In this document: positions 1 to 64,000 of the stretch, one piece after another
Layout of the letters: each line of letters opens with the position of its first letter
Position numbering within the stretch: position 1 is the stretch's first letter
Assembly (NCBI GenBank): GCA_963740715.1
Contig: CAVUGD010000017.1
Coordinates: forward strand, 4,447 to 68,446
Source of the DNA: an uncultured Verrucomicrobiae bacterium
Lineage (GTDB): Bacteria > Verrucomicrobiota > Verrucomicrobiia > Chthoniobacterales > UBA10450
Direction of reading: 5' to 3'
DNA: 64,000 bases
Made by a program: the position numbers and the translations under genes
Notes under the pieces: model-generated
What the model saw: the letters and a program-made list of their open reading frames with translations, nothing else
The model's database searches: none
Told to the model about the DNA's origin: nothing

Positions 1-80
1 TCCTTCAGTTGACGGGGCAGGCGGAGCGCCCGCCCTACAACCGGGCTCGACAAGCCGCGCTCTTTCGCTAGGAACACCAA

Positions 81-509
81 ATGAAGATTGCGCTCGGCTC
101 CGATCACGCCGGTTTCCGTTACAAGGAGAAAATCAAAGAGCTTCTCCTTTCGTTAGGGCACGAGGTCGAGGATTTCGGCACGACGAGCGAGGAGCCGGTC
201 GATTATCCGAAATTCATCCGCGCGGCGGCGGAAGCGGTCGCGCGTGGCGAATGCGAGCGTGGGATCGTCCTCGGCGGCTCCGGCAACGGCGAAGCGATGG
301 CGGCGAACAAGGTGCGCGGGATCCGCTGCGCGCTTTGCTGGAACGAGGAAAGCGCCCGTCTTTCCCGTCAGCATAACGACGCCAATGTCCTGTCGTTAGG
401 CGAGCGGATGATGCCGGAAGAGCTCGCGCTCGAGATCGTGCGCATCTGGCTCACGACCGATTTCGAGGGCGGACGGCATTCGGCGCGGATCGCGCAGCTT
501 GATCTGTAG
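81..509 (+). CDS. rpiB: Ribose-5-phosphate isomerase B (RpiB/LacAB family)
   Basis: 142-aa ORF. The MKIALGSDHAGF start, GGSGNGEAMAANK and C-terminal GGRHxxRI pattern are typical of RpiB. Confidence 0.9.
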   Translation: MKIALGSDHAGFRYKEKIKELLLSLGHEVEDFGTTSEEPVDYPKFIRAAAEAVARGECERGIVLGGSGNGEAMAANKVRGIRCALCWNEESARLSRQHNDANVLSLGERMMPEELALEIVRIWLTTDFEGGRHSARIAQLDL

Positions 510-518
510 GGCGCCGTT

Positions 519-1376
519 TCAGCGCGCCAGCGCGAACCAGACGCTGAACAAAAAAACTGCGCTGACGAAGGCGTTGCTCTGGAAAAAGGCGCGGTTGATC
601 CCGGCCAGGTCGAGCCGGCCCGCGCTCCGGTGTTCGTAAACGAGGGCGGCCGCCACCAGCGCCATTCCGAAAAAGTAAATCCCGCCTAACGACGCCGCGA
701 AACCAAAGCCAAGCAGGGCCGCGAACATGGCGAGATGAAGCAATTGCGCGAGCCGGAGCGAACGCTCAATCCCGAGGCGCACGACGAGGGAACGCAGACC
801 TTCGCGCCGATCGAATTCCAGGTCCTGCGTCGCGTAAATCAAATCGAAGCCCGCCACCCAGGCGATGACCCCGGCGCCCAAAAGGAGCGGAGCGAAAGCG
901 AGGCGCCCGGTGGCCGCGATCCACGCCCCCGCCGGCGCGACCGCCAGCGCGAGCCCGAGGAAAAAATGGCTGGCGGCGGTGAAGCGTTTCGTCAGCGAGT
1001 AAAAGAAAATGATGGCGAGCGCGACGGGCGAGAGAAGAAGCGTCGTGCGGTTGATGGCCGCCGCGGCCACGACGAAGGCGGCCGAGCTGGCCGCGAGGAG
1101 GAACCAGGCCACGGGCCGGGATAGGAGCCGATGCCGCATCGCGGTCCGCGGGTTTCGCTGGTCGAGGTTCCAATCCACCAGCCGGTTGAAAAGCATCGCC
1201 GCCGTCCGGGCGAAGACCATGCAGAGCAGGACGAGGGTGAGCAGCCGCAGCGAGGGCCGCCCCTGCGTCGCAACGAGAAGCGCGCCGAGCGCGAAAGGCA
1301 GGGCGAAGACGGTGTGCGAAAACCGGATCAGGCGCAGGAAGCGGGTGAGGCCGCTTTCGTTGGGGGCCGGGTTCAT
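519..1376 (-). CDS. UbiA-family aromatic prenyltransferase (4-hydroxybenzoate polyprenyltransferase-like)
   Basis: 285-aa polytopic membrane ORF. Two Asp-rich boxes (NRLVDWNLDQRNPRT and YATQDLEFDRREG) are characteristic of the UbiA superfamily. Confidence 0.8.
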   Translation of the reverse strand: MNPAPNESGLTRFLRLIRFSHTVFALPFALGALLVATQGRPSLRLLTLVLLCMVFARTAAMLFNRLVDWNLDQRNPRTAMRHRLLSRPVAWFLLAASSAAFVVAAAAINRTTLLLSPVALAIIFFYSLTKRFTAASHFFLGLALAVAPAGAWIAATGRLAFAPLLLGAGVIAWVAGFDLIYATQDLEFDRREGLRSLVVRLGIERSLRLAQLLHLAMFAALLGFGFAASLGGIYFFGMALVAAALVYEHRSAGRLDLAGINRAFFQSNAFVSAVFLFSVWFALAR

Positions 1377-1981
1377 CGGAGCAGTGACTCGAGCCGTTCG
1401 CGGGCCGAACTGAGGATCGGGGTCCCGTGGGCGAAAAGCAGACGCTGGAATGGCCAGTCGAGCAGCCGCCGGAGGGAGCGCCGCATCTCTTTGTGGTCGG
1501 TGCAGTATTTCGCCGGTAGAAAGGTGAAGCCGTAAGGCTCGAAATTGATCAAGGCGTCGCCGACCACCATCGCCCCGCCGTCCTCCGCGAAATGGAAGGC
1601 GACCTCGCCCGGCGCCGCGCCCTCAAGGGCGATGGGGGTTACCCCGGGGCTAATCTCTTCGCCGTCCGCGATGGGCCGCGCGCAGCCGGCTGTAAACTCG
1701 CCTGCGACCGCAGTCGCGGCGAAAACCGGCGCCTTAAAACGGTCCGCAAACGCCTGGGCGGCCCGGAGATGGTTTGAGTTGGTAACCAGGACTCCGGCGA
1801 CGGGGTTCCCCCCGGCGAGTTCCTCCAAAACCGAGGCTTCCAGCGGGATCGGATCGACAAAAAAGAGTCCGGCCGGCGTTTTGACCGCCGTGGCAAAAAG
1901 ATCGGACTTCACCGAGGGATCGTAAGCCTGCCAGAAGGAGAGCGAAGGGGTCAGGGCAACGAGCTCAGAAGCCTGTGGCAT
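1373..1981 (-). CDS. Hypothetical protein, possibly degenerate metallo-beta-lactamase fold
   Basis: 202-aa ORF whose stop overlaps the UbiA-family start by 4 nt, suggesting an operon. Only weak MBL-like patterning (VLVTNSNHLR). Confidence 0.4.
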   Translation of the reverse strand: MPQASELVALTPSLSFWQAYDPSVKSDLFATAVKTPAGLFFVDPIPLEASVLEELAGGNPVAGVLVTNSNHLRAAQAFADRFKAPVFAATAVAGEFTAGCARPIADGEEISPGVTPIALEGAAPGEVAFHFAEDGGAMVVGDALINFEPYGFTFLPAKYCTDHKEMRRSLRRLLDWPFQRLLFAHGTPILSSARERLESLLR

Positions 1982-2054
1982 GAGGATTTAGCAAAGGGGC
2001 GGCGGAGCGTGGCATCGTAGCTGCTACAAAGGATATAATTACTAGAAACACCAT

Positions 2055-3278
2055 ATGATGACCTTCTCCTATCAAGCTCGCGATGGCGCCGGCAATATCG
2101 TAAACGGTATTCAAGACGCGATCAACGAGGACAACGCTGTCACTAGTCTCATGAGCCGCGGGCTCATGGTGCTTTCACTTCAGCAGAAAGCTGCTGTTAC
2201 CCGCGCCAAAAACAAAGCCTGGACGGTCAAAGAAACCGACCTGGTCCTTTTCACTCGCCAGCTTGCCACCATGATCGAGGCCGGCATTTCGCTCGTCCAG
2301 GCGCTGACCGCGCTCTACGAGCAGTGCGACCCGAAACGGCAAAAGAACCTGCGCAACGTCATCAGTGACGTCACGGCACGGGTCCAGGGCGGCGAAACTT
2401 TCAACGAATCGATCGCGAAACATCCGCGCGTCTTTAACCGGCTCTTCGTCAGCATGGTCAAGGCCGGTGAAGCGGGCGGTCTGCTCTCGGAGATTCTCGA
2501 CCGGTTGGCCGGGTTCCTCGAAGCCAGCGCTCGTCTGCGCAAAAAGGTGAAGTCGGCCATGACCTACCCGGTCATCGTCATCAGCATCGCCTTTTTGATC
2601 ACGACCTTCCTCATCGTCCGGGTGGTCCCGGTCTTTGGCGAAATCTTCAAGGACTTCGGCGCGAAATTGCCGGCTCCGACCCAATTCCTGATCGACCTGA
2701 GCGACTTCATCCGGGCCAAATGGTACTTCATGATCCTCGGCATGGGTGGCGCCTTCTTCGGGATTCGCGCCTTCCTGCGCTCGACCCGCGGCCGCCAGTT
2801 GAGCGACAAATGGAAGCTCAAGCTCCCGGTCTTCGGTCCGCTCATCCATAAGATCTGCATGTCGCGGTTTGCCCGCACCTTTGCGCAGCTCATCCGCAGC
2901 GGTGTGCCAATCCTGGAAGTGCTCGACATCGTCGGCGGCACCTCCGGCAACCACGTGGTGGAGGAGAGCATCAAGGGCGTCAGCGCCGATGTGGAGAAGG
3001 GCGACAACTTGTCGGTCGCGCTTTCGAAGAAGAAAATTTTCCCGCCGATGATGCTGCGCATGGTCGCGGCCGGTGAATCGACGGGTCGTATCGACACCAT
3101 GCTGGAGAAGATGGCGGACTTCTGGGACGAAGAGATCGAGGCCCTGCTCGACGCTCTGACCTCGTTGATCGAGCCGCTCCTGATCGTGTTCCTCGGCGTG
3201 ATCGTGGGTGGCATCGTGATCGCGATGTTCCTGCCGATCTTCAAGCTGAACGAAGTAGTTTCGCAGAGCAAAAGCTAG
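2055..3278 (+). CDS. Type II secretion / type IV pilus platform protein (GspF/PilC family)
   Basis: 407-aa ORF with a duplicated T2SSF-type module (LATMIEAGISLVQAL / FAQLIRSGVPILEVL) and three TM segments. Confidence 0.85.
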   Translation: MMTFSYQARDGAGNIVNGIQDAINEDNAVTSLMSRGLMVLSLQQKAAVTRAKNKAWTVKETDLVLFTRQLATMIEAGISLVQALTALYEQCDPKRQKNLRNVISDVTARVQGGETFNESIAKHPRVFNRLFVSMVKAGEAGGLLSEILDRLAGFLEASARLRKKVKSAMTYPVIVISIAFLITTFLIVRVVPVFGEIFKDFGAKLPAPTQFLIDLSDFIRAKWYFMILGMGGAFFGIRAFLRSTRGRQLSDKWKLKLPVFGPLIHKICMSRFARTFAQLIRSGVPILEVLDIVGGTSGNHVVEESIKGVSADVEKGDNLSVALSKKKIFPPMMLRMVAAGESTGRIDTMLEKMADFWDEEIEALLDALTSLIEPLLIVFLGVIVGGIVIAMFLPIFKLNEVVSQSKS

Positions 3279-3302
3279 GGAGAAGCTTGCTCGGTGAGAG
3301 GG

Positions 3303-3336
3303 AGGGCGGATCGCAAGGTCCGCCCTCTTTTTCTTT
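3303..3336 (+). terminator. Rho-independent terminator candidate after the pilC/gspF-like gene
   Basis: agggcgga-tcgcaagg-tccgccct stem-loop followed by ctttttcttt, 25 nt after the stop codon. Confidence 0.6.
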
Positions 3337-3341
3337 CCCCT

Positions 3342-3496
3342 CTCGTAATCGTGCTCGTGCTCATGCTCGTGCTCGAAAGCCGAAGGTGTAGCGGCGGGCG
3401 TGTCGCCCGCAAAGCGCGTCGCCAGCGGCTGACACAGCCGCCACTACATTGAGCTGGAAGATCGAGCACGAGCATGAGCACGAGCACGATTACGAG
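3342..3496. repeat. Nested palindromic intergenic element (35-bp perfect inverted repeats built from hexamer repeats)
   Basis: Left arm 3342..3376 (ctcgtaatcgtgctcgtgctcatgctcgtgctcga) is the exact reverse complement of 3462..3496. An inner inverted repeat, tgtagcggcgg (3387..3397) / ccgccactaca (3438..3448), has 1 mismatch. Confidence 0.85.
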
Positions 3497-3552
3497 GAAA
3501 GCACCCCGCGAAAAATCTTGCTCGCGGCGCGAGTGTGCGAGACCAATCCTGC

Positions 3553-4347
3553 ATGACGGAGCTGGACGAATTCAAAAGCTCCGTCGCGCTCATCGTCTCG
3601 AGCTGCGATGCCTTCTTTGATGCCTGGCGTCCGTTCGCCGACTTTTTCGAGAAGTTCTGGGACGATTGTCCGCTCGATGTTTTTCTCCTCACCAACACGC
3701 TCGAGATCCATTCGCCGCGCCTGCGCGGGATCGCGGTCGGGGAAGATCGCGGCTGGTCGAGCAACCTCCTCTTTGCCCTCGAGCAGATCACGCATCCCTA
3801 CGTGCTCTATTTCCAGGAAGACTATTTCCTGACCGCGCCGGTCGACCGGGCGCAGCTGGCGCGCGATTTTTCCGAGGCGATGGAAATGGGAGCCGACTCG
3901 CTCTGCTTCCGAGCGCGCTCGAAGTTCGACGCCGGTTTCCAGCCGCTGAACGAGCGTTACGGAATCGTCCCGCTCGATTCCGAGGGCCGCACCCGATGCC
4001 AGGTCACGCTCTGGAAACGAAGCGCGCTCCAGTCCATCCTGCGCGAGGGCGAGACGGCCTGGAATTTCGAAGCCCGCGGCAGCGCCCGCACCCAGGAGAT
4101 GCAGATTCTCTCCTACGGCAGCCGGGAAAACGCGCCGGTTCGTTACCTCATGTCTGCCATCTCGCGCGGACTCTGGATGCCGGATGCAATCGAGCTTTGC
4201 CGGTCGCACGGGGTGAAGATCGATCCCTTTTTCCGTCCGGTTTTTCCCACGCGTTCGTGGCAGCGACGTCTGCGCCGCGCGCTCGGGCGGGCCCGGTTGA
4301 AGCGCGCGCTGGCGGCACAGGCGAACAAGGTGATCGAGCTGACATGA
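3553..4347 (+). CDS. Hypothetical protein (glycosyltransferase-like context), translationally coupled to the sulfotransferase
   Basis: ORF 3535..4347; I prefer the ATG at 3553. Its stop overlaps the next start (ATGA at 4344..4347). No motif recognised with confidence. Confidence 0.5.
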   Translation: MTELDEFKSSVALIVSSCDAFFDAWRPFADFFEKFWDDCPLDVFLLTNTLEIHSPRLRGIAVGEDRGWSSNLLFALEQITHPYVLYFQEDYFLTAPVDRAQLARDFSEAMEMGADSLCFRARSKFDAGFQPLNERYGIVPLDSEGRTRCQVTLWKRSALQSILREGETAWNFEARGSARTQEMQILSYGSRENAPVRYLMSAISRGLWMPDAIELCRSHGVKIDPFFRPVFPTRSWQRRLRRALGRARLKRALAAQANKVIELT

Positions 4348-5160
4348 GGCGAATCGTTAGGTGGAACGTGAGCGGCCGCGCCCGCCAGCTCTCCGGCGGC
4401 GATGCGCTGCTCGTCTCGATCCCGAAAAGCGGCCGCACCTGGGTGCGGACTTTTCTCTGTGCCTACTTCTGCGAAAAGGTCGGGCAGCCGTTCTCGCTCG
4501 AGCCCGAACAATTTCCGGGCGTGCCGCGGGTCATCTATACCCACGATCTTTTCGAGCAACGGACGAAGGCCGATCGCTGGGACAAGGTGCGCGGGAAATA
4601 TCTGATTCCGCCGCGGGAGCGGGCCCGTCTTCCGATCATCCTGCTCGCGCGCGATCCGCGCGACGCCTTCGTCTCGCTCCACATCCAGCTCACTCGGCGG
4701 ACCAAGGAAACGCCGGAAGATTTGAAGCAAAAAAGCGCGACCGAGTTGCTGCGCGATCCGGCATTTGGCATTCGTTCGATGGTCGAGGTCATGAACTGCT
4801 GGCTGCAGGAATGGTCGGGCCGTGCCGGTTTCTTGCTTTTGCGTTACGAAACTTTGCGCCAGGACCCGGCGCCGGGATTTCGGTCGCTCCTGGAGCTCCT
4901 CGGCGAGCGACCGGTGCTGGAATCCGCGCTCGCCTCATGCGCTCAAATTTTCCGATTTCGGGCAAATGAAAAAGATGGAGAGCGAAGGGGCGTTTGAATC
5001 CAAGATTCTGCGCGCGGGCGATGCGCGCGACCCGGAGTCCTTCAAAGTGCGGCGTGGAAAAATCGGCGGCTTCCAGGATTACCTCTCGTCTAACGATCAG
5101 GAATACGCCGCGGCCGCCCTGCAAAAACTCGACCCCCGCTTTGGCTATGCCGTGACTTGA
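4344..5160 (+). CDS. Sulfotransferase-family protein, interrupted by one frameshift as sequenced (~4925-4945)
   Basis: IPKSGRTW (PAPS 5'-phosphosulfate loop) and RDPRDAFVS motifs lie in the frame of 4344. The C-terminal part (FSDFGQMKKME...RRGKIGGFQDYLS) continues in the +1 frame (ORF 4822..5160). Confidence 0.75.
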
Positions 5161-5203
5161 AATAGGACCCACCTTAATCGCTTCCGCGAAACGATTTAGC
5201 ACT

Positions 5204-6855
5204 GTGGCATTCGATGAACCTAGTTCCGCTCTTCCTCCCAGCGGACTCGCGGAACTGAACCGCGCGATTCTCGAGTCGGCTCTCGACTGCATCATTACGA
5301 TGGACGCGGGCGGCGTCGTCCAGGAATGGAACCCCGCGGCCGAGCGGACCTTCGGTTACGCGCGCAGCCAGGCGGTCGGTCGTGAACTGGCCGCGCTCAT
5401 CATTCCGCCGGAGTTGCGCGAACGTCATCGCCAAGGCCTGGCCCATTATCTCAAGACCGGTGAGGGCCCGGTCCTCGGCCGCCGCATCGAGATTCCAGGT
5501 CTGCATGCGGACGGTCACCGCCTCCTGGTCGAACTCGCGATCACGGCCTTTCATATCGCCGGTGCGCCCGTCTTTCGCCGCTTACCTGCGCGATATCACG
5601 GAACGCGTGCGCGCCGAGCGCCGCCGGGACGCGCAATATGCGATCGCGAGCCTGCTCGCTCGCTTCCCGCAGCATCGAAGAGGTCGCGCCGCCGGTGATC
5701 GAGACGATTGCGCAAAGCGGGAATTGGATCTACGGCGCGCTCTGGCTGCTCGACCCGGGCGATGCCACCCTCCGTTGTCACTCTCTTTGGCACACCGCTT
5801 TTCCCGCCTTGGAAAAATTTGCCGCGGTTTCGCGCGCGATGGTCTTTGCCGGGACGACGAGTTTGCCCGGCCGCGTGGTTGGTTCGCGCAAGCCCACCTG
5901 GGTGACCGACGTGAAAATTGATTCCGCTTTTCCCCGGGCGGGCGCGGCCGCGGAGGCCGGTCTGGCCGGCGCCTTTGCCTTCCCCGTCGCCGCGGCGGGC
6001 GAGATCAAGGGTGTGATCGAACTCTTCAGCGCCGAGCCGGTGCAACCGGACGAAGATTTGCTTCTCCTCGTCGACTCGTTAGGCAGCCAAATCGGGCATT
6101 TCATTGAACGCCGCCAGATCGAGGTCGAGTTGCAGCGCCGCAAGGAATTGGCGGAAGCGGCCAACGCCGCCAAGGACCGTTTTCTCGCCACTCTCAGCCA
6201 TGAATTGCGCACCCCGCTCACTCCCGTGCTGATGTGGGCCGGCGGCATGCTGCACGATCCCGATTTGCCTAACGAAATGCGGGAGGGCCTGAAAATGATC
6301 GCCCGTAACGTCGAGCTCGAAGCGCGCCTGATCGACGACCTGCTCGACCTGACCCGGATCGCGCGCGGCAAACTGCGCCTTCATTTGCAGAAGACCGACG
6401 CCCATGAAGTCCTGCGTCACGCGATCGAGATTGTGCGGGAAGGGGATTGTCCTCCGGGTCTCAATTTGGAAGTCGAGTTGGCGGCAGACCATTCGCAGGT
6501 GGAAGGCGATCCGACCCGGTTACAGCAGGTTTTTTGGAATCTCCTGCGCAATGCGACCAAGTTTACCCCCGCCGGCGGCCGGGTGGTGGTGCGGACCGAA
6601 AACCCTGAGCCCGGAACAATCGCGATCGCGGTCAGCGACACCGGCGCCGGAATCGCCCCGGAAGATTTGGGTAAGATTTTCGATGCTTTTGAGCAGGTGA
6701 GCGATCGACACGAAGGGCTCGGACTCGGGCTCGCGATCAGCAAAGCCATTGTCGATCTGCACGGCGGCCAGATTCGCGCGGAAAGCGCGGGCCTCGGCCA
6801 GGGCGCGACCTTCATCGTCGAGTTGCCCGGGGCCGGAGCGAGTCGGCCCGCTTAA
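5204..6855 (+). CDS. PAS-GAF-HisKA-HATPase_c sensor histidine kinase, two frameshifts as sequenced (~5572-5575 and ~5661-5666)
   Basis: The PAS domain (ORF 5204..) ends ...HIAGAPVF. The linker AAYLRDITERVRAE is in the next frame. GAF plus the H-box (LATLSHELRTPL), N-box (NLLRNATKFTP) and G-boxes (DTGAGI, GLGLGLAISK) are in ORF 5638..6855. Confidence 0.85.
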
Positions 6856-7023
6856 CTTCACCGGCCTTTCCCCCGGCTCAAAGCGGCGCTCCGGCCTGCC
6901 GCGCGGGCCCCCTTCGGCCCGCGAAAATCCGCGGTCAAAAAATTGGCCAAAAAATCTTCTTGTCATCTCTACTGAAAACGTAGAGTATCGAATCCATACC
7001 AGCCGAGTAGACATTAAAATCCC

Positions 7024-7212
7024 ATGAAAAAACTGAAACTAATCGTGAGCGAAACTGTCCGGGTCGCGGGCGCGGCCATTTTCTGGGCGATGACAATTCC
7101 TGCCGTCGCCGTCTTTTTTTTCCTGGCCGCTTTTTGGAAACGGACGGCCGTTCTCCTCGGAAAAGGAACCACGGGTGGAACTCTTTTTCGCACTTCCCCG
7201 ATCGGGGTCTAA
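7024..7212 (+). CDS. Possible small membrane protein
   Basis: 62-aa ORF with one hydrophobic helix and an AT-richer 5' end, upstream of the Rrf2 gene. No homology recognised. Confidence 0.3.
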   Translation: MKKLKLIVSETVRVAGAAIFWAMTIPAVAVFFFLAAFWKRTAVLLGKGTTGGTLFRTSPIGV

Positions 7213-7227
7213 GGCCCGCTTCCAAGG

Positions 7228-7755
7228 ATGAATCTTTCCAAACGCAGCGAGTATGCGCTTCGGGCCCTGATCGATCTCGGGATCGCGCGCGAGCTCGGCC
7301 GCCCCATCCTCCAGGTGAGCGAGCTGGCCCAGAAAGAGAAACTGCCGATCAAGTTTCTCGAGCAGATCCTGACTCAGTTGCGCCTCGCCGGTTACGTCCA
7401 GACCCGGCGTGGGAAACACGGCGGCTATTTGCTCGCCAAGCCGGCTTCGCGGATCAAGCTCGGCGCCATCATCCGGCTGCTGGATGGCCCGCTCGCGCCC
7501 ATCGCCTGCGTCAGCCAGACCGATTACCGCCGCTGCACCTGTCCGGACGAAGCGCACTGCGGCCTGCGCATGCTCATGCTCGATGTGCGCAACGCGATCG
7601 CGCGCATTCTCGATCGCTCGACCCTCGCGCAGATCGTCGAGATCACGCTGCGCAAGATGCGGCGCGACAAAGTCGCCGTCCCTTTCGCCCGGCGTTCTTT
7701 CGGGCTCGAAGAACTCCTGCGTGGAGAAAACGCACCTGTTGGAGCGAAATCCTGA
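7228..7755 (+). CDS. Rrf2-family transcriptional regulator
   Basis: N-terminus MNLSKRSEYALRALIDL, a winged helix (QVSELAQKEKLPIKFLEQIL) and a Cys cluster (C..C.C....C) are typical of IscR/CymR-like Rrf2 proteins. Confidence 0.9.
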   Translation: MNLSKRSEYALRALIDLGIARELGRPILQVSELAQKEKLPIKFLEQILTQLRLAGYVQTRRGKHGGYLLAKPASRIKLGAIIRLLDGPLAPIACVSQTDYRRCTCPDEAHCGLRMLMLDVRNAIARILDRSTLAQIVEITLRKMRRDKVAVPFARRSFGLEELLRGENAPVGAKS

Positions 7756-7765
7756 AACCACTGTT

Positions 7766-8754
7766 ATGAAAACATACTCCTCGAAATTCCCGCGGCTCTG
7801 GCTGCATCTCGCAGCCGCGGTTTGTCTTCTCTTTTCCAGCCATGTCGGGCGGCGGACAAAGTCACGATCCGCTTCGGGCATTTCCCAAACATCACTCACG
7901 CCCAGGGCGTCATCGCCCACGCCTTGTCGCGGCAGGGGAAAGGCTGGTTTGAAGAACGGCTCGGGCCGGATGTGGCCATCCAGTGGTTTACTTACAACGC
8001 CGGGCCTTCCGCGATGGAAGCTGTCTTCGCCGGCTCACTCGATCTTACCTATGTCGGCCAGGGTCCGGCTTTGAACGCACACTTCAAATCGGAGGGCGAA
8101 GAGATCCGGGTGATCGGCGGTGCAGCCACCGGCGGAGCTGCTTTAGTCGTTAGGCCAGATGGCTCGATCAAAAGCGCGGCCGATCTTCGCGGGAAGACGA
8201 TCGCCACACCGCAGCTCGGCAACACCCAGGACATTTCCTGCCGCGCCTGGCTCAAGGCCCAGGGCTACAAGGTCACACTCATCGGGGGTGAGGTGAAAGT
8301 CCTGCCCGTGGCCAACCCGGACCAGCTCGGCGCCTTTACCAGAAAGCAGGTCGATGCCGTCTGGACGGTGGAGCCCTGGGTCACGCGGTTGGAGCGGGAA
8401 GCTGGCGGCAAAGTCTTTCTCGAGGACAACAACGTGCAGACGACCTGGCTGGTCTCGAGCGCAAAATTTCTCAAGGAGCAGGCTGCGCTGGTGAAGAAGG
8501 TCGCCGCCGCCAACATCGAGTTGACGCAGTGGATCCAGGCGCACCCGGAGGAGGCTCAGAAACTTCTCGCCGCGGAATTAAAGGAGGAAACCAAAGCGAC
8601 GATCGCGCCGGAGGCGATCGCGCAAGCGTGGGGCCGGATCAAATTCACCGCCGAGGTTTCGCCCCAACTGGTGACCAAGGCGGTGCAGGACTCCAAGGAT
8701 GCCGGCCTGTTTCGGGGGGCGACTGACACCTCGAAGTTGCTCGCGCTCCCATGA
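7766..8754 (+). CDS. ABC transporter substrate-binding protein (NitT/TauT, aliphatic sulfonate/nitrate-like), one frameshift as sequenced (~7846-7852)
   Basis: The signal peptide MKTYSSKFPRLWLHLAAAVCLLFSS lies in one frame (ATG 7766). The mature SsuA/NMT1-like domain (KVTIRFGHFPNITHAQ...) is in ORF 7822..8754. Confidence 0.8.
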
Positions 8755-9641
8755 CGATCGCGCCTAACGAGACCCGCCGCACCGTCACCATGAAACCGAC
8801 TTCGAATCCGGCCATCCAGCCTGTCACGAGTTCCTCGGTGCGCGAGGAACTGCAAATCGTGCCGCCGAGCAAGCTGACGGTGACAGACGTTTCCAAAACC
8901 TTTAAGACCCGGACCGGCAGCGTGCAGGCGCTCGACCGCGTGAGCCTGAAAGTCGGGGAAGGCGAATTCGTCTGCCTGGTCGGCGCGAGTGGCTGCGGCA
9001 AATCGACCCTTCTCAACATGATCGCCGGCCTCGAAAAACCGGATAGCGGCACCGTCTCCGCCGACGGCCGGAACGTGACCGAACCGGGGCGCGATCGGCT
9101 CGTCATGTTCCAGGAATCGGCGCTCTTCCCCTGGCTCGATGTGCTCGGAAATGTCCTCTTCGGTTTGAAAATGAAACCGAACCTAACGAAGAAAGATCGC
9201 GTCGACGTGGCGCGTTATTATCTCGAGCTCGTCGGCCTGACGAAGTTTGAGCGGGCCAACATCCACGAGCTTTCGGGCGGAATGAAACAGCGGGTCGCGC
9301 TCGCCCGCGCGCTTGCGCCCAATCCGCGCATGCTGCTGATGGATGAGCCTTTCGCGGCCCTCGACGCGCTCACGCGCGAACAACTCTACGGCGATCTGCA
9401 AAAAATCTGGGCGGCCCGGCGCAAGACGATCGTCTTCGTCACGCACAACGTGCGCGAAGCCGCCTGCCTGGGCGATCGGGTGGTGCTCTTTTCGCCGCAC
9501 CCGGGCCGGATCCGGGAAGAATTCGTGATCAAACTGCCGCGTCCGCGCGACATCAACAGCACGGACCTGGCCGAATACGCCACTCGGATCATGCGCTCAC
9601 TCAAGGGCTTCAAGGCCGACAGCGAGGAGGTGGCAGAATGA
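8751..9641 (+). CDS. ABC transporter ATP-binding protein (NitT/TauT family)
   Basis: Walker A GASGCGKST, signature LSGGMKQRV and Walker B LLMDEPF. ATGA overlap with the substrate-binding protein gene. Confidence 0.9.
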   Translation: MTIAPNETRRTVTMKPTSNPAIQPVTSSSVREELQIVPPSKLTVTDVSKTFKTRTGSVQALDRVSLKVGEGEFVCLVGASGCGKSTLLNMIAGLEKPDSGTVSADGRNVTEPGRDRLVMFQESALFPWLDVLGNVLFGLKMKPNLTKKDRVDVARYYLELVGLTKFERANIHELSGGMKQRVALARALAPNPRMLLMDEPFAALDALTREQLYGDLQKIWAARRKTIVFVTHNVREAACLGDRVVLFSPHPGRIREEFVIKLPRPRDINSTDLAEYATRIMRSLKGFKADSEEVAE

Positions 9642-9659
9642 AACGTTTTCTTCTTAACC

Positions 9660-10403
9660 GTGCTCTTCTTTGCCGGCCTCCTCTTGCTCTGGGATTTGGC
9701 GGTGCGGGCGCGGATCTGGTCGCCGGTCTTATTGCCGTCGCCGCTCAAAGTCGCGGAGTACCTGCAATCCGCGGCCGCTGACGGCACGCTCTGGGAAGCG
9801 ATGCTGATCACGACCAAACGCCTGGTGATCGGTTACATCATCGGCCTGATCGGCGGCGTCCCGCTCGGGTTGCTCACGGCGCGCTGGAACATTTTGCACG
9901 ACACCATCGGCACACTTGCGCTCGGGTTGCAGACCCTCCCGAGTGTTTGCTGGGTCCCGCTTGCCCTGCTTTGGTTCGGTCAAAGCGAGGCGGCAATGCT
10001 TTTTGTCGTGGTCATGGGAACGCTCTGGTCGGTCGTGATCGCGACCGATACCGGGGTGCGGCACGTGCCGCCGATCTATCGCCGCGCCGCGCTCACGATG
10101 GGCTCCAAGAATCTGCATCTCTGGCTCAAGGTCATTTTGCCCGCGGCTTTGCCATTCATCGTCAGCGGAATGAAACAGGGCTGGGCCTTTGCCTGGCGCT
10201 CGCTCATGGCGGCGGAGATTTTCGTCACCATCCTGACCGGGTTTGGGCTCGGGCAACTGCTCCACTACGGTCGCGAACTGAACGCGATGGACCAGGTCAT
10301 CGCCGTCATGTTCGTCATCGTTCTGATCGGGCTGGTGGCGGATAAAACTTTCTTCGCGCCGATCGAACGTTTTCTTCATCGCCGCTGGGGCACGAGCCAA
10401 TAA
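9660..10403 (+). CDS. ABC transporter permease (NitT/TauT family)
   Basis: 247-aa polytopic ORF with a BPD_transp_1-type EAA loop region (...AALTMGSKNLHLWLKVILPAALP...). GTG start. Confidence 0.85.
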   Translation: MLFFAGLLLLWDLAVRARIWSPVLLPSPLKVAEYLQSAAADGTLWEAMLITTKRLVIGYIIGLIGGVPLGLLTARWNILHDTIGTLALGLQTLPSVCWVPLALLWFGQSEAAMLFVVVMGTLWSVVIATDTGVRHVPPIYRRAALTMGSKNLHLWLKVILPAALPFIVSGMKQGWAFAWRSLMAAEIFVTILTGFGLGQLLHYGRELNAMDQVIAVMFVIVLIGLVADKTFFAPIERFLHRRWGTSQ

Positions 10404-10409
10404 CGCCGC

Positions 10410-10697
10410 ATGAACAAGGAGTCGGTGCACGCCGCGGGCGAAATCACGATCGTCAATCAACTGGGGCTGCACGCGCGCCCCGCCGCCGAGTTCGTTAGGC
10501 GAGCGAATGCCTTTCGCTCCGAAATCTGGCTGGTGACCAAGGCCGGGCGTTTCTCCGCCCTCAGCCTGATCGACGTCATGCGCGCCAATCTCGAGCAGGG
10601 CGCTGTCGCTACCCTCGAAGCGTGCGGGCCCGACGCCGTCGAAGCGGTCGAACGCCTGGCCAAAGTGGTGCGCGAGATGAGGGATTACGCCGATTAG
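10410..10697 (+). CDS. ptsH: HPr-family phosphocarrier protein
   Basis: 95-aa ORF. The active-site region NQLGLHARPAA is diagnostic of HPr. Confidence 0.85.
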   Translation: MNKESVHAAGEITIVNQLGLHARPAAEFVRRANAFRSEIWLVTKAGRFSALSLIDVMRANLEQGAVATLEACGPDAVEAVERLAKVVREMRDYAD

Positions 10698-11587
10698 CGC
10701 AGCGGCCGCGCGACCAGAATCCCGCTGTTGGTGCTGTAGCGCGCGAGATAGCTCGAGAGGCGGGAATCGACCACGACCTTGCCGGAGTTCCGCGGCGAAG
10801 AAGCGTGCATGAAATGGAGCACGCCGTTGTTCGCCCGGTAGGCGAGTCCGACATGCGAGGTCGAGTAAAGCCCGGGTCGATCGCGCGAGATAATCCCGAT
10901 GATGTCGCCACTCTTCAGCTTCGATTCGATCCGGGCGACGCGATTTTTCGGGACCTGATAAAGGGGCCGCGCAGTGACTTTCGCCTCCATCCGGCCTAAC
11001 GGCGCGAGAAGGGAGGGGTTCGCCTTGAGGTAGCGGTAATGCCGCCAGCCGAAAGTCATTTCGTGGGCGGCGTGATTGACCCGCACCCCGCCGAGCTGGC
11101 GGGTGAGATCGCTGACCAGGCCGCGCCGGTCGTTGTCCGAGAGCCATTCCTCCAGGTAATGCAGGCGCGAAAGATATTCGCCAGTGCATTGGCCGCCGCG
11201 GTAACGATCGAGTTCGATGTAGCCGAGGAGCCGTTCCGGCGTCCACTTCACTTCCGCATCGTTCAGCATGCGGGCGAAGCCGAGCGAGATCTCGAAAAAC
11301 GTCCAGCAATCCATCCCGAGAAAATTCGCCGAAGGCGCCTCGATCCGGTCGTCGATCTCGAGCGTGAACGATTTGTAGCGCGTCCCGACGAGTGCGCGGC
11401 CGACCGCGGCGGTGCGCTCGCCGATGCGGAGCGATTTCCAGTCATTCGCCTTCGCCTGTCGCACGAGGTGATCGAATTTTTCCCGGCCCTTGAAGACGGT
11501 GCCAAACGGAAGCGTCCCGCTGTTCGCGAGGCCGGCGCCGGCTCCGAAGAAAAAGAGGACGACAAGGTAAATTCTAAGCGCGCGCAT
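10694..11587 (-). CDS. Secreted DUF1460 (amidase-like) domain protein
   Basis: 297-aa ORF with a signal peptide. The sequence pattern (GMDCWTFFE..., YLEEW..., HVGLAY) resembles DUF1460/N-acetylmuramoyl-L-alanine amidase-like proteins. Family assignment is from memory. Confidence 0.55.
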   Translation of the reverse strand: MRALRIYLVVLFFFGAGAGLANSGTLPFGTVFKGREKFDHLVRQAKANDWKSLRIGERTAAVGRALVGTRYKSFTLEIDDRIEAPSANFLGMDCWTFFEISLGFARMLNDAEVKWTPERLLGYIELDRYRGGQCTGEYLSRLHYLEEWLSDNDRRGLVSDLTRQLGGVRVNHAAHEMTFGWRHYRYLKANPSLLAPLGRMEAKVTARPLYQVPKNRVARIESKLKSGDIIGIISRDRPGLYSTSHVGLAYRANNGVLHFMHASSPRNSGKVVVDSRLSSYLARYSTNSGILVARPLR

Positions 11588-11632
11588 CTACCAGACGGTT
11601 CGAGCAAATGGAGTGCCGCGCAAGGCGGAACG

Positions 11633-12130
11633 CTATTCTGCCGGGGCCGGGACGAGGAGAACCGGGCGCGCGCCGGCCTTCAGCACGCCCTCGGTCACGC
11701 TCCCGACGAGGAGGCAGTAAACCGAGCCGTGGCCGTGCGAGCCCATCACGATGAGGTCGGCGGAAATCTCCTGCGCCGTCTTCAGGATTTCTTCCACCAC
11801 CGTTCCTTCGCGTTCGTGGGCGATCGTGTTCAGCCCGCTCCCGGAAAGTTCGGCCTGGAGGGTCTCGAGCCGGCTCTTTCCCTTCTCGTTAGGCGCATCC
11901 ACTGGCAGATAACCGGTACTGCCCACCGGGAGGCCGCCCGCCATTCCCATCTCGGGCATGCCGATTCCAGGATAACCGATGGTGGCCGCGGGAAAGACCG
12001 GGACGGCGGCGATCTCGCGCACGTGGACGAGATGCAACTCCGATCCGAGTGCGCCCGCTAATTCGCGCGCCTGGGTAAGCACGCCTTCCATCGCGGGGGA
12101 GAAGTCGACCGGGACGAGGATTCTTTTCAT
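11633..12130 (-). CDS. Universal stress protein (UspA family)
   Basis: MKRILVPVDFS start (ATG at 12130) and the C-terminal GSHGHGxxxxxxxGSVT ATP-binding motif. Confidence 0.85.
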   Translation of the reverse strand: MKRILVPVDFSPAMEGVLTQARELAGALGSELHLVHVREIAAVPVFPAATIGYPGIGMPEMGMAGGLPVGSTGYLPVDAPNEKGKSRLETLQAELSGSGLNTIAHEREGTVVEEILKTAQEISADLIVMGSHGHGSVYCLLVGSVTEGVLKAGARPVLLVPAPAE

Positions 12131-12216
12131 GGCGGCTGCCTGCAAAAAGAGAATGAGGGAAGCACGCCGGGCGGTCAAGCCGTTGGAAAAGACGGGTCGG
12201 TCCGTTATCCTGCCCG

Positions 12217-13458
12217 GTGCAGGATCTTTTCAGCGAGGCGGAACCGGAAGCGAAGGTGGATCAGGCGGCGCCGCTCGCGAGCCGGATGCGGCCGCGCTCG
12301 CTCGAAGAATTCGTGGGGCAGGAACACATTCTTGCGCCCGGGAAACTTCTCCGCCGCGCGATCGAGGCCGACCGCTTGCCCTCGGTGATTTTGTCCGGTC
12401 CTCCGGGAACAGGGAAAACGACCCTCGCGCAGATCATCGCGGCCATGACGGAGTCGAAATTTGAACGCCTGAGCGGAGTCGAGAGCAACGTCGGGGACAT
12501 GCGCAAAGTCGTTGCGGCCGCGACCAATCGCCGGCGGACTTCGGGGAAAAAAACCATCCTGTTCGTGGATGAGATCCATCACTTCAACAAGGCGCAGCAG
12601 GACATCCTGCTCCCGGATGTGGAGAGCGGGAACCTGCGTCTGATCGGGGCCACGACTTATAATCCGTTCTTCTACGTCAACAGCGCGCTGGTCTCGCGTT
12701 CGCAGGTTTTCCAGCTCGAATCGTTAGGCGTGGAAGAGCTCGAGAAACTGATCGAGCGCGCGCTGCAGGACGAGGAAAGGGGACTGGGGAAGCATCGGGT
12801 GAAAATGGATCCCGACGCGAAACGCCATCTCGCCAAGTTGAGCGACGGCGACGCCCGCAAATGTTTAAACGCCCTCGAGATCGGCGTCCTGACCACGCCG
12901 CCTGAAGTTGTAGCCGGGGGCGGTGACCCCGGCCGGTCCGAGGCGAAGGTTAGCGCCGCCGGGGTCAACGCCCCCGGCTACAGCGGAGGCGTGATTCATT
13001 TTACCCTGGAGGTGGCGGAGGAAAGCATCCAGACGAAGGCGGTGGTTTACGACCGGGCAGGCGACGCGCATTACGACACGATCAGCGCCTTCATTAAAAG
13101 CATGCGCGCCTCGGATGAGAAAGGCGCGATCTACTGGCTGGCCAAGATGCTGCATGCCGGGGAGGATTTTCGCTTCATCGCGCGCCGGATCGTCATTTTC
13201 GCGAGTGAAGACGTCGGCCTGGCCGATGCCGAGGCCTTGCCGCTGGCGATCGCGACCCAGCAGGCGGTCGAGTTCGTCGGGATGCCGGAGGCGCGCATCC
13301 CGCTGGCCCACGCCGTCTGCTACATGTGCCGCGCGCAGAAAAATCGCGAAGCCTACGACTTGTTAGGCGCAGCGACGGAGGAGATCGAGGCGGAAAAAAC
13401 GAAGCGCGTCCCGGAGAAACTCAAGAACAAGCACTTTCCGGTGAACCCGGAAGGTTAA
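12217..13458 (+). CDS. rarA: Replication-associated recombination protein A (AAA+ ATPase RarA/MgsA)
   Basis: RPRSLEEFVGQEHIL, Walker A GPPGTGKTT, Walker B LFVDEIHHFNKAQQD, and C-terminal MgsA domain motifs (HYDTISAFIKSMRASD, YWLAKML). Confidence 0.9.
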   Translation: MQDLFSEAEPEAKVDQAAPLASRMRPRSLEEFVGQEHILAPGKLLRRAIEADRLPSVILSGPPGTGKTTLAQIIAAMTESKFERLSGVESNVGDMRKVVAAATNRRRTSGKKTILFVDEIHHFNKAQQDILLPDVESGNLRLIGATTYNPFFYVNSALVSRSQVFQLESLGVEELEKLIERALQDEERGLGKHRVKMDPDAKRHLAKLSDGDARKCLNALEIGVLTTPPEVVAGGGDPGRSEAKVSAAGVNAPGYSGGVIHFTLEVAEESIQTKAVVYDRAGDAHYDTISAFIKSMRASDEKGAIYWLAKMLHAGEDFRFIARRIVIFASEDVGLADAEALPLAIATQQAVEFVGMPEARIPLAHAVCYMCRAQKNREAYDLLGAATEEIEAEKTKRVPEKLKNKHFPVNPEG

Positions 13459-13465
13459 GGGGAAC

Positions 13466-13738
13466 TTAAGCCGCTTTTTTTTGGCGCGGACTGTCTTTGA
13501 CGGGGAAGGGGATAACGGCTGCTTCCTCGACCGCTTTGAGCACGGGCGCAGCCTCGTAGGAGAGCTTGCCTTCGATTACTTCGGTCAGGGCCACGTCGGC
13601 CAGGCCGGTGCCGGGCGCGCAGGCGACCAGCGGGCGATGCCCGAGGGCGAGTTGGCGGACGCGCCGCGAGATCACATTGACGAGCATCATCTGATTGGTG
13701 ATGACTTTCGAGGCGGACATAAGAAGATGAGTTTTCAT
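13466..13738 (-). CDS. rpoZ: DNA-directed RNA polymerase subunit omega
   Basis: 90-aa ORF from the ATG at 13738. NQMMLVNVISRRVRQL...ALTEVIEGKL matches the conserved omega core. Confidence 0.7.
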   Translation of the reverse strand: MKTHLLMSASKVITNQMMLVNVISRRVRQLALGHRPLVACAPGTGLADVALTEVIEGKLSYEAAPVLKAVEEAAVIPFPVKDSPRQKKAA

Positions 13739-13926
13739 AGGTAACGAACCGACAGAGTTCGCGGCTGACGACGAGTGTTTTTCCCAGAACAGGGATAGGG
13801 AACTTGGAGATGTCCCCGAAAAATCGCAGCAGAGATACTGGGACACCTTCGTCGACTCCGGCCGGAACACAACCGGTATCTCCGGCGCCGAACCTTGGAG
13901 GCGGGATCGTTAGCAAAGGAGCCGCT

Positions 13927-14517
13927 TTAGTGGGCCGCGGCCAGGGAGGGCTGATACCAGGTGGCGAGGCTCTTGTAGGTCGCGACGTAGAGCGGCTGGA
14001 AATCGACCGGAAAGGCCGTCACCACGAAACGAATCTGTCGCTCGGCGTCGAGATTAATGAAGAGGATGCTGCGGCAGAAATGTTTGCCTCCCTGGACGTA
14101 GTCGAGGCCGACCTCGAAACTGGTCCACCCCTGCAGAACCGTTGGATTGACGACTTCCCAGGTCTGGGTGACCGCAGACGCGTCAGGCGGCACGAGGCTG
14201 GCGGCGAGAGAGCGGAGAGTTTTCAAGCCAGCTTCGTCAAACGGGATCCTGGCATTGCCCGAGGCGGAGTTTTCGATTTTTATCAGGCCGTCGGGCATGT
14301 CCTTGGGCTGGAATTTGGCCCAACGCGCATCGCTGAACCGGATCCAGCTGGCGTGCGGACGATAATAAATTGGCTGTCCGTTATCGCTGAAATACATCCG
14401 CCGCATGAAGACGCCGTCTTCGGTCAGGTCCTGCGAGCGCTGGGTGAAGTCGATGCTTTGCCCGCGACCCGGCAAAACTGCGGCGAGGAGCAGCAAGAGA
14501 GCGAGAAGAGTTTTCAT
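13927..14517 (-). CDS. Hypothetical secreted protein (last gene of the pseudopilin operon)
   Basis: 196-aa ORF with a signal peptide (MKTLLALLLLLAAVLPGRG), 19 nt downstream of the preceding gene. Confidence 0.55.
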   Translation of the reverse strand: MKTLLALLLLLAAVLPGRGQSIDFTQRSQDLTEDGVFMRRMYFSDNGQPIYYRPHASWIRFSDARWAKFQPKDMPDGLIKIENSASGNARIPFDEAGLKTLRSLAASLVPPDASAVTQTWEVVNPTVLQGWTSFEVGLDYVQGGKHFCRSILFINLDAERQIRFVVTAFPVDFQPLYVATYKSLATWYQPSLAAAH

Positions 14518-14535
14518 GATTGAAAGAGCAACGGG

Positions 14536-16403
14536 TTAAAAGCGCTCCCAGCGTCCCCGGGAGTAGGTGATGCTTTGCAGGCTGCCCGGCGGCGGCTGGG
14601 TCAGGAACATGGAATCGAAGCTCCATTTCCGGCCGGGGGCGTTGTAGACGTTGGAGGTCTCGAAGATTCCGTCGAATTGCTGGCTATTAAAAGTCTGCAC
14701 CATGGAGCCGAAATAGGTCAGGTCCTTGTTCGACCAGGTCTCGAGAAAGCGCGGGAAGTTATGCGGGCCTCCGCTGTAAACGCCGCTGTTCTGATAATTC
14801 GTCGGGACGATGCCGCTCAAAATCGCGGTGTTGACCGTGGTATGGCTGGCGACGCGCCCGGAAAGCGAGGCGGTGGAGTTGGCGTCGTTCCAGCTATTGG
14901 ACAGGATCATGACCGCGTCGGCCATGACGGCGGTTGCTCTCTTGGTGTATCCGACCGCAACCGAGCTGTCGGTGCCGAGGGGATTGCCTCCGAGATTGGA
15001 GGGGACGAGGAGGGGATCGTGCACCCCGAGGACCGCGCCTCCGGTGTTATAATCGCCCTGGATGTAAACCGCGTTATTGCTCGCGAAGCTGATGTCCTGG
15101 TTCAGGACCGCGCCGTTTTGCAGGCGGATCGCATTCTTGCCCGAAGGAGTGACGTCCTGCACGTAAACGATCGCCGTTGAAAACGGTGCCCATGCTGGTA
15201 AAGGCCGCGTCCATTTTTTTCATGTCTACGTTGGTCAGCAAGACATTGGAACCTTCGCGCCAGTCGTAGATCGGGCTCGTGCTGATGGCGATGGCATTGC
15301 GAATCGCGGTATCGGTCGCCGAGGAAAAAGCGTTATTGGTGATGCCCCGAATGACGATCTGGGCAGCGCCCGTCTTCGTCCGGTCGAGGGTGACGCGCAC
15401 ACTCGCCTTGTTGTAGATACGACTGGCGGAGATTTCCGGCGGATCCGTGTAGGCGGTCGACCGGCGGCTCGATCACTTCCCGCGGACCGTCGTTATTCGG
15501 ATTGGTATCCGTCGTGTTAAAAAGCGCCGCTGGTTCGGTGCCGAAAGGTTCGAGGCGCGAGCTCTGTGTCACCTGATTTGCGTAGGTCGTGCTCAAGCTG
15601 GAGGGGAGACCGTCGGCCCAAAGAGGAGGATTTGGATTGGGCGCACCGCCCGAGCCGCCGCCGTAGGTGATATTTGCCTCGTAGGACTCGTTGTAGCTAC
15701 CGACGTAAGAAACGTTGGTATTGAACTGCAACCGGTTCGCGGTCGCGGTGGCCAGCCAAAGATCGCCATTCGTGTGCACCAGACCGTTGATGATCATGAG
15801 CGCGCCCGGATGCAGCTCGATATCGTGCTCGAAAAAAATCGCCGCCTGGAAGAGCGGGACGCCGGTGATCTGAAAAGTGCGGGCGAGGTTCACTTTCAGG
15901 AGGCCGCGGCGCGAAGGCATGGTCGCCGTGAGCTGGGCGCGGCAAAAGCTCGCGACGCCCGCCCATCCGGGGTGGTCCGGAATGGTGGCGAGAGAGGCAG
16001 AAACCGGGTTGGTGATCGTCGCGCCCGAGCTGTCCTTGGTTTCGCCCCATTGGTTGGCGTTCACGACGCTGAAACCGGAGAAGGTGACGCCGTCTTTCTG
16101 GAAGCCGGTGTGAAGCGCGGCGGTGGGCGCGGTAATGCCCATCGCGTTGTTCGCCGGCGGCCGCAGTCCGTTGTTGCGGACCGCTGTTTTCCACGAGGCG
16201 AAAGCGTAGTCGAGGGCCCCGTCGGTGGCGTTGATCAGGCGGTTGAAGGATTGTTCGCGCTGGCCTTGGACGCCGTTATGACTCGTGTAACTGACCGCCA
16301 CGCCGACGAGAACCACGATGATGGCGATCGTCGCGAGGGCAATGAGGAGCGTGCTCCCCTGTTCGTGCGAGCGGGTTTTTCGAATTTTGAGGCCTGGGTT
16401 CAT
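14536..16403 (-). CDS. Large PilX_N-type pseudopilin-like protein (~620 aa), two frameshifts as sequenced (~15453-15463, ~15176-15186)
   Basis: The N-terminus EQGSTLLIALATIAIIVVLVGVAV is PilX N-terminal-like. Three ORF pieces (15333..16403, 15074..15400, 14536..15162) join colinearly: ...VIEPP/STAYTDPPEISASRIYNK... and ...MGTVF/TAIVYVQDVTPSG... Confidence 0.65.
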
Positions 16404-17251
16404 TGGGTGACAGCTGTTCGGTAAGCGATGGTCGTCTTCAGATTCTGGTAGGCGTAAAACCCCGACACTTTGCTGCCATAGGCCGCCGATCGAAGAGGCA
16501 GATTGACATCGATCGAGCGTCGCGAGGGATCGAGATACTGGAAGGGAAACGCGTTCGTCTGGCCACTCGCGGGAAGCAATCCGGCGACGACGACGAAATT
16601 GGTTGGATTGTTAAAGGCATTCGAACCGTTCTGCGAAATGCTCTTGGCCCGCGGGTAATACCGCAGGACGCCGTTGACCGAGATAAAAGACGAAGGCTGG
16701 AGAAGGAAACATTTCGAACCCGCGGGAATCACGATGCCGAGTGTCTGGGTCGGGACAAAACCACTTCCAATCGTCGAAGAAAACCAAAGGGTGTGCGTGC
16801 CGGCAAAGCTGGTGACTGCGGCGATCACTCCCTGGAAGCCCAGATCGGTCATCGTGATCTTGTCACCGGTCTGCGGGGCGGGCTGATTGGAAGTCTTGGT
16901 GATCGTCATGGAGTAGGACGTCGCCCAGACCGCATTAGGAATCCCGTAGGGCTGCGAGCTTCCCACATTGTAAAAGCTGATGCCGGCGGCAGGGCCGTTG
17001 CCGGAGACGGCGGCCCCGGTGTCATCAGCCAGGAGCGGCACCTCATCCGCGGCGGCGATGTCGAGGAAAAGTCTTTCGGTCGTCGCCATTCCGCTCGAAT
17101 GGGTTTGGCCCAGGGAAAGGCCCTGCGTGTAGAGCGTCATCCCGACCGAGAGGAGGGTGTAAATAATTCCGCCCAGGAGCAGTGCGACGCCCATGCCAAT
17201 CGTCGTCTCCACGAGGGTGAAGGCGCTAGTCGTGTGACAGGGGGTGCGCAT
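16400..17251 (-). CDS. Prepilin-type N-terminal cleavage/methylation-domain protein (minor pilin/pseudopilin)
   Basis: SAFTLVETTIGMGVALLLGG N-terminus (class III signal-like). ATGA overlap with the downstream gene. Confidence 0.7.
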   Translation of the reverse strand: MRTPCHTTSAFTLVETTIGMGVALLLGGIIYTLLSVGMTLYTQGLSLGQTHSSGMATTERLFLDIAAADEVPLLADDTGAAVSGNGPAAGISFYNVGSSQPYGIPNAVWATSYSMTITKTSNQPAPQTGDKITMTDLGFQGVIAAVTSFAGTHTLWFSSTIGSGFVPTQTLGIVIPAGSKCFLLQPSSFISVNGVLRYYPRAKSISQNGSNAFNNPTNFVVVAGLLPASGQTNAFPFQYLDPSRRSIDVNLPLRSAAYGSKVSGFYAYQNLKTTIAYRTAVTQ

Positions 17252-17739
17252 TATTCCGGAGCCCGCAGGGTATAGGTTTCGTAGAGATAATTCTTCCCGC
17301 GATAGACGTAGGTGACCCGCGCGGTGACGCGGGTCAGGTTGGTCGAGGCGCTGACCAGCGAAACGAGCGTGGTCCGTGTCGCTGGAACGCGATTGGTCCC
17401 ATTCACGTCGGTGTAAAGCTGCACCGTCTCGGTCGCCGTGACGGTGTCGGAAGCCGGCGCCGGCCAGGTCCCGAAATATGAGGGGACGATGTTGGGAGGC
17501 GAAAATGACGCCGCCACCACTTGGGCGATCCGCTCCTGGCAGAGGGTCTCGGCCCCGTTCATGTTCCGGTTCACCTCCGCCAGCCTGTTCGTCGAGGCGA
17601 GGAACGAAATAGCCGACCCCACCGCCACGCCAACGATCAGGACGGAGATGATGATATCGATAAAAATCACCCCTCCCTCCCCGGCGTGCGGAAAGCGAAA
17701 TTTGCCCCCGGGCAAAATACTCTTTTTCAGTGAAAGCAT
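17251..17739 (-). CDS. Pseudopilin-like protein with an atypical N-terminus
   Basis: GEGGVIFIDIIISVLIVGVAVG has Asp instead of Glu at +5. It is the first gene of the operon and its stop abuts the next start. Confidence 0.5.
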   Translation of the reverse strand: MLSLKKSILPGGKFRFPHAGEGGVIFIDIIISVLIVGVAVGSAISFLASTNRLAEVNRNMNGAETLCQERIAQVVAASFSPPNIVPSYFGTWPAPASDTVTATETVQLYTDVNGTNRVPATRTTLVSLVSASTNLTRVTARVTYVYRGKNYLYETYTLRAPE

Positions 17740-17858
17740 TAGCTAGCCATAGGAAAAAGCACCAATTGTGCCCTTGGACCCATTATTGTCCTATTTTGCT
17801 GCGCTTGAAGTTGGCCTGTCTGAGGGATTTGCGCGCAGGGAAGCCCAAGTCTCGTTGG

Positions 17859-18116
17859 CTAAAGCCGCCAGAGCATCATAACGAGCAGATCGACCGCCAG
17901 CAGCCAGACCAGGATGACCTGCCAGAGCCGGAGATTGCGCGCCGCCCAATGGTCCGCCACGACCTCCGGATCACGATCGAAAAGGCGTTTCCGGATTCTG
18001 AAAATGTAGACGCCGCTCAACAAGACGAGGACGAGACAGATCGAGAAGACAATGCGCAAGGCGAAGACGGAATCCGCGTGCTGACGCACGACCACCGCGA
18101 GATACATCTCAGTCAT
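17859..18116 (-). CDS. Possible small two-TM membrane protein
   Basis: 85-aa ORF from the ATG at 18116, divergent from the helicase gene. No homology recognised. Confidence 0.3.
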   Translation of the reverse strand: MTEMYLAVVVRQHADSVFALRIVFSICLVLVLLSGVYIFRIRKRLFDRDPEVVADHWAARNLRLWQVILVWLLAVDLLVMMLWRL

Positions 18117-18199
18117 CTCAGATCGTTCTTCGACGAAGGCGGGAGCGCAACTCCGCGGCCGGGAGTGGCGCGAAGGGTCCCCTTTCGCGAAAGTCTCCG

Positions 18200-20816
18200 A
18201 TGCCATCGCCGGTCGCGACCCAGGAAGCGCTTTTCAAGCGGCTGCACCCGAGGCTCGCGCAATGGTTTCGTTCCACCTACGGCAGCTTTACCGACGCGCA
18301 ATTGCGCTGCGTGCCCTCGATCCTGGAGCGAAAATCGATCCTGCTCACTTCGCCCACCGGGAGCGGCAAAACGCTCGCGGGTTTCCTCGGTGTTTTCGAT
18401 GATTTCGTGCGGCGTCTCGAGGCCGGGACCTTGTCGTTAGGCGTGCATTGCCTCTACATCTCGCCCCTCCGCGCTCTGACTTACGACATCGGGAAAAATC
18501 TGCGCGCGCCCATTCTCGGGATGGGCTTGGAAAAGGAGCTGCTCATCCACGTTCGCACGGGCGACACGAGTGCGAGCGAGCGCGCGAAATTCCGCCGCAA
18601 GCCGTCGCATTTTCTCGTCACGACGCCGGAGAGCCTGGCCGTCATGCTGGCGCAGGAAAGTTACGCCGCCCACCTCGCGAGCTGCCGTTTCGTCATCGTC
18701 GACGAGCTCCATTCCTTCGCGGGCAACAAGCGCGGAGTCGATCTCGTGCTCTTCGCTCGAACGCCTGGAGCGGCTGGTTTCTTTGCCTAACGAAAAGACG
18801 CGACCGCTTTGCCGGGTGGGATTGTCGGCCACGGCCGCGCCCCTCAAATTACTGGCGAAATTTCTCGCGGGCGGCAATCGACCCTGCCGGATCGCGCAGG
18901 CGAAGATGGAGAAGGAATCGATCGTCGAAGTCTTCTCGCCGATTCGCCGGAAACCCTACCCGCCCGCCGGCTACACGGGGATCCGGCTTTATGCCGAGCT
19001 GGCCGAGCTCATTCGCTCGCGCCGGTCGGTCATCGTTTTCACCAATGTTCGTTCCGCCGCGGAGCAGCTCGGCCTGCGCTTGAAGGAACTCCTGCCCGAG
19101 CTCGCGAACCAGATCGAAATCCACCATGCCTCGCTCGACCGCAGCGTGCGGATGGAGGTGGAAGACCGGCTCAAGAACGGCGAACTGCGCGCGGTCGTTT
19201 GCTCGACCAGTCTCGAGCTCGGGATCGATATCGGGGCGGTCGATCTCGTCGTCATGGTGGCGACGCCGAAAGGCGTCTCGCGCGCGATTCAACGGATCGG
19301 ACGCTCCGGCCATTCCCTGAACCAGAGCAGCCACGGCGTGCTCGTCGCGACCAACATCAACGACCTGGTGGAAGCGACCGCCACCGCCCAACTCGTCCGC
19401 GACGCGGTCCTCGACCCGATCCAGGTCCTGGAAAAGCCTAACGACGTTCTCGCGCAGCACATCGTCGGAATGGCGGCGCTGGCGCCGATCGCGGTCGACG
19501 AGGCGTTTGCGATCGTTAGGCGCGCTTATCCCTTTCGCGATTTGGAGCGCGACGAGTTTGAGCATGTCCTCGAATACCTGACCGGCGGCGGTGAGTCGTT
19601 GCAGCGGCAATACACCGGGCTCTTCGGGAAAATCGCGATCGAGGACGGAATCATTTCGCTCGCCCATCCGCGGGTCACGCGCGAGTTCCTGGTTAACATC
19701 GGGACGATCGTTTCGGAGGGATTTGTCAGCGTCCTGCTCGGCCGGCGCCGGCTCGGCTCGGTCGAGGAGGGATTCATCAAGCAGCTCCAGGTGGGAGACC
19801 TTTTCGTGCTCGGCGGACGTGTCGTTAGGCTAATCGATACCGGGGTCCAGGAAGCCTACGTGGAGCGGGCCGACGGTCATCTCCCGACTATCCCGCGCTG
19901 GAACGCGGCCAAAATGCCGCTCACTTCCGGGCTGGCGAAAGCGGTGCGCAATTTACGCGCCGATCTGGCTGAGCGGCTCCGCGCCGGCTCGGACGCTGAG
20001 GTAATCGACTGGCTGGTCGAGTCCTATCAGATCTCGATCGCTAACGCGCAACCGATCGTCGAGTTCTTCCGCGCTCAGCTCGCGATTTCCGAAATACCGG
20101 TGGTGGGCAAACTGCTGATCGAGCTTTATCGCGAGGGCGATTTTTCCCACTACTTTTTCCACGCGCTCATCGGGCGGAGCGCGAACGACGCCCTCTCGCG
20201 CATCGTGGCCTGGCGGGTGCAGGACCGGATCGGGGGCAACGCGCTCGTCACGATCGACGACTATGGATTCCTCCTCACCCTGCGCCGCTTTCAGGAACTG
20301 CCGCTGGCGCAATGGAAGGGTTGTTTCCGCCGCGCGGAAGCGGAGGAGGATTTGCACGCGGCGTTGCGCGGGTCGGAATTGGTGAAGTGGCAATTCCGCG
20401 GCGTGGCGCAAACCGGTCTGATGGTTCCGCGGAATCTGCCGGGCCGGGAACGCAAGCCGCGCCAGTTGAGTTGGAGTTCGGAAGTTCTTTTTCGAGTTTT
20501 GGAACAACACGAACCGGATCACCCGTTGCTGGAGGAAGCATACCGGCAGGCGACACACACCTTCCTCGACGCGGAGACCGCTTACGGATTTCTGGATGAG
20601 GTTCAGGGCTACGAATGGACGCTGCGCGAGCTGCCGGTTGTCTCGCCGTTTTCGTTTCCGATCTACGCGAGCAAGATCAAGGAAAGCATGATGCTGGAAG
20701 ACCCGGCCGCCGCGCTGGAGCGGATCTATTACGAGATGTATTCCCGGGTCGAGCAGCTCACCGGATCTCCTGCCCCTGCTCGTAATCTTGATCCCGAACG
20801 CCACGTAGAAGATTAG
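18200..20816 (+). CDS. lhr: Lhr-like DEAD/DEAH-box ATP-dependent helicase, one frameshift as sequenced (~18750-18753)
   Basis: Q-motif FTDAQLRCVP, motif I SPTGSGKT, motif II DELH, then LERLERL... in ORF 18570..20816 with helicase C motifs (VFTNVRS, HHASL, TSSLELGID, QRIGRSGH) and a DEAD_assoc-like C-terminal domain. Confidence 0.85.
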
Positions 20817-20822
20817 GAGCAG
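20776..20822. repeat. Imperfect hairpin spanning the helicase stop codon
   Basis: ctgctcgtaatctt (20776..20789) pairs with aagattaggagcag (20809..20822) with 1 mismatch, followed by (gagcag)-type hexamer repeats. It shares ctcgtaatc with the 3342 element. Confidence 0.6.
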
Positions 20823-20877
20823 GAGCAGGAGGGGAGACGAAGGGAACCGGTCAGTCGGCGTCGCCCGATCAATAAGT

Positions 20878-21117
20878 ATGGCTCAATGCGAAGTTTGCAG
20901 GAACGAGTATGAGAAATCGTTTGAAGTGATCATGGCGGGCAAAAAGCATGTCTTCGACAGCTTCGAATGCGCCATCCACGCCTTGGCGCCAAAGTGTGCC
21001 AATTGTGGGTGCCGCGTTATCGGCCACGACGTGCAGGAAGGCGATCGCATTTTCTGCTGCGCCCACTGCGCGCGGGCCGACGGCAGCACGGAATTGAAAG
21101 ATCACGTCCCCGGTTGA
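20878..21117 (+). CDS. Small Cys/His-rich putative metal-binding protein
   Basis: 79-aa ORF with CxxC, CxxH, CxxCxC and CCxHC spacing (MAQCEVCRNEYEKSFEV...FDSFECAIHALAPKCANCGC...FCCAHCA). It resembles a conserved small metal-binding family I cannot name with certainty. Confidence 0.5.
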   Translation: MAQCEVCRNEYEKSFEVIMAGKKHVFDSFECAIHALAPKCANCGCRVIGHDVQEGDRIFCCAHCARADGSTELKDHVPG

Positions 21118-21134
21118 TTCCCGGCATAAAAAAT

Positions 21135-21489
21135 TGGAGGCGAGGGGAGTTGAACCCCTGTCCTAATCGCTTTCCCCGCGAGCTTCTACATGTGTAGCCG
21201 ATGATTATTTTTAAATGGTCGGACGTTGCACCGGCACACGCCGTCCATCGAGCCACCACGAAATTCCTTCACCGTCCGGCGCGGTCACTCCGCCGTCCGA
21301 TTAGCCTGCTGTCCATGTCCCGGGCCGTAGCAGGCGTCCAGCCCGGAACATCGCAGTCAATTAAGCCGCGAGAGCGAGATCTTGGTGATCTGCATTTATT
21401 TTTTTTGGTTCGGATTTTAACGAGGCCAACGAACCATCCTCGACATGCCGCCTGCGCTTCAAACAATCAGTCGAAACCAGTACGCCCCC
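21135..21489 (-). ncRNA. ssrA: tmRNA (SsrA)
   Basis: 5' GGGGGCGTACTGGTTTCGAC... pairs with 3' ...GGGGTTCAACTCCCCTCGCCTCC-A, including a G3:U pair and a T-arm. The internal tag ORF ends ...GCA GAT CAC CAA GAT CTC GCT CTC GCG GCT TAA (ADHQDLALAA*). The 3' CCA is not encoded. Confidence 0.9.
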
Positions 21490-21584
21490 GTTTTTTTGGG
21501 AGGCCACAATCTACTGCGATCGCCTCCCTTTTCAATCCTCGTCCCGCTCGCGCGCCTTTTCGGATGAAACCCCGGCGCGCCCCG

Positions 21585-22301
21585 CTACTTCGTGCCGTGA
21601 ATCGCGACCGAGGCGGGGAAGATGAGACTGGTGAGCGAAACATCTTGGAAGCCGGCGGCGAATAATTCGCCCCAAAAATCAGCGCCGTATTCCGTCTGCA
21701 CCCGGTAATCATCCACCGCTCCCGCGGCACGCGTGCCGTGATAACTGGGCGGAAGTCCGGTCCGGGATCTCGTTAGGCGTCCGACCACCACGGGGACCGT
21801 ATAGAAAAGATGCCCGCCTTTTTTCAGCACTCGCCGGCATTCCCGCAAGGCCTGCAGCGGATCGGGAATATGCTCAAGGCTATCGGAGTGGACGACGATA
21901 TCGATCGACTCATCCGGCAGGTTCATCTGTTGCATATCGAACGCCGGGAAGGCGACGAGCGAATGGTGGGGAAGGAGTTTAAAGAAGGCCGTTAATTCTC
22001 CCGCAGGATTGATTTCGAGCAGGCGAAGGTCGCGAAAGCGGGCGTTGGAAAGGCAAAGTTCGCGCAAGGAACCGGCGTGATCGAAAGCACGCGTGATCGC
22101 CGCGGCCAGGGTCATGGCCCGGAGGTTGTTGCCGCAATCCAGGCAGGCCAGCCCCTGCTGCTGATCGATGTATCGGACTTCCTCGGGCGCGAGTTGCCAC
22201 TCCGCGATCAATTCCGGCCAGAGCACTTTTTGCTCGTGAAAACGATCGCTCCCGCAGGCCGGGCATTGCTGGAGCGGATAGGATTGAGATTGCTGGTCCA
22301 T
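21585..22301 (-). CDS. Class I SAM-dependent methyltransferase with an N-terminal double CxxC zinc ribbon
   Basis: CPACGSDRF...CLDCGNNL, then a methyltransferase type-11-like core (LLEINPAG..., IDIVVHSDSLEHIPDP, LKKGGHLFYTVP). Confidence 0.7.
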   Translation of the reverse strand: MDQQSQSYPLQQCPACGSDRFHEQKVLWPELIAEWQLAPEEVRYIDQQQGLACLDCGNNLRAMTLAAAITRAFDHAGSLRELCLSNARFRDLRLLEINPAGELTAFFKLLPHHSLVAFPAFDMQQMNLPDESIDIVVHSDSLEHIPDPLQALRECRRVLKKGGHLFYTVPVVVGRLTRSRTGLPPSYHGTRAAGAVDDYRVQTEYGADFWGELFAAGFQDVSLTSLIFPASVAIHGTK

Positions 22302-22475
22302 CGCTGCTGAGTCCTGAACCTAAGCATTACCGCGATCCGGCATTTTCGCACTCCGCCTTTCGGTCCCCGGTTTTCACGCAGGTAGCGGAGCTTGACTATT
22401 GTCCGCGATATTACGTAGTCTCGCGTCACCTTGAACAACCGCGTTACAGCCTTTCCTACCGCTGGTGGGGCGTTT

Positions 22476-23204
22476 ATGACCACGCATTGGAGCGTGGTCA
22501 GTGATTTTGCTCTTGTGGAAACCGAGCCCGACCGCGCTGAGGCCGCACTGACGCGTTTGTGCAACGATTACTGGCCCCCGCTCTACCGGTTTGTGCGTCA
22601 GCGTGGCTACAGCCGGGACGACGCGCGGGATCTGACGCAGGGATTCTTCGCCTATCTGTTGGAAAAAAAGGCGTATTCCACGACCGATCGAAACAAAGGC
22701 CGGTTCCGCACTTTCCTGCTCGTCCTGCTCAAGCGCTATCTCGGCGCTTCGCACGAGTATCAGCACCGACAGAAGCGAGGAGGAGATCAGCGGGCCATTT
22801 TCCTCGATGACAGCCGGTTCGATGCGGTCGAGCGCTTTGAGGAAGGGGCTCTTCAGACCGATGCGCCTCTCGATGAAGCGCGAGCTTTTGAATGGAATTG
22901 GGCGACTGCCCTGGTCGGCCGCGCCATGGAGGCACTCGAGACGGAATTTTCCACGAGCGCAAAGGCGCGGCTGTTGGACGAATTGCGACCGTTCCTGACC
23001 GGCGGTGTCGGCTTGCCCACACCGGAAGAGGCGGCGGCGCGTTTGGAAGTTCCGATCGAAACTTTAAGAAGCCATCTCTCTCGTCTCCGGGCGCGTTACC
23101 GGGCTTTGTTGCGCGCGGAAGTGTTGCGGACGGTGCCGCGGGAGCAGGATATCGATGAGGAGTTGCGTTATCTCTGTCGCGTCCTGCTGGCGGGGGCGCA
23201 GTAG
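22476..23204 (+). CDS. ECF-type sigma-70 factor (Ser/Thr-kinase-associated ECF group)
   Basis: The MTTHWSVV start, region 2 (YWPPLYRFVRQRGYSRDDARDLTQGFF) and region 4 HTH (EAAARLEVPIETLRSHLSRLR). It lies immediately upstream of the kinase gene. Confidence 0.8.
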   Translation: MTTHWSVVSDFALVETEPDRAEAALTRLCNDYWPPLYRFVRQRGYSRDDARDLTQGFFAYLLEKKAYSTTDRNKGRFRTFLLVLLKRYLGASHEYQHRQKRGGDQRAIFLDDSRFDAVERFEEGALQTDAPLDEARAFEWNWATALVGRAMEALETEFSTSAKARLLDELRPFLTGGVGLPTPEEAAARLEVPIETLRSHLSRLRARYRALLRAEVLRTVPREQDIDEELRYLCRVLLAGAQ

Positions 23205-23231
23205 ACTCTTGCCCGGCGCCTGCCGGCAAAC

Positions 23232-26084
23232 ATGGCTACGCCCGTCCAAAACAAAACACTCACCTGCGAACAGTGTGGCGCTCCTTTGCAGAGTCGCGCC
23301 GGAGAATCCGACTGCCTGCAGTGTCTCCTGACGACGGGGCTCGAATCGCCCGAGGGCGCGTCCGTTTCCCCTAACGAACCGGAAACGCGTTTCTATCATC
23401 ACTACGAAATCCTGACCCGCCCCGACGGCTCGGTCTGGGAACTGGGACACGGCGCGATGGGCGTGACCTACAAGGCGCGCGACCTCAATCTCGATACCTT
23501 CGTCGCGCTCAAGATCATCAATGCGCAGTATTCCGCCCGCCCTGGTGCGCGCCAGCGTTTTCTCCAGGAGGCACGCGCGGCAGCGCATTTGCGGCATCCC
23601 AATGTGGCGAGCGTTTTTCACTTTGGCACGATCAACAGCCTCCCCGTCGCGGGAGGGGCGACAGTGAGCGCCGAGGAGAAGGCGGAAGCCGGCGATTGCT
23701 TTTATGCGATGGAATTCGTGGAGGGTGAAACCCTCGAGGCGCGCTTGCGCAGAAGCGGGCCGCTGAGCCCGGTCGAAGCGGCCACGATTGGCGTGCAGGT
23801 GGCGCGGGCCCTGACGGCGGCCGAAGGTCGCGGGCTGGTTCATCGCGATCTCAAGCCCTCGAACATCATGCTCGCGACCGAAGAGATGCAGGGCGCCGGC
23901 GACGCCTGGGTGAAAGTGATCGACTTTGGCCTCGCGCAACGGGCGGAAGGGGAGCGGCCCGGAGCGCAGCCTTTTCTTGGCACATTCGCCTTTGCCAGTC
24001 CCGAGCAAATCGAGGGACGCGCGCTCGGGACCCGGGCAGACATTTACTCGTTAGGCGCGACTCTCTGGTATTCGCTCGCCGGCCAGCCGCCCCGATCGGG
24101 AAGTGCCCTTAACGAAACAAGGAAGGCAGAGTTAAGGGCATCTCCCTCCCTCGTTCCGCTGGAAAAGAGCGGCGTGCCAGCTTCGCTCCGGGCGGTGCTG
24201 GCCGAAGCCGTCGCGCCAAACCCGAGCGATCGCCCGCGAACGGCGGCCGAGTTTGGCCGCAGGCTGGAGAAGTGTCTCTCGGAACTAAGCGAGGCGGCGC
24301 CGTTCCCGGCGGCTCCATTCCGTTGGCGGCGTGTCCTCCTGCCGGCCGGGATCGCGGCCGGACTGCTCGCGCTCGCCATCTTCTTCGCCTCGACCCATGC
24401 GCCCAGAGAAAAGTCGATCGCGGTCCTCCCCTTCCGCAACTTGAGCGGTAACCCGGCGAACGCTTTTTTTGCCGAAGGGCTCCAGGACGACATCCTTTCC
24501 CGTCTGGTCAAGGTGCGCGATCTGAAAGTCATCAGCCGCTTTGGAGTCGCGCGCTATGGCGCGGATCTCCCGCGCAACTTCAAGGAGATCGGGCGCGAGC
24601 TCGGCGTGCGCCAGATTGTGGAAGGCAGCCTCCGCCGCTCGGGTAACCATGTCTTGCTCCATGTCGCCTTAATCGATGCGAAGGATGGACGCGAACTCTG
24701 GGCGGAGGGCTATGACCGCGAGCTGGCGGACGCGATCCATCTCCAGGGCGATCTCGCGAGCGACATCGCCAACGCGCTCAACGCAACACTGAGCCCGGAG
24801 GAAAGCGCCGGGGTCCGCGCAACTCCTACACGCAACGCGGATGCCTATGTCCTTTACCTGCGCGGGCGCAAGTTTGAGAACACCCCGACCTATGCCATCT
24901 CCGACTACGAAGCGGCGGAGGCGCTTTATACCCAGGCGATCGCCCTCGACCCAGGGTTTGCGCTCGCGCATGCCCGGCTCGCGGCGAGCCTGAGCATCCT
25001 CTATCGCGTGCGTGGGCCGAGCGAGGAGCTGCGGGAACGCGCTTATGCCGAGGCGCGCGAAGCGCTTCGCCTGCAACCGGATTTGGGAGAGGCTCATCTC
25101 GTGAGCGCGCTCTGCAGTTATCGGATCGATCGCGATTATGAAAAGGCCATGCCCGCGCTGGAAAAAGCGCGCCGTCTTTTGCCTAACGACACCGAAGCGG
25201 AAAGTTTCATCGCCTACATCGAGCGGCGCCGGGGGCAATGGCGCGAAGCGCGGGCCAGCCTTGAACGCTGCCGGGACCTTGACCCGCGGAACGTCACTTA
25301 CACGGAGGAACTTTACACCACCGCCTACCTCCTGCGCGATTGGCCGGCGGCGGAACGCCACGCTCTCCGCGCCGAAGCCCTCGGTCCCGAGCAGATCCTT
25401 TTAAAAGTTCAGCGCGGGCTGGTCGCGGTCTGGAAAGATGGCGAGGTCGAGCCGCTCCGAAAAGTGTTCGAGGCGATTCCGACCTACGGAGATTCCGAGG
25501 GGATCGTCGCCTGGATGCGCTGGGACGCGGCGATGATGGCGCGTGATTTTACCGCGGCCCAGGAAGCGATCGATGGGTTCCCCGACGACACGCTGCCGTC
25601 GGTCTATAGCGCCCCGATTCCAAAGAGTTACCTGGAAGGCTGTATCGCCCTCGCGACGGGCGATCGGCCACGCGCGCTGGAGAAATTTGAATCGGCACGT
25701 CCCGCCTACGAGGCGGAAGCGCTCGCTCATCCGGAGAGCGCGCTGCGGCATGCGCGCCTCGGTCTGCTTTACGCCTACATGGGCCGGAGAGAAGACGCTC
25801 TCCGCGAGGGGCAGCGCGCGGTCGAGTTAAAGCCGGTCTCGCGGGACCACTTTGAGGGACCCGAAGAGCTCTGCAACCTGGCGCTGATCCATGCCCGGCT
25901 CGGCGATAACGACAGGGCCATCCCGGCGATCGAGTCGCTCCTGCGAACCCCGGGCGGCGTTTTTTTCTACGAAGCGAGCATGAGCCGTTCGGAACTGCGC
26001 CTGCGCTGGCAATGGGACCCGCTGCGCACGGACGAGCGTTTTCAAAAACTGCTGGCGGGCCCGGAACCAGCGACTGTCTATTAA
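23232..26084 (+). CDS. Ser/Thr protein kinase with N-terminal zinc ribbon, TM segment, periplasmic module and TPR repeats
   Basis: CEQCG...CLQC; Hanks motifs GHGAMGVTY, VALK, HRDLKPSN, DFG, SPEQ, DIYSLG; TM (LLPAGIAAGLLALAIFF); KSIAVLPFRNLS module; TPR-like C-terminal half. Confidence 0.9.
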   Translation: MATPVQNKTLTCEQCGAPLQSRAGESDCLQCLLTTGLESPEGASVSPNEPETRFYHHYEILTRPDGSVWELGHGAMGVTYKARDLNLDTFVALKIINAQYSARPGARQRFLQEARAAAHLRHPNVASVFHFGTINSLPVAGGATVSAEEKAEAGDCFYAMEFVEGETLEARLRRSGPLSPVEAATIGVQVARALTAAEGRGLVHRDLKPSNIMLATEEMQGAGDAWVKVIDFGLAQRAEGERPGAQPFLGTFAFASPEQIEGRALGTRADIYSLGATLWYSLAGQPPRSGSALNETRKAELRASPSLVPLEKSGVPASLRAVLAEAVAPNPSDRPRTAAEFGRRLEKCLSELSEAAPFPAAPFRWRRVLLPAGIAAGLLALAIFFASTHAPREKSIAVLPFRNLSGNPANAFFAEGLQDDILSRLVKVRDLKVISRFGVARYGADLPRNFKEIGRELGVRQIVEGSLRRSGNHVLLHVALIDAKDGRELWAEGYDRELADAIHLQGDLASDIANALNATLSPEESAGVRATPTRNADAYVLYLRGRKFENTPTYAISDYEAAEALYTQAIALDPGFALAHARLAASLSILYRVRGPSEELRERAYAEAREALRLQPDLGEAHLVSALCSYRIDRDYEKAMPALEKARRLLPNDTEAESFIAYIERRRGQWREARASLERCRDLDPRNVTYTEELYTTAYLLRDWPAAERHALRAEALGPEQILLKVQRGLVAVWKDGEVEPLRKVFEAIPTYGDSEGIVAWMRWDAAMMARDFTAAQEAIDGFPDDTLPSVYSAPIPKSYLEGCIALATGDRPRALEKFESARPAYEAEALAHPESALRHARLGLLYAYMGRREDALREGQRAVELKPVSRDHFEGPEELCNLALIHARLGDNDRAIPAIESLLRTPGGVFFYEASMSRSELRLRWQWDPLRTDERFQKLLAGPEPATVY

Positions 26085-26154
26085 CCGCGACCAAAATTCA
26101 GTTTGCGAGCGGTGCGGCGCCCCGCTGCAAGACACGGCGAGTACGGCAGGCTGT

Positions 26155-28815
26155 TTGAATTGTCTCCTTCGGGCCGGGATCGAGGGCAAGCCCGGCGCAG
26201 AATCTGCGCGGCGCATTTACCTGCATTACGAAATTCTCGAGCACCCCGATGGTTCGCCCTGGGAACTGGGCCGAAGCGAAACGGGGGTGACCTACAAGGC
26301 GCGCGATATCAACCTCGACACGATCGTGGCGCTCAAGGTGGTGGCGGCGGAGCTTTCGGATCGGCCGGAAGCGCGCGCGCGTTTTCAGCAGGCCGTGCAG
26401 GCCGCAGCGCAAGTCCATCACCCGAACTTCGTCCAGGTCTTCCATTTTGGCACCGTCGTCAGGTCGGAGGTGGAAGCGTCCGCGGAAAATTTCCCCGCGG
26501 CCGAAAGTTTCTACACGATGGAATACGTCGAGGGCGAATCGCTCGAGACGCGAGTCACCCGCCACGGCCCGCTTCGTCCGTTGCTCGCCGTCGAGGTGGC
26601 GATCCAAGTGGCCCGCGCCCTCTCCGAGGCGGAAAAACGCGGCCTTCCCCGGCGCGACCTTCCGCCATCGAACGTCATGCTCACGAGCGATCAGCCGGAC
26701 ACCGTGGCGGCGACCGGGGGCCGGGCCGAAGGGTGGGTGAAAGTGATCGGGCTCAGTCTCAATAAAGGACCCGACCCAGTTGATGCGAACGCGTCTCACG
26801 TTCGCTCCGACCTTTGTTCGTTAGGCGAGATCCTCTGCCTGGCGTTGAGCGGGAAGTCGCCCGCGGAGGATGGAGCGCTGCTCGAGGCAAAACTGCGCGC
26901 GGGCCCGGTTCCGCCAACCGTGATGGTGCTCCTCGAAGAGTTACTCGACCGCGACGAAGAAAAACCGCCATCGCTCCCGGCGGTCATCGGTCTCCTCGAA
27001 AACTGCCGGCAATCGCTGGCCGAGGCGGAGCAATTCCGGCGGCGGCGGCGGCGCTACGCGTATTTCTCCGTTCTGGCTCTGAGCCTGGCGGCGATCGTAT
27101 TCTCCTTTTATTGGCAGCCCTGGGTTTCAGCCGAAGACAAGTCGATCGCGGTGCTGCCGTTTCGGAATTTGAGCCAAAACCAGGACGACGCCTTTTTCGC
27201 GGAAGGTGTGCGGGATGATATCGTTTCCCGCCTGGTCAAAATCCGCGACTTGAAGGTGATGAGTCGTCTGCGATTGGACGCGCTGCCCGCCGGGCAGACT
27301 CCCGATTTTCGTGCCATCGGGCGCGAGCTGGGTGCGCGGAATCTTCTGACCGGCAGCCTGCGCCGTGCGGGCGACCGGGTGTTTCTCGAGGTTTCCCTGC
27401 TGGAAGCAGGCACCGGTCGGCAGATTTGGTCAGAGAAGTACGACCGAAAGCTGAAGGACGCGATCAACCTGCAGGGCGAACTCGCCAGCAACGTGGCGGC
27501 GGCGCTCGACGCCAGGCTGAGCGCTCGTGAACGCGTCGCGGTGCGGGCGAGCACGACTTTGAACCCGGACGCCTATGTCCTCTACCTGCGCGCACGAAAA
27601 CTGGAGGAGAGCATCACCACGCAGGTTTCAAGTTATGAGGCGGCGGCGACCCTTTATCGGCAGGCGATCGCGCTCGACCCCGGTTTTGCGCTGGCGCACG
27701 CCCGCCTCGCGGTGGTGCTGGGAATGCTTTATCGCTTTCGCGGCCCGAGCGAGGAATTGCACAACCAGGCCGCGAGCGCGGCGCGGGAAGCCCTCCGCCT
27801 GGAGCCCGATCTCGGACAGGCGCATCTCGCCCAGGGAATGAATCTTTACCGGATCGAGCGCGACTTCGAGAGCGCGCTCTCCGAGCTGGAAATCGCGCGG
27901 AAACTTTTGCCTAACGACGCCGAGGCCGGTGCCTTTATTGCTTTGATTCACCGGCGCCAAGGGCGATGGCGCGAAGCCCGGAGCGGGCTCGAACAGGCAC
28001 ATCAACTCGCTCCCGAGGTGCGCCGTTATGAGGAAGAACTCCACGCCACCGCCTGCCTGCTGCGGGACTGGCCGGCGGCGGCTCGGCACATCGAGCGGGC
28101 CCTGGCGCTTACGCCGGGGGTGGCGGAGCTCATGTTCGAACGCGCTTTGGTCGATTACTGGCAAAACGGCCACCTTGATCCTCTGCAAAAGGTGGCTGCG
28201 TTGATCGCGTCCGGGCGCGACGTGAGAGGCGATACCGCATGGGCGCGATGGGACGTGGCGATGGTGGCGCGTGATTTTGTCGCCGCTGACCAGGCGATCG
28301 ATTCCTTCCCCTTCGAGACCCTGCCGACGGTGCTGGGGGCGCCAGTTCCGAAAAGCTACCTGAGAGGTTGCACCTGGCTGGCGAGGGGCGATCGAAACCA
28401 GGCGCAGGCGGCATTTGAAATGGCCCGGCCAGCGATGGAAGCGGAGACAATCGCACGGCCCGGCGATGCCATGCGCCATGCCCGCCTCGGGCTTCTTTAT
28501 GCTTACCTCGGCAAGAAAGCCGAGGCTCTGCGTGAAGGGGAGCGCGCGGTCGAGATCACGCCCGTCTCGGAGGACGCGGTCGAGGGGCATCAATGGTTGT
28601 GCAATCTGGCCCTGATTCGCGCCTGGGTCGGGGAGACGGCTGAGTCCGTCTCGATGATCGAGTCGCTCCTTCGGCAGCCGGGATGCGTCTCGCCGTTGAA
28701 TGAAGCATCGCTCACGCTTTCGGATCTCCGCCTGCGCTGGCAATGGGATCCACTTCGTCAGGATCCGCATTTCCAGCGAATCCTGGCCGCGCCGGAGCCC
28801 CGGACTGTTTTTTAG
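26155..28815 (+). CDS. Paralogous pseudokinase-TPR protein (degenerate Ser/Thr kinase domain)
   Basis: Same architecture as the upstream kinase, but the catalytic loop reads RRDLPPSN, DFG is replaced by GLS, the alpha-C Glu is lost and the Gly-loop is degenerate. The zinc-ribbon coding sequence extends upstream of the first canonical start. Confidence 0.8.
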   Translation: MNCLLRAGIEGKPGAESARRIYLHYEILEHPDGSPWELGRSETGVTYKARDINLDTIVALKVVAAELSDRPEARARFQQAVQAAAQVHHPNFVQVFHFGTVVRSEVEASAENFPAAESFYTMEYVEGESLETRVTRHGPLRPLLAVEVAIQVARALSEAEKRGLPRRDLPPSNVMLTSDQPDTVAATGGRAEGWVKVIGLSLNKGPDPVDANASHVRSDLCSLGEILCLALSGKSPAEDGALLEAKLRAGPVPPTVMVLLEELLDRDEEKPPSLPAVIGLLENCRQSLAEAEQFRRRRRRYAYFSVLALSLAAIVFSFYWQPWVSAEDKSIAVLPFRNLSQNQDDAFFAEGVRDDIVSRLVKIRDLKVMSRLRLDALPAGQTPDFRAIGRELGARNLLTGSLRRAGDRVFLEVSLLEAGTGRQIWSEKYDRKLKDAINLQGELASNVAAALDARLSARERVAVRASTTLNPDAYVLYLRARKLEESITTQVSSYEAAATLYRQAIALDPGFALAHARLAVVLGMLYRFRGPSEELHNQAASAAREALRLEPDLGQAHLAQGMNLYRIERDFESALSELEIARKLLPNDAEAGAFIALIHRRQGRWREARSGLEQAHQLAPEVRRYEEELHATACLLRDWPAAARHIERALALTPGVAELMFERALVDYWQNGHLDPLQKVAALIASGRDVRGDTAWARWDVAMVARDFVAADQAIDSFPFETLPTVLGAPVPKSYLRGCTWLARGDRNQAQAAFEMARPAMEAETIARPGDAMRHARLGLLYAYLGKKAEALREGERAVEITPVSEDAVEGHQWLCNLALIRAWVGETAESVSMIESLLRQPGCVSPLNEASLTLSDLRLRWQWDPLRQDPHFQRILAAPEPRTVF

Positions 28816-29029
28816 CCGGGTTCGTCGCCCGGCCGGCGGGGATTTATTCGGGTTCTGCATTTTTTTTGCAATGCCTGGCAAATTTTGCCCAAAGGAAGAG
28901 TAGAGACACTCAGTTGTCAGGTACCTATGGCTAAGTCCCCGGATCTCCGGATCCGACATGCTTGGAGGCGCTGCGAGGCGCTTCCAGGCATGGGGCAAAG
29001 CCGGCGAGGTCCGTTCTGGACTGCGCTGC

Positions 29030-30880
29030 TTAACCAGGAATTTCCACCAACTCCCGCGCAGGTTTCGCCGGAGGCGTCTCGAGTTGGCTGCGCCAGAGGT
29101 GCGGCGGGAGAAGGCCAATCATCATGAAAGCGAGCTGGCTCGCGCCGAAGGTGATCAGCCAGGGGAACGCGCTGTCCATGAAACCGTAGGAATGGAGGCC
29201 GATCCCAAGCATGTTAACGCCAAACCACGACCAGCTCGTGACGACGTTGCCGAAGATGGCCATCACCATCAGGCCGCGTTGCCTAACGAGTCCGCCCCAG
29301 CGCGCATGCAGGATGATGGCGTTCCAGAGGACGATGAGGAGGGCGCCATTTTCCTTCGGGTCCCAGCCCCAGAAGCGGCCCCACGATTGATCGGCCCAGA
29401 TCCCGCCGAGGATCGTGCCGACAAAACTGAAGAGGGTCGCGAAACAAACGATGCCGTAAACCATCCGGCTGAGCGCGCGCGCGGTCTCGCGATCGAGCGA
29501 GGGGGTGAAGGCGCCGCGCACGATGTAGGTGAGGGCGAGGAAGCCGGCGAGGAAAGTCGAGGCGTAACCAAGCGTGACGCAAACGACGTGAGTCGCGAGC
29601 CAGCCGTTGGTGTCGAGGACGGCGCGCATCATTTCCATCGTGTCGCCGTCCATCGAAAGATGATGCGCGATGAGCAGGGTGATGAAACCGATCATGGCAG
29701 CCGTGGCGCTGCCGATGCCGTTCCGGAAAAAGCGCTCGAGGAAAATACCGAGCAGAACCGCGCCCCAGCCGATGAAAACGGCGGAGGAATAGAGGTTTGT
29801 CACCGGTGGCCGGCCCTCCAGGTACATCCGCGTGATCAACCCGGCGGAGTGCACGACGAAGGTGAGCAGAAGCAGGGCCAAGGCATAGCGGCCTAACGTC
29901 TGTGGCCAGGCCAGCCAGGAGCCGGCCGCGAGGATGAAGATCAGAACGTAGATCACCATCGCGCTGTAAAACGGCTGAAGTTGGTTAAAGACCGACTCGA
30001 CCTTCGCCTTCCAGACGCGCCGCGGCAGATCGCGCTGCAGTTGGGCGGAATAATCGTCCAGCGTGCGGTTGAAGGTCGCGGGATCGTTCGCGGCGTAGGA
30101 GCCCGCGAGCGTCGCCCAGGTGGCAACCGCGGGATGCAATTTTCCGTTGGTCAGGAAAGTGAGCAGGCTCTCGCCCACCTTCCGCCACTGCAACGGGTCG
30201 TCGTTAGGCGGAAAGGGCGGGATGGGTAAAAAATAACCGGTCTCGGCCAGAAACCCGAGGCTCTGCAGGGCCTCGGCCGTGATGCCGCTGTTCATCGGCA
30301 CGGGCGAGGGGCGAATGTATTTCACCAGGTCGTCGATCTGGCTTTTGAAGCCGACCGTGCCTTTGACTTCGAGACTGTTGGAGAGCCGGTGATAAAGGGT
30401 AAGTCGCTCGAACAACTTGATAATGTCGCGCTGGAAGGGCGAGCGTAACTGCGCCTCGACTTTTTGCGCGAGCGCCGCCTTCTGCTCGATGTCCTGAAGA
30501 TGCGGACCAAATTCGCGAAATGAAAAGTACTTTCCCGCGTCTGGTTTCCACCCGAGAGCGGCCAGGGTGTCGGCGTTGCGGATGACGAAAATCTTCCGCT
30601 CATCCGCCTGCTCTGGCTTCATCATCACCTCGGCCAGCCAATCCATCGGGGTGAGCAAACCGCCCTCGGCGCGGAGCGTTTGTTTGCCGTGAATAATGAG
30701 GAGCGAATTGCGTGCGACGGTGTCGAGCGGCTTGATCCGGCCGTTCAACAGCACCGGTAAACGCCCGAATTTCTCCATCGCAAAACCGTCGCGCTTGTCG
30801 TGCTGGAAGAGAGGCGCCACGACATAGAGCAACGTCGCCGCCAGAACCAGCCAGAGAATCCAAGGGCGTCCCGTCTTCAT
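29030..30880 (-). CDS. ccsA: Cytochrome c biogenesis protein CcsA/ResC (System II) with a long N-terminal extension
   Basis: 616-aa polytopic ORF. The WWD heme-handling motif is WGRFWGWDPKENGAL, with conserved His residues. Confidence 0.85.
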   Translation of the reverse strand: MKTGRPWILWLVLAATLLYVVAPLFQHDKRDGFAMEKFGRLPVLLNGRIKPLDTVARNSLLIIHGKQTLRAEGGLLTPMDWLAEVMMKPEQADERKIFVIRNADTLAALGWKPDAGKYFSFREFGPHLQDIEQKAALAQKVEAQLRSPFQRDIIKLFERLTLYHRLSNSLEVKGTVGFKSQIDDLVKYIRPSPVPMNSGITAEALQSLGFLAETGYFLPIPPFPPNDDPLQWRKVGESLLTFLTNGKLHPAVATWATLAGSYAANDPATFNRTLDDYSAQLQRDLPRRVWKAKVESVFNQLQPFYSAMVIYVLIFILAAGSWLAWPQTLGRYALALLLLTFVVHSAGLITRMYLEGRPPVTNLYSSAVFIGWGAVLLGIFLERFFRNGIGSATAAMIGFITLLIAHHLSMDGDTMEMMRAVLDTNGWLATHVVCVTLGYASTFLAGFLALTYIVRGAFTPSLDRETARALSRMVYGIVCFATLFSFVGTILGGIWADQSWGRFWGWDPKENGALLIVLWNAIILHARWGGLVRQRGLMVMAIFGNVVTSWSWFGVNMLGIGLHSYGFMDSAFPWLITFGASQLAFMMIGLLPPHLWRSQLETPPAKPARELVEIPG

Positions 30881-32049
30881 CGCGCCCGTTTCCTCACGAA
30901 CCCGAACAGGTGCATCGAGAATTGCACGAGCAACCCGGCCGCGACCAGGCCGCAGGCGATGTAAGGCAGGAGCATCGCGGGATTCTTCACTACTTGCAGG
31001 ATCGTCGTCTTGTCGTTGTTGTCGAAACCGGACTGGTAAAAGGTGAAGCCCCGATAACGCAGCGGATCGTTCATCGAGATGAGCACCTCGCGGTTCTCAT
31101 TTCGCTCCAGGTCGATCAGCCGCACCTTGCTCGAGAAATTTTTCGGAATGTCCGTCCCCGCGTAGCGGTCGTGCGCAAAATCGAGCAGGGTGATCGCGAA
31201 CTGTTTGTAGAAACGCCGCTGCCGCATCATCAACTCATAGGTGCGACCATTGACGGTCACCGGTTGCGCTTCGGAGATAGCGTTCGAGACAAGCCAGGTG
31301 CCTAACGATCCCTGGGTTCCATTCACTTCCACATACGCCGCGCTGAGGTCACGCTCGTCGTCCTTCACCGTGCGTGGTGCCTCCTCGGCCACGATTTTGG
31401 GCCCAAACCCGGCGGTGGCCAGCGATGGCCGCGCCTGCGCGACCTGTGAGCGCATCGCGAGGTGCGTGTTGGGCATGAATTGCCGGATGTTGAGCGTGAA
31501 CGGCAGCGTCGGATTTTGGATCGTCCCGCCGCGGGCCAGGACGGCCTCGGGAATTGCGACTACTTGGTCGAAATTCGGATCCTCTTTATCGATCACTACC
31601 AGCTCCACCTCGCGCGGCGCTTCCGAATAGCCGATGGTCTGGCCTTCATCGATTCGCATCTGCGTTTCGCGCGCGAAAAGGCCGGTCAGGAGCTGCCCGA
31701 TGAGGAGCAGGATGACGCCGAAATGAAGCAGGATGATTCCGATTTTCTTTTTCGTTAACTGGAAGCGAACGGCGTGCGCCGTGATCAGGTTCACGAGCAG
31801 GACCGTGCCGAGCAGATATCCCCCGGGCAGGATCGGAATTTTCCAGCCCGCTCCCGGCGGCGACCAGAAGATGATCAGGCTCTGGAAATAGCGCTCCTGC
31901 ACGGCATGAATCCCGAGATGGACCTGGGCCAGTGTCCCCAGGAAAACGAGCAACATCCCGAGCCCGAGGCAAACCACCGTTAGGCGAAGCGAAGAAAGCA
32001 CGCGGAGCGGCGACTTCAGCGGAAATGGACGGACGACGGCTTCAGGCAT
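30877..32049 (-). CDS. resB: Cytochrome c biogenesis protein ResB/CcsB (Ccs1 family)
   Basis: 390-aa ORF with N-terminal TM segments, a large soluble loop and a C-terminal TM. 4-nt overlap with ccsA. Confidence 0.75.
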   Translation of the reverse strand: MPEAVVRPFPLKSPLRVLSSLRLTVVCLGLGMLLVFLGTLAQVHLGIHAVQERYFQSLIIFWSPPGAGWKIPILPGGYLLGTVLLVNLITAHAVRFQLTKKKIGIILLHFGVILLLIGQLLTGLFARETQMRIDEGQTIGYSEAPREVELVVIDKEDPNFDQVVAIPEAVLARGGTIQNPTLPFTLNIRQFMPNTHLAMRSQVAQARPSLATAGFGPKIVAEEAPRTVKDDERDLSAAYVEVNGTQGSLGTWLVSNAISEAQPVTVNGRTYELMMRQRRFYKQFAITLLDFAHDRYAGTDIPKNFSSKVRLIDLERNENREVLISMNDPLRYRGFTFYQSGFDNNDKTTILQVVKNPAMLLPYIACGLVAAGLLVQFSMHLFGFVRKRAR

Positions 32050-32055
32050 GACTCG

Positions 32056-33192
32056 TTAGGGGATTTTTAACCCGCGCAGGAAATCGGTGAAGGCGCTTTT
32101 CTGCGACGCGACGGCGGCGTCTTCGCCCGTCATTTTGATAAACCAGGAGTGCTCGCTTTCATCCAGGATTGCGGCCAGGAGGCGTTGTTTTTCGCCGTTA
32201 ATTGGCTGTTCGCTCGCCAGATCGAAGAGCAGGAAGTCATGGCCATTTGCGATCACGTGTTCAGCCGACTTTGCCAGCGTCGCTTCGTCGATCGGCGCCA
32301 GCTGCACCTGTCCGCGCCAACGATTTACATTGGCCAGGGTGCCGCCGGCAATACCGGGCAGGGAGACCACCGAGATGTCCGTTTCCTTTCCGTTAGGCGC
32401 GGTCGACTTGAAACTCGCCAGGCGCATCGGCGTGAGCGGCTTTTCCTGCCAGCCTGGAGGCAGCGTGTATTGCACCGGTGCTCCCTGGGCCGATTCGATC
32501 GGCGGCGGGGTGGGGGCGTTCGTGTCGTTGCCGCCGGAATTTGTGTTCATCGGCGCCGGCGCGGCCGCCAGCGCGTGCGGGCCTTCGTCCTCCGCCGGGT
32601 GGACACTCTGCAAGAAGCCCTTAAACGCTTCCCGCTGCGACTCAACCAGTGCATCAGGACCGATCATTTTGAAAAACCACGTCTCCGCTCCGGCAGGAAA
32701 AATCCCGCCCAGGATGCGCTGCTTCGAGCCATCGGGCGAAAGTGGCGCGTCGCTCACCAGCTCGACAAAAAACAGGTCGCGTCCGCCGACTTCCATCGGC
32801 GTGCCGGCCTGCACCACGTCCGTGATCGGCGCCAGCTTCAGCTGATCCCGCCAGCGATTGACATTCGCCAACAAACCGCCGGCCGCTTCCGGGAAGGAAA
32901 TCACCGAGACATCCGCCTTTTTTCCCTCCGCGTCTTTGACGAGGAAGCTTCCTTTGCGGAACCCCGAAGCCGCTTGTTCCTCCCACCCGGCCGGCGCTGT
33001 CCAGTGCACCGCCAGAGGTGCGGCGCCGCCTGCTGCGGCCTGCTGCGGGATGGCCGGTGTCGCCGTTTCCTTCGGGATGCGATAGACCGTGATCTGGTCG
33101 CTGTTCCGGTTACAACCGGCGCACGCGAGCAGCGCGGCGAGGCCGAGGGAAAGCCTAACGAGCAGTGATTGAAGAGGAAAGAGAGGCTTCAC
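32056..33192 (-). CDS. Lipoprotein with two tandem homologous ~150-aa domains, function unknown
   Basis: Lipobox LLACAGC. An internal duplication is visible (ANVNRWRDQLKLAPI... / ANVNRWRGQVQLAPI...; WFFKMIGPDALVESQREAFKGFL / WFIKMTGEDAAVASQKSAFTDFL). The stop lies 6 nt before the resB start. Confidence 0.7.
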   Translation of the reverse strand: MKPLFPLQSLLVRLSLGLAALLACAGCNRNSDQITVYRIPKETATPAIPQQAAAGGAAPLAVHWTAPAGWEEQAASGFRKGSFLVKDAEGKKADVSVISFPEAAGGLLANVNRWRDQLKLAPITDVVQAGTPMEVGGRDLFFVELVSDAPLSPDGSKQRILGGIFPAGAETWFFKMIGPDALVESQREAFKGFLQSVHPAEDEGPHALAAAPAPMNTNSGGNDTNAPTPPPIESAQGAPVQYTLPPGWQEKPLTPMRLASFKSTAPNGKETDISVVSLPGIAGGTLANVNRWRGQVQLAPIDEATLAKSAEHVIANGHDFLLFDLASEQPINGEKQRLLAAILDESEHSWFIKMTGEDAAVASQKSAFTDFLRGLKIP

Positions 33193-33467
33193 GGGTAGGG
33201 GCGAAGTACCCGCCGTCCGGGTTAGATGTCAAGGGACGGGCCAGGGATACCGCGTCTGGGAAAGCGCGAAACCGCGGAGCAGGAGCGCAAACCATGTTGC
33301 GAATCGCGGCAGCGCCTGGACTAGTTTCGCCCGCGGCGATTGAAACCAGGAGAGCCCCAACAGGGTCGAAGCCTGTGGGATACGGGGAAAACTGAGGAGT
33401 CGGACTCAAAAGTAGCGCTTCCCAACAGTGCGGCCAAAGTGCTATAACCACCATAAATCCAATATAA

Positions 33468-33918
33468 ATGAGTAAATTCTTCGCCATTGGTCGCTGCCAG
33501 GTTCTGCTCGCTCTTCTTGCTGCGTTTGCCCTCGGGGCCTGTCAGCCACAGAAAGTCGATTCTGGTCCCCGGCGAGAATGACCTCGTGGTGCTCAATGGC
33601 TGCGTCATTTCCGCCTGTAATTACCTCGCGGTGGTCGAGACCCAGCACAGCCTGGAGCCAAATTTTTGGGCCAAGATTCTCCTCGTCCGCTACAAGGACC
33701 ATCCCGCCGGCCACGCTTATTGCGTCTGGGAAACTGCCGGCACCATTTACGGCTACGACCGCAACGGAGGTTCGTTCCCCATCCCGACCTACACCCGCGA
33801 GCCGAAGGCAATCGCGGCCGCGCTCGCGACCGGACTTTCGAAAGCCTTGAACGAGAACCTGACCGTCGCGCAGGCGGAGTTCATCGAGCCGAAGGAGTCG
33901 GCGCTCTACAAATTTTAG
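33468..33918 (+). CDS. Hypothetical lipoprotein, one frameshift as sequenced (~33545-33558)
   Basis: ATG 33468 encodes MSKFFAIGRCQVLLALLAAFALGAC (a lipobox), then stops. The body (SILVPGENDLVVLNG...) continues in ORF 33487..33918. Confidence 0.55.
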
Positions 33919-33957
33919 CGGGAGCGAACCGCGACCTCGTCGACGGGCGCGCCGGGC

Positions 33958-33989
33958 AAAAAAAGAATGCGCGGCCATTTCTGACCGCG
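33958..33989 (-). terminator. Rho-independent terminator candidate on the minus strand, with no annotated gene upstream
   Basis: The minus strand reads GCGCGG-TCAGAAATGG-CCGCGC followed by ATTCTTTTTTT. Confidence 0.5.
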
Positions 33990-34278
33990 CCGCGAAGACT
34001 TAGGGAACGTGACGTAATGTTATGGATTGCAGGAGTGACTTCCCAGCTCGCACCATCTCTTTAAGCAGCGGGTGTGCCATGGGCTTCCCTAACGTTGTCC
34101 CGCAGACATTCTTTCCTGAATGAAATCGAGCGCGCACCCATCGGGCACCGGTTTCTTGTCGCAGTGGCTTCGCTTCTTCCGAGGAACTGCCTCGCGTTCT
34201 GGCCTAACGAATCACTTTGGCTGGCCGCTCAACACAGTTTTACTTGAAAAATTTCCGCAAAGGCGGCTTGCTGACGGG

Positions 34279-34560
34279 ATGAAATCCTTTTCTCTGGCCG
34301 CTCTTTCGCTCTTCCTCGGACTCTCGCTGGTTTGTGCGAACCCGCTGGCGAAAGAGCCCGGGACGAAAATCACCAAAAACGAAGCCGAACACATCGCATT
34401 GCGGCAGCATAAAGGCGCCCGGGTGACCTCCGCGAAACTCGAAACCGTCGAGGGCAAAAAAATCTGGGTCATCCAGATCGCGCAAGGCAAGCGTCAGAAC
34501 CTGGTGCAAGTGAACGCGGTCAGCGGCCGCGTCGTCGCGACCGAGAAAGTGAGTCGTTAG
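34279..34560 (+). CDS. PepSY-domain secreted protein
   Basis: Signal peptide MKSFSLAALSLFLGLSLVCA, then a PepSY-like ITKNEAEHIAL...KIWVIQI...VQVNAVSGRVV. Confidence 0.65.
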   Translation: MKSFSLAALSLFLGLSLVCANPLAKEPGTKITKNEAEHIALRQHKGARVTSAKLETVEGKKIWVIQIAQGKRQNLVQVNAVSGRVVATEKVSR

Positions 34561-34579
34561 GCCAGGCGGGCCGGAGCGA

Positions 34580-35158
34580 TTATTTGCCCCAGATTTTCGC
34601 CAGGTAGCTGACCCGGCCGGAGCCGACATGGTAGGCCTCGTAGGCGGCGGGGTTCTTTTCGTAATATTTCTGGTGATAATCTTCGGCCGGATAGAAAGGT
34701 TTGGCCGGCAGGATTTCGGTCACGATCGGTTTATCGAAACGGCCTGACTTGCCGAGCTTGTCTTTGGCAGCCTCGGCCAGTTTTTTCTCCTCCTCGTTGC
34801 CGAAATAGATCGCGGCCTGGTAGGAGAGCCCGAGGTCGTGGAACTGACCGTTGGCCTGGGTCGGATTGATGTTGCGGAAGAAGACGTCGAGCAACTGGTC
34901 GTAGGTCACCTGCGCCGGATCATAGGTGAGCTCGATCGCCTCGCGATGCTGGGTTTTGTGCGCGGAGACGACGTTGTAGTTGGCGTCTTCCTTGTCGCCG
35001 CCGGTGTAGCCGACAACGGTTTTAGTCACGCCTTTAACGTGATCGAAGGGCTCCTGCATGCACCAGAAACAGCCGCCGGCGAAGACCGCGGTTTTAGTTT
35101 CAGCGTGGGCCGTGATGGCGAGGCCAAAGAGCGCGAGGATGAGGAAAAGTTTATGCAT
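34580..35158 (-). CDS. msrA: Peptide-methionine (S)-S-oxide reductase MsrA (with signal peptide)
   Basis: GGCFWCMQEPF active site, GYTGG and DYHQKYY motifs. Confidence 0.9.
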   Translation of the reverse strand: MHKLFLILALFGLAITAHAETKTAVFAGGCFWCMQEPFDHVKGVTKTVVGYTGGDKEDANYNVVSAHKTQHREAIELTYDPAQVTYDQLLDVFFRNINPTQANGQFHDLGLSYQAAIYFGNEEEKKLAEAAKDKLGKSGRFDKPIVTEILPAKPFYPAEDYHQKYYEKNPAAYEAYHVGSGRVSYLAKIWGK

Positions 35159-35230
35159 GGTTTCCCATCAGAGTGCTCAGCCTGGCCGATTATTCCACCC
35201 ACCGCTTCGCAAAGCGGCGGTGGAGACCGG

Positions 35231-36727
35231 CTACTTCACCCGCACGTTTTTGCGCAGGAAGGTCGGAACGTCCAAGTCCTGACCTTCGACGATTGTCGGC
35301 TCACTCTTTTCAAAACGGCCGCGCGTGACCGGCTCGAACTGCATCACTTCCTGGCGCGCGTGCACGAATTTGTCCTTCTTCACGGGGACGGCCACAGGGG
35401 CTGGCTCCGGGGCCAGTTCGGGCTCGGGCTTTGGAGCGGGCTTGCGCACTTTTCGAATCGGCGATGGCGGGGGAATTTCAGCGACCGGTGCGGCCTCTTC
35501 TTCCAACTCCGATTCCAGCGCTTCTTCCGTGATCGGTTCGGGCTCCGCCTCCGGGAAACTTGCGACCGCTTCCGATGGGGACTTGGCATACTCGGTCGCG
35601 ATCGGAACCCGTTCCGGCTCCGCTTCGAAGTGCGGCTCTGGTTCGTAAGTCTGCTCGGGTTCGAAGGCAGGCGTCGGTTCCACCACCGGCGCCACGGCCT
35701 TTGGCTCGGGTTTTCTGATGGTGCGCATCGGCGCGGCCTGCACAGTGCCGTCGGCCGAGAGTGAACTGATCAGCGTCACGCTCATCCGATTGCCCATTTT
35801 GCCGTCGACCGAGGTGCCGAAAAGAATCTGGGTGTGATCTTCGACGTGCCGGTTCAATTCCTGCATCACGATCTCGACCTCGGTCAGCGTCATGCCCGGG
35901 CCGCCGGAGATCTGCACCAGGACGGCTTGCGCGTCGGTCAGCATTTTGCCGCGGTTCATGAGCGGATTTTTCAGGGCGAGGGCGAGCGCTTCGTGGGCGC
36001 GATTGTCGCTGTCCGATTCGCCGAAGCCGAAGAGGCAACGGCTGTTCTGGCTGCGCAAGGCGGAGATCAATTCGTCAAACCCGATCCGGATCAAGCCCGG
36101 CCGCCTAACGACATTGACGATCGCGCGCACGCTTTGGCTGATGGTCGTGTCAGCGACCGCGAACGCCTGATGAATTCCGGCTTTCGGCAGGACGATGTCA
36201 CCCATCCGGTCGTTCTCGAAACAAACGACCGCATCGGCCACACGCTGCAACTCCTGCAGCGCTTCCATCGCCTGCGCGGTCCGGCGCTTTCCTTCAAAAG
36301 CAAAAGGCAGAGTGGCGAACGCGATGACCAGCGCGCCGCTGTCGTGCGCCATCTCCGCGACCAGCGGAGCTGCTCCCGAGCCGGTGCCGCCGCCGAGCCC
36401 GGCGCAGACAAACACCATCCGCGCGCCTTCCATCGCTTCGCGCAGTTCGGTGGCGGATTCCTTAGCCGCGTTATAGCCGAGTTCCGGATCGCCGCCCGCG
36501 CCCAGGCCGCGGGTGACTTCGTGCCCGATCTGCACCTTGCTCGTCGCGACCGAGCTGGCGAGGGATTGCACATCGGTATTGACCGCGATCATCTCGGCGT
36601 GCTCCATCCCGTCGAGCACGATGCGGTCGAGCGCGTTCGCGCCCGCGCCACCCACGCCGATGATTTTGATCGCGAGGTCGTCTTCCTTCTTTTCTGGCAG
36701 GCTGTAGTTGCGGCTGAGTTGGATCAT
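35231..36727 (-). CDS. ftsZ: Cell division protein FtsZ
   Basis: GVGGAGANA, the tubulin signature GGGTGSGAAP, NTDVQ, and the C-terminal peptide DLDVPTFLRK after a long Pro/Glu-rich linker. Confidence 0.95.
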   Translation of the reverse strand: MIQLSRNYSLPEKKEDDLAIKIIGVGGAGANALDRIVLDGMEHAEMIAVNTDVQSLASSVATSKVQIGHEVTRGLGAGGDPELGYNAAKESATELREAMEGARMVFVCAGLGGGTGSGAAPLVAEMAHDSGALVIAFATLPFAFEGKRRTAQAMEALQELQRVADAVVCFENDRMGDIVLPKAGIHQAFAVADTTISQSVRAIVNVVRRPGLIRIGFDELISALRSQNSRCLFGFGESDSDNRAHEALALALKNPLMNRGKMLTDAQAVLVQISGGPGMTLTEVEIVMQELNRHVEDHTQILFGTSVDGKMGNRMSVTLISSLSADGTVQAAPMRTIRKPEPKAVAPVVEPTPAFEPEQTYEPEPHFEAEPERVPIATEYAKSPSEAVASFPEAEPEPITEEALESELEEEAAPVAEIPPPSPIRKVRKPAPKPEPELAPEPAPVAVPVKKDKFVHARQEVMQFEPVTRGRFEKSEPTIVEGQDLDVPTFLRKNVRVK

Positions 36728-36764
36728 GGTTCTTGGCTTTTGGTTAGGTGATAAGGGGAATGCG

Positions 36765-38141
36765 TCACCGCATTCCTAGTTTGTCATCCCGATCCGCCGC
36801 AGGACGGAGAGGGACCTCGCAAGCGGCGTGCGACAGGGCTTTCTGAAATAACATCAGGAATGGCTTGGGAGGTCCCTCGCCGCGCTGCGCCGGTTCGGGA
36901 TGACAAATGCGGGGACGGCAGGATGAGTTCATCGCATTCCCTGGAAAAGTTTTCCGAAAATCCCGCTGAATGCCGGTGCGAGGCTGGCGATCGCCCTGCA
37001 CCGCCTGGGCGTATTTGATCAGGCCGATGGCGGCGGAGAATTGCGGGTTTTCAAACGCACTCGTTAGGCCGGACATGGTGCGGGCGTGCGAGGAGCGGGC
37101 GGGGAGACCGAAGACGTCTTCCGCCAGATTGTCGATCCCGTTCAACTGGCTGCAGCCGCCGGTGATGAAGATGCCTTCGCCGAGATAATCGAGATGCGGT
37201 TCGTCTTCGAGCCGGCGCTTGAGCAGTTCGAAGGTCTCGCGCAGCCGCATGTGAATGATCGTGTTCAGCGTCTCGCGCTCGATTTCTTTCCCGGCGAAAC
37301 CGGAGTCGTCCTTCAACAGCACTGTTTCGCCCGGGAGACAATTGCCGAGGACCGTGCTGCCCTCTTCGATCTTGAGCTTCTCCGCGCGCGTCATCGGGAT
37401 GCGCAGGCCCATCGAGATGTCGTTCGTGATGTGGTCGCCGCCAACCGCGAGGACCCCGCTTTGTTTCACCGCGCCGTCGACGTAGAGAATGTAATCGGTC
37501 GTGCCGCCGCCGATATCGATCACCAGTGCGCCGAGATTTTTCTGGTGCTGGGTGAGGACGACCTGGGCCGACGCGAACGCGGTGAAGACGACGTCCTCGA
37601 CATCGAGCGGCAGTTCCTTCACGCAGCGGATCGTGTTTTGAATCCGGTTCCGCACCCCGTGGATGATGTGGAAATCGGCCTCGAGCCGCTGGCCCAGCAT
37701 CCCGACCGGGCTGAGCACGCCGTCGTGCCCGTCGATGTGATAGCTCTGGATGATCGAATGCAGAAACGCGTTTTGCGCCGGGATGCTGACCTCGCGCGCG
37801 TTGATCTTCACGTCGTCGACATCCTGTTCATCGATCTCGTCGCGGTCTTCCGGCAGGGTCACGCAGCCGCGGTTGTTGAAGCTCTGGATGTGCGCGCCGG
37901 TGATGCCGATGTAGACGCTGCGAATCATGATGTCGCTCTTCTCCTCGGCGTCGACGACCGCTTCGTGAACGCATTTCATCGCCGTCTCGAAATCCACGAT
38001 CTCGCCTTTGCGCACCCCGCGCGAGGGCGCCTGTCCGACTCCGAGAATTTTGATCGTGCCGTCCGGTTTTCCTTCGCCGACGACGACACAAATTTTCGAA
38101 GTCCCGATTTCGAGACCGACCATCAAGTTGCTACTAGCCAT
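36765..38141 (-). CDS. ftsA: Cell division protein FtsA (ORF reads through a repeat element at its 3' end)
   Basis: Actin-fold motifs (VGLEIGTSKICVVVGE, DIGGGTTD, GIFITGGCSQLNGI). The last ~45 codons lie inside the element at 36782..36905. Confidence 0.9.
   Translation of the reverse strand: MASSNLMVGLEIGTSKICVVVGEGKPDGTIKILGVGQAPSRGVRKGEIVDFETAMKCVHEAVVDAEEKSDIMIRSVYIGITGAHIQSFNNRGCVTLPEDRDEIDEQDVDDVKINAREVSIPAQNAFLHSIIQSYHIDGHDGVLSPVGMLGQRLEADFHIIHGVRNRIQNTIRCVKELPLDVEDVVFTAFASAQVVLTQHQKNLGALVIDIGGGTTDYILYVDGAVKQSGVLAVGGDHITNDISMGLRIPMTRAEKLKIEEGSTVLGNCLPGETVLLKDDSGFAGKEIERETLNTIIHMRLRETFELLKRRLEDEPHLDYLGEGIFITGGCSQLNGIDNLAEDVFGLPARSSHARTMSGLTSAFENPQFSAAIGLIKYAQAVQGDRQPRTGIQRDFRKTFPGNAMNSSCRPRICHPEPAQRGEGPPKPFLMLFQKALSHAACEVPLRPAADRDDKLGMR
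36782..36905. repeat. TGTCATCCCGA...TCGGGATGACA palindromic element, copy A
   Basis: Conserved ~37-nt arms (tgtcatcccgatccgccgcaggacggagagggacctc / gaggtccctcgccgcgctgcgccggttcgggatgaca) flank a unique ~50-nt centre. Confidence 0.85.
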
Positions 38142-38252
38142 TACCGTTACCTTCCTGGTTAAAACGCTGAAGTGGGACCGCGCGCCGCGTTGGTAGAGGC
38201 GCGGGGTTGGAGTGGAATTTTTTGACGCCCGGACTGTAGGGAAGCGCTTTTT

Positions 38253-39317
38253 TCACCGGCATCGGGGTCGGGTGAGACCGCTTTCGCTTTGCGGACTTCC
38301 GGTTCTTTCGCGGCCGCTTTGCTTTCTTTCGGCGCGCGGTTTCGATTCCTGCGGCGGCTTGGGCGGAATCATTTCCTCAGCAGGCTCGAGCTCGGAGATG
38401 ACGGCCGAAGCAGGCTGCGCGAAAGTGACCGGGATATTGCGCGCGACCAGCAGGTTGACGGTCGCGATCGGGCGCTGAGTGTCGTCGCTGTAGACGAGGA
38501 ACTGCTCCAGCCGCTGCATCTGCTGGTCGAGGTTTTCAAAACCGAACATGACCCGGGTGTGGTTCTTGTCCGTCACGAGCAGGCAATAACCTTTCGAGAC
38601 ATCGACCTCGCGGATCTGGAAGCGCGTCTGCATGAAGCTCGTCGTCGTTAGGCGGAGAAGTTCGAGGGCGGCTTTGGCCTCAAAGGAATCGACCGTTTTA
38701 CCCGGGACGAGCGCTTCGCTCGAGCACCCGGTGATCAAAGGGAGGGCGAGATACTCGGGGAGCAGTTTTTTTTCCTTCATCAGGATCCCGCGCGCGTCGA
38801 CGAGGAAGGCGGCATCGGAGGCAAACGGATCGGACACCGCCTGCTCGCTCGTGATCCAGGCGATCGGTTTGCGTTCCACGATCGTGATATCGATCTCGTT
38901 AGGCATCTTTCGCTCCACCTGCACGTCATCGACCTGCGGGAGCTGCTGCAAGCGGTCGTGAACCTGGGCGAGGTTGACCGAAAAAATGTTCAAGCCCTCC
39001 TGCAACTCGCCTGCTTTCAGGACCTGGTCGCGCTGCAGCGTGCCGTCGGTCTGGACCGCGATCGTGCTCAGCCGGTAGTCGGGGTTATCGAAAAAGAAAC
39101 GGCTCAGCCCGGTCCTGACGCCGTAGTAGGCGCCGGCGACGAGTGCGATCGCGAGCGCGATTTTCGAGACGAAGAGGAGGACGCGACGGTTGCGATGATG
39201 CGAGGCGCGCCGGGCCCGCACCTTGACGTCGAGCAGGTGTTGCTGCTTGCGCTGGCGCGAAGTCGAGAGCCGGCGATTGCCGATGCGCGGTTGGTTTTTA
39301 TTCGTTTGCACTCTCAT
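38253..39317 (-). CDS. ftsQ: Cell division protein FtsQ (POTRA domain)
   Basis: Basic N-terminal tail, a single TM (VLLFVSKIALAIALVAGAYY) and POTRA/FtsQ-type domains. ATGA overlap with ddl. Confidence 0.8.
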   Translation of the reverse strand: MRVQTNKNQPRIGNRRLSTSRQRKQQHLLDVKVRARRASHHRNRRVLLFVSKIALAIALVAGAYYGVRTGLSRFFFDNPDYRLSTIAVQTDGTLQRDQVLKAGELQEGLNIFSVNLAQVHDRLQQLPQVDDVQVERKMPNEIDITIVERKPIAWITSEQAVSDPFASDAAFLVDARGILMKEKKLLPEYLALPLITGCSSEALVPGKTVDSFEAKAALELLRLTTTSFMQTRFQIREVDVSKGYCLLVTDKNHTRVMFGFENLDQQMQRLEQFLVYSDDTQRPIATVNLLVARNIPVTFAQPASAVISELEPAEEMIPPKPPQESKPRAERKQSGRERTGSPQSESGLTRPRCR

Positions 39318-40245
39318 TTTTTCGGGGGCCGGGCGGCGAGTGAAAGTTCGACGATGCGAAGGCAGAGCTGCGGATAAGTGATGCCGGCGACGGCCGCGGC
39401 GTCGGGGAGCAGGCTGGTCTCGGTCATGCCCGGGATGGTGTTGATCTCGAGAACGGAGGGCTGGCCTTCTTCCGGGAGCATGATGTCGACGCGGGAATAG
39501 ACTTTGAGCCCTAACGATCGGGTGGCGAGCAGCGCGAGATCCTGGATTTTGCTCGTCAGATCACCCGGAATCTCGGCCGGGCAGACGTGCTGGGCACCGC
39601 CGCCGCCTTGAGGATTGAGAAACGGATACTTGTCGTTGAAATCGTAAAAGCCGCTCTTCGGGATGATCTCCAGCACCGGCAAGGCCAGGTCGCCCAGGAC
39701 GCCGATGGTCAGTTCGCGCCCGGGAATGAACTGCTCGATCAGGAGTTCTTCGTCGTATTTGGCGGCCTCGCTCAGGTCGGTCGCGACCGCGGACTCTTCT
39801 TTCACGATGTAAACGCCCACGGTCGATCCCTGGCGCGGCGCCTTGATCACGTACGGAATGGGGAGCGTGGGCTGCTGGCCGGTGTGGATGATTTCCCAGG
39901 TCGGAGTGGCGACGCCGTGCTGGCTAAATTTTTTCTTCGACTCGATTTTATCGAAAGCGAGCCGGCTTTTTTCGACATCCTCGCCGGTGTAGGGAACGCC
40001 GCGGTCCTCGAGGATCTGCTGCACCTGGCCGTCCTCGCCGAAGGTGCCGTGGAGGGCGATGAAGGCCAGTTCGGTGTCGTTAGGCAAAACGAAGTCCGGA
40101 CCTTGCACATCGACCTCTGTGACTTCCGCGCCTAACGAGCGGAGCGCTTTGGCCACGCCCGCGCCGGTGGCGAGCGAGACCGCCCGCTCGGAGCCGGGGC
40201 CGCCTTTCAGAACCGCGATATTTTTTGCCAGTTAAGATCGATCAT
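39314..40245 (-). CDS. ddl: D-alanine--D-alanine ligase, one frameshift as sequenced in a T6/A6 run (40221..40226)
   Basis: The ATG at 40245 gives MIDLNWQK. The conserved N-terminus NIAVLKGGPGSERAVSL continues in the frame of ORF 39314..40156. ATP-grasp motifs follow (VIKAPRQGSTVGV, EINTIPGMT). Confidence 0.9.
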
Positions 40246-40451
40246 GGAGTCCTCCGGGTCCGGGTAGCGCACGGGCTGCCAGCCCGTTGGCCGCCGGGAG
40301 TTTGCCGGCGGCCCGGTTGGAATTTGCAGGAGTTGCGGAGATCGGAAGCGTCTCTTGACTGCCGCGCCCTGGAAGTCCGTCGCGGTGGAACTCCGCGACC
40401 GGCACGCCGGGGTGGCGCCGCGCTACCCGGAGAAATCTGTGCGCATGCCTT

Positions 40452-42747
40452 TCATGCTTCCTCCCCCACGATTTGCACTTCGGTTTCGAGCTCGACCCCG
40501 CGCTCTTTTCGCGCCGTCGCCTGGATTTGCCCGATTAACTCCAGGACCTGGTCGGCCGTGGCCGCGCCTTCGTTGACGATAAAATTTCCGTGCACCTCCG
40601 AGACCCGCGCATCTCCCACGCGCGAGCCTTTCAAGCCCAGTTCGTCGACCAGTTTGCCGGCCGGGCAGGCGGCCGGATTCTTGAAAATGCAGCCGGCACT
40701 CTTCGCGCTCGGTTGGGTGGTGCGGCGTTTTTCCTGCGAAGCGTCGAGTCGCCTAACGATCTCTTCAGTCGACGATTTTTCCCCGCGGAAAACGGCCGAG
40801 ACGGCAAAATTTTCGTCGAGCGAGGGGACGTGGCGATAATGCACTTCCAATTCGCCCGGCGTTTTTTCGTGCGCCACGCCTTCGCGGTCGAGGAAACGCA
40901 CCCGCACGACCTGGTCGAAAGTCTGCACCCCCATCGCGCCGGCGTTCATGCGCAGACCACCGCCGACCGAGCCCGGGATTCCCTCCATCCATTCAAAGCC
41001 GCCAATCCCCGCGGCTTTACCCGCGTAGGCGATCTGCTTCAGCTTCGCCCCGACGCCAGCCGTCACTTCCAGGCCCGTCGTTTCGACTTTCTCAAACTCG
41101 CCCCCGCTCGGATGAACGACCACGCCGCGAATGCCGCCATCGCGCACGAGCAGATTCGAGCCACGGCCGATGACGAATAGCGGAAGATTTTCGCGCCGGC
41201 AAAACCGGATCAGTCTCGCAAGAGCTTCCTCGGTTCTCGGCTCGACCCAGAACTGCGCCGGGCCGCCGACGCGCAACGTGGTGTGCTTCGCGAGCGGCTC
41301 GGAGAGACGCACTTCGCCTTCCGCTCCGACGATCTCTTTCAAGCGTTCCGCGATGACCAGCTCGGCCGCGAGCTTGGCCAATTGCTCGTGCACATTGCCC
41401 GCACCGAGGCTGAGAATGAGATCGCCTTCCAGCAGCATCCGCCCGAGGTCGCCGTGCAGCCGATCGAGCCGCGGCTGGTAGGAAACGGCGCGATGGCCAT
41501 GCTGCGAGATCGCGTCGGCGATCGTCTGGCCGGTGATCCCCGGCAGAGCGGCTTCGCTGGCGGCGTAGATATCCGTGATCACGACATGGTCGGCATCGTC
41601 AAAAGCGGCCCCAAATTCGTGCTGCAACGCCTTCGTCCGGGAATAACGATGCGGCTGGAACATGGTCACGACGCGTTTGCGCCCGGCCGAGCGCGCGGTC
41701 GCGAGCGTGGCCCGGATCTCGGTCGGGTGATGCGCGTAATCGTCGACCAGGAGAAAGCGATCGCTCTGGTATTTGATCTCGAAACGGCGCCGGGCGTGGC
41801 GAAAAGTGCCTAACGACTTGGCGATTTTCTCGAACGGGATGCCGAGCTCGGTGGCGAGCGCGATGACGCCGAGCGCGTTGCTCACATTGTGCCGGCCGGG
41901 CACGCTCAGGGTCGCGTCGCCCAGTTTCTCGTCGCCTCGTTGCACGCAGAAAGTGGCGGCGAAATCCTGCAGCTCGATCCCGGTCGCGCGATAGCGCGCA
42001 GCCGCCGTGAAGCCGTAGGAAATGGTCCGCGCATGCGCGCTGCAGATGCGCGGGGCGTGCAGATCGTCCGCGCAATAAAAGACCGTGCCCTTTGTCTGGC
42101 GGAGCAATTTCGCGAAGACCTCTTCGATCGCGGCCAGGTCCTTGTAATAGTCGAGATGTTCCTCTTCGACGTTGAGGATGAGGGCGTGCTCCGGTTGGAA
42201 AAGTTGCAGCGTGCCGTCGCTCTCGTCGCCTTCCGCGACGAAATATTCGCCGCGCTTGTCCCAGTGCGCGTTGCTCCCAAGAATCGGAATTTCCGCGCCG
42301 ACGTAATGCGACGGATGCAGACCGCCGCCGCGCAAAACATGCGCGGTCATCGCGGTCGTGGTCGTCTTGCCGTGCATCCCGGCGATGATGATGCCGCGTT
42401 TGCCGAGCATGATGGCGGCGAGCGCTTCAGCGCGACGGATGGTGGGAATTTTTTGATCCTGCGGCCGCGACCAGGATCGGGTTGTCGGCCTTGATCGCGG
42501 AGGAATAAACAATCAGTTCGGCGCCGGCCGCGTCTTCCGCCCGATGGGGCGAGGAAAAGCGCAGGCCGAGCTGGGCCAGCCGTTGCGTTTCCTGGGTCCG
42601 CGCCTTGTCCGAGCCGCGCACATCGTGTCCGAGCTCGAGCAGGAGCGACGCGATGCCGCTCATCCCGCTCCCGGCGACGCCGATGAGATGGATCGCGTGC
42701 CGTTCCGCGGTCAGGAATTTTGGGAGATCAGGCGGCAACGGCGTCAT
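40452..42747 (-). CDS. murC: Fused UDP-N-acetylmuramate--L-alanine ligase / UDP-N-acetylenolpyruvoylglucosamine reductase (MurC-MurB), one frameshift as sequenced (~42455-42462)
   Basis: MurC N-terminus HLIGVAGSGMSGIA (ORF 42427..42747) joins to IPTIRRAEALAA...GMHGKTTTT. MurB (HTTLRVGGPAQFWV...IGRGSNLLV...GSVGGGLRMNAGA) follows in one ORF without an intervening stop. Confidence 0.85.
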
Positions 42748-43831
42748 TGGGCTGACTATATTTCTCCATCGTTTCCACGACCAGATTGGCCGCGTTTTTC
42801 GGCGCGAGGGCGACGGCGTTGGCCGACATGGTGCGAAGGGTGGCGGGCGCGCTCAGCAGTTCGAGAATTTTTTCGGCCAGCAATTCGCCGGTCAGCTCGG
42901 ATTCCTTCAAGAGCAGGGCGGCTTTTGCCTTAACGAAGATTTCCGCATTGCGGGTCTGGTGATCGTCCGCGGCGTAGGGGTAGGGGACGAGCAGCGCGGG
43001 CAGCCCGAAAGTGGCCAACTCGGCCAGGCTGGCCGCGCCGCTGCGGGCGATCGCGAAATCGGCGGCGCTGTAAACTTCCTCCATCTGGTGATGAAAGGCG
43101 GCGACGAAGGCCGGGATATTTTCGCGCCGGTAATTATCTTCCAGCAACCGCGCATCGCGACTGCCGGAGAGATGAATCACCTGAAGAGACACGCCCTGGA
43201 GCGAAGGCATCGCCTTGATCAGCGTCTGGTTGATTCCGCTCGCACCCTGGCTGCCACCCATCACGAGCAGAGTGGGGATGTCCGATTCCAAACCAAGTTT
43301 CGCGAGCGCTTCTTTGCGGTCGAGCGGGCGCAGGGTGGAACGAATCGGCGTGCCGGTAAATTCCGTCCGCGCCTTCGGAAAAAAGCCGGCGCATTCCTGA
43401 AAACCGAGCAGCACGGCCCGGACGAAACGCGCGGTGTGCCGGTTCGCTTTTCCCGGGTAGGCGTTCGATTCGTGAATGAAGGTCGGGATGCCGCGCATCC
43501 GGCCGGCGATGACCGGCGCGGTCGAAGTGAACCCGCCCATCCCGAGGACGACGTCGGGATTGAACTTGCGAAAAATCCCGCGGCAAAGGGAAAGGCTCTC
43601 GTTGAACCGCCTAACGAACGCGAGAATAGCCGGCGAAAAAGGCGAGGGGAGCGCGATCGTCGGGAGCTTCTCGAAACGGAACTCCGACCGTCCCTCGGCC
43701 GCGAGGGTGTCGATCTCCTTCTCGGAAATGAAAAGCAGCACCTCGTGCCCGCGTTCCCGCAGCACCTCGGCCACGGCGAGACCGGGAAAGAGATGCCCGC
43801 CCGTTCCTCCACATGCAATCACGGCGTTCAT
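42728..43831 (-). CDS. murG: UDP-N-acetylglucosamine--N-acetylmuramyl-(pentapeptide) pyrophosphoryl-undecaprenol GlcNAc transferase
   Basis: MNAVIACGGTGGHLFPGLAVA start (ATG at 43831) and the GGSQGA motif; 367 aa. Confidence 0.9.
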   Translation of the reverse strand: MNAVIACGGTGGHLFPGLAVAEVLRERGHEVLLFISEKEIDTLAAEGRSEFRFEKLPTIALPSPFSPAILAFVRRFNESLSLCRGIFRKFNPDVVLGMGGFTSTAPVIAGRMRGIPTFIHESNAYPGKANRHTARFVRAVLLGFQECAGFFPKARTEFTGTPIRSTLRPLDRKEALAKLGLESDIPTLLVMGGSQGASGINQTLIKAMPSLQGVSLQVIHLSGSRDARLLEDNYRRENIPAFVAAFHHQMEEVYSAADFAIARSGAASLAELATFGLPALLVPYPYAADDHQTRNAEIFVKAKAALLLKESELTGELLAEKILELLSAPATLRTMSANAVALAPKNAANLVVETMEKYSQPNDAVAA

Positions 43832-43932
43832 GGGGTGCGCCCTCGTAGAGCTCTGCGAAGCGCGGGTGCGGAGGCACGGGGCGTCGAACTCGCTTCGAGG
43901 ACTCTCGTGACCGCGTGGTGCGAAAATTTCCA

Positions 43933-45077
43933 TCAGATCCTCGGCGTGACCCGCGCCCGGAGCGCCATTTCCTTTTTTGGCGCGGGCTCGAGCACGCCCT
44001 GTCGGTAGATATTCAAGAGAAGCCCAACCGCGAAAAGCGCCACCACAAGATTCGAGCCGCCGTAGCTCACAAACGGGAGCGGCAGGCCCTTGTTCGGCAA
44101 AAGCGAAGTGACGACCCCGATGTTGATCGCGGCCTGGAAGGCGAGCAGCGAAACGATCCCGCTCGCGAGGAGAAGGCCGAAGCGATCGCGCGCATGGAGC
44201 GCGATCGTCATCCCGCAGATGATGATGAGGACGAAAAGAAAAACCACGAGCAGGCTGAAACGCAGGCCCAGTTCCTCGCCCACGATCGGGAAAATAAAAT
44301 CGGTGTGCGCGTATGGGCAGGTAGGACATTTTTTGCCGGCCGTTGCCCAGCCCGAGGCCCTCGATCCCGCCGCTGCCCCAGGCGATCAGGGCCTGCATCT
44401 GCTGCAGGCCGGCGGTCAGTTTGTAATCCTCGGGGTGGAGGAAGGCCAGGAGGCGGCCGTTCCGTTCCGCGATGTGGGTCGCGAGGTAAAGAATGGCGCC
44501 GACCCCGCCTAACGACAGGGTGCCGAGGAGGGCGAGGTTGGTCCCGGCGATGAACATGACGACAAAAGTCGTCGCCGCCGATGAGGACGGTCGTGCCGAG
44601 ATCGACCTCGGTGATGATGAGCGCGATGAGCAGACTAACGATCGCCATCGGGAAGACGAAACCGCGCAGGAGCTTGCTGCTCTCCTTTTCATAACGCGAA
44701 AACCAGAACGCGAGAAAGATGACGGCCGCGAGCTTGGCGAACTCGGAGGGCTGACAGGTGATGCCGTGAAACTCGAGCCAGCGCCAGGAGCCATTGATCT
44801 TGTGCCGGAAAGGCGGCAGAAAACAGAGCGCCAGCCCGACGAACGAGAGGGCGAACCAGATATACCAGGTGCGCTGCCAGAAATGGTAATCGATCAGGGC
44901 CGCGGCGATGCAGGCGACGAGCCCGATCCCGAGCCACATCGCGTGCCGGCGCAGGAAATAATAAACGTCGTTGTGACTGTCGCGCGCGAAGGCGCCGGTG
45001 CTGAAGAGGATGACGATGCCAATCGCCAGCAGTCCCAGGACAGCAAGAAACAGGATGTAGGCGCTCTTCCGTTGCAT
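43933..45077 (-). CDS. ftsW: Cell division/peptidoglycan polymerase FtsW (SEDS family), two frameshifts as sequenced (~44580-44584, ~44312-44317)
   Basis: Three colinear pieces: ...LGTTVLI / AATTFVVMFIAGTN...GNGRQKMSYLP / YAHTDFIFPIVGEELG...LPLPFVSYGGS. Confidence 0.85.
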
Positions 45078-45096
45078 CGGGCGTTTCTCGCGGTCG

Positions 45097-45666
45097 TTAG
45101 TCTGGTTTGGCTTTGCTCGTGGTTTGGTTTGGGATGTGCAGCTTCTGTCCGATCTGCAATTTGCGCGGGTCGGTGATCTGGTTGAGCTCGAGCAAGTCGG
45201 CTTCCGAGACTTTGAGGTGGCGCGCGATCGTGACCGGGTTATCCCCTTTCACGACGGTGTAGATCTTGCCGGAATCGAGGATCGCCGGGGTGGTGATGAC
45301 CGCCTTGGCGTGTTCGGCCGGTTTTACCGGCGCCTTGGTTTCGGTCACATTAGTCGTTTTCGTCACTTCGTTAGGCGCAACCGTTTCCGGCTCCTCCGTC
45401 GCGACTGCGGGAGCAGCGGGCGCCGCGGCCGCTTCCGGCGCGTTCGCCGTCGCCATCGTCTCGCGGGTCTTGATCGTGTTAAAGGCAATGATCCCGGCCA
45501 CGGCGACGATGTGGAGGACGAGGACGATGAGGAGCGCGCGCGACAATTTCATGTTCGGCTCCGCCATTTGTTCGTAGTCCATGCCGTCGGGCAGACCGAG
45601 CGAGCGCGAGCGGCGGGCGGTCGAGGCCTGGAGTTTCTTTCGTTTCAGGATGGATGGCATTTTCAT
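45097..45666 (-). CDS. Membrane-anchored LysM-domain protein inside the dcw cluster
   Basis: ATG at 45666 (ATGA overlap with the murD stop), TM (ALLIVLVLHIVAVAGIIAF), an Ala/Pro/Thr-rich linker and a C-terminal LysM (YTVVKGDNPVTIARHLKVSEADLLELNQI...GQKLHIP). Confidence 0.75.
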   Translation of the reverse strand: MKMPSILKRKKLQASTARRSRSLGLPDGMDYEQMAEPNMKLSRALLIVLVLHIVAVAGIIAFNTIKTRETMATANAPEAAAAPAAPAVATEEPETVAPNEVTKTTNVTETKAPVKPAEHAKAVITTPAILDSGKIYTVVKGDNPVTIARHLKVSEADLLELNQITDPRKLQIGQKLHIPNQTTSKAKPD

Positions 45667-46997
45667 AGTGTTGGGTCGGGTAAACCGCGCACGAGGGCGC
45701 GAAATTGGTCGCCGCGATCGGCGTAGCTCTTGAACATGTCGAAGGAGGAAGTGCCGGGAGAAAAGAGAACGATCTCGCCTTCGCGGGCGGCGGCCTGGGC
45801 GCGGTCGACGGCGGCGCTTAACGACCCGGCGATCTCGCATTCCGTCGCCTCGCGCCAGTCGTGCGCGACGCTGGAAGCGATCTCGCCGATCAGGACGGCA
45901 TGCCGCACTTTGCGCGCGACGAGCGGGGCGATGGAATCGAAGGCGAAGCCTTTGTCTTTCCCGCCGGCGATGAGGACGATCGGTTTGGTCGAACTCAGGA
46001 GCGCTTTTTCGAGCGCGTCGAGATTGGTCGCCTTCGAGTCGTTGATGTAATCGACGCCCGCGATCGCGCGGATGAATTCGAGCCGGTGCAGTTGCGCGCG
46101 ATAGGCGCAGAGCGGCGGGACCATTTCTTCAAAGGACAAGCCGCGGGCCCGACCGACCGCGAGCGCGGCCATCATGTTTTCGGCGTTATGCGGGCCGCGC
46201 AATTGGGCTTTGGCCAGGTTTAGAATTGGTTGCTGCCGGTAGGCGATCCAGCCGTCGGCTAACGAAAAGTCGCCGTCGTTAGTCCAGGCGCTGAAAGTGG
46301 TCACTTTCGCCTTCAGGCCCGGCAGATGTTCCGCGACGTTGATCACCGCGGTGTCGTCGGCGGTTTGATTTTCGAAGATGCGCAGCTTGGCCGCGCGATA
46401 TTCGCGGATCGACGGGTAACGATCCAAGTGATCGGGCGCGAAATTGAGCCAGACGGTGATCTCGGGATGAAACTCGCGAATCGTTTCGAGCTGGAACGAG
46501 CTGACCTCGACCGTCAGGACGACGTAGTCTTCCTTTTCGCGCACCGCTTCGACGAGTGGTTTGCCGATGTTGCCGCAGGCCACGGTGCGCTGGCCGCACG
46601 CATTCAGCATTTGCGAGATTAATTCCGTCGTCGTCGTCTTGCCGTTGGTGCCGGTGATGCCGATGACCGGGACGGTGCAAAACTGCCAGCCGAGCTCCAG
46701 CTCGCCGATCGTCGGGATGTTCTTGCGCGAAAAATTTCGGCCTAACGCCAGCTCCGGATCGATTCCCGGGCTGAGCACACCGAGATCGTAAACCGCGGGA
46801 TCTTCTTCCGCCGCCGGACCGCAGAGCATGTAAACGCCCTTCGCGCGCAACGGGTCGAGGCCGGCCAGTTTCTCCTCGGGCGCGCTGTCGAGCATCGTCA
46901 CTTTTGCGCCCTCCTCCGCGAGAAGAAGCGCGGCCGCTTTCCCGCTCCGGCCCGCGCCGAGCACCGCGACGTTCTTGTTTTTGTAGTCGGGTTTCAT
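45663..46997 (-). CDS. murD: UDP-N-acetylmuramoylalanine--D-glutamate ligase
   Basis: VAVLGAGRSGKAAA and GITGTNGKTTTT; 444 aa Mur ligase in the expected cluster position. Confidence 0.9.
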   Translation of the reverse strand: MKPDYKNKNVAVLGAGRSGKAAALLLAEEGAKVTMLDSAPEEKLAGLDPLRAKGVYMLCGPAAEEDPAVYDLGVLSPGIDPELALGRNFSRKNIPTIGELELGWQFCTVPVIGITGTNGKTTTTELISQMLNACGQRTVACGNIGKPLVEAVREKEDYVVLTVEVSSFQLETIREFHPEITVWLNFAPDHLDRYPSIREYRAAKLRIFENQTADDTAVINVAEHLPGLKAKVTTFSAWTNDGDFSLADGWIAYRQQPILNLAKAQLRGPHNAENMMAALAVGRARGLSFEEMVPPLCAYRAQLHRLEFIRAIAGVDYINDSKATNLDALEKALLSSTKPIVLIAGGKDKGFAFDSIAPLVARKVRHAVLIGEIASSVAHDWREATECEIAGSLSAAVDRAQAAAREGEIVLFSPGTSSFDMFKSYADRGDQFRALVRGLPDPTL

Positions 46998-47010
46998 CGC
47001 AAACCCCTTC

Positions 47011-47133
47011 TGTCATCCCGATCCGCCGCAGGACGGAGAGGGACCTCACAAGCGACTCGATGCGTTGTTGCAAATAGAGGGTCGAACTCTTCGCGAGAGG
47101 TCCTTCGCCGCGCTGCGCCGGCTCAGGATGACA
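47011..47133. repeat. TGTCATCCCGA...GGATGACA palindromic element, copy B (mraY-murD spacer)
   Basis: The arms are nearly identical to copy A and the centre is unrelated. Confidence 0.85.
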
Positions 47134-47161
47134 ACCTTTGAGGTCGTGAGATGTTGGCATT

Positions 47162-48262
47162 TCATCGCAGTTTCAAAGTGGCGAGGCCCAAGAGCGCGAA
47201 GACGATCGAGAGGATCCAAAACCTCACGATCACGGTGTTTTCCTTCCAGCCGCTCAGTTCGAAATGATGATGGATCGGCGACATGGCGAAGAGCCGTTTG
47301 CCGGTCAGCTTGAAACTCAAAACCTGGAGGATGACGGAGACGGCTTCGATGACGAAGACGCCGCCCACGACCGCGAGGAGCAGCTCCTGTTTGGAGCAGA
47401 TCGCGACCACCCCAATCGTCCCGCCGATCGCGAGCGAACCGGTGTCGCCCATGAAGACTTTGGCGGGGTGACAATTGAACCAGAGAAAGCCGAGCCCGGC
47501 GCCGACGAGCGCGGCGCAGACCACCGCGAGCTCACCGGAGAAGGGATAAAACGGGACCTGCAAATATTGCGCGATGCGAAAGTTTCCCGCCGCATAGGAG
47601 AGCAACGCGTAGGCAAATGCGACGGTGATGGTGCAGCCGATGGCGAGACCATCGAGACCATCGGTCAGGTTCACCGCGTTCGACGCGCCGACGATGATGA
47701 GCGCGAAAAAGAAAAAGGTGAAGATGCCCATGTTCACGATCACGGGCAGTTTGTAGAAGGGCAGGTAAAGCGAGCGCGCCTGCACTTCGATCAGGGGATT
47801 GAGAAGGAAAAACGCGGTCACGATCCCGGCGAGCGCGATCTGGAAAACGAGTTTGAGCCGGCCGCTGATCCCGTCCGACTTCTTCTTCGTGACCTTCAGG
47901 TAATCGTCGACGAAGCCGAGAACGCCGAGGTAAACCATGCAGAAGATCACCAGCCAGACGAAAGGATTATCCGGCCGCGCCCACGCGACCGAGGCGACCA
48001 CAACCGAGCCGATGACCAGCACGCCGCCCATCGTGGGAGTGCCCTGTTTGGCGCCGTGCAACTCCGCCAGGTGGCGCACTTCCGAAGCGGTCCGGATGGG
48101 CTGGCCGATCTTGAGCGAGACGAGTTTGCGGATGACGTAGTTGCCGAAAAGAAGCGAGATCGCGAAAGCCGTGATGGCGGCGAGGACGGCGCGGAAGGTG
48201 ACGTAGTAGAAGACGTTGAAGCCTTTGAATTCCTCCGTCAGGAGATGCAGGTAAAACATCAT
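47162..48262 (-). CDS. mraY: Phospho-N-acetylmuramoyl-pentapeptide transferase
   Basis: True start MMFYLHLL at 48262, overlapping the murF stop. Motifs KxGTPTMGG, NAVNLTDGLDGLA and MGDTGSLAIG. The 191-aa upstream extension in the ORF track is an out-of-frame overlap with murF. Confidence 0.9.
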   Translation of the reverse strand: MMFYLHLLTEEFKGFNVFYYVTFRAVLAAITAFAISLLFGNYVIRKLVSLKIGQPIRTASEVRHLAELHGAKQGTPTMGGVLVIGSVVVASVAWARPDNPFVWLVIFCMVYLGVLGFVDDYLKVTKKKSDGISGRLKLVFQIALAGIVTAFFLLNPLIEVQARSLYLPFYKLPVIVNMGIFTFFFFALIIVGASNAVNLTDGLDGLAIGCTITVAFAYALLSYAAGNFRIAQYLQVPFYPFSGELAVVCAALVGAGLGFLWFNCHPAKVFMGDTGSLAIGGTIGVVAICSKQELLLAVVGGVFVIEAVSVILQVLSFKLTGKRLFAMSPIHHHFELSGWKENTVIVRFWILSIVFALLGLATLKLR

Positions 48263-49653
48263 GACGCGCAGTGGGTCTCCAGCTGGCGTTTCGAAAATTC
48301 TTCCAGGACACGCTCGGTGCGGGCGGCGCGGCTGCCCTTGATCAGGACGAGGTCGCCGGGATGCACGGTCTCGCAGAGGAGGTCGGCCACCTCTTCGGCG
48401 GAGGCGAGCGTGCTGCTGTTTTTCAAGCCGGCGCCGCGCGCGGCCTGCGCGATCTCGGCCGAATCTTTGCCTAACGAGATGAGGCAGTCGATGCCTAACG
48501 ACGCCGCAATCTGGCCGACTTCCTGGTGGCCCCGGACGGATTCGGCGCCGAGTTCGGCCATTTGCCCGAGAACGGCGATGCGTTGTCCGTCGGTCTCGAG
48601 TTCGGCCAGGGTGCGAAGGGCCGCCTTCATCGAGTCGGGATTGGCGTTGTAGCTGTCGTCGATGAACTGGACGCCGCCGATATTCTTGACCTGCAAACGC
48701 GCCTTGGTGATCGGCGCGACGGCAAGACCGGCGGCGCATTGTTCGAGCGAAAGACCAAAGACGCGGCCGGCGGCGATGGCGAGCAGCGCGTTTTGCACCA
48801 TGTGCAACCCGGGGACCGGCAGGACGGCGTGACAACGATGCGCGCCTTCGTAAACGGTGAACTCCGCGCCTTCCGCGGTCTGGACAATTTCGCGCGCCTG
48901 CACCTCGCCGGCATCGATCCCGGCAAAAATGACCTTCGCCGAAGTGCGTTGCGCGATGGCGTCGGCGAATTCGTCGCTTCGATTCAGGATGAGGGTGCCG
49001 TCCGCGGGGAGCGCGGCGGCGAGCTCGCCTTTTTCCTGCGCGATGGCTTCGCGCGTGCCCATGAATTCCAAATGCGCGATGCCGATATTGGTGATGATCG
49101 CGACATCCGGCCGCGCCAGTTGCGCGAGCGGCGCGATCTCGCCCGGATGATTCATTCCGATTTCCCAGACGCCGATCTGGTCGCGTGCGGTGGCCTCGAG
49201 CATGGTCTGCGGCAGGCCGACGTGATTGTTGAAATTGCCGTCCGTCTTCGTGACCTGGAAACGGTGCCCGAGGACGGAGGCGGTAAAATCTTTCGTGCTC
49301 GTTTTGCCGTTGCTGCCGGTGATGGCCACGACCTTGATGCCTAACGAGTGGCGGTAGTTGGCGGCGACCTGTTGGTAGGCCACAAGCGTGTCCGCGACCC
49401 GGAGGAGGGAAAAATCAGGAGCCGGTTTTCCGGTCCATTTCGTTTCCACGATCGCGCCAGCGGCGCCGCGCTCCATCGCCTGCCCGACAAACTTGTGGCC
49501 GTCGAAATTATCGCCCCGCAGGGCGACGAAAAGATCGCCCGGCTGGATCGTCCTCGAGTCGGTACTCAGGTGGGTGACGAGGCGATCGCCGTCGCCGTTT
49601 TGCCTGACGGCCCCGGCGAACTGCGCCATCTGTGCGATCGAAAGCGGATCCAT
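48259..49653 (-). CDS. murF: UDP-N-acetylmuramoyl-tripeptide--D-alanyl-D-alanine ligase
   Basis: ITGSNGKTSTKD; Mur ligase middle and C-terminal domains; cluster position. Confidence 0.9.
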   Translation of the reverse strand: MDPLSIAQMAQFAGAVRQNGDGDRLVTHLSTDSRTIQPGDLFVALRGDNFDGHKFVGQAMERGAAGAIVETKWTGKPAPDFSLLRVADTLVAYQQVAANYRHSLGIKVVAITGSNGKTSTKDFTASVLGHRFQVTKTDGNFNNHVGLPQTMLEATARDQIGVWEIGMNHPGEIAPLAQLARPDVAIITNIGIAHLEFMGTREAIAQEKGELAAALPADGTLILNRSDEFADAIAQRTSAKVIFAGIDAGEVQAREIVQTAEGAEFTVYEGAHRCHAVLPVPGLHMVQNALLAIAAGRVFGLSLEQCAAGLAVAPITKARLQVKNIGGVQFIDDSYNANPDSMKAALRTLAELETDGQRIAVLGQMAELGAESVRGHQEVGQIAASLGIDCLISLGKDSAEIAQAARGAGLKNSSTLASAEEVADLLCETVHPGDLVLIKGSRAARTERVLEEFSKRQLETHCAS

Positions 49654-49675
49654 GATCAGCGCGGCGATTTCCTCC

Positions 49676-49810
49676 GGGGAGCGGACGCGACCCGCGTGCT
49701 GGCGATGGCGACCCGCCAGCGCGAACTTTTCTCAGCAAAGCCCCGCCTTCCCAATCCCGGAAGGTTTCGGCGAGTCGCCGAAACCAGCACGCGGGTCGCG
49801 TGCGCTCCCC
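49676..49810. repeat. Palindromic element in the murE-murF spacer
   Basis: 27-nt inverted repeat, ggggagcggacgcgacccgcgtgctgg (49676..49702) / ccagcacgcgggtcgcgtgcgctcccc (49784..49810), with 1 mismatch. An inner hairpin reads ttcggcgagtcgccgaa. Confidence 0.8.
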
Positions 49811-49846
49811 GAAGCAGGTGGCGAAGGTTTTGGCCGACTATCATCT

Positions 49847-51325
49847 CTAGAATTCCAGCGGGCGATTATCGAGGGCGCGCAGCGCCATCTGGCGGTCGTC
49901 GAACGGGATCGTGTGATCGGCAAATTCCTGGTAGGTCTCGTGGCCCTTCCCGGCGATGAGGATGATGTCGCGCGGCTGCGCCAGGGCGATGGCGTGCGCG
50001 ATCGCTTCCGTGCGGTCGGGTACGGTTTCGAAATTCTCCGAGCGAAATCCTTTTTTCACGTCGGCGACGATGGCGAGCGGATCTTCTTTTCGCGGATTAT
50101 CGGAGGTGATGATGCTGTAGTCGGCGTTTTGATCGGCGACCCGGCCCATGAGCGGACGCTTTTGTTTGTCGCGGTCGCCGCCGGCGCCGAAGACGACGAT
50201 GAGGCGGCGCGGACTGAGCTCGCGCAGGGTCTTGAGGACGTTGAGGAGCGCGTCGGGAGTGTGGGCGTAATCGACGAAGACCTGGAACTGGCGTTTCGCC
50301 TGGACCATCTCGAGGCGGCCGGGGACCTGCGGCGACTTGGCCAGGCTGAGAACCGCTTCGCGCAGGCTCACGCCTAACGAATTGGCGGCGGCGAGCGCGG
50401 CCATCGCATTCATGACGTTGAAGCGGCCGATGAGCGGAACGCGGACGAGGTAGATTTTGCCGCGGGCATCGAGCTGGAAAGAGGTGCCGCTGAATTCGGC
50501 CCGGTAATTGGAAGCGCGAAAATCGGCCCGCGCGCCCATCCCGTAGGTGATGACCGGGACGTCGTCGCCGAGGCGCTTCACCAGCTGCTCGCCGTAGCGA
50601 TCGTCGATGTTAATCACGGCGCTCGCCTGCTTCTTGTTCAGCTGATTTTTCAGCCCGGTGAAGAGGAGCGCCTTCGCCTCGAAGTAGTCCTCCATCGTCT
50701 GATGAAAATCGAGGTGGTCCTGGGTGAGATTGGTGAAGACGGCGACGTCCCATTCCAGGCCGCGGGTGCGATCCTGCGCCAGGGCGTGCGAGGAGACTTC
50801 CATCATCGCCGCCTTGCAGCCGGCGCCGGCCATTTGCGAGAGCATTTCCTGGAGATCGAGCGACTCGGGTGTGGTCCGCGTGGCGGGCAAAATGCGCTCG
50901 CCGATCTCGTAGCGCACGGTCCCGATCAACCCGCTGCGCAGCCCGGCGTTTTCGCAGACGTGTTTGAGCAGGAAGGTGGTGGTCGTCTTGCCGTTCGTCC
51001 CGGTGACGCCGGCCATTTTCAGGCGCAGCGCGGGTTTTTTGAAAAAGGTAAACGCGAGGTCGGCCAGCGCGACGCGGCTGTCCGCGACCACGATGGAGGT
51101 GGCGCGGGAATGCGACTCCGGGCGTTCCACCACGATCGCCGACGCGCCTCTCTCGATCGCCTGTTCGGTGAACTTGTGGCCATCAACAGTCGCGCCGCGG
51201 ACCGCGACGTAGAGGCCGTTCTTCTGCACCCGGCGCGAGTCGTAGAAGATGCCGTCGACCTCGCGGTCGAGCGGGCCGAGGACTTCCTGGACCGGGATGG
51301 AGTCTGCGAGAATTTTGAGCTGCAT
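49847..51325 (-). CDS. murE: UDP-N-acetylmuramoyl-L-alanyl-D-glutamate--2,6-diaminopimelate ligase
   Basis: VTGTNGKTTTT and the DNPR motif (ITSDNPRKEDP). I prefer the ATG at 51325 (MQLKILADSIP). Confidence 0.9.
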   Translation of the reverse strand: MQLKILADSIPVQEVLGPLDREVDGIFYDSRRVQKNGLYVAVRGATVDGHKFTEQAIERGASAIVVERPESHSRATSIVVADSRVALADLAFTFFKKPALRLKMAGVTGTNGKTTTTFLLKHVCENAGLRSGLIGTVRYEIGERILPATRTTPESLDLQEMLSQMAGAGCKAAMMEVSSHALAQDRTRGLEWDVAVFTNLTQDHLDFHQTMEDYFEAKALLFTGLKNQLNKKQASAVINIDDRYGEQLVKRLGDDVPVITYGMGARADFRASNYRAEFSGTSFQLDARGKIYLVRVPLIGRFNVMNAMAALAAANSLGVSLREAVLSLAKSPQVPGRLEMVQAKRQFQVFVDYAHTPDALLNVLKTLRELSPRRLIVVFGAGGDRDKQKRPLMGRVADQNADYSIITSDNPRKEDPLAIVADVKKGFRSENFETVPDRTEAIAHAIALAQPRDIILIAGKGHETYQEFADHTIPFDDRQMALRALDNRPLEF

Positions 51326-51353
51326 GAGGCGTGAACACGCGAGGCGGGGGAAT

Positions 51354-53115
51354 CTAACGGGCATTAGTTAAGGCGACTCGTCCGGCTTGGTTTTGCGTTT
51401 CAGTTTCCTCATGCGGCTCAAGATCGAGATACCGCGCCGCCTGTTCCGCGACGCGGGAAAAAATGGGTCCGGCGACGGTGCCGCCGTAATTGAGATTGGG
51501 GTCCTTGGTGTGGGCGTCGTCGAGGACGACGAGAGCGACAAAGGCGGGGTTTTCGGCCGGAAGAAAACCGCTGAATGAGACGACGTATTTGTTTTTCTCG
51601 TAGCCGCCGCCGGGAGCGGCCTTTTGCGCGGTGCCGGTTTTGCCGGCGATCGTGAAACCAGGCACGGCCGCCTCGGCCGCGGTCCCGCGCTTGCTCACCA
51701 CGCCGCGGAGGGCGAGGGCGATCTGCGAGGCCGTTTCCGGCGAGATCACCTGCCTAACGACTGTCGGTTGCAGGGTGGCGGAGACTGCCTTTGTCGTCGA
51801 TGACCGTCTTGACGATGCGGGGCTGGATGAGCTTGCCGCCGTTGGCGATCGTCGCCATCGCCATCAGCATCTGCAACGGAGTGACGGCCACTTCCTGGCC
51901 CATCGGGATGCGGGTGATGGAAATCTTGGTCCAACTCCGCAACGGATGAACCTGCCCGCGGATTTCGCCAGGGAGCTCGATCCCGGTGTAAGCGCCGAAA
52001 CCGAAGCGGCGGATGTATTCGTAAAACTTTTGTTCGCCCAGCATCATGGCCAATTTGGCCGCGCCGATGTTGCTCGAGTGGACGAGCACGTCCTGCACGC
52101 TCAGGTCGCCGTAGCCTTTGTGGCCGTGATCGTGGAGTGGCTTGCCGCCGATGTTCCAGACGCCGTTCTCGCAGAAGACCATCGAGTCGAGGCCGACTTT
52201 GCGCTCGTTGATGGCAGCCGCGGCGGTGACGATCTTGAAGGTCGAGCCCGGCTCCATCTGGTCGACGATGGCGCGGTTCTTCATCTGCTCCGGTTTCGCT
52301 TCCGCGCGGAGATTGAGATCAAAGTTAGGCCGGTTCGCCATCGCCAGAATCTCGCCGGTCTGCGGCCGCATCAGGATGATGGTCGCCGTGGCCGGCCGGT
52401 ATTCGCGCACGGCGGCGTCGAGCTCGTTCTCGACGATCGTCTGCAGGCCCATGTCGATCGTGAGATGAACCTGGGAGCCGTTCTGCGGAGCCCGTTCGAG
52501 TCCGCGATAGAGAACGATTTCGCGGCCTTGCGCGTCACGCTCGATGTAGCGATAACCGTTATGCCCACGGAGATATTCCTGCATGGACGCTTCCACGCCC
52601 TGGATGCCTTTTTGGTCGAAATCGGAAAAGCCGATGACGTGGCAGAGCATCGGGCCGTTCGGATAAACCCGGATCGTGCTGCGCTCGCAGTAGACACCGC
52701 GCAGTTTTTCTTTGCGGAGCGTTTTCTCGAGGACGCGGGCGTCGGCGTCGGGCACCTCGCGTTTCAGGACGATGTAGCGGCGCTTGGTTGCAATTTTCTC
52801 CGCGATCTCGTTAGGCGGAAGCTGCAGGCTGCGGGCGAGGAGCGGGATCAGGGCCTCGGGATGGGGGATGAGGGAAGCATCGGCCACGACGGTCGCGACC
52901 GGGACATTCTGGGCGAGGACTTCGTGGCCTGCGTCGTAAATCGTGCCGCGTTCCGCCCGGATGACGGCGCGTCCGACATTCCTGTCCGCCGCCAGCTTGC
53001 TGTAGTGCTCGTGCATCACCAGCTGGAGGTAGATCAGCCGGTAGGAAAAGACGCTGAAGAGGAGCGCGAAGAAGATGCAGACGCAGGCGCAACGGGTGCG
53101 GCTATTCCAGTTCAT
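51354..53115 (-). CDS. ftsI: Peptidoglycan D,D-transpeptidase FtsI (PBP3-like), one frameshift as sequenced (~51783-51793)
   Basis: N-terminal TM, dimerisation domain, STFK-type motif (PGSTFKIV), SSN, and KTGT in the C-terminal fragment ORF 51354..51749. The junction reads ...VIDDKG / VSATLQPTVVRQVISPETA... Confidence 0.85.
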
Positions 53116-53480
53116 GGGCGGCCTCGCTGGTTGACGACCGGCTGGACTTCGTCCTCGCTCGCGGGGTGGCTCGAGGAATTCAGCCTAACGATGCTCTGAT
53201 CCGTGATCGGGATCATCTGGAGGTAGCCTTCCTTGAGCCGGCGCTGCAGCGCGGTGCGGGAAGTGAGAGCGGCGATCTGCACCCTGGCGTCGTCGTTCTG
53301 GGTGCGGGTGGCGATCAAGTCCTGCTCGAGCGCGCGCCGCTGCACCCCCTGGTGGTGGAGCTGGACGCTGAGGTAGACGTAGCTCAGGCCGGTGGCGGCG
53401 AGAAAAGCCACGATCACGATCCAGCGCGCGAGGGCCGGGGCATCGATCGGGTTGAAATTTTTCCGCCGGCGCCGGTTCAT
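53112..53480 (-). CDS. ftsL: Cell division protein FtsL-like
   Basis: 122-aa ORF from the ATG at 53480 (ATGA overlap with rsmH). Basic N-terminus, a single TM and a coiled-coil-like region, positioned between rsmH and ftsI. Confidence 0.65.
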   Translation of the reverse strand: MNRRRRKNFNPIDAPALARWIVIVAFLAATGLSYVYLSVQLHHQGVQRRALEQDLIATRTQNDDARVQIAALTSRTALQRRLKEGYLQMIPITDQSIVRLNSSSHPASEDEVQPVVNQRGRP

Positions 53481-54403
53481 CCGATCCTTTCTGCAACGCG
53501 CAACTTGGCGCTGCGCGAACGCGGGTTGGCCCGTTGCTCGACCGCGTCGGGTTCGATCGGTTTCGAGGTGATGAGGCGCAGGGAGTAGTCGGGATTCGGT
53601 CGCGGCTCGGGCCATTCCGGCCGGTCGAGGAACTCGCGGCTGCGGTCGCGGAAGAAATTCTTCACGATCCGGTCCTCGAGTGAATGAAAGGTGATGACCG
53701 CGATCCGGCTCCCGGGCTCGAGGCGACTCGTTAGGGCAAGGAGGCCGTCCGCGAGCGCGCCCAGCTCGTCGTTCACTTCCATCCGCAAGGCCTGGAAGAC
53801 CTGGGTCGCGGGGTGGCGCCGCCCGTGACGGCCGACGGTTTTCTCGATCGCCTTGGCCAGCGCGAGGGTTTCGCGAAAGGGCGTTTCCTTGCGCAGCTTC
53901 ACGATCTGGCTGGCGATGCGGCGCGCGGCCGGCTCTTCGCCCAGCTCGCGGAAAATATTCCTCAACTCTTCTTCGGTGTAGCTGTTGACGACTTCGGAGG
54001 CGGTCAGCTCGCGGCGCGGATCCATCCGCATGTCGAGCGGGCCGTTGCGCATGAGGCTGAAACCGCGGTCGGCGTTTTCCAACTGCCGCGAGGAAACGCC
54101 AAGATCGAGCAGGGCGCCGCCGATTTGGCCGATCCCGAGCTCGTCGAGGACGCGGCCGGCATCGCGAAAATTCGCCTGATGCAGAGTGACGCGGCGGCCG
54201 AAATTCGTCAGGCGCGCGCCGGCGAATTCGAGCGCGTCCGGATCCTGGTCGAGGGCCAGGACATCGGCCCCGGTCCGCAGGATGGCCTCGGTATGGCCGC
54301 CGCCGCCGCAGGTGCCGTCGAGAATGAGCGAACCCGGCCGCGGCGCGAGCAGCTCGATCGCTTCGGTCGCGAGCACCGGGCGATGATAGGTAAAGTCTTC
54401 CAT
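53477..54403 (-). CDS. rsmH: 16S rRNA (cytosine1402-N4)-methyltransferase
   Basis: HRPVLATEAIELL, DGTCGGGGHTEAIL, DLGVSSRQL, ITFHSLEDRIVK. Confidence 0.9.
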   Translation of the reverse strand: MEDFTYHRPVLATEAIELLAPRPGSLILDGTCGGGGHTEAILRTGADVLALDQDPDALEFAGARLTNFGRRVTLHQANFRDAGRVLDELGIGQIGGALLDLGVSSRQLENADRGFSLMRNGPLDMRMDPRRELTASEVVNSYTEEELRNIFRELGEEPAARRIASQIVKLRKETPFRETLALAKAIEKTVGRHGRRHPATQVFQALRMEVNDELGALADGLLALTSRLEPGSRIAVITFHSLEDRIVKNFFRDRSREFLDRPEWPEPRPNPDYSLRLITSKPIEPDAVEQRANPRSRSAKLRVAERIG

Positions 54404-54493
54404 GTCCTGCGCCTCCTCGTTGATCAGCAGCGGACCGGTCGCGAAGCGGATGGGCCGTTCAAATAACAGTGCGTTCATTTGAGGTTCCTCCCG

Positions 54494-54953
54494 CTACAGT
54501 CCGACCATGTTGGCCACATGCTGATAGGTAGGATGCTCCTCGTTATGGGCGGCCTCGCGCCGCTTCAGGTTCCAGATCTCAAAACGCCCGCGCCCGCCGA
54601 CGAGGACGATCTCGCGTTTCAGATCGAGTTTTTTGCAAAGATCATCCGGGAGGACGAGGCGGCCCTGTTTGTCGGAGGCGCCGTGCTGGGCCTGGGCGTG
54701 GAGCTGCCGAAAAAAAGTGCGGAGATCGCGCGGGGTGACGCCCGGGACAGTTTCCGCCGCGGCGCTGATCTTCTCGAATTCGTTGCGGCGGCATGACGAG
54801 CAGGAATTGCCCGTTCGGTTCGGGGACCATGAGGAACTCCTCGCCCGCGCCGTTGCGTCGCCAGCGCGAGGGGATGGTGACGCGATGTTTGTCATCGAGT
54901 TGATGACGAAATTCTCCCGCGTAAAAAGCTGAGTTTGTAGAGACCGAATCCAT
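54494..54953 (-). CDS. mraZ: Transcriptional regulator MraZ, one frameshift as sequenced (~54785-54792)
   Basis: Two SpoVT/AbrB-like halves: GEFRHQLDDKHRVTIPSRWR (ORF 54642..54953) and ASDKQGRLVLPDDLCKKLDLKREIVLVGGRGRFEIWN (ORF 54494..54994). Confidence 0.85.
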
Positions 54954-54994
54954 GCCGCAGGAGATTTACACCAAATTAATCCACTTCCCCCCAC

Positions 54995-55023
54995 TTTAAA
55001 CCACCGCGCATTTCACGGGTCAA
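54995..55023 (-). promoter_or_regulatory. Candidate sigma-70-type promoter of the dcw operon
   Basis: The minus strand reads TTGACC (55023..55018), a 17-nt spacer and TTTAAA (55000..54995), about 40 nt upstream of the mraZ ATG. It is followed by GTGGG / GTGGA / GGTGT repeats. Confidence 0.4.
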
Positions 55024-55080
55024 TAAAATAAATGCCGGTTTGCGCGCTTTTCTTTGGCCCCGTAAATTCCGGCCCGGCCC

Positions 55081-55563
55081 ATGTTTCGACCTTTTCTTAC
55101 TTTAATCGTCGCCCTTGCCGTCGCCGTCGGCGGCCCGCGCTTGCTCGCGCAAACGGCCGATGATGCCGTCCGGGTGACCGTGACGATGAATCCCGACGGC
55201 TCGAAGACGGTTTACCAAACCGACGGCGCCAATCGGCGCTCGACCGCCACCACCACCGCCGCGAACGGGAAAGCGCAGGGCAAGATTATCTACAAACTGG
55301 ATGCCGCGGGCCGCTATGAAAGCGGCGAGGTCTTCGCCGCCAATGGCAAGCTGCGTTTCAAGACCCGCTACCGCTACGACGCCGCGGGCCATCTGCTCGA
55401 GGAAACGCAATTGGCCAAGGATGACTCGGTCCAGAACCGGATTGTCTACAGCTATGACGCCGCCGGCCACTCCTCCGGCTATGCGGTCTATGACGGCGAT
55501 GGCCGGCTGCTCGGCCGCACGACCCCGAAGAAAGCGACTCCAGCTCGCGGCTCGTCCCGCTAA
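55081..55563 (+). CDS. Secreted protein with short YD/RHS-like repeats
   Basis: Signal peptide, then repeated YxxDAAGxxxE units (YKLDAAGRYESGE, YRYDAAGHLLEE, YSYDAAGHSSG). Confidence 0.55.
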   Translation: MFRPFLTLIVALAVAVGGPRLLAQTADDAVRVTVTMNPDGSKTVYQTDGANRRSTATTTAANGKAQGKIIYKLDAAGRYESGEVFAANGKLRFKTRYRYDAAGHLLEETQLAKDDSVQNRIVYSYDAAGHSSGYAVYDGDGRLLGRTTPKKATPARGSSR

Positions 55564-55651
55564 TTTCGAGGATTGGCGTTGTTATCCCGCAATTCCTTTC
55601 CACGCCCTCGTTAGGCCGTGGGGAAGATTAGGTATGCGATCGGCTATCACG

Positions 55652-55739
55652 TGTAGGGCGCGCCATCCTGGCCGCCGGGGGAAGCGTTGTTGGCCGGATA
55701 GACGCCACCCCCAGGGCGGCCAGGATGGCGCGCCCTACA
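55652..55739. repeat. TGTAGGGCG-type palindromic element
   Basis: 25-nt perfect inverted repeat, tgtagggcgcgccatcctggccgcc (55652..55676) / ggcggccaggatggcgcgccctaca (55715..55739). Confidence 0.85.
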
Positions 55740-55781
55740 AGACCTTGCCAGCAGGGGCAAAGGGAGTTATCAGGTCTTCGC

Positions 55782-56456
55782 ATGATCGATTACATCCAGA
55801 AGGGTGGTCTTCTCATGTGGCCAATTCTGGTCTGCAGCATCATCTCGATCGCTGTCTTCGCCGAACGACTCTTTTACTTTCATCGCGCGACCATTCACGT
55901 CGGCGAATTTCTCCAGGGACTTTCCAATCTTCTGCAACGGCGCAATTTCGCCGAGGCCTTGCATGAATGCGCCGGCACCCCCGGCCCGGTGGCGCGAGTG
56001 ATTCATTCGGCCATCATTCGCCACGACGCGCCGCGCGCTGAGTTGCGCGAGATCGTGCAGGAAGCCGGCCAGCTCGAGGTGCCCAAGCTGGAGCGCTTTC
56101 TCGGCGTCCTCGCCACTTTGGCTTATCTGGCGCCCCTCATTGGTTTGTTAGGCACGGTCGCCGGGATGATCGAAGCTTTCGGGATGGTCTCGTCCAATGG
56201 CGGCTACGCCACGGTGACGGAACTTTCGACCGGAATTTACAAGAGTCTGCTCACCACCGCTGCCGGTCTCGTCGTCGCGACGCCCACTTTTGTCGGCTAC
56301 AGTTATCTCTCTTCCCGGGTGAATACTTTACTGCACGACATGGAGCGCGCCGGGATCGAGGTCGTCCATATGCTGACCGATCACGCGCCTTCCGCCGAGA
56401 TCATCAGCTTTCAACAGGCGCAGGAAAAAAACGCGCTGCGCCGGGGCGAGCGCTAG
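55782..56456 (+). CDS. exbB: MotA/TolQ/ExbB proton-channel family protein
   Basis: MIDYIQKGGLLMWPILVCSIISIAVFAER start and the conserved LGLLGTVAGMIEAF helix. Confidence 0.8.
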   Translation: MIDYIQKGGLLMWPILVCSIISIAVFAERLFYFHRATIHVGEFLQGLSNLLQRRNFAEALHECAGTPGPVARVIHSAIIRHDAPRAELREIVQEAGQLEVPKLERFLGVLATLAYLAPLIGLLGTVAGMIEAFGMVSSNGGYATVTELSTGIYKSLLTTAAGLVVATPTFVGYSYLSSRVNTLLHDMERAGIEVVHMLTDHAPSAEIISFQQAQEKNALRRGER

Positions 56457-56491
56457 GCGGTGCCGCCCTTCGTTCTCTCGCCTAACGAGAA

Positions 56492-56896
56492 ATGAAGCTT
56501 TCCCGTACCACCAACATCAGCTTCGGCTGGCTCTATGTCTTTCCGCTCCTCGATGTCGTTTTCCTCCTCATCTTTTTCTTTCTCCTCAGCTCGAGCTTCG
56601 TCCTCCAGCCGGGCATCGCGGTGACGGTCCCTTTCTCGCGTTTCACCCTCGGTCCGCAACCGAACCAGCAGATCATCAGCATCACCTCGGGCCCGAATCC
56701 GGCGATCTATTTGCGCGATCAAAAAGTCACGCTCGACCAGCTCGGCCCGGCGCTCGACCTGACCAAACGCGAAGGCCGCTCGATCGTGATCAAGGCCGAC
56801 CGGCTCGTCTCCTATGACCTGGTCATGGCGGTGACGAACGCCGCCCTCGAGCGCGGGATCAATTCGGTCGCGCTCGCGACCACTCCGCAACAGTGA
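56492..56896 (+). CDS. exbD: ExbD/TolR biopolymer transport protein
   Basis: 134-aa ORF with an N-terminal TM (FPLLDVVFLLIFFFLL) and a periplasmic ExbD domain (VIKADRLVSYDLVMAVTNA). Confidence 0.8.
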   Translation: MKLSRTTNISFGWLYVFPLLDVVFLLIFFFLLSSSFVLQPGIAVTVPFSRFTLGPQPNQQIISITSGPNPAIYLRDQKVTLDQLGPALDLTKREGRSIVIKADRLVSYDLVMAVTNAALERGINSVALATTPQQ

Positions 56897-57683
56897 GCGC
56901 GGAGAGCTACGCCTCCGCCGAGCCCGGCGGCTTGCTTTTCCATTGGGAACGTCCGCGCCGGCGAAAAGTCGCGATCGCCGGTTTCCTCGTCGGCTCGGCT
57001 CGTGCTCCACGCGCTTTGCTTTTATCTTTTTCAGGTGGTCTATCCGCCGGCCATTTCGCTTCTGCCGCCTCCGGCGCAGGTCAGCTTTGATCGCGCCGAC
57101 CTCGGCGGAGGCCCGGACGTTTTTGAACTGGGTCGAAGCGGAAGATCCCGCGCTCGCTTCGCAAACCCAGCGGCCGGCCGATGCGCGCGCCTTTCAACTG
57201 CCGAAGGTCGCGCACGTTCCTTCCTATCTCGCCGTGCCGCCGAAGCTGAAGGAATTGCCCGCCCGCAAAATCTCGCCGGCCGCTCCTTCCGCCATGCCGC
57301 CGGCGCCCGTTCCGGTCGCGCTCGCGCCCGATCCCGTCGCCGCCATTGCCGGCGCCGACGATCCTGATTTTCTCCGGCGATCTGCGCGATCTTCCGGTCA
57401 CCCATCCGGAATTGAAATTCCGCGCCGCCTTGCGCGATGCCCCGGAGAGCGCGCGCGTTTTCGGATCGCGGTCGATTCGTTAGGCGCGGTCCGTTATAGT
57501 TTTCTCGAGCAATCCTCCGGCGATGCCGGGCTCGACCAGCAGGCGCGGCAGGCGCTCGCGCTCTGCCGTTTCACGATGGCGCAGACTGCGTCGCCTAACG
57601 ACGCCCTGACCTGGGCGAGCGCGACCTTCGAGTTTGGCACCGACCTCACCATGCCGCCGGGCGCGACGGAGCGCGCGCCGTGA
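56893..57683 (+). CDS. TonB-like energy transducer, 2-4 frameshifts as sequenced
   Basis: GTGA overlap with exbD. The TM (IAGFLVGSA/LVLHALCFYLFQVV), Pro-rich linker and C-terminal TonB_C-like FRIAVDSLGAVRYSFLEQSSGDAGLDQQARQALALCRF are spread over three frames. Confidence 0.5.
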
Positions 57684-57919
57684 TCCGGGTCAGCCTGGCG
57701 GCGCTGGTCACGATTTATCTGCTCCTTTTTCTTGCGGCGGTTTTTCTCCTCTGGATATTTGGCGAGTGGAATCGTCGACGCCGTGAGCAGCGGGCGCTGC
57801 GCCACCGGCTGCGGTGTGTGATTTGCGCTTTCGAGTTCGAGGACCGAACGACGACGCTTCTGCCTCGTTGTCCGCGCTGCGGCAGCCTGAACGAACGTTT
57901 TAAACTGGATCGAATTTAA
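57680..57919 (+). CDS. Small membrane-anchored zinc-ribbon protein
   Basis: 79-aa ORF with an N-terminal TM then CVIC...CPRC. Its GTG start overlaps the tonB-like stop. Confidence 0.45.
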   Translation: MIRVSLAALVTIYLLLFLAAVFLLWIFGEWNRRRREQRALRHRLRCVICAFEFEDRTTTLLPRCPRCGSLNERFKLDRI

Positions 57920-57921
57920 TC

Positions 57922-59100
57922 ATGGGAATGTGGATTGGCCGAAATCGAAAAGCGCGCGTGTCCTATGGCTTCGACGAGATCGCTCTCGTCCCGGGCCGCG
58001 TGACCATTAATCCGAACGAAGTCGACATCACCTGGCGCCTCTCGCGCCGGGAGTCGGAGCCGCTGGAATTTAAAATCCCGATCCTGGCCAGCGCGATGGA
58101 CGGGGTGGTCGATGTGCGCTTCGCCATCGAGATGGGAAAACTCGGCGGGCTCGCCGTGCTCAACCTCGAAGGCGTGCAATGCCGCTACAAAAATCCGCAG
58201 GAAGTTCTGCAAAAAATCGTCGACGCCGATAAGAACGAGGTGACCGCGCTCCTCCAAAAAATTTACACCGAACCGGTGCAGGAGGATTTGATCGCCGCGC
58301 GGATTAAAGAGATCAAGGACTCGGGCGTGCCGGCGGCGGTCAGTTCCATTCCGCAACGCGCGGATCGTTTCGGCGCCATCGCGCAGGAAGCAGGCGCGGA
58401 TATTTTCGTCGTGCAAAGCACCGTCTCCACCGTGCGCCACGTTTCCTCGGAATATAAATCGCTCGAGCTGGCAAAATTCTGCGGCGAGATGCGCATCCCG
58501 GTCATCGTCGGCAACACCGTCGGCTTCGACGCCACCTACGAGATCATGGAATGCGGACCGGCCGCCGTCCTGATCGGCGTCGGTCCGGGTGCGGCCTGCA
58601 CTTCGCGCGGCGTGCTCGGTCTGGGCGTGCCGCAGGTCACGGCGACGGTCGATTGCGCCGCGGCGCGCGACGCTTATTTCAAAAAAACCGCCCGCTACGT
58701 TTCGATCATCACCGACGGCGGCATGAGCAAAGGCGGCGACGTCTGCAAGGCCTTCGCCTGCGGCGCCGATGCCGTCATGGTCGGAAGTGCGTTTGCCAAG
58801 GCCTACGAATCGCCGGGCAGCGGCTACCATTGGGGAATGGCCACCCCGCACGCCAATCTCCCGCGCGGCACGCGGATCAAGGTCGGCGCGACCGGTTCGC
58901 TGAAACAAATTCTCTTCGGCCCCGCCGAAGTGGACGACGGCAGCCAAAACCTGGTCGGCGCGATCACGACCTGCATGGGCAACGTCGGCGCCAGTACCAT
59001 CCCGGAATTCCAACAAACCGAAATCATCATCGCCCCCTCCATCCGGACCGAGGGCAAACTTTTCCAGACCGTCCAGAGCGTCGGGATGGGAACCCGGTAA
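57922..59100 (+). CDS. GuaB3-type IMP dehydrogenase-family protein (no CBS pair)
   Basis: FDEIALVPG, ILASAMDGV, VGPGAACTSR (catalytic Cys loop), ITDGGM and GADAVMVGS. Its 392 aa is typical of the GuaB3 group. Confidence 0.8.
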   Translation: MGMWIGRNRKARVSYGFDEIALVPGRVTINPNEVDITWRLSRRESEPLEFKIPILASAMDGVVDVRFAIEMGKLGGLAVLNLEGVQCRYKNPQEVLQKIVDADKNEVTALLQKIYTEPVQEDLIAARIKEIKDSGVPAAVSSIPQRADRFGAIAQEAGADIFVVQSTVSTVRHVSSEYKSLELAKFCGEMRIPVIVGNTVGFDATYEIMECGPAAVLIGVGPGAACTSRGVLGLGVPQVTATVDCAAARDAYFKKTARYVSIITDGGMSKGGDVCKAFACGADAVMVGSAFAKAYESPGSGYHWGMATPHANLPRGTRIKVGATGSLKQILFGPAEVDDGSQNLVGAITTCMGNVGASTIPEFQQTEIIIAPSIRTEGKLFQTVQSVGMGTR

Positions 59101-59161
59101 CGGGAAGTGACAAGTGACAGGTGATGAGTGACAAGTAGTCGCTGGAATCCCTTTTTTTCAA

Positions 59162-60410
59162 ATGAATCGACGAGTCGTCATCACCGGAATGGGCGTCGCC
59201 ACGCCGTTAGGCATGGAGTTGGAGCCCTATTGGCAAAACCTGCTCGAGGGCAAAAGCGGCATCGTCGAGATCTCGCGCTTCGACACCACCGGGTTCGACT
59301 GCACGATCGCGGGCGAGATTCGCGACTTCGATCCGAAAACGGTTTTCAAGAATCCCAAGGAACACAAGCGGACCGATCGTTTTGCCCATCTCGCGATGGC
59401 CGCGACAAAAGGGGCGATGCGCGATTCCGGGATCGACCTCGACAAAGTAAATCGCGACCGCTTCGGCGTGCTCGTGAGCAGCGGGATCGGCGGCCTCAAG
59501 ACGCTCGAGGATCAGCACACCGCGCTCATGACCAAAGGTCCCAGCCGTGTTTCCGCGTTCACCATTCCGATGCTCATCAGCAACATGGCGAGCGGGCTCA
59601 TCTCGATGGAATTTGGATTGCGCGGACCGAACATGTGCATCGTCACGGCCTGTGCGACTTCCAACAACGCCATCGGCGAAGCCTGGCGCATCATTAAATT
59701 TGGCGACGCCGACATCTTCCTCGCGGGCGGTTCGGAAGCGGCCATCATCCCGATCGGCCTCGGCGGTTTCGGGGCGATGAAAGCACTCAGCACCCGCAAC
59801 AGCGAACCGCAGCGCGCTTCGCGGCCGTTCGATCGCGATCGCGACGGATTCGTCATGGGCGAAGGCGCGGGCGTGATGGTGGTCGAGGAACTCGAGCACG
59901 CCAAAGCGCGCGGCGCGAAAATCTGGTGCGAGCTGGCCGGCTACGGGCTTTCCGCCGATGCCTATCACATGACGGCGCCGCCGCCCGATGGAGAAGGCGC
60001 GGCCCGGGCGATGAAAATGGCGCTCGGTCACGCCGGGGTGAACCCGAGCGATGTCGATTACGTCAACGCGCACGCCACTTCCACCGGTCTCGGCGACATT
60101 TGCGAGACGCGCGCGATCAAGACGGTCTTCGGCGATCACGCGAAGAACGGCCTCGCCATCAGCTCGACCAAATCGATGACCGGCCATTTGTTAGGCGGAG
60201 CGGGCGCGATCGAGATGGCGGCCTGCGCGATGGCGATCCGCGACGGCAAGATCCCGCCCACGATCAATCTCGAAAATCCCGATCCGGAGTGTGATCTCGA
60301 TTACACTCCAAACGTCGCGCGGGAGAAAAAAGTGCGCGATCGCGGTCAACAATTCTTTCGGGTTCGGCGGCCACAACGCGACCCTGGTCGCGACCGAGTT
60401 CAAGGACTGA
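59162..60410 (+). CDS. fabF: Beta-ketoacyl-ACP synthase II, one frameshift as sequenced in an A6 run (60326..60331)
   Basis: RRVVITGMG, active site ACATS, HMTAP and NAHATST. The conserved end AIAVNNSFGFGGHNATLVATEFKD* is in the -1 frame and stops at 60408..60410. Confidence 0.9.
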
Positions 60411-60447
60411 TCGGTCGTTTTCGCTCCGCGTCCAACGCGAGCACGTT

Positions 60448-60551
60448 TGTAGACGTCGCCCTCTGGGCGACGCGGGCGTGCGCGGGTCTTCGGACGAGCC
60501 TTTCGCGCCAGCGGAGCTTTCCCCCGCGCTTCGCAGAGCGAAGCGTCTACA
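60448..60551. repeat. TGTAGACG-type palindromic element overlapping the VOC gene stop
   Basis: tgtagacg (60448..) ... cgtctaca (..60551), with two internal hairpins (gtcgccc-tct-gggcgac; cgcttcg-caga-gcgaagcg). The TAG stop of the minus-strand gene lies in the terminal TGTAGA. Confidence 0.75.
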
Positions 60552-60939
60552 ACCACAAGTTCGGCGGCGCCAGCTCGACGACATTGCCGGCCGGATCGCG
60601 AAAATAAAGCGAGCGCCCGCCCTCCGGCCATTCGACCTCGGACTCGATCGCGACTCCGTTTTCTGTCAGCCGTTTGCGCCACGGCTCGATCTCCGATTCG
60701 TCGATGACAAAGGCAATGTGCCCCTCCCCAGTCGCGCCATGCGTCGGCACCCCCGCGTCGGCCACGCGTGTCCGCGCCGGATCGAAGAGGAGCAGAACCG
60801 TGGCGCCGCAGCGAAAGGACATTCCGCGGTCTTCAAACCTGGAAACAATCTCAAGGCCGAGCACTTCGTGATAGAACCGCTCCGCCGCGGCGAGATCGCT
60901 CGTGTAGAGCGCGGCTTCGCTGAGTTGGCCGAGCTGCAT
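60547..60939 (-). CDS. VOC-family (glyoxalase/bleomycin-resistance/dioxygenase) protein
   Basis: 130-aa ORF from the ATG at 60939; ERFYHEVLGLE...GHIAFVI...SLYFRDPAGNVVEL pattern. Confidence 0.75.
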   Translation of the reverse strand: MQLGQLSEAALYTSDLAAAERFYHEVLGLEIVSRFEDRGMSFRCGATVLLLFDPARTRVADAGVPTHGATGEGHIAFVIDESEIEPWRKRLTENGVAIESEVEWPEGGRSLYFRDPAGNVVELAPPNLWL

Positions 60940-61014
60940 GCAACGAGGATGCGATTCATTACCGCGCGCGGCAAGAGCCGGTTGCCGGCCGCTTTCTGAA
61001 CGCGAGTTTAGGAA

Positions 61015-61227
61015 ATGCCGGAGATTGGAAAAATGCTGGTGGTTTTTGGAGCGGTCATCGCTCTCATCGGGCTCGCGCTCTGGAGCGGATTCGGGGCCGG
61101 TTGGCTGGGACGTTTGCCGGGGGATATCCGGATCGAGCGCGGACATTCCGCTTTTTATTTTCCGATCGTCACCTGCATCATCATCAGCATCGTGGTCAGC
61201 GTGCTCCTCTCTCTTTTCCGTCGTTAG
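61015..61227 (+). CDS. DUF2905-family small membrane protein
   Basis: 70-aa ORF; LGRLPGDIRIERGHSAFYFPIVTCIIISIV is the family's typical core. Confidence 0.7.
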   Translation: MPEIGKMLVVFGAVIALIGLALWSGFGAGWLGRLPGDIRIERGHSAFYFPIVTCIIISIVVSVLLSLFRR

Positions 61228-61232
61228 GCAAA

Positions 61233-61877
61233 ATGGCCGTCCGCACGGAAAAACAAGCGCAACTCGAGCGCCATGTCGCGCGACTGCGTAACTGCCGGCG
61301 CTGCCCCTTGATGCATCCGCCGCCGGTTTCCGGCGGCGCGGTCCTGAGCAAAGTCCTGCTCGTCGGCCAGGCACCCGGCGTGCGTGAGCCGGTCGCGGGA
61401 AAACCTTTCGCCTGGACCGCGGGCAAGACGCTTTTTCGCTGGTTCGAGGAGGCGAGCGGTCTGAATGAGGAAGCCATCCGCGCGAAAATATATTTCGCGG
61501 CAGTGTGCCGTTGTTTCCCGGGCAAAGCGCCGGGCGGAAGCGATCGCGTTCCGAATCCGCAGGAGATCGTCAACTGCTCCTCCTGGCTCGATCGCGAGAT
61601 CGAAATCCTCGAGCCGCGGCTCGTCATTCCGGTCGGGAAACTGGCGATCGCGCAGTTCATGGAGATCGGCAAACTCGACCAGGTCATCGGCCGCAGTTTT
61701 CGCGCGCGACGTGCGGGGCGGCAGTTTGATCTCATCCCGCTGCCCCATCCTTCCGGCGCCTCGCCCTGGCATCGGATTTCTCCCGGTCGCGAACTGCTCG
61801 GACAGGCGCTGCAACTCATCACGGTGCACGCCGCCTTTCCCTTGGCTCTCCGCGCCAAACCGGCGGGCCGAAAATAG
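61233..61877 (+). CDS. Uracil-DNA glycosylase superfamily protein
   Basis: CRRCPL, GQAPG and HPSGASPW motifs. ATG at 61233. Confidence 0.8.
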
Positions 61878-61895
61878 AGATCGGCCCTTCCACAT

Positions 61896-62020
61896 TGTCA
61901 TCCCGATCCGCCACAGGACGGAGAGGGACCTCCCAGTTGCAACCCGCGTTTCCTGCTGAAAAGAAAACGCTTATTGCAATTGCGAGGTCCCTCTCCGTGC
62001 TGCGCCGGATCGGGATGACA
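61896..62020. repeat. TGTCATCCCGA...CGGGATGACA palindromic element, copy C
   Basis: Arms match copies A and B with 1-3 substitutions; the centre is unique. Confidence 0.85.
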
Positions 62021-62050
62021 AGCGAGAGGAATGCTTCATCGTATCGTCAC

Positions 62051-62836
62051 ATGCCTGATCAGATCCGTGTCCTCGTCTGGGGCGAAAATGTGCACGAGCG
62101 GAAGAACGCGATCGTGGGCGGGATTTATCCCGATGGAATGCACCACTGCATCGCCGAAGGTCTGCGCGAGGACTCAGCCTTCACCGTTCGAACGGCCACG
62201 CTACAGGAAGAAGAGCACGGCCTAACGAAAAGCCGACTCGCGCAAACTGACGTCCTGCTCTGGTGGGGCCACGCCGCGCATGGCGAGGTCCAGGATGCGG
62301 TCGTCGAGCGGGTGCTGGCGCGGGTCTGGGAAGGGATGGGCTTCATCGCGCTCCATTCCGCGCACTACTCGAAAATCTTCAAGCGCCTGATGGGCACGAG
62401 CTGCTCGCTCACCTGGCGGGAAGCGGGCGAACGCGAACGGCTGTGGGTCTGCAATCCGGGCCACCCCATCGCGCGCGGGATCGATCGCTCTTTTGAGATC
62501 GAGAACACGGAAATGTATGGAGAGCCCTTCGCCATCCCGACTCCGGACGAGATTGTTTTCCTTTCCTGGTTTGAAGGGGGCGAAGTTTTCCGCAGCGGCT
62601 GCACCTGGAAACGCGGCAACGGGAAGATTTTCTATTTCCGTCCCGGGCACGAAACCTATCCGATCTACTTTCACCCGGTCGTTAGGCAGGTGTTGCGCAA
62701 TGCCGCCCACTGGGCCGCGCCGGAAGGTCAACCGTGGATCGACAGTTGCCCGAATGTCCCGGTGGAAGAAGCGCGCGAAAAGCTGGTCGCGAAAGGTCCG
62801 CGCCTGCACCAGGAAGGCGAAGCGGGATTTCGTTAG
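62051..62836 (+). CDS. ThuA-domain protein (trehalose-utilisation-like)
   Basis: [12 protein letters not shown]..., [38 protein letters not shown]. Confidence 0.75.
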
Positions 62837-62849
62837 CCCGCCTCTATGT

Positions 62850-62949
62850 TGTCATCCTGAGCAGAGCGAAGGATCACTGACTATCTCGCTCTTCAGAACG
62901 CACTAAGCGCAGAAATGGTCAGAGATGTTTCGCTCCGCTCAACATGACA
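62850..62949. repeat. Divergent GTCATCCTGAGC-type palindromic element
   Basis: tgtcatcctgagcagagcgaaggatc (left) and gatgtttcgctccgctcaacatgaca (right) are related to the TGTCATCCCGA family termini. Confidence 0.7.
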
Positions 62950-63004
62950 GTTGTTGGGAAAGGGTCGCGGCCATTCCCTGGGGGCGCACGCGTTGGTCGG
63001 GCGA

Positions 63005-64000
63005 CTACTTCTCGGGTAGCACTTTTTTCACCAGCCGATCAATCCCACCCTGCGCAAATTCGCTCGCCGGATAAAGCTTCTGCGCTTTCAGATACCAGGC
63101 CAGGCTCGAGCCGATTTCGTCTTTCGCTTCCAGCTGTTCCGCGGTCCTCAAGGTGCGCACGAACTCGGCTGCTTCCGTCGTTAGGTTGGCCCGCATCTGG
63201 TTCAATTTGCTGTCGTCCGGATTGTCTTTGTAGACCTTCTCGATCGTCTCCCACGCGCCCGCGTAGTCGCCGTGCTTTTCGATCTCGCCCGCCTGGATGA
63301 TCGCGGTCTCCACCACCTGCATCTGGTCGAGGATTTTTTTCAGCTGCTCCTGCCGATCCGGATAGAGCGCGGCCGCGGCGATGAAGCGCAGCTTATCGTT
63401 GTAAATCTGCCGATTGTTATGCTGGCTGATCAATTGATCGAGATCGACCAGCGCTTTTTGTTGCACGTCGGCCTGCGAAAAAATGAGCCCGGAAACATCG
63501 GCCAACGCCGGGTTCCGCGGCCAGATTTCGGTCGCGGCCTTGAGCTCGGTTTCGAGCGTGGCGCGGTCGCCACTGACCGCGGCGTTGCGCGCCTTGGCCA
63601 GATGCATCGCGCTCACTGTGCGCGCGGTTTCGATCGCGGCGAGCGGCTTTGAGTCGTCGAAATCTTTCGCGATTTTATCGAGCTCTTTGACCAGCTTTTC
63701 CGCGAGTTGGTAATCCTTCACTTCGATCGCGGAGATGAGCTGGTAATTCTTCTGCGAGAACTCCAGCACCTGGCGTTTTTCCTCCCGCGGCAGGGTGCGC
63801 ACTTCGGGCATGAATTCGCCGACGCTGAACGCTTCCGCCAGCCGCTTGGAGGCGCTTTGCAGCTCGTCTTTCTGCAGGAGGAACCGGAAGGCCTGGATGC
63901 TTTGGTTGACGTCGCGGATCGCTTCATGGGCGAGCGCGTCGAGCGTGCCGACCGTCGGCGGCAGGCCGCTGCTCTTGGCAAAGAGATCTTTCGTGTCTTT
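63005..64000 (-). CDS. Hypothetical helical-repeat (TPR-like) protein, 5'-partial at the window edge
   Basis: ORF 63005..63811 remains open in frame up to position 64000 (...KDTKDLFAKSSGLPPTVGTLDAL...). Confidence 0.6.
   Translation of the reverse strand, partial: KDTKDLFAKSSGLPPTVGTLDALAHEAIRDVNQSIQAFRFLLQKDELQSASKRLAEAFSVGEFMPEVRTLPREEKRQVLEFSQKNYQLISAIEVKDYQLAEKLVKELDKIAKDFDDSKPLAAIETARTVSAMHLAKARNAAVSGDRATLETELKAATEIWPRNPALADVSGLIFSQADVQQKALVDLDQLISQHNNRQIYNDKLRFIAAAALYPDRQEQLKKILDQMQVVETAIIQAGEIEKHGDYAGAWETIEKVYKDNPDDSKLNQMRANLTTEAAEFVRTLRTAEQLEAKDEIGSSLAWYLKAQKLYPASEFAQGGIDRLVKKVLPEK

Follow-up and report, generated by a model that had tools for sequence, protein, structure and literature searches.

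The 9-mer TCGTTAGGC recurs at ~1 copy per kb on both strands of a 64-kb window, the whole stretch of DNA analyzed here, from an uncultured soil bacterium of the order Chthoniobacterales (Verrucomicrobiota). We tentatively propose that it is a lineage-specific recognition word and a candidate DNA uptake (self-recognition) sequence for natural transformation, a reading that we regard as quite possible. No earlier description of the word was found in the literature.

Abundance and form of the word

Exact matches to the 8-mer TCGTTAGG numbered 58 in the 64 kb, 29 on each strand, and every position given by an earlier, sequence-only reading of this DNA proved to be one of them. Compared with 100 dinucleotide-preserving shuffles, which yielded 0.72 copies on average and never more than 4, the word is enriched ~80-fold. 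The top 8-mer of the window is TCGTTAGG/CCTAACGA and the top 9-mer is GCCTAACGA (n = 50). As that reading had estimated, 50 of the 58 copies extend to TCGTTAGGC, and the tenth base is usually a purine (43/58); the G+C content, guessed at 60–65%, was computed to be 61.9%.

The 7-mer CGTTAGG occurs 65 times, a total that includes all seven of the core-only copies reported before as a minimum. Four of these seven are the one-off variant CCGTTAGGC (10994..11002, −; 31977..31985, 32390..32398 and 59204..59212, +), one is ACGTTAGGC (29891..29899, −) and one is GCGTTAGGC (46740..46748, −); at 34088..34094 (−) the core stands alone, with both end positions different. The claim of many one-mismatch variants was overstated. 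Only 28 one-mismatch 9-mers, spread over 27 possible variants, accompany the 50 exact 9-mers, and the shuffles gave ~11 matches with one mismatch or none, indicating that the word is sharp. Flank information stayed below 0.2 bit outside positions 1–9; the copies are therefore not pieces of a longer dispersed repeat, in agreement with the earlier view. Their spacing is no more even than random (CV 0.90). GC skew is positive over ~0–54 kb, which indicates a single replication direction in the window, and sense and antisense copies (28:21) do not differ significantly in number.

Reading frames, codons and positions

All four stop-free frames are used in both orientations, as had been noticed by eye: 17 copies read SLG and 11 xVR in sense, and 14 read PN[D/E] and 7 LT in antisense. 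The stop-containing frames of the word are used solely as real stops. Nine of the 58 copies lie outside called ORFs, and four of these nine form a gene's stop codon, through TAG or through TAA on the other strand. When synonymous codons were shuffled, 8.4 copies remained, approximately the nine non-ORF copies, so that essentially all coding copies were stripped. The word encodes 17 of 23 SLG and 14 of 17 PN[D/E] peptides, and the codons within it include the rare TTA, AGG and CTA. Proteins or codons thus do not account for the copies.

Positions below are those of TCGTTAGGC, or of TCGTTAGG where a ninth base is named. In the first ~33 kb of the window, sense copies lie in rpiB (150..157, +, ninth base G; 393..401, +), a UbiA-family gene (684..692, −), a GAF-histidine kinase gene (6076..6084, +), an NMT1-like binding-protein gene (8147..8155, +), ORF 10410-10697 (10492..10500, +), an MgsA/RarA-type ATPase gene (12721..12729, +), the N-terminal ORF of the Lhr helicase (18434..18442, +), Lhr (19513..19521 and 19822..19830, +), a Ser/Thr kinase-TPR gene (24048..24056, +), a second such gene (26818..26826, +), a cytochrome c assembly gene (29281..29289, −), a ResB-like gene (31300..31308, −) and ORF 32056-33192 (33153..33161, −). 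Antisense copies lie in the GAF-histidine kinase gene (6267..6275, −), an ABC ATPase gene (8762..8770, −; 9182..9189, −, ninth base T), a Usp gene (11886..11894, +), Lhr (19436..19444, −), a methyltransferase gene (21770..21778, +), the first kinase-TPR gene (23370..23377, −, ninth base G; 25181..25189, −), the second (27909..27917, −) and the cytochrome c assembly gene (30201..30209, +). The copy at 4354..4361 (+, ninth base T) falls between called ORFs. At 18785..18793 (−) the + strand TAA is the stop of ORF 18200-18790 (split Lhr), and at 32053..32060 (+, ninth base G) the − strand TAA is the stop of ORF 32056-33192.

In the rest of the window, many copies are shared with the compared loci given in brackets. 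Sense copies lie in ftsZ (36103..36111, −), ddl (39510..39517, −, ninth base G, where L014 has TCGTTAGGC; 40130..40138, − [L003, L004, L012, L014]), murC-murB (40751..40759, − [L003; one-off in L241]; 41808..41816, − [L003]), murG (43609..43617, − [L001, L002, L003]), murF (48469..48477, − [L002]; 48493..48501, − [L001, L002, L003]; 49339..49347, − [L001, L003, L010]), murE (50372..50380, − [L001, L002, L003]), ORF 53112-53480 (53183..53191, −, with IVRL synonymously recoded), ORF 57087-57683 (57477..57485, +) and a ThuA-like gene (62679..62687, +). Antisense copies lie in ftsA (37061..37069, + [L004]), ftsQ (38645..38653 and 38896..38904, + [both L003]), ddl (40077..40085, + [L003]), ORF 45097-45666, a LysM protein in L241 (45368..45376, + [L001]), ftsI (52808..52816, +, window only), rsmH (53728..53735, +, ninth base G [L014]), ORF 57087-57683 (57593..57601, − [L003]), the ThuA-like gene (62220..62228, −) and ORF 63005-64000 (63178..63185, +, ninth base T). 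The word's TAG terminates both ORF 34279-34560 (34554..34562, +) and the frameshifted ftsI ORF 51754-53115 (51752..51760, −). The remaining copies are intergenic (34202..34210, −), between called ORFs (55608..55616, +), between exbB-like and exbD-like genes (56480..56488, −), just upstream of a UDG-family gene (61221..61229, +) or within the frameshifted ftsW region (44507..44515, −). The window carries assembly-like frameshifts.

Distribution and retention among relatives

The word is dense only in the window's own clade, sparse in a neighboring clade and absent further out. The window, L241, L001, L002 and L003 have 0.64–1.8 copies per kb, L004, L010 and L014 have 0.1–0.4 per kb, and the other ~70 loci have ~0; no conserved motif site was seen among 76 aligned sites in L005, L007, L009 and L011. 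The word also turns up in independent assemblies from other studies, in many cases at matching positions. In a sister clade the hyperabundant word is another one, AAGATCGACA, which behaves in the same way and has at most a TCGWT core in common with TCGTTAGGC. The locus L053 has a palindromic word, GCAAWTTGC, and TCGTTAGGC is also present on L235, a contig that is putatively mobile or viral.

Alignment of orthologues, which the sequence-only reading had suggested along with the codon shuffle, showed that motif sites are retained above background in L241 (17/21 vs 36%, P = 3e-5), L003 (13/21 vs 15%, P = 1e-6) and L001 (5/7 vs 18%). Within the clade they are kept 2–4 times more often than ordinary 8-mers, and the identity of their flanks is average or below, with no special conservation. 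At 15 of 19 sites the encoded amino acid is unlike the outgroup majority, and the other four are synonymous recodings. The word was thus shown to have arisen by synonymous and non-synonymous substitutions and then to have been retained above background in the clade. Individual copies also turn over: at four sites a one-off variant in the window corresponds to a perfect copy in L241, and four copies of the window are matched there by imperfect ones, three of which are one-off variants. Because sites turn over between such close relatives, density rather than position is suggested to be the relevant property of the word. Collectively, the codon shuffle, the rare codons, the orthologous sites and the clade restriction strongly support a force on DNA rather than on protein, as had been argued from the sequence alone.

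A candidate uptake sequence and its alternatives

If TCGTTAGGC is an uptake sequence, an uptake machinery, probably type IV pilus-based, would recognize it on double-stranded DNA regardless of its orientation and would preferentially bind and import word-bearing fragments. Imported conspecific fragments would then recombine, so that word-bearing alleles replace word-less ones, a molecular drive. Copies would build up wherever proteins tolerate the word, and decayed copies would be restored.

The analogy with the DUS of Neisseriaceae and the USS of Pasteurellaceae, drawn in the sequence-only reading, fits every feature visible in the sequence: the word is dense, strand-symmetric, sharp and clade-specific, its frames are limited by stop codons, and it changes amino acids where constraint is weak. 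The word occupies ~0.8% of the window DNA, similar to the ~1% occupancy of Neisseriaceae DUS, which number 1–2.5 copies per kb (PMC3630211). However, it has no sequence similarity to either family, and membership in them was rejected. Unlike the inverted-pair terminators of Neisseria, the copies here are not so arranged. The words of the two sister clades recall DUS dialects and USS types, but those differ by just 1–3 bases; words as unrelated as these would be explained by swapped specificities, for example of methyltransferases, no less well than by a receptor that diverges. All of the listed features would also be expected under any other sequence-specific drive, or if selection favored a dense binding site. 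As for machinery, the predicted PilC/GspF gene was found (pilC, a type IV pilus/T2SS platform gene), though its scores reach neither the PilC nor the GspF cut-off of NCBIfam. The predicted pseudopilin genes have a prepilin-like N-terminus by eye, and their operon has no family support beyond sub-threshold HpsA-like matches. No ComP-like protein was seen, and pilC was the only type IV pilus or competence gene found in the window.

An unlikely alternative is an intracellular drive in which a sequence-specific methyltransferase, nuclease or VSP-like mismatch-repair activity either protects the word or creates it out of near-matches, so that copies build up with no need for uptake. The word has the hallmarks of HIP1, namely hyperabundance, clade specificity and above-background retention (PMC5861425). 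Horizontally swapped specificities would be expected to give unrelated words in sister clades, and the palindrome in L053 also suits such a drive. Yet a contiguous non-palindromic 9-mer is atypical of methyltransferase targets, known VSP repair gives less than ~2-fold enrichment compared with 80-fold here, and one-off variants are not depleted relative to the shuffles. Moreover, no DNA methyltransferase or Vsr-like gene is present in the 64-kb window, and HIP1 itself is now reported to have a role in transformation (bioRxiv 10.64898/2026.06.24.733823).

HIP1 has also been proposed to have a structural role (PMC5861425), which lends some weight to the less probable idea that the word is a dense binding site of an abundant chromosome-organizing or nucleoid-associated protein, its density kept by selection. 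Strand symmetry, occurrence throughout the 64 kb and site retention agree with this. However, the known architectural sites parS, matS, SBS and NBS occur in tens of copies per genome and tend to be palindromic or degenerate, whereas the present word is exact over 9 bases and comes at the cost of altered proteins, and individual copies turn over.

More doubtful still is a Chi-like marker of self DNA that, in both orientations, would attenuate a nuclease of the RecBCD/AddAB type or of another kind. A short, exact, non-palindromic word carried also by L235 would suit this role, but it lacks strand bias despite the single replication direction, and known Chi sites are skewed, G-rich, 5–8 bases long and enriched just a few-fold. 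Finally, the reading that there is no signal, and that the copies are left over from a longer mobile repeat, reflect a protein motif or the use of codons, or arose as artefacts of assembly, has nothing but the raw count in its favor and is refuted by the unrelated flanks, the use of every stop-free frame in both orientations, the loss of coding copies on codon shuffling and the independent assemblies.

The uptake reading remains our tentative preference. Beyond what had been noticed before, our results reveal that the word is specific to one clade and that another word is found in a sister clade.

Abundance, exactness and placement of the motif

A both-strand search of the window recovered all 58 copies of the 8-mer TCGTTAGG located by the sequence-only reading, 29 on the + strand and 29 on the − strand, together with the seven copies that it had listed as carrying only the CGTTAGG core. 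One hundred dinucleotide-preserving shuffles yielded a mean of 0.72 copies and a maximum of 4, and Markov models of orders 1–3 expect 0.8–2.2; the enrichment in the window (G+C 61.9%) is ~80-fold. TCGTTAGG is the commonest 8-mer of the window and GCCTAACGA, with 50 copies, its commonest 9-mer. Position counts over the 58 copies, which define the 9-mer TCGTTAGGC (motif A), showed that positions 1–8 are fully informative, with the internal positions 3 and 4 invariant, and that position 9 is C in 50 of the 58. Beyond it lies a weak purine/A preference across four bases on the 3′ side, and the 58 copies carry no other flank signal. Across 214 copies pooled from motif-bearing relatives and the window, the pattern was T (92%)-CGTTAGG-C (89%) with the same weak A-rich 3′ flank. 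Exact 9-mers outnumber one-mismatch copies 50 to 28 in the window, indicating that motif A is sharp; shuffles yield 11.4 matches with at most one mismatch.

Cumulative GC skew climbs monotonically over 0–54 kb of the window, which points to a single replication direction. The 29:29 division between strands within the window does not reject parity and reveals no replication polarity, and sense and antisense copies (28:21) likewise show no departure from parity. Spacing of the copies in the window was no more even than random (CV 0.90), and the largest gap between them falls inside the random range.

ORFs called by simple codon statistics cover ~90% of the window. Pfam and NCBIfam confirmed rpiB, pilC/gspF, a histidine kinase, an ABC transporter, a MgsA-type ATPase, the Lhr helicase, two Ser/Thr kinase-TPR genes, cytochrome c assembly genes and a complete dcw cluster on the − strand at 35–54 kb, with a murC–murB fusion of the kind reported in Verrucomicrobium. 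Nine of the 58 copies lie outside the called ORFs, and four of these (18786, 32053, 34554 and 51753) supply the stop codons of genes. The remaining 49 occupy each of the four stop-free frames, as had been claimed from the sequence: sense TCG-TTA-GG (Ser-Leu-Gly, 17 copies), sense x-GTT-AGG (Val-Arg, 11), antisense CCT-AAC-GA (Pro-Asn-Asp/Glu, 14) and antisense CTA-ACG (Leu-Thr, 7). The other two frames contain TAG or TAA. Motif A includes codons that are rare in the window (TTA, 56 of 2039 Leu codons; CTA, 21; AGG, 40 of 1400 Arg codons), and it encodes 17 of the window's 23 Ser-Leu-Gly and 14 of its 17 Pro-Asn-Asp/Glu tripeptides. Synonymous codon shuffling within genes left 8.4 ± 1.4 copies, about the number of unshuffled copies outside ORFs.

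Artefact, mobile-repeat and protein-level explanations of motif A are refuted. A protein motif or codon bias as the cause is ruled out by the frames, the codon shuffle and the outgroup codons described below; a longer repeat or mobile element is ruled out by flanks that carry no information; and a REP/MITE-type repeat is rejected given the lack of information beyond nine bases and the location of 49 of 58 copies inside ORFs.

The window has other features of note. A tmRNA gene (21132–21489, − strand; Rfam 166.9 bits; tag peptide ADHQDLALAA) contains no motif copy. The two Ser/Thr protein kinase-TPR genes are neighbouring paralogues (23232–28815; 950 and 886 aa), the second with a far weaker kinase domain. 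murC and murB form one gene (40452–42747, − strand). Compared with relatives, indels of 1–2 bases split four genes, ftsW (~44313), ftsI (~51786), murC–murB (~42410–42430) and lhr (18570–18790), three of which are essential cell-wall or division genes. The counterparts in L241, a locus whose MraY is 96% identical to that of the window, are unbroken (FtsI 588 aa, FtsW 380 aa, MurC–MurB 764 aa), and the four indels are probably assembly errors, not pseudogenes. A link between frameshifts and the motif, which would have hinted at base modification, was ruled out, as the indels lie away from motif A and the L241 genes are intact.

Hyperabundant words in related lineages

The MraY protein of the window has hundreds of relatives at 80–96% identity, the named ones being Chthoniobacterales, Spartobacteria or Verrucomicrobiota MAGs. 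An exact-protein look-up with MurD of the window matched no record. We collected 80 MraY loci with 10-kb flanks from a species-representative collection (one genome per GTDB species), covering Chthoniobacterales, other Verrucomicrobiota and outgroups. The hosts of the motif-bearing loci are known as MAGs only, and the densities are those of loci: 1.8 copies of motif A per kb in L001, 1.42 in L003, 1.09 in L241, 0.91 in the window, 0.64 in L002, 0.43 in L014, 0.11–0.17 in L004, L010 and L012, and about 0 in the remaining loci. A neighbour-joining tree built from seven dcw proteins, from which L241 is absent, unites the window with L001, L002 and L003 in one clade. L004, L010 and L014 fall in the neighbouring group, adjoined by the motif-free L005, L007, L009 and L011.

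A metagenome scan for motif pairs 5–35 bases apart matched many unrelated tandem repeats and at least about 15 informative contigs. In these contigs, copies of motif A are dispersed over both strands, and the regions are unlike the window except for one (L140). Motif A is thus not special to the dcw region. Most of the motif-bearing contigs are JGI records, presumably of soil metagenomes. One metagenome contig (L118, 1–4380) is a near-perfect inverted duplication around ~2230 with mirrored motif positions, probably an assembly hairpin artefact that inflates its apparent motif density. Viral scans for motif pairs returned chance pairs for the most part. A contig classed as viral (L235, 1159–3990; IMGVR_UViG_3300044812_000039), with a ParB-like gene and a G+C of 0.64, carries TCGTTAGGC 6 times within its 8.3 kb, each time in the first 4 kb; it could be a host–prophage boundary or a mobile element with an acquired host word.

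A different word is hyperabundant in the sister clade. In L012 (1861–11417), AAGATCGACA (motif B) occurs 9 times in 11.6 kb, on both strands, against 0.03 expected, and it is also present in L005, L007, L011 and L019; the window clade has zero copies. Copies of AAGATCGACA are clade-specific at orthologous positions. The two words are not close variants: TCGTTAGGC and AAGATCGACA have at most TCGWT in common in one alignment, an overlap that may be chance. In a more distant Verrucomicrobiota MAG (L053, 2358–19811), a 21-kb stretch contains 17 copies of the near-palindrome GCAAWTTGC where 0.69 would be expected; 15 share one orientation, whereas motif A is symmetric. Given the words in the window clade, the sister clade and L053, lineage-specific hyperabundant words appear to be recurrent in the group. 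Additionally, a 10.7-kb locus of an Akkermansiaceae MAG (L043) has 6 copies of CCTGCTAG, about 33-fold above an order-3 Markov expectation, which may be chance, the locus being short, or may represent a further word specific to a lineage.

Origin and retention of motif copies

For every window copy in the dcw region, we retrieved the orthologous codons from relatives. In some outgroups the peptide is identical but spelled by common codons, for example TCGCTCGGC for Ser-Leu-Gly and ATCGTCCGGCTC for Ile-Val-Arg-Leu. More commonly the outgroup peptide is different, such as Ala-Leu-Gly, Ser-Leu-Arg or Phe-Ile-Arg-Arg. Of the 19 sites for which three or more outgroup orthologues were available, 4 are purely synonymous and 15 have an amino acid unlike the outgroup majority, indicating that copies were made at a cost to protein sequence. 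In L005, L007, L009 and L011, none of 76 aligned motif sites is conserved, versus 7–11% for ordinary 8-mers. Together with the outgroup codons and peptides, this indicates that the copies are a derived state of the motif-bearing clade, produced by point substitutions.

Once present, the copies are retained. Motif sites are intact above the background of all 8-mers in L241 (87% nucleotide identity to the window; 17/21 versus 36%, P = 3e-5), L003 (76%; 13/21 versus 15%, P = 1e-6) and L001 (79%; 5/7 versus 18%, P = 0.003), and the difference is not significant in L002 (83%; 6/15 versus 26%). At shared sites, flank conservation does not exceed that of random positions and falls below that around conserved 8-mers picked at random, so retention of the motif is no by-product of its surroundings. 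Window-only sites have flanks clearly below average conservation. The flank results indicate that motif A prefers weakly constrained stretches and is itself protected. A rise in identity around motif sites, such as recent recombination would leave, was not found. Comparing the window with L241 reveals turnover of sites: four copies of the window are imperfect in L241, three being one-off variants there (one mismatch to motif A) and the fourth differing at three positions, and four one-off variants of the window are perfect in L241.

Candidate explanations and known systems

The reading that we rank first, tentatively, is that motif A may be an uptake sequence resembling DUS and USS, the resemblance that the sequence-only reading had pointed to, and kept by molecular drive. 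Motif-bearing DNA would be preferentially taken up and then recombined. Such drive would account for every result, and predicts that copies are gained through substitutions, that proteins pay for them, that they are retained while their flanks are not conserved and that individual sites turn over. In what PMC3458573 relays of Maughan et al. 2010, biased uptake followed by recombination is taken as accepted for DUS and USS. Our confidence is limited by the scarcity of uptake genes in the window. Of the transformation machinery (type IV pilus, ComEA, ComEC, DprA), a pilC/gspF-like gene (2055–3278) alone was seen within the window; it matches the PilC/GspF gene noticed earlier, with scores below equivalog cut-offs. 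The putative pseudopilins claimed alongside it received no support from Pfam, NCBIfam and PDB sequence searches of the window. Pfam assigns no family to a five-ORF operon (13927–17739, − strand), in which one ORF starts with a prepilin-like N-terminus (SAFTLVET and then a hydrophobic helix) and two ORFs gave HpsA-like hits below threshold. This operon coincides with the longest motif-free stretch (12721–18434, 5.7 kb), a gap no longer than random placement would give and hence not significant. Confidence in the uptake reading is further limited by the unrelatedness of the words in the sister clades, which an exchange of specificities would explain no less well than a receptor that diverges slowly.

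The neisserial DUS GCCGTCTGAA and its dialects are 9–12-mers at about 1–2.5 copies per kb, ~1% of the genome; they are clade-specific, with variants in related clades, and missing from some family members (PMC3630211). Like DUS, motif A is exact, appears roughly once per kb in both orientations, makes up about 1% of the DNA, is clade-specific, lies within genes where the protein is tolerant and has an internal stop codon that limits the usable frames. It differs from DUS in phylum and in that TCGTTAGGC lacks the CTG core kept by the dialects and has no sequence similarity to DUS. Sister-clade words are unrelated here, whereas DUS variants are 1–3 bases apart. Inverted-pair terminators are frequent in Neisseria, whereas here there is a single close pair (40077/40131), inside ddl. 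DUS is read by the minor pilin ComP, whereas none of the ORFs in the window was recognised as a ComP-like receptor. The USS of Pasteurellaceae (AAGTGCGGT / ACAAGCGGT) resembles motif A in its 9-bp core, its mostly intragenic location in several frames, its accommodation, through amino-acid changes, where proteins are under weak constraint and its A-rich flank, weak in motif A. Smith et al. reportedly found in 1995 a ratio of perfect USS copies to one-off variants of about 2:1, and motif A has about the same ratio. The USS core is unrelated to motif A, however; its flanks are phased, AT-rich and a much stronger signal, and its even spacing is not seen for motif A. Judged by sequence, motif A is an analogue of DUS and USS and no member of either family.

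The main rival, which we consider unlikely, is an intracellular drive linked to repair or methylation, like that of HIP1. The cyanobacterial HIP1 (GCGATCGC) is 15–300-fold over-represented and intragenic, has lineage variants and is retained at its sites between genomes (PMC5861425). Motif A shares all four properties, and the over-representation and site retention argue for this rival. However, HIP1 is palindromic, nested in known methyltransferase sites and spread over most of a phylum, whereas TCGTTAGGC is asymmetric and confined to a narrow clade; being non-palindromic, motif A is no HIP. HIP1 has itself recently been proposed as linked to transformation (bioRxiv 10.64898/2026.06.24.733823). 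As a candidate word in the window, GCGATCGC was rejected (23 copies versus 10 expected, about 2-fold).

A further reading, doubtful in our assessment, is that the words could be no uptake tags but traces left by an intracellular system, as yet undescribed, that would write or protect a clade-specific 9–10-bp 'self' word chromosome-wide. It would act through nuclease attenuation, repair or sequence-directed gene conversion, and its specificity would have been swapped wholesale between the sister clades (TCGTTAGGC versus AAGATCGACA). An architectural binding site is improbable given the exactness, protein cost, site turnover and lack of strand polarity of motif A. The same four properties make a symmetric Chi-like self marker more improbable still: Chi and KOPS/AIMS are likewise short, exact, non-palindromic chromosome-marking words, but they are strongly co-oriented with replication and enriched few-fold, whereas motif A is divided 29:29 by strand and enriched about 80-fold, so that, being non-polar, it is neither Chi nor KOPS.

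A full-text literature search covering the two words, as well as competence and uptake sequences in Verrucomicrobia/Chthoniobacterales, found no description. Hyperabundant lineage words are known elsewhere; what is new here is their occurrence in another phylum and an unrelated pair of them in sister clades. To our knowledge, sequence-specific DNA uptake is established in two proteobacterial families only, and the evolutionary reason for uptake specificity is still debated. A DUS/USS-like word in Chthoniobacterales, which are abundant and largely uncultured soil bacteria, would, if true, carry the phenomenon into another phylum, and the unrelated sister-clade word would be a natural experiment on specificity switching. 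Motif A would then also serve to barcode sequences at species level, for binning and for assigning hosts, and as a candidate tag for transforming organisms that lack genetic tools. If it is no uptake tag, motif A points to an unknown genome-marking mechanism.
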